The notes under the pieces were generated by a model that did no database searches, was not told the DNA's origin, and saw only the letters and a program-made list of their open reading frames with translations. Of a DNA stretch of 29,574 nt, positions 1-29,574 are shown piece after piece; within the stretch, counting starts at the first letter, position 1, and every line of letters begins with the position of its first letter. The DNA comes from Candidatus Bathyarchaeia archaeon (GTDB lineage: Archaea > Thermoproteota > Bathyarchaeia > Bathyarchaeales > Bathycorpusculaceae): positions 1 through 29,574 of the forward strand of contig JBEKXL010000025.1 of the NCBI GenBank assembly GCA_049512075.1. Reading direction: 5' to 3'. The position numbers and the translations under genes are program-made.

Positions 1-63
1 CCGGCCTCCATCTCCAAGGTTATCTCCACATTTTCGTAACACACGCTCAGTATAAAGGCTTAA

Positions 64-112
64 GTGGGGGAATTCACCGCCCGGGGCAAGCCCCGGGGTT
101 CTCTTCCCCCAC
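64..112. mobile_element. Nested GC-rich hairpin resembling an IS200/IS605-family element end
   Basis: Outer stem GTGGGGGAA (64-72) pairs with TTCCCCCAC (104-112); inner stem CCCGGGG-CAAG-CCCCGGG (80-97). No transposase is visible in the window. Confidence 0.45.
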
Positions 113-208
113 ACCCTTGAAATAGAACGACCTGCGATCGCTCACCTTAATTCCGCAACGTCCTGCGCAGTCCTTGTCGAAATCAGAGATGCCAGCAAAG
201 CAACCACA

Positions 209-534
209 GCGCGCGCCTCGGAGTTCTCCTTCTTCCGAACTGGAACTGGGCAATGATAGTGGCAATCATAACGCCTCTGGCGTGCATCCTGAGCGTCGAG
301 GCCAACGTAATCATATCCTCGAGAGTTAATGATGTGAGGGCGGCGCAACAACTCGGAGGACTTGTCGTACTCCCTCTACTACTTTCTGTGTTCTTGGCGG
401 CATCGGGAGAGTTTATTTCAACAAGCTTGCTCACCCTGGTATTATCAGGCATATTGGTCGTCGCGGACATCACTTTGTTCTTCGTGAGAAAGGCAACGTT
501 TCAGAGAGAAGAGACACTGACAGAGTGGAAGTAA
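209..534 (+). pseudogene. C-terminal fragment of an ABC-2 type permease
   Basis: The frame reads ARLGVLLLPNWNWAMIVAIITPL...ISSRVNDVRAAQQLG...FQREE, typical of permease C-terminal helices. It is closed upstream by TAA at 148-150, and the permease-like sequence starts at the GCGCGCGC run at 209-216. Confidence 0.7.
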
Positions 535-582
535 ACTTGCATCTGGAAAATCTAATAAGAGAGCAAAACATAGGGATTTGCC

Positions 583-1200
583 GTGGAATACCATTATTAT
601 AGAGTATACTCAGTTCAACGCGAGAGGGCTTGGGAAAGACAGCAAATCACCGATGGCTCCTTAATCCGCGAGTTGCACAGCCCTTCTGAGGGAAAGATCA
701 AGGCTGAGATAGATGAAGTGGGGCCAAAGGATAGCCCGGCTAGGACCTGGAGGCGCCTAGCAAAATACTTCTGTCAGGGGATCGGTTTTTCCTTGCTTGT
801 TTCTATCTTGACCTGCGCATCGATGGATTTCGCCTCTCACACTCCCGCGTTCGTAACTGGACCGCCGCCATTCTTGGTCGTGATAATGGGATTTGCGATG
901 GTCGTACTGTTGGTTCTGATGATTGGAATTGTCAATAGCGTAATAACGGCACGATTTTGGTTTCGAGTGGAAACCTCTTTCTGGAGCATCATGCTCCAAG
1001 GAATCGCATTGTTCGTTGCACTTTGGATTGTGGACATTCCTTTCTCCTTAGCGAACTTCGCTTTTCCGGGCATTGCAACCATTCTAGTCGTTTTAGTTCT
1101 TCAAGGTTTCGCGGATGGATTTGTTTGCAAGAAAGTGGCGGAGACCTGGAGAAAAGACGTCTTTCCAACAACATCGAAAGCGCCCGCCACACTAGGATAG
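583..1200 (+). CDS. Hypothetical membrane protein (about 4 TM helices)
   Basis: 205-aa ORF with a hydrophilic N-terminus and four hydrophobic segments; start uncertain. Confidence 0.7.
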   Translation: MEYHYYRVYSVQRERAWERQQITDGSLIRELHSPSEGKIKAEIDEVGPKDSPARTWRRLAKYFCQGIGFSLLVSILTCASMDFASHTPAFVTGPPPFLVVIMGFAMVVLLVLMIGIVNSVITARFWFRVETSFWSIMLQGIALFVALWIVDIPFSLANFAFPGIATILVVLVLQGFADGFVCKKVAETWRKDVFPTTSKAPATLG

Positions 1201-1241
1201 TGAAAAAATAAAGCCACTCGAGCATTCGCTGGAATTGATCA

Positions 1242-2006
1242 CTAAGGCTTGACTCGTCTGAACGCGGCTGTTGCAATTGCGAAGGCGAAGAGACTTTCTG
1301 CTATAAGCGCTGCTATCTCGATAGGCAAAAGCGGCACGTACACCTGCAATAGCCCGGCTCTGAGCATGTCCGCAGCATAGGTCAGGGGATTGGCCAATGA
1401 TATAGCTTGAATGATTATGGGCGCTTTTTCCAGAGGGTAGTAGACTGAACTCAGAAACATCAAGGGAGTGAACAAAACGTTTAGAGTGGCATTGAATGCC
1501 TCGTTGGATTTTATGAACACGGAAATGGCCAGCGTCAGGGAACCAAAAAAGAGAGACCCCAACACCAGTGAAGCGGCAATGTATAGAACGCCCTCGATGG
1601 AAACGCTTAACCCCACAAGCAGGGGAGAGGCGATGAGAAAAACCAGAAACGCGTTTAGCATTCCCTGAAGCATAATCGAAACCAACTTGCTAAGTATGTA
1701 CTGCCACCTGCTGAACGGCCCCACGACTATCTGTGCGAACATGGCCAACCTCTTGTCAAGCCAAAGCATCGCCCCTGCCATAGAAGCAGCAAACATTATC
1801 TGCATGACCACTACGCCCGGCGCAAGAAAAAGCACGTAGCTGACCTCCCTGTTGCCGACGCTCATTGTCGGAATGACAGATGCGTAACCGAAACCGGCGA
1901 CGAAGATATAGAACAGAGGGGTTACAAGCTGGACCGCGATCATCGATTTGGTTGACCAGAGGCTGGCCTTCAAATCCCTGTACAAAAGCCTAAGAAAACT
2001 ATTCAT
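1242..2006 (-). CDS. ABC-2 type exporter permease
   Basis: Six TM helices, motifs YVLFLAPG, PLMFLSSVYYP and NPLTYAAD; overlaps the ATPase gene end. Confidence 0.93.
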   Translation of the reverse strand: MNSFLRLLYRDLKASLWSTKSMIAVQLVTPLFYIFVAGFGYASVIPTMSVGNREVSYVLFLAPGVVVMQIMFAASMAGAMLWLDKRLAMFAQIVVGPFSRWQYILSKLVSIMLQGMLNAFLVFLIASPLLVGLSVSIEGVLYIAASLVLGSLFFGSLTLAISVFIKSNEAFNATLNVLFTPLMFLSSVYYPLEKAPIIIQAISLANPLTYAADMLRAGLLQVYVPLLPIEIAALIAESLFAFAIATAAFRRVKP

Positions 2007-2958
2007 TGCGATTCCTCCCTTTCGAGTTCACCATCTGAATGAAAACGTCATCCAACGATGGCTCCTCTATCCTAAGTTCCGTTATATGCACTCCGAGAGT
2101 CGTCGTCACATCGATTATTCTGGGCAACACTGCGTTTGCATCCTCCGCAAACACCCTCAACGACTCGTCCTTCTGTTGCGAACGGACTATTTTCTGAACG
2201 CCGAGCAAACCCTGCAGCTTACGGTCTACGTCGCTGTTGTCCTCAGCGAAACGTAGATGAATCACGCTTACTCCTCCGAACTTCTGTTTGATGTTCTTTA
2301 TCGTGTCCAAGGCCAGGATTTGTCCGTGGTTAATTATGGCTATTCTGTCACAGATGTACTCCGCCTCTTCCATTATGTGTGTAGTGAAGAAGACGGTCAC
2401 ACCGTTTCTCACCTTCTCGCGCACGAAATCTAACGTCACTCTTCTAGCCTGCGGGTCCAAGCCAGTAGTGGGTTCGTCAAGAAACATGACCTCGCAATCG
2501 TGCATGAACTCTCTTGCGACTTGCAGACGTCTCCTCTGCCCAATCGAGAGTTCAGGCGGAGCTGTCTTCCTAGCCTCCTTCAGGCCAAACTTGTCCAGAA
2601 GAAGCTCGATCCTTTTCTTTCTCTCCACCTTCGGCACATTCCATAAAACTCCATACAAGTCAAGATTCCCCTCCACGCTCAAAGCGTGCTCGTAGCTCGG
2701 ATCCTGTTGCACAACGCCTATCCTAGGCCTAATCTTGCCTCCTTCAGAAACAACGTCAAGTCCGAGAACGGTGGCCTTGCCACTCGTCGGTCGCAAGAGG
2801 GTGGTCAACATCTTTATGGTCGTTGTCTTACCAGCGCCATTCGGGCCCAGAAAGCCGAAAACCTCCCCCTTTCGAACACTGAAGGAAACGTGATCAACAG
2901 CAACTACGCTACCATACCGCATCGTAAGTTCATTCGTTTCAATGGAACACTCTGACAA
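1999..2958 (-). CDS. ABC exporter ATP-binding protein (DrrA-like)
   Basis: Walker A GPNGAGKTT, signature LSIGQ, Walker B MFLDEPT, H-loop TTH, C-terminal EPSLDDVF; TTG start. Confidence 0.95.
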   Translation of the reverse strand: MSECSIETNELTMRYGSVVAVDHVSFSVRKGEVFGFLGPNGAGKTTTIKMLTTLLRPTSGKATVLGLDVVSEGGKIRPRIGVVQQDPSYEHALSVEGNLDLYGVLWNVPKVERKKRIELLLDKFGLKEARKTAPPELSIGQRRRLQVAREFMHDCEVMFLDEPTTGLDPQARRVTLDFVREKVRNGVTVFFTTHIMEEAEYICDRIAIINHGQILALDTIKNIKQKFGGVSVIHLRFAEDNSDVDRKLQGLLGVQKIVRSQQKDESLRVFAEDANAVLPRIIDVTTTLGVHITELRIEEPSLDDVFIQMVNSKGRNRNE

Positions 2959-3064
2959 TTACTTCCACCGACAAAAACAGCTATGGTCTCGGTTAAATAG
3001 TATTGTGGGAAAAAGTGACCACTAACCTGAAAGAACAGACAAGAGGATTCGCGCGCGTTTTGGA

Positions 3065-3631
3065 CTAATTGCTGTTTCTGAGTTGCGTTTCAGTTTCAAG
3101 GCAATGTATGAGGCCTTCAACGATTCTGTATGTGAGTCCCCAGATGATGGTGCCTCCCACGATGAAAGCTGGAACTTCTCCGAAGCTGAATTTTGCTGTG
3201 GTCCTGTTTCTGACAAGCTCTTCGAGAGGGATCCAGAGGTACTCTTCCAGTTCTTTTTCGTTCAATATTATCGATGGTTCGTTTTCTGTGAGAATGGCGA
3301 AAGGGAGGACCTTGATTTCAGGTCGGGGTTTCGATTGAAATACACGCATTACTCCTAGGAACTCGCAATTTTGAAGTAGGTTTATGTTTGTCTCTTCCAG
3401 CGTTTCTCTGATCACGGTTTCTTTCAGGTTCTTGTCCTTCGGTTCTCGTTTTCCTCCGGGCAACGCCATCTGCCCAGACCAAGGATCTCTAGAGTTTTGA
3501 ACTCGCCTCACAAGGAGAACATGTGGTCTTCCACTTTCAAGCTTCAGAATCAGAGCCACTGACGCATTTGCGCCTTGCTCACACGACACAGGTCTCAGAG
3601 TACTGGAGAGTTTTCCGATAGAAAACGTCAA
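3065..3631 (-). CDS. Nudix hydrolase, CoA pyrophosphatase family
   Basis: DPWSGQMALPGG followed by Nudix box RETLEE, and C-terminal IWGLT. Confidence 0.9.
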   Translation of the reverse strand: MTFSIGKLSSTLRPVSCEQGANASVALILKLESGRPHVLLVRRVQNSRDPWSGQMALPGGKREPKDKNLKETVIRETLEETNINLLQNCEFLGVMRVFQSKPRPEIKVLPFAILTENEPSIILNEKELEEYLWIPLEELVRNRTTAKFSFGEVPAFIVGGTIIWGLTYRIVEGLIHCLETETQLRNSN

Positions 3632-3841
3632 TTCGAATCAACACACACTTTTCCTGACTCTTGAACCCAGCATAAAAACAATTCTGTCCGTCGACTCGTG
3701 CAGACTGTCAGTTGTTGAGAATTGAATTGCGCAGGCGCTCGCTTGAACCGGACAATCGGCAAGGCAAACCTCATAACCCCAAAAGAAAAAGTATACGTCA
3801 CCCGAACTAATCTGTGTTGAAGTAGGAGACAGGCAAATCTC

Positions 3842-4513
3842 ATGAAACTTGCGGTGCTTTGCGACTTTGATGGAACAATCACGACAGTTGATACGGCGGA
3901 GTGGGTGCTCGCCAAATATGCCCAAGGAGACTGGCGGCTGTTTGACAGGCAGTTCGAGGACGATGAAATCTCGCTTGAACAATGCTTGAACAGAGAGTTT
4001 TCTCTTGTGATGACATCAGAAAAACAAATACTGGAAGAACTGAAGCACGTGGTCATCTTTCGACCGAACTTCAAGAAGCTGGCAGAGTATTGCAGGGAAA
4101 GACATATTCCTCTTATGATAGTCAGTGCGGGAATTGATTTCGTCATAGAGCACTTTTTGAAACTCAACAATTGCATGGACCTAGTCAAGGTCTACGCTGC
4201 GAAGACCACCTTCAACGCCAACGGCATCAGGTTCACCTTTCCGCCACTGCTTGACACAACATCTGACAACTTGAAACACGACATGGTCAGACATTACCAG
4301 AGCCAAGGCATGAAAGTAATCTACGTAGGAGATGGATCGGCGGACTATGCAGCAGTTAAAGATGCGGACTATTCATTCGTGATTAAAGGTTCTAAACTGG
4401 CGAAACTGTGCAGAAGCCACGGGATACCATGCAGAAACATGACAGACTTTCAAGACATAATCGATGCCATTAGCAAAATCCTGTCGCATAGCGCGCTGGG
4501 CGACGCTCAATAA
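3842..4513 (+). CDS. HAD-IB phosphatase (MtnX-like)
   Basis: Motif I DFDGTIT, motif II VSAG, motif IV GDGSAD. Confidence 0.9.
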   Translation: MKLAVLCDFDGTITTVDTAEWVLAKYAQGDWRLFDRQFEDDEISLEQCLNREFSLVMTSEKQILEELKHVVIFRPNFKKLAEYCRERHIPLMIVSAGIDFVIEHFLKLNNCMDLVKVYAAKTTFNANGIRFTFPPLLDTTSDNLKHDMVRHYQSQGMKVIYVGDGSADYAAVKDADYSFVIKGSKLAKLCRSHGIPCRNMTDFQDIIDAISKILSHSALGDAQ

Positions 4514-5303
4514 GGAAAACAAGAAACGGAAAATGCAGAGAAACCGATTTGTTTTAGACCGCGTCGATGGCCAAAAGCCAATCAATTGTACCCGAACAAT
4601 GTCTGTGACTCAGTCTTCGATTTGGTGATTTGTCTTTCCTTCTTGTTCTTTGCATCCTAACCATTTCCTAGGCATCTTGCACTATGACAATTTGCTTTGT
4701 ATTTATATGTGAATAATATACCATGGCTCATCAGATACCGCTGCTTGCCTCTTTTTCTTTCTAGACATATTCTTCATTTCCAATCCTCGTATAGAAACAG
4801 TGCAAATCAGACATATCTAGGATTTCCAAATAATATACCGACGACCACTTATTCTATATAGAAAAAGCCGCTTCGCGACCCGCGCGCACCGAGGAATCTA
4901 AGCGAACACCCATCAGCTCCTTCATCTTCTGGGTCGAACTCTTGACGACAAAACTCTCAACTTTCATCACGTCCACCCTCAAAACCTTCATAGCCCACCC
5001 TGAAGAGAGGTATCTTCACCTACGCATTAGCGAAAAGACTGGCCACTGGTTGGTCACATTTGCACAGAACACCTAACTCGAGTGACCGCTCCTCTGATCG
5101 TTTGAGGTGGCAAAAAGTGAAACATGAATATATGCACCACACAGCGAGAAAGTCCAACCTTCCCATTTCTTTAATGAAGGCTGTGAGGGCCGTGCAAGAC
5201 GCTGCTCGCGTGCTCAGAGTCATGGCTTTCCTACACTCAGCCAATGATCTTCCATCCATCCTTAGACTCTATGGAATAGATAACTCGTCAGAAACCGCTT
5301 GAA

Positions 5304-5987
5304 ATGCACGCGCAGGGAAAGAGCTTAAGTGATGCTGTGAAAACTCTGAATGAGAAGGTGCGTCTTAGCGTGGCTTTCTACGAAGTCGTTAATAGAAGAA
5401 GAAGCGTGAGAGAATTCCAGTCCAAGCCTGTTGAGGCAGACAAGCTGCAGCGAATTCTTGAGGCTGGTTTGAAAGCGCCAAGTCACAATCACCTCAGGGA
5501 ATGGGAATTCATTCTTGTCAGGAATCCTGAACAGAGAGTAAGAGTGGTTGAGGCAGGCGCAAAGGCCGAGGACATGGCAGATAGCAAGAAGTTGGAGGAG
5601 GCTGTGAGAGACTTTGCCGATGATTTGCAAAGAGAAATGTATCTGAAAGCCTTGTCTGTCCAAAAGAGAATGCTACTCAGTTCGCCAGAATTGCTCGTTG
5701 TGTGTTTCAGAATGAGGAAACCACTCAAAGAGTGCAAGACGCTTTATGAGTTGAACAATTTCGCCTCAGTGTGGACTTGCGTCGAAAATATCCTGCTTGC
5801 TATGGCTGCTGAAGATCTCTACGGCGTAACCTACATACCCCACGAAACATCAGTACTCAAAGGAATATTGGGTGTTCCAAGCGACTACGAGGTAGCATCA
5901 CTCATTCCAATCGGTTACCCAAAGCCTTACGAAGTGAAGCAGAAACCGGCATTACTTCAGAACAGGATTCACGTAGACAAATGGTGA
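5304..5987 (+). CDS. Nitroreductase family protein
   Basis: RRSVREF, KAPSHNH..EWEFI, ENILLAM and IPIGYP motifs; the true start may be downstream (near 5370). Confidence 0.9.
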   Translation: MHAQGKSLSDAVKTLNEKVRLSVAFYEVVNRRRSVREFQSKPVEADKLQRILEAGLKAPSHNHLREWEFILVRNPEQRVRVVEAGAKAEDMADSKKLEEAVRDFADDLQREMYLKALSVQKRMLLSSPELLVVCFRMRKPLKECKTLYELNNFASVWTCVENILLAMAAEDLYGVTYIPHETSVLKGILGVPSDYEVASLIPIGYPKPYEVKQKPALLQNRIHVDKW

Positions 5988-6033
5988 AAGTGCAGATGGC
6001 GCACTCTGTGCGCGCGCGCAATCTAGCGAGCTG

Positions 6034-6318
6034 ATGGACAGGATAACTAAGAAAACGTTGCAAATGGTTGACACGAGTGTAAATGCACTGAGAGACAACG
6101 ACGCAGACATGGCTAAAACACTCGCAAAAACCGAGAACGAAGTGGACGACATATACTCAGCCTATTTAGACCTACTTTCCAAAGCTCCTCCAAAAACAAA
6201 ATGCCTAGTCTGCAACCTTCTCGTCGTGAGATATCTGGAGAGAATAGCAGACCACGCAACCTACATCGGCGAATCAATAGTCTACATCGCCACCGGAGAA
6301 AAGGTAAGCCTCAGATGA
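6034..6318 (+). pseudogene. PhoU C-terminal half (single PhoU domain), probably 5'-truncated
   Basis: ENEVDDIY and RYLERIADHATYIGE motifs; only one of the usual two repeats; begins just after GCGCGCGCGC at 6010-6019. Confidence 0.65.
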
Positions 6319-6350
6319 AACCTTAACCTGTGTAGAAGAGGTGTCTGATA

Positions 6351-6527
6351 ATGCGCAAAATCATTCAGATGCCTCACAAGTTCTGTGATTACACCTGCTA
6401 TGTCAACGACTTGGAAGATGCACTTGCCTCGAAGGGAACTAGTTACATTGACTTGTTGCTCTCTGTCGTGGGAGGCATGGCAAGCTTTGCCTACTTGAAG
6501 TTCAAACGGGCGAATGGTGCGCGCTAA
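6351..6527 (+). pseudogene. 58-aa ORF, probably the N-terminal fragment of a larger protein (possibly BtrH_N-like)
   Basis: Hand translation MRKIIQMPHKFCDYTCYVNDLEDALASKGTSYIDLLLSVVGGMASFAYLKFKRANGAR*; SD-like GAGGTG upstream; ends GCG CGC TAA at a CG run. The family call is from recall only. Confidence 0.55.
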
Positions 6528-6547
6528 CGCGGTGGGTGCAGCAATCC

Positions 6548-7069
6548 TTATAGGTGGAGTTTGTTTGCCAGGTCTTCCGCGTATTTCTTCGCTTTCTCTA
6601 GCTCTCCCTCTTTCAGTTGCATTTCATTCTTGCCTTCGACGTCCTTCTTGCTTTGAACGTAGGTAACCAAAGAGGGCATGACTATTTTGAAACCGAGTTT
6701 TTCGAGCTTCTTTTCTATCCCCTTTGCCGCGTTTCCACTGAGCGGCATCTGTAGCTGAGTGTCAAATGCCGCGGCAAGTTTTCCAGAAAACTCGTCTTTG
6801 CCAAATCTGTCCAGAAATTGCATAATAGGCCCGGTTGCCTTCCGCCACTGGGTGGGCGACCCAGCTAATAGACAATCATAATTCTTTACACCTGCTGGGT
6901 CAACATCCTTAACATACAGACAGTCAACATCAAACCCTCTTTCTTTGAGAACCTCACTCATCGCCTTAGCGACTTTCTCAGTGTTTCTTGGTGCAGCGGC
7001 AGCCCCCCAAGCCCTAGAACTCGTATCATATACAACTAGAACCTCCAAGTAATTCTCCTCAGCTGTCAT
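6548..7069 (-). CDS. Flavodoxin domain protein
   Basis: VVYDT...NTEKVA, GSPT and AAAFDT motifs; start set at MTAEENY rather than the ORF-track start at 7162. Confidence 0.85.
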   Translation of the reverse strand: MTAEENYLEVLVVYDTSSRAWGAAAAPRNTEKVAKAMSEVLKERGFDVDCLYVKDVDPAGVKNYDCLLAGSPTQWRKATGPIMQFLDRFGKDEFSGKLAAAFDTQLQMPLSGNAAKGIEKKLEKLGFKIVMPSLVTYVQSKKDVEGKNEMQLKEGELEKAKKYAEDLANKLHL

Positions 7070-7208
7070 TGAGTCGCGAAGCTTTTGAGCTTTTCGAAAC
7101 CGCGCTTTGCGGGAAGCTCTCGTTTTTCCGCCGTGATCCGCACCTTTCTCTCGGTAGACCACTTCAATAGGGACGTACTCAACTCATTTTGATGCACTCA
7201 GGAACCGG

Positions 7209-7230
7209 ATTTAGGGACAAGTCAGCGCGC
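7209..7230 (+). repeat. Solo terminus matching the MITE-like element right end
   Basis: ATTTAGGGACAAGTCAGCGCGC versus ATTTAGGAACAAGCATGCGCGC (25742-25763): 18/22 identical. Confidence 0.45.
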
Positions 7231-7849
7231 TACAAAGAGGAGGTCTTTGTCTGTGCCTGAGTTGGCTCTGTTTTGATTTCAAAGAACGCTACGGCCAGCA
7301 GTATCATGCGACCCACAATAGAACAAAACCTATGACTATGACGGTTAGGACAGCACCAATGAGTACCAGCAGTCCAGTTGTAGCAAACAAGTGGGTACCA
7401 GACTTCTCGGAAACAGTGTTGAGCGATCTTCTCAGGAAAATGGCTGCGACAACGATGAATACGAAAAGAACAACCAACGCCCCCACTATAGCCGCCACGT
7501 AAGGCGCCAGTGCGCTCCAATTTGTGAAACCTTGCCAGTTGAAGTTCTGAAGGGCAGTCCAGTCAGTCCAATTAGAAATGTGAATGCCCAAGACCGGCAA
7601 CATGTCGATGGCCGCAGTCACAACCACTGCCACGGCAATCACTCCTCCTATTATGGCTGCGATGACCCCAAAAATCACGTTGTTGAAAATGCGCCGCTCC
7701 TTGTAGTAGTCTGCCAAGCCGTTGAAGGCTACTAACACAAGTATCAGGCCGACCAGACCTATTACGCCAGTGTAGACACTTGCAAGCGGGCCAATCACCA
7801 TCAATATTGCCCCTATCCCTCCCAAAGTCTTGCTTGATTCAAGAGTCAT
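7230..7849 (-). pseudogene. DUF996-like membrane protein with a 1-bp frameshift near the C-terminus
   Basis: MTLESSKTLGGIGAIL...LLWVA stops at 7304, while the natural tail MILLAVAFFEIK... continues in another frame to 7230. Confidence 0.75.
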
Positions 7850-8069
7850 TTCACGAGGCCTCAAACGCAAGGTTTGTTTGAAACCTGAATAAAAGCCTTT
7901 TCTTTCAACAGAAACCTGGAATTCAGCTTATAGCGCGCTCATTTTGGATGTTCCGCACCAAGACCATGCATCCGTTCTTCGCGTTCTGAAATTCTCTCGA
8001 CTGGCCTTTACATGTTCGTTCTCAACTATGACTTTCACTATTAGACTCAGCAGTTTGAATCATGCGTTT

Positions 8070-8492
8070 CTAGGGTCTAGGATGTCTTCTCCCCGCCATA
8101 ATGACGCCGTACACGGCTGCAGCTATGATTGTCACGCCGACGAATACGAAGAACAACGCTGTCAACATCTGCGCGCCATAGCCTCCAGCTATTAACAAGT
8201 AGAGAAAAGCACCGAATATTATGAGCACTAATCCGCCGATCAGCGGCCCCAGGAACGTGTACTCATGCTTTTCGGTTTTCTCCCATTTCTCTTTCCTCTC
8301 GCTTTTTTCAGCCTGTCGCCTCTGGCCCCTCAGTTCCCTTCTTCGCTCTCTCCATTCCCTACGCCTGGCCCTCAGTTCATCCCTCCAATCCACCGTGGAC
8401 TCCGCTCTCAGAGATGCGCCACATCTTGGGCAGAAAACCATTGTCTCATCCACCTCTGAACCACACTTCGGACAATTAGGCAAAGCTTTCAC
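8070..8492 (-). CDS. Zinc-ribbon membrane protein
   Basis: CPKCG...FCPRCG, a charged linker and two C-terminal TM helices; start may be TTG at 8483. Confidence 0.85.
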   Translation of the reverse strand: MKALPNCPKCGSEVDETMVFCPRCGASLRAESTVDWRDELRARRREWRERRRELRGQRRQAEKSERKEKWEKTEKHEYTFLGPLIGGLVLIIFGAFLYLLIAGGYGAQMLTALFFVFVGVTIIAAAVYGVIMAGRRHPRP

Positions 8493-8721
8493 TCCCTACA
8501 CATCTGTCGCCATCACCGCTCATTAAAATTGCGCACACGTCAACCCTGGTATAACTTCAGATAAGTGGCCACCAATCACATCCGCAGTCGGCGGCATCCA
8601 TGCCACCTTACGCTTGCCGTATACACAGAGGCCAGTGAACATGGAAGAACACGCGCCAAGATCCCGTAAGTCTCCTAACCTTGAACATTCGTCCACACAC
8701 CCGTCTGCTCAACGTCGACCC

Positions 8722-9000
8722 TTACAATGCACATTAGGTCTGACATTACAACCGAACAGCAGAAAGTCAACCCTACCTACAATCCCTGACTAATACAATG
8801 AAAATTACATCTGACATTACAAACAAAAGAGCCGAGTCCACTCTGAACAGCCGTTCACCCTGTTTTTCTTCATGGTTTGTAACAATACACATTACATCTG
8901 ACATTACAAACAAAAAAGAGGGGGGGGGGTCGCCAGACGCAACAGTGCAATTTTACAATTCAACATTACAAAAAATGTAAATAAAAAAAGGCGGGGGCTC
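8722..9000 (+). repeat. Complex intergenic repeat, copy A (ACATTAC iterons plus G10 tract)
   Basis: Units like TACAATGCACATTACATCTGACATTACAA at 8723, 8794 and 8881, a degenerate unit at 8941, and G10 at 8920-8929; homologous to 19783-19986 on the minus strand. Confidence 0.9.
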
Positions 9001-9152
9001 AGCTTTGCGTGCGCGTCGTCCGCCTTCGTTCAAGCTTGAATCTGGTCGCTCGTCCTCAGCCTGCCTATGTAAAATCCTTCATTGCATTGTAGCCTTTTAC
9101 ACAATATTAATAAAACTTCCCGCAGTAACGTCCACCTGACGGGAACACGCAG

Positions 9153-10097
9153 ATGAGAGCAAACAACCGGGCAAAACACATCGCGCGATGTCTTGAACTG
9201 GCCATTTTACTGGAAGTCAGCGCCCACAAACCCGGAAACGTGAGTGTGATAAACAATTTCGAGAAGACTCTCTACGGCCATTTTCTTGCCTCTGCTGTCG
9301 CTGCTGCTTCGTCCTTTGAAACTGCTGCCCAACTGGGAATCCTTGTTTCTCAAGGGAAAATTGATGTGGCCGATGTTGGAGTAGGAAGGTTAATAAAAAG
9401 ATGCATAGCGGACATCAACGCCTGGCAACATGGTGGCAACACGCTTCTAGGCGTGGTCATACTGCTTTCCCCGATTGCAGTAGCTGCCGGAATGACTTCA
9501 ACAACGGGATATCTCAACCTTCAGCACTTGAGGAAAAACCTGAAGCTCATCACAGAATCAACCACGCCAAGAGACGCTGTCAACATGTACGCGGCAATAG
9601 AAATCGCCAACCCCAGCGGACTCGGAAAAGCCCCAGCCCTAGACATCAACGACCCAGACTCAGTAGGCAGAATACTCGAAGACAAAATATCCCTGTACAA
9701 GATCTTCAAAATAGCAGAAAAATACGACACCATCTGTTCCGAGTGGGTAAACAACTACCCAATAACCTTCGACCTCGCCTACCCATCTCTGACCAAACGA
9801 CTACAAAACAAGGACGATCCAAATAGCGCCACAGTTCAAACCTTCTTGGAGGTTCTAGCAAAAGTTCCAGACACGTTCATAGCCAGGAAGACGGGCATCG
9901 AAAAATCACGTGAGATTTCACTAAGAGCCAGACATGTATTAAACCTCGGCGGAATTGAAACTTCCGTCGGCAAAAAAAGCCTAAGCGAGTTCGACCAAGA
10001 ACTCAGAAAATCTGGCAATCTCTTGAACCCGGGGACAACGGCAGACATACTCGCAGCAGCTTTGGCGTTGTGTGTTCTCAACGGATACAGACCATAG
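9153..10097 (+). CDS. citG: CitG family (triphosphoribosyl-dephospho-CoA synthase-like) protein
   Basis: LEVSAHKPGNV, GNTLLG, DTFIARK and LNPGTTAD motifs. Confidence 0.85.
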   Translation: MRANNRAKHIARCLELAILLEVSAHKPGNVSVINNFEKTLYGHFLASAVAAASSFETAAQLGILVSQGKIDVADVGVGRLIKRCIADINAWQHGGNTLLGVVILLSPIAVAAGMTSTTGYLNLQHLRKNLKLITESTTPRDAVNMYAAIEIANPSGLGKAPALDINDPDSVGRILEDKISLYKIFKIAEKYDTICSEWVNNYPITFDLAYPSLTKRLQNKDDPNSATVQTFLEVLAKVPDTFIARKTGIEKSREISLRARHVLNLGGIETSVGKKSLSEFDQELRKSGNLLNPGTTADILAAALALCVLNGYRP

Positions 10098-10161
10098 CCT
10101 AGCGTGAATCGTCATTTCAAGTTGACAGAGGACGCATCTACCAATGAATGCAAAACTGGCT

Positions 10162-10722
10162 CTATCTCAGGACCACTTTCTCTGCATCTATGTAAACTTC
10201 TAGATCGTCTCTTGAAAAAAGAACAAACACCACTCGGTCGACGTTGTCTTCCCTTTCCAAGAAACTCTTAACGGTTCCCAAGGCTATTCGGCTGGCCTTT
10301 TCGATGGGGTATCCGTAAGCACCCGTGCTTATCGACGGGAACGCTACAGTTTTCAGTCCTTTAGAAACTGCCAGTTTCAAGCTGTTGCGGTAGGCCTCTG
10401 CCAGGAGTTCTGGTTCCCTCTGGTTGCCTCCTCGCCAGACGGGTCCAACAGTGTGAATGACATATTTAGCCTTCAAATTGCCTCCAGTTGTCACTGCCGC
10501 CTTTCCTGTCGGAAGCCCTCCCGGCCATTCTCGCGCTCTCAAACGCTTGCACTGTTCGAGTATGCTCGGCCCACCCCTCCTGTGGATCGCCCCATCTACG
10601 CCTCCGCCTCCCATAAGAGATGAATTGGCCGCGTTCACCACCGCATCAGTCTCCATGTCGGTTATGTCTCCTTGAACAAGACAGACTTTCGCATTCCCAA
10701 CATGGAATTCTGTTTCTTTCAT
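10162..10722 (-). CDS. Macrodomain O-acetyl-ADP-ribose deacetylase
   Basis: GDIT, VNAAN..LMGGGGVDGAIH, IHTVGP and FPSISTGAYGYP. Confidence 0.95.
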   Translation of the reverse strand: MKETEFHVGNAKVCLVQGDITDMETDAVVNAANSSLMGGGGVDGAIHRRGGPSILEQCKRLRAREWPGGLPTGKAAVTTGGNLKAKYVIHTVGPVWRGGNQREPELLAEAYRNSLKLAVSKGLKTVAFPSISTGAYGYPIEKASRIALGTVKSFLEREDNVDRVVFVLFSRDDLEVYIDAEKVVLR

Positions 10723-11285
10723 TTTCCTTCCTCATCTTTGCTAACAATTCTGGCATCTTGCACTTTCTTACCCAACGTTAAGCGGTTTTGTAGTTCTACT
10801 ACTTCTGTGCTGTCTTTCGCGTTTGCATAGTCTTCCAGTCTCTCATGGTTTATCTCAAGAAACGTGTGTCCCCACTTGAAAACGGACAGCAACTCGTCTG
10901 CTTGATCTCTGAACCCGACAATGTAAAGCGCCGCTGCAAGAGCCTCCGCTGTTGTGAGTTTTGTGAGCTTGCCAAAATTAACTGGGTTGCCCGCAACCAG
11001 TATCGGCAGACAGCGGGATGTCCCTCTCACGTGTTTCAACAAGACTTTTTCAGCGTGTTCCCAGCTGCAATCCAGGCCTACGAGTCCAAACTCTTCAGCG
11101 CGCTTCCTGTCAGCAGGAGAAAAAGCAGTCTCGGAGAACGGATTAAGCACAACCGCCCTCTTTGGCAGAAACCGTAACTGAACCACCTGTCGAACCAGCC
11201 CAAATCGTTTGAGCTTCAGAGCCGTGCACTTCTTTGGATCACATTGTCTCGCGTTGTAGACAACGATTCTAATTTGCCTTTGCAC
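10719..11285 (-). CDS. tsr3: 16S rRNA aminocarboxypropyltransferase Tsr3 (DUF367)
   Basis: QCDPKKCT, LDCSW, LVAGNPVNFG, EALAAAL and FKWGHTF. Confidence 0.93.
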   Translation of the reverse strand: MQRQIRIVVYNARQCDPKKCTALKLKRFGLVRQVVQLRFLPKRAVVLNPFSETAFSPADRKRAEEFGLVGLDCSWEHAEKVLLKHVRGTSRCLPILVAGNPVNFGKLTKLTTAEALAAALYIVGFRDQADELLSVFKWGHTFLEINHERLEDYANAKDSTEVVELQNRLTLGKKVQDARIVSKDEEGK

Positions 11286-12804
11286 GCGCCTTCAGCACCT
11301 TCAAGTGACTCATAGGATCATTCAAAACGTTCGGCAGGTGACGGATAAGATCCGAGGCAACCATGTGAGCCCCCAACTCTTCGAAGACAAAGTCGCCTGC
11401 AGCGCCGTTAACAAAAGCTGCAGCAACAGCGGCTTCGAAACAGTCCGCCCTCTGGGCCAGAAAAGCTCCAGCAACTCCGGAAAGCACGTCCCCCGTGCCG
11501 CCGACCGTCATGCCAGCGTTGCCTGTGAAGTTGAGCTTGACGCGCTTGCCATCAGAAACAACGTCGACAGGCCCCTTCAACAGCACTGTCGCGTTCAATC
11601 TTGCAGCTGTCCTCTGCACTTGCAGAACTCTTTCAGAAAGGAGACCAGGCGGTTTCTTCCCCGTTAGGATGGCGTATTCTCCAGCGTGAGGCGTCAGCAC
11701 CAAGGGCACATCCAGCCTTCTCTTAAACCTGGCAAAGGCTTTCAGACCATCCGCGTCCAAAAGCAAGGGTTTCCCGAACTTCTCCACGGTTTTGACTATT
11801 TCCTTGACAGCCTCTCCAGTTTCAGGGTGCAACCCAAGGCCTGGACCGACAACAATGGCATCAGAGGCCTCGACATAGGGTTTCAACGTTTCCAAGTTGC
11901 TCGGGTTTAAGTATTTTCCTTCAAGCTTTATGGTGATAAGATCTGGAGACATGGACGAAATAGCATAGGCAGTTTTCTCTGGCGCAGCAACATAGGCCAA
12001 ATCGACACCAGTGCGCAGAGCAGCTTGCGCGACCAGAGTTGGGGCTCCCGAAAAGGTTTCGTTCCCGCCTATAACCAGCAAACGTCCAAAATCCCCTTTG
12101 TGCGACTCAGACGGACGGGGTTTGGCGATCAGCAGAACGTCACCAGGTCCTGCAAACTGTTCAAACTCTTCGGGCAGGCCGATGTTTTTCACAACTAGCT
12201 CCCCCACGTGCTTCTTTGCTTTCTCAAGTCCCTTCTTCGACCTGTGAAAAGTAACGGTCAAGTTCGCCTTCACAGCTTCACCAGCGACGGTTCCCGTATC
12301 TGCATCGATTCCTGTCGGCACGTCAACAGCAACTCGGAAAGCGTCCATCTCGTTAATTCTCTCAACAAGCTGCAAGACTGGCGGCCTCAAGCTTTCCTTA
12401 GCGCCCGTTCCAAGCAACGCATCAATCACTACGTCCGACGTTGTCTTCGGCACAAGTGCACTGTCATAAACTTCCTCAACAGGAATCGTGTCATCCAAGA
12501 ATTGTAGTGCACGCCAATTCTCGAGCGCCGCTTTATCCAAAATGTCTTTGCTCTTTCCAGCGAGAAGGACTTTGACCTTGAAACCCATGCAGGACAAGTG
12601 TCTAGCCGCAACGAAACCGTCGCCGCCGTTTCCGCCCAAACCACAGAAAACCACCACAGACTTCCCCGGTTTAAATCGTGAAGAAACTTCCAAGGCAACG
12701 TTGTGGCCAGCGTTTTCCATCAACAGAAGCCTCGAAACACCAAAATACTCCGCGTTCAACTCCAACGCTCGCATATCACGGCTCGTTATAGGATCTTTAA
12801 GCAT
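11269..12804 (-). CDS. nnr: Bifunctional NAD(P)H-hydrate epimerase/dehydratase (NnrE-NnrD)
   Basis: LLMENAG, GNGGDG, DALLGTG, DVPTG, HKGDFG, GPGLG, DADG, LTPHAGE and GGTGDVL; start set at MLKDP. Confidence 0.95.
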   Translation of the reverse strand: MLKDPITSRDMRALELNAEYFGVSRLLLMENAGHNVALEVSSRFKPGKSVVVFCGLGGNGGDGFVAARHLSCMGFKVKVLLAGKSKDILDKAALENWRALQFLDDTIPVEEVYDSALVPKTTSDVVIDALLGTGAKESLRPPVLQLVERINEMDAFRVAVDVPTGIDADTGTVAGEAVKANLTVTFHRSKKGLEKAKKHVGELVVKNIGLPEEFEQFAGPGDVLLIAKPRPSESHKGDFGRLLVIGGNETFSGAPTLVAQAALRTGVDLAYVAAPEKTAYAISSMSPDLITIKLEGKYLNPSNLETLKPYVEASDAIVVGPGLGLHPETGEAVKEIVKTVEKFGKPLLLDADGLKAFARFKRRLDVPLVLTPHAGEYAILTGKKPPGLLSERVLQVQRTAARLNATVLLKGPVDVVSDGKRVKLNFTGNAGMTVGGTGDVLSGVAGAFLAQRADCFEAAVAAAFVNGAAGDFVFEELGAHMVASDLIRHLPNVLNDPMSHLKVLKARAKAN

Positions 12805-12990
12805 ACTCAAAGCCCGATAAACTAGTGTCCAGAAAACAAAGATAAGCGTATCCGTACTCTCAGCAAAAGAGACAGAGCACGACTGGCTTAGCCCAACGGA
12901 GCAGCAGAGAGCAGAAGGCACGAAGAGTTTGCCTCAAAGTGTAGCAAAATATTTTAATGCATATACACAAACATAACTGTGGAGATTTAA

Positions 12991-13236
12991 ATGCCAACAG
13001 CTTTCGTGCTAATCAATACCGAGATCGGTTCAGAAAGCGACGTACTCAAAGACTTGAAGAAGGTTGAAGGAGTAGAGCAAGCAAACGCTGTCTACGGAGT
13101 TTACGACATAATCGCCAGAGTGAGCGCAGACACAATGGACAGGCTTAAGGAAATCGTCACATGGAAAGTCAGAAGACTCGACAAGGTCAGATCAACCCTC
13201 ACAATGATCGTTGTAGAAGAAGCGGCAAAGAAATAG
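12991..13236 (+). CDS. Stand-alone Lrp/AsnC ligand-binding domain protein
   Basis: AFVLIN...VYGVYDIIA...VRSTLTMIV; no HTH domain. Confidence 0.9.
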   Translation: MPTAFVLINTEIGSESDVLKDLKKVEGVEQANAVYGVYDIIARVSADTMDRLKEIVTWKVRRLDKVRSTLTMIVVEEAAKK

Positions 13237-13326
13237 CACGCATTCCCTCCTTTTTATTTGGACCCCACAATTCTCCGTTTATATTTCGCCCTTATTCCTA
13301 ATTCCGGTATAGCTGAGTTTAGACGA

Positions 13327-14664
13327 ATGTCCCAGAAAACGATGCATATAGGACTAGACGATACAGATTCAACGAGGAAGGGTTGCACAACCTACGTTGC
13401 CGCCCTTCTTGTCGAGAAACTGCAGAAGCTCGGCGCAGGCTTCAGCGATTATCCAAGCCTGGTTAGACTGAACCCAAACGTACCTTGGAAGACCAGAGGA
13501 AACGGTGCGCTGTGCCTAAGAATACGACACGACAAAAACGCTGCGAATCAAATGAAAGAGACAGTCATATCCACGGTCGAAGAAAAAGCAGATATGGACT
13601 TCAGAGGCACAGACCCTGGTGTGGTCTTCCTTGAAAAAGTGAGAATCCCGAAGGAAGTCAGAGTTTTTGCAAAACATGCTATAACGGGAATCGTGACGCT
13701 CAAGGAAGCCTCAAAGCTTCTGACGAAATTCAACGGAGAAGCCGTGGGTTTCAAGAATGGCAGAGGAATCATCGGCGGTTTGGCAGCCATAGGCGAAACG
13801 TTTCAGGGAGACTGCACCTACGAGATTCTTGCGTATCGAATTCCAAAGAAGTACGGACTGAAGAGAAGAGTCGACGAAACTTCAATCTTCGGAATGGACA
13901 AGGCGACAGCACCATACACGTTTAACAACGTTGACACGGAGAGACACAGGGTCATCATTACGCCTCGAGGACCCGACCCGATTCTTTTCGGCATCAGGGG
14001 CGAGACTCCAGAAATCGTGAAGAAAGCATTTGAAATGGTCAACCCGCTGGAACCAGTTGAAAGATGGGTCATTTTCCGCTCGAACCAAGGAACAGACGCA
14101 CATCTCAAACGAATCAGTGATCTGAGCCAACTTAGACCGTACAGTTCAGTTATCGCAAAGGCAATTGTTGCAGCGAACCCGAAGATGATTCGTGGAAGAC
14201 ACATAATTTTCCCAGTCAGAGATGAGAGCGTTCAGGTTGACTGCGCCGCGTATGAACCAAGCGGTGCTCTAAGCCGCGTTGCGAGAGAACTGATGAGTGG
14301 AGACTGCATAGAAGTTTGCGGCAGTGTTCGAGCTCCTTCACGGGGAAGGCCTCTAACGGTGAATCTCGAAAAGATCCGACTGTTGAAACTGGCCCCAAAG
14401 ATTGTTTATCGAAATCCGATTTGCCCAAGGTGTGGCAAACGGTTGAAATCAATGGGCAAGAACAAGGGTTTCAGGTGTGAAAAATGCGGGCTGAGAGACA
14501 CGAGTGTCAGAAAGGTTGAGGTCAGGATGAAACGTGAGATAAGAAAAGGCCTGTACATAAGCTCAACAAGATCTCAGAGACATTTAACCAAGCCGTTTGT
14601 CCGTTACGGAATGGAAAAACGTCACGGAGCATGTGAAAGACTGATTGAAAACTGGCATTCTTAA
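13327..14664 (+). CDS. tiaS: tRNA(Ile2) agmatinylcytidine synthetase
   Basis: IGLDDTDS, RLNPNVPWKTRGN, DPILFGIRG, SNQGTDAH and CPRC...CEKC zinc ribbon; start set at MSQKT. Confidence 0.95.
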   Translation: MSQKTMHIGLDDTDSTRKGCTTYVAALLVEKLQKLGAGFSDYPSLVRLNPNVPWKTRGNGALCLRIRHDKNAANQMKETVISTVEEKADMDFRGTDPGVVFLEKVRIPKEVRVFAKHAITGIVTLKEASKLLTKFNGEAVGFKNGRGIIGGLAAIGETFQGDCTYEILAYRIPKKYGLKRRVDETSIFGMDKATAPYTFNNVDTERHRVIITPRGPDPILFGIRGETPEIVKKAFEMVNPLEPVERWVIFRSNQGTDAHLKRISDLSQLRPYSSVIAKAIVAANPKMIRGRHIIFPVRDESVQVDCAAYEPSGALSRVARELMSGDCIEVCGSVRAPSRGRPLTVNLEKIRLLKLAPKIVYRNPICPRCGKRLKSMGKNKGFRCEKCGLRDTSVRKVEVRMKREIRKGLYISSTRSQRHLTKPFVRYGMEKRHGACERLIENWHS

Positions 14665-14909
14665 GCTCCGTTTTTTACATTGAAGATTTCGCACAGCATT
14701 TGATACAGTTCGTCGCCGCCTTCGACCTTTGAGAAGAGGTCTTTTTCCGCTTTAAGGATGCGTCCCATGGTGTGATACGTCTCCCGCCACTCTAGTTCTT
14801 TCCACATCAATCGGTAGTTCCTCAGTTCGAGCCATGCACGGAAAATCAGAACTGCGAACATGCCTAAAGTGGCTAACAGGTTCAGCAAGTAGATGTCAAA
14901 TATGTCCGT
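14661..14909 (-). CDS. Small hypothetical protein with an N-terminal TM helix
   Basis: 75-aa ORF from TTG 14888; the frame extends to ACG at 14909 behind a GGAGGTGA SD sequence. Confidence 0.7.
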   Translation of the reverse strand, partial: TDIFDIYLLNLLATLGMFAVLIFRAWLELRNYRLMWKELEWRETYHTMGRILKAEKDLFSKVEGGDELYQMLCEIFNVKNGA

Positions 14910-15184
14910 CCCTTTTCACCTCCCGCCTGCCTTTTGCCATGAAGTGCTTATAGCCAAAACGCATTTAAATCAAACGCGCGGCAGCACGACCAAGGAGAAG
15001 TATCTGAATGAACGAGATCGTTTCTCCACTTGTTTTCAATTGAACGTCGGAAGTAGACGGTTTCTTTCTCGGACTTAGGCCTGGATAAGCCACCAGCGCG
15101 AGTGAGAACACCGGCGAAATAGTTTAAATGTCTGTGTTTTGTTAATCCTAGAAATCGGAGTCCATAGTTCAGGGTGTTTATGAC

Positions 15185-17980
15185 TTGGAGCAGTTCCCAA
15201 AGGAGGAATACGACCTCCCGTTTTTCAAAGAGCAGGGCTACGTTAGAAAATTGTGCCCCAAGTGTGGGGAGCATTTTTGGACGCAGCTTGCAGATCAGGT
15301 CACATGCGGTGAGGCAACTTCAGAAGGATGCGCATCCTACACTTTCATAAATAATCCGCCTACGAGCAGAAAGTACAGTCTGCGCGAGATGCGTGAAGCT
15401 TTTCTCTCGTTCTTCGAGAAAAACGGTCATGTACGCATAAAGCCTTATCCTGTCGTGGCAAGATGGAGAGGCGACATCTACCTAACTCATGCGAGCATAA
15501 TTGACTTTCAGCCATACGTCACTGACGGAATTGCTCCTCCACCAGCAAATCCGCTAGTAATCTCTCAACCCTGCATACGCTTAGTGGACATAGATAACAC
15601 TGGCCCCACGTTTGGCAGACACGGGACGATTTTTGAGATGGGCGGAGCGCACGCGTTTAACTATCCGGACAAGGAGGTGTACTGGAAAGACCAGACCGTC
15701 AGGTACCAGCACGATTTCGTTACAAACGTTTTGGGCGTCAAGTCCGAGGAGATTGTGTACAAGGAGGAGGTTTGGTGCGGCGGAGGGAACGCAGGACCAT
15801 GCGTAGAATCCATCATCAGAGGTTTAGAGGTGGATACGCTAGTTTTCATGCAGTTCAAGGTCGTCAACGGCGCCTTTGTCAGGTTGCCAATTCGGACGGT
15901 TGACACGGGCTACGGCATGGACCGTTATGCATGGCTTTCCCAAGGCGCACCCAGCGGTTTCCATGCAATCTATGGCGACCTGCTTGAGAAAGTTTTCAAG
16001 ATGGCGGGCATGACCAGAATCAACGATGAACTCTTGAAGAGAGTGGCGGAAGCTTCAGGTTTAGTGAACTTGGACAAAATGGCGAGCAGGGCTGAAACTC
16101 GAAAGAAAGAAGCAGAGATCGTGGGAATAAGAGTAGACGAGCTGGAGAAGTTTGTAGGTCCGATTGAGAAGGCCTTTGCAGTTACAGACCATACCAAGTG
16201 TTTGAGTTTTATACTCTCTGAAGGGGTGGTTCCTTCGAACATCCAAGAAGGCTACCTGGCTCGCCTCATTTTCCGCAGAGTCTACCGCCTGCTAAGGATG
16301 CTGGGGATATCTGACAAGCTCTACGACATCGTGGACATGCAGGTGAAACTGTGGTCCAAGGATTATCCCCGCCTGAAGGAGATGCGAAACGAAATAATGG
16401 AGATGCTCAAGGTCGAAGAAGAAAAATTCGAGGAAACCATTAAGCGCGGAGAGGGAATGGTTAGGCGCATCTCCGGCGAGCTGAGGAAAGAAGGAAAGAA
16501 GACGATTCCAGTGGAAACGTTGACGGAACTTTATGACTCTCACGGGCTGCCGCCTGAGATAGTCAAGCAAGCTGCGGAAAAGGAAGGCTTCAGCGTGGAA
16601 CTCCCAGACAACTTCTACAATTTGATAGCTCAGAGGCACATGCAGGTCTCGGCACCCTTGGAAGAGGAGGCCACGTTTGAACAGAAGTTGAAGACAGAAG
16701 TCTCTGAGCTTCCTGCAACCGTGGCGTTGTACTATGAGAATCAGTACATGAGGGAGTTTGAAGCAAAGGTTCTGAGGGTGATCGACAGAGAATATGTTGT
16801 GGTTGATAGGACGTGCTTCTTTCCGGAAGGCGGTGGACAACCGGCGGACATCGGCCACTTCACGTTCGAAGGTGAGAAGGCTGAAGTGGTTGATGTTCAA
16901 AAAGTGGGCAGGGTTATCGTTCACAAGGTGGAGGGCGTTGTTCCTAAAGAAGGCAACGTGGTCAAAGGAGCCATCGTCTGGGAGAAACGTTACAGCCTCA
17001 TGAAGAATCACACTGCGACCCACGTGGTAGGCGGGGCTGCTAGGCGAGTTCTGGGTCAGCATGTTTGGCAGTACGGAACGCAGAAAGGCATCGAGACTTC
17101 GAGGCTTGACATCTCGCATTACCGCAGATTAACGCTAGAAGAGGTGCAGAAGATAGAGACTTTGGCGAATGAGGCTGTTCTGAGGAACATTCAGGTTGAG
17201 ACGAAATGGATGCCGAGGAACGAGGCTGAAAGTCTCTACGGTTTCAGGCTTTACCAGGGTGGAGCAGTGCCCGGTAAAGAAATCCGAGTTGTGAGAACCG
17301 GAGACTGGGACGTTGAAGCCTGCGCTGGGACGCATTTGAAGGGCACGGGCGAGATTGGGTTTCTCAAAATAGTCCATTCGGAAAGAGTTCAGGATGGCGT
17401 TGAGAGGCTCGTCTATTCTGTCGGAATTCCAGCGGTCAAGGCTGTTCAAAGGAATGAGGAACTGCTTTTCAGAGTTTCTGAAACGTTGAACGCCCCTCTG
17501 GAAAAGTTGGACAAGACGGCGGAGAAGCTTGTCAAGGAGCTGAAGGAAGCGAACGTTGAAAGAAGAAGACTGGTTAAAGAAATAGCAGTTCAGGACAGTG
17601 CCAAACTGGAGGACGAGGTTGAGACTGTAGAAAACAAGGAGATAGCAGGCGTCAAACTGGTAATCAGAGATTTTCATGAATCCATTGACATCGACCGAAT
17701 GGTTCAGACTGCAAACGAGATAATCAAGAGAGACGAGGCAACGGTCACATTATTCTATGGATCGGACGGGAAGAACGCAAGAATAATGGTGATGGCCGGA
17801 AAAGCCGCCCTTGAGAAGGGAGTGAATGCCAATGAGGTGGTCAGAGAATCGGCTGTAGTCATCGGCGGCGGAGGAGGCGGAAGACCTAACTTTGCTCAGG
17901 GCGGCGGGACACAAACTGAAAGACTTCCTGAAGCGGTCAAGAAGGCCGAAGAGATCGTGAGGAAAAAGCTGAAACACTAG
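15185..17980 (+). CDS. alaS: Alanine--tRNA ligase (archaeal type)
   Basis: VVARWR, ANPLVISQPCIR, VDTGYG, PEGGGQ, editing motifs NHTATH and ACAGTH, C-terminal GGGGGGRPNFAQGG. Confidence 0.97.
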   Translation: MEQFPKEEYDLPFFKEQGYVRKLCPKCGEHFWTQLADQVTCGEATSEGCASYTFINNPPTSRKYSLREMREAFLSFFEKNGHVRIKPYPVVARWRGDIYLTHASIIDFQPYVTDGIAPPPANPLVISQPCIRLVDIDNTGPTFGRHGTIFEMGGAHAFNYPDKEVYWKDQTVRYQHDFVTNVLGVKSEEIVYKEEVWCGGGNAGPCVESIIRGLEVDTLVFMQFKVVNGAFVRLPIRTVDTGYGMDRYAWLSQGAPSGFHAIYGDLLEKVFKMAGMTRINDELLKRVAEASGLVNLDKMASRAETRKKEAEIVGIRVDELEKFVGPIEKAFAVTDHTKCLSFILSEGVVPSNIQEGYLARLIFRRVYRLLRMLGISDKLYDIVDMQVKLWSKDYPRLKEMRNEIMEMLKVEEEKFEETIKRGEGMVRRISGELRKEGKKTIPVETLTELYDSHGLPPEIVKQAAEKEGFSVELPDNFYNLIAQRHMQVSAPLEEEATFEQKLKTEVSELPATVALYYENQYMREFEAKVLRVIDREYVVVDRTCFFPEGGGQPADIGHFTFEGEKAEVVDVQKVGRVIVHKVEGVVPKEGNVVKGAIVWEKRYSLMKNHTATHVVGGAARRVLGQHVWQYGTQKGIETSRLDISHYRRLTLEEVQKIETLANEAVLRNIQVETKWMPRNEAESLYGFRLYQGGAVPGKEIRVVRTGDWDVEACAGTHLKGTGEIGFLKIVHSERVQDGVERLVYSVGIPAVKAVQRNEELLFRVSETLNAPLEKLDKTAEKLVKELKEANVERRRLVKEIAVQDSAKLEDEVETVENKEIAGVKLVIRDFHESIDIDRMVQTANEIIKRDEATVTLFYGSDGKNARIMVMAGKAALEKGVNANEVVRESAVVIGGGGGGRPNFAQGGGTQTERLPEAVKKAEEIVRKKLKH

Positions 17981-18075
17981 TGAAACGGCGAGACGTGTCG
18001 TATCAAGGTTGGAATGCAAGGCGCAACAAAGGAGTCGCGAGCTTTTAACTGCAGAATAGAAGGGGAAATAGAAGA

Positions 18076-19575
18076 TTAGGGTTGGATGTAGTTTCTTGCT
18101 TTGCTCAGTTGCTTTTTCCTTGTGTAGAGGATGGCGAAGGCGGTGACGGCGATGAATATGGGTAGAATCAGGCTTGTCGGGAACTCTGGAACCGTCTCTG
18201 GAGTGATGTAAGCTGTGAAGACTGGATCATGCTCGATTCTGTAGCCGCTGTAGACCGGGTAGGCGATTATGTAGAAGTAGTTTGCCCGAGTCATGTTTGT
18301 TATGCTGTCTTTGGCATGGTCGTAGAGTTGCGGGTGCATGTCGTAGACGAGCCATGGAAGGAACTTCATGAAGCCGATGTGGAAAGTGAACAGGGCTGTG
18401 TTCTGTGCTAAACCGTTGATTTCGGCGGTTCTGGCGGTTGCGTTGTAAGTGTCGAAGCTGGTTTCTGTTGGGTCCGCGGTGTAGTTGTAAAGCTTGTAGG
18501 TTTCCTTAGCGCCGAAGGAAGTGTCGAAGATTCTCTCGCCATCATCTGTATAGGTTGTTATCGACGAGTTGCTCACCATGTTTTCGTTGTCGGTGGCATT
18601 CTGTCCGTTCGCTGTGTTGCTGTAGGTGCCTTGCTCAACGTTGTCGCGGTCGACGACTGTTGAAGTTTGAAAGTCAACGATGCTCATTTTGATTTGGTTG
18701 TTCTGAAGGAAGTCATAGACGGTTTCGTTGGATACCTTGTAGCCGTATCGATAACAGCCGGTGCTGTTGTAATGGTTGTATAGTGGAACGAAGAACCAGC
18801 CCCAGAAGTACCAGAGGTCTCGAATTCTTCCTATGACGTGGTTTTCGGTTAGCGTTGCTGTGTGCGTGTCTGGCGATATGGTTAGGGTGTAGTTGAACGT
18901 TAACTCGTCGTAGGTTGTCAGGGCCATGGGCTGACTGTTGTAAGTTTGGTTGTCCGGTGAAATCCATGTTCTCCACCACACGGCTGTCAAGTCCTTGTAG
19001 GTCATGCCCCACGACCACTGAAGTCCATCGCTGGAATTGGTTAGCGGAAAGATTTCTGTTTCAGTGTTCATTGAAGGAAACGTGTCGTTTGGGAAAGAAT
19101 TCGAAAAGTTGAAGCCCATGCTGAATGAAGACCAGAGGTTGTCGTTCATGTCCGGAGAGTCCGGGTAGAGCGATTGTGAAGTGTCGTTGAATGCTAGAAG
19201 CATCAGGAAGTTAGAAGCCGTCAAAACGTCTCTGCTGTTGTTCTCGCTCTTGTAGTGCATCATGAAAGTCTGCATCGGTATCGTGAGATACTTGTTGTCG
19301 CCGAAGGTCATGTTGCACATTCCCGCGTAGAGCATTTGCAAGCCGCTGGTGTTCACGTAAGTCATATACACGTATGCATGGTAATCGTCTGGGGGACCCG
19401 CCAAGCTATTATTCGCGGCAAAATCTCGGCTGAAGTCGAAATAGTCGACCACTTTGGCCCAGCTTCCCAACTGAAAATCTGAAGCCAGCAGTCGATCCGC
19501 TCCAAACACGGGCACCACCACACTGGCTGAGAAAACGCTGAGAAGCAAGATCGCAAGAATTCTGTAAGCCTTCAT
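18076..19575 (-). CDS. Secreted surface glycoprotein with PEF-CTERM-like anchor
   Basis: Signal peptide MKAYRILAILLL..., about 17 N-x-S/T sequons, C-terminal VPEF plus TM helix plus RKK. Confidence 0.85.
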   Translation of the reverse strand: MKAYRILAILLLSVFSASVVVPVFGADRLLASDFQLGSWAKVVDYFDFSRDFAANNSLAGPPDDYHAYVYMTYVNTSGLQMLYAGMCNMTFGDNKYLTIPMQTFMMHYKSENNSRDVLTASNFLMLLAFNDTSQSLYPDSPDMNDNLWSSFSMGFNFSNSFPNDTFPSMNTETEIFPLTNSSDGLQWSWGMTYKDLTAVWWRTWISPDNQTYNSQPMALTTYDELTFNYTLTISPDTHTATLTENHVIGRIRDLWYFWGWFFVPLYNHYNSTGCYRYGYKVSNETVYDFLQNNQIKMSIVDFQTSTVVDRDNVEQGTYSNTANGQNATDNENMVSNSSITTYTDDGERIFDTSFGAKETYKLYNYTADPTETSFDTYNATARTAEINGLAQNTALFTFHIGFMKFLPWLVYDMHPQLYDHAKDSITNMTRANYFYIIAYPVYSGYRIEHDPVFTAYITPETVPEFPTSLILPIFIAVTAFAILYTRKKQLSKARNYIQP

Positions 19576-19782
19576 CGAATCTTCCTCTTTCATCCTCGTT
19601 GCTTCCAAGGTTCAAATACATATTAAAGAATTGTGAACCGTAGATACATAGTCAGAATACAGATGAACCTCCCGGGCGAAGCGACTTCTTTTCCTGAGTC
19701 ACGGCGCGCCTGTCCGGCTTCTGACTCCCAAAGCCTCGATGTCTAAAAGTGTGACACTGTGCTCCTAAAAAACGTGCAAGAG

Positions 19783-20220
19783 TCGACCCCCGGCTTTTCT
19801 TGTTTACATTTTTTGTAATAGTGAATTGTAAAATTGCAGTGTTGCGTGGGCGACCCCCCCCCCTTTTCACTTGTAATGTCAGAAGTAATGTGGATTGTAA
19901 CAAACCATGAAGAAAAACTGGCTGGAATACCGTTCAGAGCCGACCCGTTCCGTTTATTTGTAATGTCAGATGTAATGTGCATTGTAACAAACCATGGTAA
20001 TGTTTCATTGTAATGTCGCAATGTAATGTTGCAATGTTGTGTCGGCCCCCGCCTTTTTTTATTCACATCTGACATCATGTTGGATTACAAGATCGCAATG
20101 TTACGTTGTTGATCCGTTCTCCTCTTCTTTTGCATCCATTGTAATGTTGCGGTGTGTGTGACAAGTCTTGGACGCCTCTCTTTGTCGGTAACGTCAACGG
20201 TAATGTTGTGTGATAACAGG
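19783..20220 (-). repeat. Complex intergenic repeat, copy B (inverted, longer)
   Basis: TTGTAATGTCAGA(A/T)GTAATGTG..TTGTAACAAACCATG at 19871 and 19958, degenerate units at 20008, 20139 and 20200, and C10 at 19854-19863. Confidence 0.9.
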
Positions 20221-20446
20221 CCTCGAAGAAGCAAATGGACCGTGACGATGGATGCTCTGGCATGCTGGGATCTAGCCTATCTCAGTGTAGCCAGAAGCTG
20301 CACGCACGACACTTTGGTTAGGTCCGCTGACTCTCCTCTTCCGCTTTTTCGTTTGCGAAGCCGGAATTCAATTTGTGTACGGTATGAACAGGAATGACGG
20401 CTCGGATGATGCGTCCTTTTTCTGTTTGTTGTTCGCCACTGCCCGT

Positions 20447-22231
20447 CTAAGCCACGATTTTTTCGAGTTCTTTGATGAAGTGTTCGTACTGTTTTGTGCC
20501 GAGTTTCCAGAAGTTTGGGTCGCTGACGTCGAGGCCTGCCATTCTGCCGATTTCCAGTGGGGAGACGCTGCTGCCGGCTGAGAGCATTTTCTTGAATTTT
20601 GGCACGAATCGTGAGCCCTCTTCGAGGTATTTCTGGTAGAGAGCGTATACGAAGAGTTGGGCGTAGACGTATGGGTAGTTGTAGAATCTGAAGTTTGCCA
20701 TGTAATAGTGGGGCACCGTGGTCCATTCTGCTTTCATTTCGTTGAACCATTCGATGGCGTTCCCGTATATCTTGTCCCTCGCTACGGTCCAGTGTTTGCA
20801 CATGGTTTCAAAGTCGAGGTAGTCCCCTTTTTTGAGTGCGTTGTAGAGGCTTTGTTCGAACCATGCTCTGGCGGTAACCCTGAAGATTGGCGTTCCTGCC
20901 ATGTCGAGGACCGAGGTGAGTATCGCCTTTTTTTCCGAGTCCGACTTGGCTTCGTTCAGTAGTAGATCGGTTAGGAGTAGTTCTCCGAATATTGAGGCGG
21001 TTTCGGCCACGATCATCGGGATTCTGAGGTTCAGGATTGTTTGTCTTCGCTGAGCGTAGTAGTCGTGGGTTGCGTGGCCGAGTTCGTGGGCCAGCGTGTA
21101 AACGTCACGCAGTCTGCCGTTGAAGCTGTCGAGTATGAAGGCGGATTTGCCGTTGTACCAGCTTGCGCAGAAGGCGCCGTTCTGCTTCCCGAACCTCGGT
21201 GAGGAGTCTAGGTGGTTCTTGGCGAACATGTCCTTCACGGCAGAAGCATACTCCTCGTCGAACCTGCTGTAGGCCCTTATGACCATCTCTCTCGCCCTGT
21301 CGTAACTCACCATCGTGCGTGGCACATCGGTCAAGGGAGCAAGCATGTCGTGGCAGCCGAGTCTTGGCAACCCCATCATCTTGGCTTTCAGCTTGAGAAA
21401 GCGCCGGTACAGCCCCGCGTGATTCTCGACTGCCTCCAGCAGGTTGTCTATCGGCAGTTGTTCAATGTCGTTTTCTATCAGGCTTGCGTGCATCGGAGAA
21501 TCGTACTTCCTTCTTTCACAGACGTTCAGCCAGTCGTTGCACGTGTTTCTGAGGGCTGAAGAGAATATCTCTCCATATCCGCCTAGAAGACCGTAGATTG
21601 ATTTGTACGCTGATTCGCGTGTCTCCCTATCAGGATGAGGGAATAAGCCGCTGGCTTCGCCGAACGACACTGTTTTCTTCTTGCCTTCAACTTCGACTTC
21701 GAAAGTCCGGGTGTTGAGCCACTTCATCTGCAGTTCTTCCCAGGCTTTGACCCCGTACTGATCCTTTTCGATGATGAGTTGCTCTTCAACTTCGGATAAG
21801 TGGTGGGCAGCTAGCCTCTTGAACCTCTTGAGAGCATGTCTGTAGTTCGCCAGTGCCGGATCAGAAATCATTCTCGAATTCTTGGAGACGAGGGCTCCAA
21901 CTTCAAGCTCGAAGAACGCCAGCATCTTGCCCAGTTTCGCTTCAGTCTTCATCACCTTGTCGTGAAGCGACTGCGTTTCTGGCAGGGTCATGTTGGCCGC
22001 AAACGATAACTCAGAAAACAGTGTAAGATCGCCGAGCTTGGCTCGATTCGCCTCAAACTCTTTGAGACACTCTGCAAGATGCTCAGCTGATAGGCTTCCG
22101 ATTTTTCCCTGATACTTCCCTGCAAAGTGCTCTGCCATTCTGCCAAGGTTGCCAATGGCTTTCAGGACTGAAGGATCCGTACTGCTTGGGAATATTTCGG
22201 ACAAGTCCCACGCGATATCCGTTTTTGTCAT
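20447..22231 (-). CDS. pepF: M3B oligoendopeptidase F
   Basis: N-terminal WDLS, zinc motif HELGH, AETAS and FYNYPY; start set at MTKTD. Confidence 0.92.
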   Translation of the reverse strand: MTKTDIAWDLSEIFPSSTDPSVLKAIGNLGRMAEHFAGKYQGKIGSLSAEHLAECLKEFEANRAKLGDLTLFSELSFAANMTLPETQSLHDKVMKTEAKLGKMLAFFELEVGALVSKNSRMISDPALANYRHALKRFKRLAAHHLSEVEEQLIIEKDQYGVKAWEELQMKWLNTRTFEVEVEGKKKTVSFGEASGLFPHPDRETRESAYKSIYGLLGGYGEIFSSALRNTCNDWLNVCERRKYDSPMHASLIENDIEQLPIDNLLEAVENHAGLYRRFLKLKAKMMGLPRLGCHDMLAPLTDVPRTMVSYDRAREMVIRAYSRFDEEYASAVKDMFAKNHLDSSPRFGKQNGAFCASWYNGKSAFILDSFNGRLRDVYTLAHELGHATHDYYAQRRQTILNLRIPMIVAETASIFGELLLTDLLLNEAKSDSEKKAILTSVLDMAGTPIFRVTARAWFEQSLYNALKKGDYLDFETMCKHWTVARDKIYGNAIEWFNEMKAEWTTVPHYYMANFRFYNYPYVYAQLFVYALYQKYLEEGSRFVPKFKKMLSAGSSVSPLEIGRMAGLDVSDPNFWKLGTKQYEHFIKELEKIVA

Positions 22232-22940
22232 GGCATTCATCTTTCCTGAAGTTTGCACGGATTAATATTAAACGTTTTGTGGTCGGAGCGTGCTGGAGTG
22301 GCTGTGGCGCCAATTTCTTCGTTTTGGATATGAAAAACGGCATGCTGAGGTTCGCGATTCTCTGAGCCGCAAGGGACAGGAATATTCCGCCAACGACATC
22401 TGTCGGATAGTGTGCGCCCAGAAAGATTCTGCTCAAAGAAACCAGGGCAATGGCTGTTACTGCTAGTGCTTCTTTGGTTCTGCTCTTTCTCGACAGAATT
22501 ACGAAGGCTCCCGTGGCTCTGGAAACATGGCCAGACGGATATGAAGACGAAGAGATGAAGTCCTCATCATAAACTCTGAGGCCCGAACAGTTCGGTCTCG
22601 GACGGGCGACAGCTATTTTCATTGAATAGGTAAGCGCCGTTGTTATGACCAAGAAAACCGCAAGCTCGATTGCGGAACCGAGTTGTTTTCTTAAACCAAA
22701 GTATGCGATGAGCAAGTAGATTGAGGTAAGAATGACCCAAACGTAAAAGTCACCCAAATACGTCAGAACTTGAAAGGCTTGCAGCCCTATGGTCTGCTGA
22801 GCGAGACTCTGCAGATTAAACATGATCTTGCATTCTATGCCATTCAGCGGCAAGAGGACAACAAGCATGCCGATCAGTAGTGCCAACATCAGGTAGATTG
22901 CCGTTGAGACATAAGGGTCTCTTAGACGGAATCTGTCCAT
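22083..22940 (-). CDS. PAP2 family membrane phosphatase
   Basis: K...RPRP, SYPSGH and SRIFLGAHYPTDV; the 3' end runs into pepF, so the real end is uncertain. Confidence 0.85.
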   Translation of the reverse strand: MDRFRLRDPYVSTAIYLMLALLIGMLVVLLPLNGIECKIMFNLQSLAQQTIGLQAFQVLTYLGDFYVWVILTSIYLLIAYFGLRKQLGSAIELAVFLVITTALTYSMKIAVARPRPNCSGLRVYDEDFISSSSYPSGHVSRATGAFVILSRKSRTKEALAVTAIALVSLSRIFLGAHYPTDVVGGIFLSLAAQRIANLSMPFFISKTKKLAPQPLQHAPTTKRLILIRANFRKDECHDKNGYRVGLVRNIPKQYGSFSPESHWQPWQNGRALCREVSGKNRKPIS

Positions 22941-22959
22941 TTGACTGTCCCCGCGCGCC

Positions 22960-23400
22960 CTATTGGGTTCTACTACGGCATGCCTTGCAAATACCATAAA
23001 TGTCTAGGCGTTGCCCGGTCCGCGTGAATTCTGCTGTAGCGGCAACTCTTGCCACCATTTCTCGCGCGGCAGGATCGTCCATATCCGTAATGTTGCCACA
23101 TCGCAAGCAAACCAGGTTTATGTGAGGTTCCACATAAGAATCAAACCTTGCCTGACTCTGCGGGAAGTCCAGTTCCTGGACTAGGCCGAGTTCCGTCAGG
23201 ATTTGAAGCGTCTTGTACACTGTCGCAAGGCTGACTGTTGGTTGAAGTTCTTTAACTTCGCTGTAGATTCTCTGCGCACTTGGATGATCTCGGCTCTTAA
23301 GCGCTAGTCGACAAATCGCTATCCTCTGCGGAGTAGCCTTGTATCCTTTTTTGCGAAGAGCTTCAATTATCGAGGTGTCTGATTTTTGAGAGCGACTCAT
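22960..23400 (-). CDS. Fur/PerR family transcriptional regulator
   Basis: TPQR, HPSA, SLATVYKTL, H..CLRC and CKAC; divergent from catalase. Confidence 0.92.
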   Translation of the reverse strand: MSRSQKSDTSIIEALRKKGYKATPQRIAICRLALKSRDHPSAQRIYSEVKELQPTVSLATVYKTLQILTELGLVQELDFPQSQARFDSYVEPHINLVCLRCGNITDMDDPAAREMVARVAATAEFTRTGQRLDIYGICKACRSRTQ

Positions 23401-23405
23401 CGCTT

Positions 23406-23430
23406 TTATTAGATAATAATAAGTCTTAAA
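23406..23430. promoter_or_regulatory. Fur/Per-box-like operator in the divergent promoter region
   Basis: GATAATAATAAGTCTTAAA (23412-23430) matches 13/19 of the Fur box GATAATGATAATCATTATC and overlaps the palindrome TTATTA-N5-TAATAA (23406-23422). Confidence 0.5.
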
Positions 23431-23495
23431 TAAACCTTTGAGCCTTTCAAATGCTCAGGCATTATGAAACAACAAGGAAGAACGGTGTGCATGTT

Positions 23496-24944
23496 ATGAA
23501 GGATAAACATCTCACGACGAATCAGGGTGTTCCTGTCTCCGACAATCAGAATTCACTCACCGTCGGCCAACGCGGACCTGTGCTGCTGCAGGATGTACAT
23601 TTGATTGAGAAGCTTGCACACTTCGACCGGGAGCGCATACCTGAGCGCGTAGTACACGCTAAAGGTGCTGGTGCGCATGGCTACTTCCAAGTGTACAAGA
23701 GCATGGAGAAGTATACTTGCGCGAAATTCCTTCAAGATCCAAAGAAGAAGACGCCTGTCTTCGTCCGTTTCTCTACCGTGGTCGGTGCACGAGGATCTGC
23801 CGATACGGCTCGCGATCCCAGAGGTTTTGCAGTGAAGTTCTACACCGAAGACGGAAACTACGATCTGGTTGGAAACAATCTTCCCGTCTTCTTCATCCGT
23901 GATGCCATCAAATTCCCGGACATGGTACACGCCTTCAAGCCCGCCCCTGACACAAACATCCCCACAAGCTCATCGGCAAACAGCCGTTTCTGGGACTTCA
24001 TATCGCTGGCTCCAGAATCTACCCACATGATAACTTGGCTCTTCTCAGACAGGGGAACGGTCAAGAGCTACAGGAAGATGGAAGGTTTCGGCGTCAACAC
24101 CTACAAATGGGTGAACGCCAAAGGCAAGGCCGTCTATGTCAAGTATCACTGGAAACCGAAGGCAGGAGTGGACACTATTGACCGCCATGAGGCCACGCGT
24201 CTAGCTGGCGAAGATCCCGACATCGCCACCCGCGACTTGTACGAAACGATTGCTTCAGGAAAGACTGTGGAATATGAATTGAACGTTCAGATTATGGAGA
24301 TTGCTAACGAGTCCAAGCAGAGCTTCGACCCGCTTGATGCCACGAAGACCTGGCCTGAGGACAAGTTCCCGTTGATGCCGGTGGGCAAGATGGTGCTGAA
24401 CCGTAATCCAGAAAACTACTTTGCAGAAGTAGAGGAGGCTGCTTTCTGCCCCGCCTCTATCGTTCCAGGAATCGAGTTCTCCGCCGACAAGCTCCTGCAG
24501 GGCAGGATCTTCTCATACGCAGACACGCAACGGCATCGACTGGGCGCCAATTATCTGCAACTCCCAGTCAACAGACCGAAGACTGATGTCAACAATAACC
24601 AGCGGGACGGAGCCATGCAGTACGCGCCCTACGGTGGAGGAACAGTCAACTACGAACCCAACACTCTCGCGGGCGGAATGCCAAGCGAAGCACCGGCCAC
24701 CGCCACGGCTCACGAGCATCTCGAAGGGGACATGGCGCGTCAGAAAATCAGTTTAACCAACGACTTTGAACAGGCAGGCGAACGCTACCGTTCGCTGGGT
24801 AAAATGGATCAGGACCATCTGGTTGACAACATCGCTGATTCGCTGGGAAAGGCAGACAAGCCGATTCAACAACTCATGATCAAGAACCTTACTGAAGCCG
24901 ACCCTGAGCTTGGCAAACGAGTGGCAAAAGGACTGAAACTCTAG
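23496..24944 (+). CDS. katA: Monofunctional heme catalase (small subunit)
   Basis: FDRERIPERVVHAKG, RDPRGFAVKFYT and LQGRIFSYADTQRHRLG (proximal Tyr); start set at MKDKH. Confidence 0.96.
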   Translation: MKDKHLTTNQGVPVSDNQNSLTVGQRGPVLLQDVHLIEKLAHFDRERIPERVVHAKGAGAHGYFQVYKSMEKYTCAKFLQDPKKKTPVFVRFSTVVGARGSADTARDPRGFAVKFYTEDGNYDLVGNNLPVFFIRDAIKFPDMVHAFKPAPDTNIPTSSSANSRFWDFISLAPESTHMITWLFSDRGTVKSYRKMEGFGVNTYKWVNAKGKAVYVKYHWKPKAGVDTIDRHEATRLAGEDPDIATRDLYETIASGKTVEYELNVQIMEIANESKQSFDPLDATKTWPEDKFPLMPVGKMVLNRNPENYFAEVEEAAFCPASIVPGIEFSADKLLQGRIFSYADTQRHRLGANYLQLPVNRPKTDVNNNQRDGAMQYAPYGGGTVNYEPNTLAGGMPSEAPATATAHEHLEGDMARQKISLTNDFEQAGERYRSLGKMDQDHLVDNIADSLGKADKPIQQLMIKNLTEADPELGKRVAKGLKL

Positions 24945-24999
24945 CATCTAAAAGAGCATAACGCGAGTTTACGACTACGCCCGAGTGAGCCTACCACCC

Positions 25000-25530
25000 T
25001 TAGCTTCCCACTTTTTCTGGTTTTGCCATTCTCTTGATGGATTCGATGAAGTCATCGGGGTTCTTCGGAGTGATGAGGAAGTTGCCCTGCTTGGTTTTTA
25101 TTAGCACGCCGTCTCTGAAGTTGGTTATTACCACAAAAGTCTTGCCGATGCTCGGAAAATAGTAATACCCGCCATAACCTGTTGCCCCGAAAAGCCTGAT
25201 GCCAAATGGTATAAGCGTTCTTTCGACAGATTCTATCGTTTCCAAGGAAACCCTTTTTGTGCCGCCGATGAACACGGATGCCCTCATGATCAATTCACGC
25301 TGTGTTAAAGTGTACTCTGTTCTATCCATGGAAACCACTATGGAGATGATTATTATTTCTACCGCAACCACGACAACTAAGCCCACGATGGCTCCGACTT
25401 TTTGCGTCTGCACATACAGATAGGTAATCAATGCGCCCAGAGCTGCCAGTAGTACAGCCGTCGCAATGTATAACCATGCCAGCGGCCCCGAAACCTCAGG
25501 CTTGTTAACAGCGCTCATTTCAACCATCAA
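25000..25530 (-). CDS. Membrane protein with a bacterial PH-like domain
   Basis: Two N-terminal TM helices, then RLFG..GYGG and LITPKNPDDF. Confidence 0.8.
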   Translation of the reverse strand: MMVEMSAVNKPEVSGPLAWLYIATAVLLAALGALITYLYVQTQKVGAIVGLVVVVAVEIIIISIVVSMDRTEYTLTQRELIMRASVFIGGTKRVSLETIESVERTLIPFGIRLFGATGYGGYYYFPSIGKTFVVITNFRDGVLIKTKQGNFLITPKNPDDFIESIKRMAKPEKVGS

Positions 25531-25551
25531 AGATCAAGTCATGCTTAATTA

Positions 25552-25763
25552 GCGCGCATGCGTGTTCCTAAAATGGTTAAAAATGGTATTTATTCTTTTT
25601 AGGGCTTTGGAGGCAGTTTTGAGGCGCACATCTGTCTTTGACCTTCTTGCACTGCCCGTCTCAACACAGCCAAGACCCACTATCAAGCAGTCCAAATCAA
25701 ACGCAGATAGGCAAAAGAAGAATAAAACCCATTTTACACCAATTTAGGAACAAGCATGCGCGC
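25552..25763. mobile_element. MITE-like element (212 bp) with ~46-bp imperfect TIRs and GCGCGC termini
   Basis: Left end GCGCGCATGCGTGTTCCTAAAATGGTTAAAAATGGTATTTATTCTT versus reverse-complemented right end GCGCGCATGCTTGTTCCTAAATTGGTGTAAAATGGGTTTTATTCTT (6 mismatches); homolog at 28674. Confidence 0.8.
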
Positions 25764-25811
25764 CCTGTTTGTGTTCGAATAAATCTTATCCTTTTAACGC
25801 GCGCTTCGGTG

Positions 25812-27644
25812 TCATTGCATTTTTGTTTCTGTCTTCTCTGTATATGGGGTGTTTTGTTTGTCTTGCACATTCCTTATGAATGTTATTGCCTCTCGAAATC
25901 CATGAGGAAGATAGACGAGTTTTATGCCCGACCCGTGAAGGTTGAACCCGGTTCTTGCCTGAAGTGCAAACGTCGCTATTCCTGCTATGCATGGAATCAA
26001 AGCGATGAGAAGTGCAAGTGCTTGAATTGATACGAGTTGAGGAATTGCTTTTATGATTGAATCCGCCGCTGTTTGAATGGCTGAGATGAACGATGGCTTG
26101 AGGATGGCTCGCCACATAGGTTCCAACAGGAGAATGAATGCGGGTGAGAATCCGGCTAGCAGAATTTTCCAAGGGTATCGCCTTGTGTGTTCGATGTCTG
26201 CTATGCTTTTGTAGGGGATTTCTGTGATTTTTCTCGAGATGCGTCCATGCCTGACGAAGAGTCGTCTGTCTGTAGCGACGATTCCCCAGTTTCCTTTCGA
26301 CCATGTTTTCAAAACGTGTTCAGGCTCGGCTAAGGTTGAAATGGTTTCGTGTGGTACGTGTGTTAGGCCGCTTTCTTTTACCATTTCTTCAGTTATCGCG
26401 TCATCTAGGTCTCTTATGACTTTGTAGGATGTCATGTTTCGTGCCTTTTCTTTTGCGTTTTCAGACAGTCTGTTCCACAGGTCGCGATCATCCGCGAGAT
26501 TTCGTATTGCCTTCGACGCGCCTGCGGCGTCTTGTGGTCCTTTAGTGTGTATGCCTTCTCGACCGTTTCGAACCAGCCACGACTGACCTCCCACTCCAGA
26601 TGTTACAACAGGTACACCCATGTACATGAATTCTAGCTGGGTCAAACCAAGTGCTTCTTCCTGGCTCATGAGGATGTTGGCAAATGAAGACTTGATGAGC
26701 AGTATTTTCTCTCTTTCGTCGACTTCACCAAGACAAATTACGTTGGACATTTGACTCGCCTTTTCCTTGACCCTTTCAGCATAGCGTGAATCTCCTCGCC
26801 CTGCTATTATAAAGAGAATGTCGGATCTATCCTTGACCATATCAGCAACTTTTAAAACAATCATAGGATTCTTTCTCTCTTCAAGACTTCCGAGATAGGA
26901 CACTAGCTTGACGTTTTTTGGGATATGATGCTGTTTAGCGAAGTCTCCTGTATCTGTTGCTGCAAACCGCAGAAATAATTCTTCATTTACTCCACTTGGG
27001 AAGAGAAAACATTTCTTTGGATCGGCACCCATCTTGACTTTTGCCTCCTTCTCAAGCGGTGTGACGACAAGCACGAGATTCGCTGTCCTTAGAATCTGAG
27101 ACAATGATAATCTGTTCCAAGCCATTCTAAATGTTCCTTCCACAAGAGAGTAATGTTTCGCTGAAGGCTCCTGAAAGTGGGACATGTGACAGAAAACGAT
27201 GGGATCCGCATAGCCTCCTAAATCCTTCATATACCGTCTCCAAGCAACAAATTTGGCGACTTCCTCCGGCCCATTCCATAGGGTGCTGTGGGTTACAAGC
27301 ACGTTCAGCTTGAATTCATCTACAATGTTTTCCAGAACATGAACAAAATCTCGAAAGCTGATACGACGACGGGGCCATCTCACAATGTAGCTAGCCACGC
27401 GAATAACTGGAATCCCTAGCTCTTGGTCGTCTACGAAAATGTAGCCTTTCCCCTTTGTCAAATTGTCCGAGGATATGACCTCTACTCCTTCGTGAAAAAC
27501 GCTGGTGATCAAATAGGCTTCGTGACCTAAAGAAATGAAGTCACGGACCATTCGCTGCGCAACCAGTTCTTGACCCTTGCTAGTGCTCGTTTGATACATG
27601 AGAACTCCTATTCTTTTATGCATCTCTACCCCGTCCTTTGACAT
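25812..27644 (-). CDS. GT4 glycosyltransferase with a C-terminal membrane/PH-like extension
   Basis: GT-B motifs GSLEERKN, EALGLTQLE (EX7E) and GVPVVTS; tail of about 180 aa with 2 TM helices; start may be 27623. Confidence 0.88.
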   Translation of the reverse strand: MSKDGVEMHKRIGVLMYQTSTSKGQELVAQRMVRDFISLGHEAYLITSVFHEGVEVISSDNLTKGKGYIFVDDQELGIPVIRVASYIVRWPRRRISFRDFVHVLENIVDEFKLNVLVTHSTLWNGPEEVAKFVAWRRYMKDLGGYADPIVFCHMSHFQEPSAKHYSLVEGTFRMAWNRLSLSQILRTANLVLVVTPLEKEAKVKMGADPKKCFLFPSGVNEELFLRFAATDTGDFAKQHHIPKNVKLVSYLGSLEERKNPMIVLKVADMVKDRSDILFIIAGRGDSRYAERVKEKASQMSNVICLGEVDEREKILLIKSSFANILMSQEEALGLTQLEFMYMGVPVVTSGVGGQSWLVRNGREGIHTKGPQDAAGASKAIRNLADDRDLWNRLSENAKEKARNMTSYKVIRDLDDAITEEMVKESGLTHVPHETISTLAEPEHVLKTWSKGNWGIVATDRRLFVRHGRISRKITEIPYKSIADIEHTRRYPWKILLAGFSPAFILLLEPMWRAILKPSFISAIQTAADSIIKAIPQLVSIQALALLIALIPCIAGIATFALQARTGFNLHGSGIKLVYLPHGFREAITFIRNVQDKQNTPYTEKTETKMQ

Positions 27645-28407
27645 TCATCCATATCATAGGAAAGTCAGATTCGAACAAGAATTGATTCTCAAGAAGTCTA
27701 CTTAGAAACGGAGAAACGTCTTCAAACTTCACGAAGTAATCGCAAGCTAAACTTTGCACGTAATATTCCCCATGGACTACTCCTATACCTACATCTGCCA
27801 TTGCAAATGCCGGGTTGTCTGCTTCCGAATCTCCCATGTAGAGAATTCCTTTCTCCAGCTTCAGTTCTTTCAACATCTCCTTGAGGGCTACGCCCTTGTC
27901 AATAGACATTGGGTATACATCAAGGAAAGGCTGACCTTCATACTTAACCAGCTTCAAGCCTAGCGACTTACAGTAATCCACAACCACGTACACTTCTTTC
28001 ATCGCGGCCAGTGGGTCTTTGGACTGACGCCAGTCCAAACAGAAGGCAATGGGACGGTGACTCATGTCAAGTTTTTCCTCAATTTCAACTCCAGAAAATC
28101 TCATGTGCGATTTGGCATACTCAATAGCGACAGAAACGTTTCTCAATTTGTGCTCATAACCGTTTCTCTTCTGAGTGATGTCGCCTATCTTCCTCTCGAG
28201 TCCGCTCACTGCCGACCATGCGCAGGCGAAAGGCGTTCTGGGTTCAACAAATGAAAGATCCTTAGTGGTGACAACAACTATTGGAACGTGTTTGATTATT
28301 TTCTGAAGCACTACTTGTGTTTCCACAGGGACTCTTGACTCATTTCTGGAAGAATTCAACGGGCTTATTGTTCCATCATAGTCCAAAACCAAGCAATTAA
28401 CAGTCAT
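27616..28407 (-). CDS. HAD-IIB phosphatase (trehalose/sucrose-phosphatase-like)
   Basis: LDYDGTI, DKGVAL and YMGDSEAD; overlaps the GT4 gene start; start set at MTVNC. Confidence 0.85.
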   Translation of the reverse strand: MTVNCLVLDYDGTISPLNSSRNESRVPVETQVVLQKIIKHVPIVVVTTKDLSFVEPRTPFACAWSAVSGLERKIGDITQKRNGYEHKLRNVSVAIEYAKSHMRFSGVEIEEKLDMSHRPIAFCLDWRQSKDPLAAMKEVYVVVDYCKSLGLKLVKYEGQPFLDVYPMSIDKGVALKEMLKELKLEKGILYMGDSEADNPAFAMADVGIGVVHGEYYVQSLACDYFVKFEDVSPFLSRLLENQFLFESDFPMIWMNVKGRGRDA

Positions 28408-28673
28408 CCTGAAGCTTCTGACTCTGCGTCTGCTGTCTAGGCATAGTGAGCTTTCATCATTAAAATCTGAAGAGAAAGGACGTGTTGGATCCTTCAATGG
28501 GCTTTCCCAAACCTAGGTTATTTCTGGAGCATTGGCGATATATCTTTTTGCTAAGTATCTGCATTCGTTGTCATCCGCCTGACTTTGCCAAAATCCACTT
28601 GCTTCATGGACTACGAGCGCGCGCGCTGCTATTTGCTCAATATCCAAGAAATGAAACGCAAACGAGACTCTAA

Positions 28674-28950
28674 GCGCGCGCGTCCCGAAATTGGTCTAAA
28701 ATGGTCATAATTCCTTTTTTCGGGTTTAGGGACAGTTTTGAGGCACATACCTGTTTTTAGCCCTCCTCTGTGCCTTGACGTCCCAGAAGGGCTAGATGCA
28801 GCTTCAACAGTTTATGGGAAAACTCCAATTCCATACGGATTTGATGGAACCCCGTGATTTGCCATCTTTCAGCACGAGCAACATTCACCCATCAAACAAG
28901 CCCAAATCAAGCTCCAATAGACAAAAGAAGAATAAAAACCGTTTTTAATG
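28674..28950 (+). mobile_element. Diverged second copy of the MITE-like element
   Basis: Starts GCGCGCGCGTCCCGAAATTGGTCTAAAATGG and shares CAGTTTTGAGGC, CCAAATCAA and CAAAAGAAGAATAAAA with 25552-25763; longer interior and eroded right tip. Confidence 0.7.
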
Positions 28951-29053
28951 GAGTTAAACGAGACTAAAATTAATCAGTTGATTAAAAAAACCGAAAAAAG
29001 TCAAAGTCAAATAAACAAAGATGTTAAAAGCATAAAATACCAATGCTAGAAAA

Positions 29054-29341
29054 ATGGACTCTGTAAGTATTGTCTTGGATTTCGCTAATATTATTAATCT
29101 AATTGCTGTCCTTCTCTTAATGAGGGCTATACTAATAGATAGGAAGGTCTTGAAGGGCTTCAGCGTTAGTGGTTCTTTTTTGACTTTTATAGCAATTTTT
29201 GGTTTCGAGATAGTGTATGTTCTTTTGGGAAATCCCATAAGCTTTGCATTAGGATTGGTCAATCTTGTCTTTTGGCTTATGGCTTTTTTATTTGCTTTTC
29301 GAAAGTGGATTTATGAGCGGCACAAAGGACAGAAATCTTAA
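29054..29341 (+). CDS. Small 3-TM membrane protein
   Basis: 95-aa hydrophobic ORF that is AT-rich relative to the window. Confidence 0.75.
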   Translation: MDSVSIVLDFANIINLIAVLLLMRAILIDRKVLKGFSVSGSFLTFIAIFGFEIVYVLLGNPISFALGLVNLVFWLMAFLFAFRKWIYERHKGQKS

Positions 29342-29439
29342 ATCTGCACAGCAACAGAAGACAAACTGGGGTTTAAAAAAGTGCGCGCGAGGCGGAGGGC
29401 AGCAGCATATTAGTTAACGTTTAAGGTTTAGGCGATGCC

Positions 29440-29574
29440 ATGAAAATCACTATTTTCGGGGTAACGGGTGAAACGGGCAGACAACTTGTCGAACAAGCAC
29501 TTGCAGCAGGACACGAAGTAGTAGCCTATGTTCGTAATCCATCCAAACTTGGCATCAGCAACGAACATTTGACA
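29440..29574 (+). CDS. NAD(P)-binding oxidoreductase (atypical SDR/flavin reductase-like), cut by the window edge
   Basis: Hand translation MKITIFGVTGETGRQLVEQALAAGHEVVAYVRNPSKL contains the Rossmann GxxGxxG motif. Confidence 0.88.
   Translation, partial: MKITIFGVTGETGRQLVEQALAAGHEVVAYVRNPSKLGISNEHLT

Follow-up and report, generated by a model that had tools for sequence, protein, structure and literature searches.

The GCGCGC-type runs that stand between genes in this peat Bathyarchaeia genome (G000; 2,725,246 bases, i.e. 2.73 Mb, 99.8%-complete) are confirmed to be real and extremely over-represented genome-wide, and between close genomes they are located at indel and deletion junctions. 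They look like scars of DNA cutting and rejoining, produced at least partly via an IS family with GCGCGC-bearing ends. The more specific reading, that the runs are junction scars of an IS5/IS1182-like element family and not signals read by the cell, stands in our opinion an even chance. The window, i.e. the whole stretch of 29,574 nucleotides that was analysed, was considered together with the complete G000 sequence, with a sister genome (G002, 94%-identical to G000, of which 1.47 Mb was compared) and with a phyletic survey of 201 genomes of the same order. In G000 a rough gene caller mapped 2536 genes, with a coding share of 78.8%, and the placement of the runs in the window was checked against ORFs and Pfam. 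The original prediction had seen in GCGCGC the target, footprint or crossover core of an element or recombinase that shuffles single-gene units, with cyanobacterial HIP1 among its analogies and a 3′-end signal among its alternatives; its tie to a mobile element stands, while recombinase shuffling, the HIP1 analogy and the 3′-end signal do not. Nor is there support for readings of the HIP1-like, methylase, integron-like or recombinase-cassette type.

The 21 alternating CG runs (at least 6 nt) that had been picked out by eye in the window all lie exactly at their listed coordinates. GCGCGC is observed there 24 times versus 6.33 ± 3.02 in 100 dinucleotide-preserving shuffles, none of which reaches 24, and GCGCGCGC 6 times versus 0.35 (0/100 shuffles reach 6). 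Against the Markov background that had been proposed for the whole genome, GCGCGC is the top hexamer of G000 by maximal-order z (z 17.4; 1873 observed versus 1257 expected, and 3.8x the zero-order expectation), and GCGCGCGC is the top octamer both by count and by observed/expected ratio (646 versus 27.8, 23x). Run lengths (669 runs of 6 nt, 195 of 7, 284 of 8, 186 of 9, 105 of 10, 3 of 11, 2 of 12 and 1 of 13) bulge at 8-10 nt and are cut off at 10 nt, which only 6 runs exceed, unlike the five other alternating dinucleotide types examined in G000, the lengths of which decay smoothly. The phase is biased too, with 250 GCGCGCGC versus 34 CGCGCGCG among the 8-mers and 90 (GC)5 versus 15 (CG)5 among the 10-mers. 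The word thus delimited in G000 measures 8-10 nt, a longer consensus being absent.

The intergenic enrichment that had been expected is strong genome-wide: runs of at least 8 nt are 18-28x denser outside genes (28x for 8-mers, 18x for 9-mers and 28x for 10-mers; 0.9x for 4-mers), and 494/581 of them are wholly non-coding according to the rough gene caller. In the window, none of the nine runs of at least 7 nt lies inside a confident gene, run 22952 being counted as spacer because the part of the long ORF in which it lies is an N-terminal extension, ahead of the PAP2 domain. The runs that had been assigned to CDS bodies are indeed found there and are ordinary occurrences: GCGCGC at 8171..8176 in the CDS of a zinc-ribbon protein and CGCGCG at 9182..9187 in that of CitG (one substitution each versus the sister genome), GCGCGC at 11098..11103 in a Tsr3-like (Ribo_biogen_C) CDS (two substitutions) and CGCGCG at 23063..23068 in the Fur CDS (conserved in the sister). 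GCGCGC at 4491..4496, which occupies the last codons of a HAD hydrolase gene as had been stated, is probably of the same ordinary kind. Proximity to stop codons proved to be only a mild association (82/366 within 30 nt of a stop versus 33/360 within 30 nt of a start). Among the individual distances, those to the Nudix (7 nt), Fur (1 nt) and GT4 (7 nt) stops are correct, but the supposed overlap with a DUF996-like gene is not, this gene ending at 7304, 74 nt from run 7225-7230; all that this run overlaps is the stop codon of an ORF of 96 aa.

Such a distribution bears on the idea that the run is a functional motif under selection or biased repair, be it a HIP1-like methylase palindrome, a protein-binding or Z-DNA supercoil element, or a 3′-end signal. 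The extreme over-representation of a GC-rich 8-nt palindrome, as with HIP1, the mild excess right after stops and the presence in G000 of N4/N6-type methylases are in its favour. However, the runs are excluded from genes, the opposite of HIP1, and they have no match in Rfam. Their similar density per kb in tandem (0.91-0.96), convergent (0.99) and divergent (0.70) spacers speaks against a 3′-end signal, and the distribution of the enzymes against a methyltransferase site: no C5 methylase was found in the 99.8%-complete G000, and the occurrence of the best N4/N6 methylase does not follow that of the runs, this enzyme not being found in G001-G004, G018 and G021 and being present in run-poor G006 and G027. 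Furthermore, the run is identical in the sister genome at 10/21 mappable sites, versus 365/672 for control words (p 0.66); the runs are conserved no better than control words and, hence, there is no selection on them. A functional motif is therefore very improbable.

In the same comparison, indels affect 6/21 run sites versus 6/672 controls (OR 44), and twelve sites show the clean gain or loss of a run. Synteny breakpoints, which had been predicted to fall on runs, do so: 26/110 homology breakpoints with G002 lie within 3 bp of runs, versus 0.9% of random positions (27x), and the signal holds under an intergenic-only control.

The tie to a mobile element is that GCGCGC is the TIR tip of an IS5/IS1182-like IS and of its MITEs, and that footprints and occupied-versus-solo sites exist. 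The TIR is ~24 nt long, with GCGCGC as its outermost six bases and TA usually just before; the tip being palindromic, an identical (GC)3 is found at both ends of every copy. The census of G000 yields 135 TIR ends, and 41 elements, 131-1331 bp long, have a pair of them; the 1.1-kb copies encode a transposase (DDE_Tnp_1 and DUF772), and MITEs of the family measure 130-500 bp. The GCGCGC tip belongs to the element, perfect tips being found at IS ends in run-poor G020 and G032 (6 octamers each), while a 54%-identical IS in run-poor G029 has, by eye, the same degenerate, non-palindromic tip inverted at both ends. An A at position -1 is found at 68% of 107 living tips, 68% of 250 solo (GC)4 and 71% of 90 solo (GC)5, versus a background of 26%, the two sides of a run being independent in this respect; the frequency is 40-43% at (CG)-phase 6- and 8-mers and 39% at non-TIR GCGCGC 6-mers.

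At two sites (C14:8000 and C6:8338) a solo (GC)5 in G000 corresponds to a full MITE in G002; the CG letters at each of them add up to 12 nt in the occupied state and to 10 nt in the solo one. Opposite the MITE at C12:23737, G002 has a footprint that retains both tips, the same degenerate right tip included, and TA-(GC)n-TA stands opposite a single TA at R9:80803 and R2:724. In the mechanism that we propose, a copy would disappear when the transposase excises it or when the host joins its two tips, and the tips would be rejoined with at least 2 nt of overlap, so that only (GC)3, (GC)4 or (GC)5 could result; this restriction would account for the G-first phase, the 8-10 nt bulge, the 10-nt cut-off and the A/TA flanks. 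Element insertion, adjacent deletion and loss would be tolerated only in spacers and dispensable genes, and scars would therefore accumulate in intergenic DNA and, as marks of gene loss, at deletion junctions, until point mutation erodes them. On these grounds we infer an element origin for most scars.

Occupied and solo sites could also be read in the opposite direction, with runs that pre-exist and act as preferred insertion target, with a 2-bp duplication, and as fragile site for IS/MITEs, the breakpoints reflecting the fragility of Z-DNA-prone (CG)n. That an occupied site has 12 nt of CG and a solo one 10 nt is what such a duplication predicts, and the tips of 4 + 8 nt, instead of 6 + 6, at the occupied C6:8338 site equally fit off-centre insertion into an existing run, which counts against the scar reading; moreover, 10% of TIR tips are longer, namely 8-mers, and breakpoints cluster at runs. 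Yet (GC)4, the commonest run, predicts tips of 5 + 5, none of which is seen, and the tip is element-borne in run-poor genomes, with the inverted non-palindromic repeat of G029 as a further difficulty. Neither the origin of the runs nor their de novo appearance at deletion junctions inside genes is explained. A pre-existing target is improbable.

Within the window, support for the scar reading comes from a MITE, an orphan end and a run joined to a truncated MITE end. The complete 212-bp MITE of the IS5-like family (25552..25763) has (GC)3 tips that are runs 25552-25557 and 25758-25763, TA only on its left flank and 98%-identical copies elsewhere, and metagenome contigs diverge exactly at its edges (25550/25551 and 25763). 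The orphan right end of an IS5-like element (7207..7230, minus strand), which matches the TIR consensus, consists of inner TIR, GCGCGC (run 7225-7230, its tip) and TA. At 28674..28682, a GCGCGCGCG run is directly followed by an inner TIR, the usual 7 nt in between being absent, and metagenome contigs show at 28682, as loose ends, the canonical MITE end in other copies; the adjoining MITE of the same family (28683..28945) is truncated at both ends and 80-87% identical to copies of 303-304 bp.

The remaining runs of the window are solo or short. By comparison with the sister genome, the solo (GC)4 run at 209..216 is the scar of a deletion between colinear flanks: opposite it, G002 has ~1.8 kb (C6:19580-21363) that encode an ABC ATPase and, N-terminal part only, an ABC-2 permease. 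Other solo runs are CGCGCGCG at 3050..3057 (ABC ATPase/Nudix spacer), which is without alignable sister-genome sequence, CGCGCGC at 4881..4887 in the 790-bp gene-free stretch 4514-5303, (GC)5 at 6010..6019, in the spacer that separates the nitroreductase stop from the start of the PhoU-domain gene, CGCGCGC at 25798..25804, 35 nt away from the MITE and close to the stop of the GT4 glycosyltransferase gene, (GC)5 at 28617..28626, in the spacer past a trehalose-phosphatase-like gene, and GCGCGCG at 29383..29389, upstream of the last gene. The GCGCGC 6-mer at 7933..7938 has (GC)4 at the equivalent sister-genome site and is therefore a run under erosion or build-up by point change; another (6519..6524) lies in a spacer upstream of the stop of a flavodoxin-like gene, and a third (19704..19709) adjoins a repeat-rich rearranged spacer and is substituted, i.e. 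absent, in the sister. CGCGCG at 14975..14980, in the spacer ahead of the alanyl-tRNA synthetase gene, and CGCGCGC at 22952..22958, in the Fur/PAP2 interval, are conserved in the sister.

Run 209 is one of ~20 solo runs opposite which the other genome has ordinary genes (0.1-1.8 kb) and no element. The genes deleted and sealed in this way include the interior of an XPD-type helicase gene, an AIR-synthase-like gene and an ABC ATPase/permease pair, and the ancestral ends carried no run; the scar model consequently requires three successive steps: insertion, adjacent deletion and loss. Run-free ancestral ends also speak for a host activity, independent of any IS, that seals breaks by adding or selecting (GC)4-5 filler at DNA-end joining, the IS5-like family sharing, having captured or exploiting the word. 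So do an indel that consists of the 8 bp GCGCGCGC alone, free of any duplication, the strings of 58-86-bp fragments in gap #7 with a run between each, and an abundant repeat that is cut by runs at many different internal positions.

The phyletic data cut both ways. At close range they support the scar reading: all 5 members of the run-rich genus have close homologues of the transposase, as does G021, likewise run-rich (64 TIR ends), and TIR ends number 0-2 in five run-poor genomes. Nevertheless, the IS5-like family is neither necessary nor sufficient for runs across the 201 genomes: octamers and TIR ends number 785/0 in G160, 442/1 in G175, 341/1 in G169, 251/0 in G174, 227/1 in G018 and 587/6 in G209, with the reverse case in G178 (44/32), all at a GC content of 41-52%, and repeats abut runs at 0/178 sampled arms of G018, G160, G175 and G169 together. 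Since many run-rich genomes are without the IS family, an IS-independent source of runs can still be envisaged. Host sealing, however, leaves unexplained the G-first phase, the TA duplications and a frequency of A at -1 that is exactly that of living IS tips. No candidate enzyme was found; Ku, present in 45/201 genomes, mostly of one run-poor genus, and not found in G160, G209, G175 and G169, does not track the trait, and we know of no polymerase or ligase with such in vivo specificity. Host sealing as the source is possible, but on the doubtful side.

A site-specific recombinase with GCGCGCGC as crossover core, moving cassettes between runs as in integrons, was central to the original prediction, and some features of the gaps agree with it. 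In gaps #7 and #10 a segment bounded by runs on both sides is present in one genome and absent from the other, where a single run is left; a 270-bp element has runs on its borders at 5 loci, and G000 has 17 tyrosine-recombinase matches above the Pfam cut-off. But only 66/1046 run-bounded segments of G000 recur anywhere, mostly as MITEs, and most polymorphic segments are without a run at their ends in the retaining genome (17/20 and 4/5). The positions of the runs vary within one repeat family and, together with the sealing of run-free deletions, this means that conservative site-specific recombination cannot be the producer; the shuffling of single-gene units is so improbable that it deserves scarcely any credence.

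Several observations run against the scar reading as well. A repeated flank is absent at 541/581 runs of at least 8 nt in G000, and TA precedes only 27-30% of solo runs versus 51% of living tips. Some run indels, for example that at R1:17910, have no TA duplication, and no plain empty TA site was found opposite a MITE in G002, where MITE flanks hardly ever map (25/40 G000 elements are without a flank match).

Among known systems, the excision footprints of the eukaryotic Tc1/mariner, P and hAT elements resemble the runs in that remnants of both ends and the duplicated target (here TA) are left at the donor site, and in that imprecise events accompany flanking deletions. The difference lies in the palindromic tip, owing to which all scars here read alike and their shared word is the commonest octamer of the genome; our literature search retrieved no report of excision-footprint scars from an archaeon or from IS5-type elements. 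REP/BIME sequences with their RAYTs are likewise palindromic, intergenic and present in hundreds of copies, but REPs are imperfect palindromes of 20-40 nt, as opposed to a word of 8-10 nt with no longer consensus, and the Y1 transposases of G000 belong to a separate IS200/IS605-type element. Integron attC cassettes share a recurring site that delimits gene-sized units and presence/absence polymorphism; the runs have no attC-like structure, the cassettes do not recur and most variable segments are without an end site, so that the suggested likeness to cassette ends is lost.

With IS5/IS1182 elements the family shares DDE_Tnp_1 and DUF772, ~24-nt TIRs, a short A/T-rich flank (TA), many non-autonomous derivatives and location in spacers, and it differs in the perfect (GC)3 palindrome of its tip and in proteins that score below the NCBIfam cut-offs of both the IS1182 and the IS5 models. 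For PIF/Harbinger, the eukaryotic relatives of IS5, the available text of PMC2836001 gives precise excision in 109/110 events, in contrast to the imprecise excision proposed here, and this counts against the scar reading. Finally, HIP1 and the alternate cyanobacterial HIPs are, like the runs, a dispersed 8-nt GC-rich palindrome, by far the most over-represented octamer, with flanks that are random beyond 1-2 nt. The analogy that had been drawn breaks down in that the runs keep out of genes, show no more conservation than control words and have no linked methylase. HIP1 is the opposite: in the available text of PMC4390886 and PMC5861425 it is enriched inside genes, conserved there and accompanied by cognate methylases; the runs are also sparser, at about 240 per Mb versus the 1000-2000 per Mb that the same portions of these sources give for HIPs.

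The 21 alternating CG runs of at least 6 nt that the original prediction had picked out in the window (209, 3050, 4491, 4881, 6010, 6519, 7225, 7933, 8171, 9182, 11098, 14975, 19704, 22952, 23063, 25552, 25758, 25798, 28617, 28674 and 29383) were all recovered where it had placed them. Their distribution over genes, as judged from open reading frames (ORFs) and Pfam matches, also proved to be as described, with four 6-mers within CDS bodies (8171, 9182, 11098 and 23063), one in the last codons of a HAD gene (4491) and all nine runs of at least 7 nt outside confident genes. Run 7225, which had been said to overlap a DUF996-like gene, actually lies 74 nt from the DUF996 stop codon and is the tip of a transposon end. 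GCGCGC occurs 24 times in the window (6.3 expected) and the octamer GCGCGCGC six times (0.35 expected), and none of 100 dinucleotide-preserving shuffles reached 24 or 6, respectively. No tRNA or Rfam family was found in the window.

In the whole genome (G000; 2.73 Mb, 47.5% GC, 99.8% complete, the window being contig 25 and the relatives being Bathyarchaeia MAGs throughout), GCGCGC ranks first among hexamers by maximal-order Markov z (17.4) and GCGCGCGC is the most frequent octamer, with 646 copies, i.e. 23 times the zero-order expectation. Run lengths from 6 to 13 nt are represented by 669, 195, 284, 186, 105, 3, 2 and 1 runs, respectively, and this bulge and the cliff after 10 nt are absent from other alternating dinucleotides. 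The G-first phase prevails (GCGCGCGC 250 versus CGCGCGCG 34; (GC)5 90 versus (CG)5 15). A is favoured before the runs and T after them, the flanks being random past ±2, and a search for a longer REP/MITE consensus around solo runs (those not at the tip of a recognised element) gave nothing past A/T at ±1 and ±2; the flanks are unique at 541 of the 581 runs of at least 8 nt. By rough gene calling (2536 genes, 78.8% coding), 494 of these 581 runs are non-coding, and the anticipated intergenic enrichment holds genome-wide, runs of 8–10 nt being 18–28 times denser outside genes and 4-nt runs being unbiased. The proximity to stop codons is reduced to a mild excess, a stop being at most 30 nt away for 82 of 366 runs and a start for 33 of 360. 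Tandem, convergent and divergent spacers have a similar run load and, since every spacer type carries runs, the 3′-end signal offered as an alternative is not borne out; a terminator or promoter role was rejected on the same grounds.

The nature of many of the 6-nt runs emerged from clustering of the sequence leaving each run: they are the outermost bases of TIRs of about 24 nt, of the form GCGCGC-N6-GTYSC-KAAAT preceded by (TA), which autonomous copies have in common with miniature ones at unrelated loci and which recur, in the same sub-families, in G021 and many other genomes of the order. In G000, 135 ends were counted, along with 41 paired elements 131–1331 bp long. The 1.1-kb copies L082 and L083 encode PF01609 (DDE_Tnp_1; 85.8 and 62.5 bits, cut-off 23), which has eight matches in the genome, along with PF05598 (DUF772); as the NCBIfam scores stay below the equivalog cut-offs (IS1182, 143 versus 270 bits; IS5_4, 104 versus 140), the element is IS5/IS1182-like without an assignable family. 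The window contains a complete 212-bp MITE (25552–25763), the two tips of which are runs 25552 and 25758, an orphan TIR end of the same IS5-like family (7207–7230), and a MITE (28683–28945) that has lost 7 nt of its end and is fused to run 28674. Thus, the link to a mobile element drawn by the original prediction stands insofar as GCGCGC is the TIR tip of an IS and its MITEs, and is not supported where it invoked a gene-shuffling recombinase. The tip is borne by the element and is not a duplicated target, because a related IS in the run-poor G029 has the same degenerate, non-palindromic tip, inverted, at both ends (read by eye), and because the IS ends of G020 and G032, genomes with only six octamers each, bear perfect GCGCGC tips. 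TA stands on both sides of 12 of the 41 paired elements and before 51% of 107 tips. Metagenome contigs from four sequencing runs, considered over window 9600–29574, break off at repeats; no contig bridges the MITE.

Other repeats are also present in the window. Positions 1–127 form the terminus of an element present in 14 copies (92–100% identity, many at contig ends), which explains why the contig starts here; Y1 (IS200/IS605-type) transposase genes adjoin other copies (e.g. C3:207195-207554 beside C3:207562-207687), and the element is unrelated to the CG runs. A family of 130–270 bp is found at about 8739–8997 and at 19782–19990, with 44 matches genome-wide and a core of about 39 copies, and contains a pair of direct repeats of about 19 nt. 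In five of the copies, (GC)4 runs delimit a 270-bp unit; runs cut other copies at varied positions. It may be a MITE or, perhaps, an RNA gene.

Comparison with the sister genome G002 (94% identical; 1.47 Mb sampled, with breakpoint statistics from its first 387 kb) agrees with the expectation that synteny breakpoints fall on runs: 26 of 110 internal breakpoints are no more than 3 bp away from a run of at least 6 nt, against 0.9% of random positions, 16 of 110 are equally close to one of at least 8 nt, against 0.4%, and 11 of 24 colinear gaps have a run at the boundary. Runs of at least 8 nt are mappable in G002 far less often than intergenic controls (21 of 140 versus 672 of 1500, p 8e-13); 15% of them are conserved and colinear versus 43% of intergenic-only controls, and homology stops exactly at the site in 21% versus 8%. 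Once mappable, they sit on an indel in 6 of 21 cases versus 6 of 672 for the controls (OR 44, p 3e-7). G002 runs could be mapped onto G000 in 49 of 301 testable cases (22 identical, 10 of the same length and changed, 5 with small changes, 7 clean absences, 5 with a long extra segment) and G000 runs onto G002 in 74 of 572 (19, 29, 1, 5 and 20, respectively), the two directions overlapping because conserved sites are seen from both sides.

The long cases include a complete MITE opposite a solo (GC)5 at C14:8000 and C6:8338 (C, R and L handles denoting contigs, sites or sequence pieces), a chain of 58–86-bp pieces with a run between each at C33:10339, and a mapping artefact at C12:44141; the others are mostly unique DNA without a run at the ends. 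The MITE at C12:23737 of G000 lies opposite a two-tip footprint in G002, which has kept the same degenerate right tip. In total, the 123 mapped run observations (both directions, overlapping) comprise two MITE-versus-solo sites and one two-tip footprint, and no plain empty site opposite a living MITE emerged when MITE flanks were mapped anew on the 1.47 Mb sampled from G002. TA is duplicated around the run at 2 of 12 clean indels (R9:80803 and R2:724); others have no duplication (R1:17910) or one of 3 bp. At G002 C2:81735-82038, four to five segments of 58–86 bp, with a CG run between each, stand opposite one (GC)5 of G000, the first segment belonging to a repeat family of about 70 nt, members of which lie against runs at six loci of G000 as well. 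Opposite window 25202, the G002 orthologue of the bPH-domain gene (window 25000–25530) is split by an insertion that starts exactly with a GCGCGCGC run (L001 17391-17398), the inserted DNA having no G000 match. Three G000 insertions of 3–6 kb relative to G002 (C12:45909-51931, C30:13482-19122 and C18:31915-34891) are framed by direct repeats of 10–12 bp and lack CG runs; these are ordinary integrated elements, from which it is clear that not every indel involves runs.

In 14 of the 19 cases in which a G000 run faces a G002 segment, G002 has a stop-to-stop ORF, 100 aa or longer, that runs across a junction or covers the entire segment, a count that takes in two MITE sites and the artefact and in which some short ORFs may be spurious. 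According to Pfam, the DNA replaced in G000 comprises the interior of an XPD-type helicase gene, the flanks of which are kept in both genomes, an AIR-synthase-family gene (360 aa), a PNP/UDP phosphorylase and a class-I SAM methyltransferase, and, opposite window run 209, an ABC ATPase gene together with a portion of an ABC-2 permease gene. As these are ordinary genes, many solo runs would be scars of gene-destroying deletions, and the helicase case is unambiguous. The whole-gene sites and the C14:8000 MITE site could not be polarised with outgroups of about 82% identity, which are too rearranged.

The following route from tip to scar is favoured. Owing to the palindromic tip, both element ends carry (GC)3 in the same reading, and two tips joined with an overlap of at least 2 nt could give only (GC)3, (GC)4 or (GC)5, from which the phase bias and the 10-nt cliff would follow. 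Selection would restrict surviving scars to spacers and dispensable genes, and point mutation would then wear them down, a possible example being run 7933, a 6-mer in the window and an 8-mer in G002. Solo runs equal TIR tips in phase, length limit and frequency of A at −1, which is found at 68% of 107 living tips, 68% of solo (GC)4 and 71% of solo (GC)5, independently on each side, against a background of 26% and about 40% at C-first runs and plain 6-mers; TA precedes 27–30% of solo runs versus 51% of tips. Furthermore, each of the five genomes of the run-rich genus has close homologues of the transposase, as does G021, likewise run-rich, with 64 TIR ends and the same run spectrum. In five run-poor genomes, 0–2 ends were counted.

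The main problem for an origin of the runs from this IS is the wider survey, in which, among 201 genomes of the order with a completeness of 80% or more (MAGs, searched with one TIR pattern), the number of GCGCGCGC copies is only loosely related to that of TIR ends: 785 and 0 in G160, 587 and 6 in G209, 442 and 1 in G175, 341 and 1 in G169, 251 and 0 in G174, 227 and 1 in G018, and 44 and 32 in G178. Footprints are, therefore, not confined to genomes with the IS family, G160, G175, G174 and G018 being run-rich with 0–1 TIR ends. The sampled run-rich genomes span 41–52% GC, the runs of G209 have the same phase bias and spacer location, and no repeated element abuts any of 178 run arms in samples from G018, G160, G175 and G169. 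These MAGs may have lost repeats, and a low-copy cut-and-paste element could leave many scars. A generator of runs independent of the IS is nevertheless a serious rival, favoured by the run-rich genomes without the TIR family. Deletion scars, if they derived from the IS, would require three successive events. Among the sites compared with G002, an occupied one with tips of 4 and 8 nt suits insertion into an existing run. Also counting against an origin by IS excision is the precise excision of PIF/Harbinger relatives described in PMC2836001.

In its boldest form, which is improbable, the rival would be a host-encoded, order-wide break healing, by which any two ends are joined via a self-complementary (GC)4–5 linker that leaves a constant scar at deletions, stray-fragment insertions and transposon donor sites, the IS5-like family having adopted the linker as its tip. 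Ku/NHEJ was considered as the host factor and rejected, Ku being present in G000 yet having no association with run-richness. The Ku homologue itself (G000:C16:6054-6590; PF02735, 140 bits) is unusual among archaea; Ku is found in 45 of the 201 genomes, 24 of which belong to one genus (24 of 33 genomes). Long runs of 13, 18 and 20 nt occur in samples (L142-L156, L207-L210) of G018, G021 and G175, respectively, and the G175 runs are without the A/T flank (6%); CG runs may thus stem from more than one kind of source within the order.

Transposon footprints that shape genomes have so far been mainly a eukaryote phenomenon. If solo runs are indeed scars of the IS5/IS1182-like family, the commonest octamer of a genome would be the by-product of the palindromic tip of one transposon family, each solo run would mark and date an insertion, loss or deletion in the past, and uncultured Bathyarchaeia would offer both a cheap readout of gene loss and spacer turnover and a clear prokaryotic case of a genome shaped in this manner. 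If runs arise without the element, they would point to an archaeal end-joining chemistry with a fixed filler, which would be far more surprising. In the literature searched, no paper was found on Bathyarchaeia MITEs or archaeal IS excision footprints, nor on GCGCGCGC as an iterated palindrome, although the supplementary tables of HIP papers might list other palindromes.

As to known systems, the analogies of the original prediction fared poorly. The integron-like comparison, and with it a recombinase shuffling single genes, loses ground since cassettes bounded by the site do not recur, only 66 of 1046 run-bounded segments having another full-length copy and most of these being MITEs; a cassette-shuffling recombinase was likewise discarded, as one repeat family is cut by runs at many positions and most variable segments have no end runs. 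PF00589 tyrosine recombinases have 22 matches in G000, 17 of them over the Pfam cut-off, which is many for a 2.7-Mb archaeal genome. A methyltransferase site gained no support, no C5 methylase (PF00145) having been found in G000 and the best of the N4/N6 methylases present (C53) not tracking run-rich genomes. Whichever origin applies, the runs caution against taking hyper-abundant palindromes for motifs of regulation or methylation before their conservation has been tested. G000 does have the trait of a hyper-abundant, GC-rich palindromic octamer, its top octamer (23-fold), as in HIP1. However, HIP1, as portrayed in PMC4390886 and PMC5861425, shows enrichment and conservation inside genes, along with cognate methylases, whereas the G000 runs are neither gene-enriched, those of 8–10 nt being 18–28 times rarer per kb in coding DNA, nor conserved above controls (identical in G002, if mappable, in 10 of 21 versus 365 of 672 cases, p 0.66). 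The CG runs are best filed with IS/MITE ends and excision footprints.
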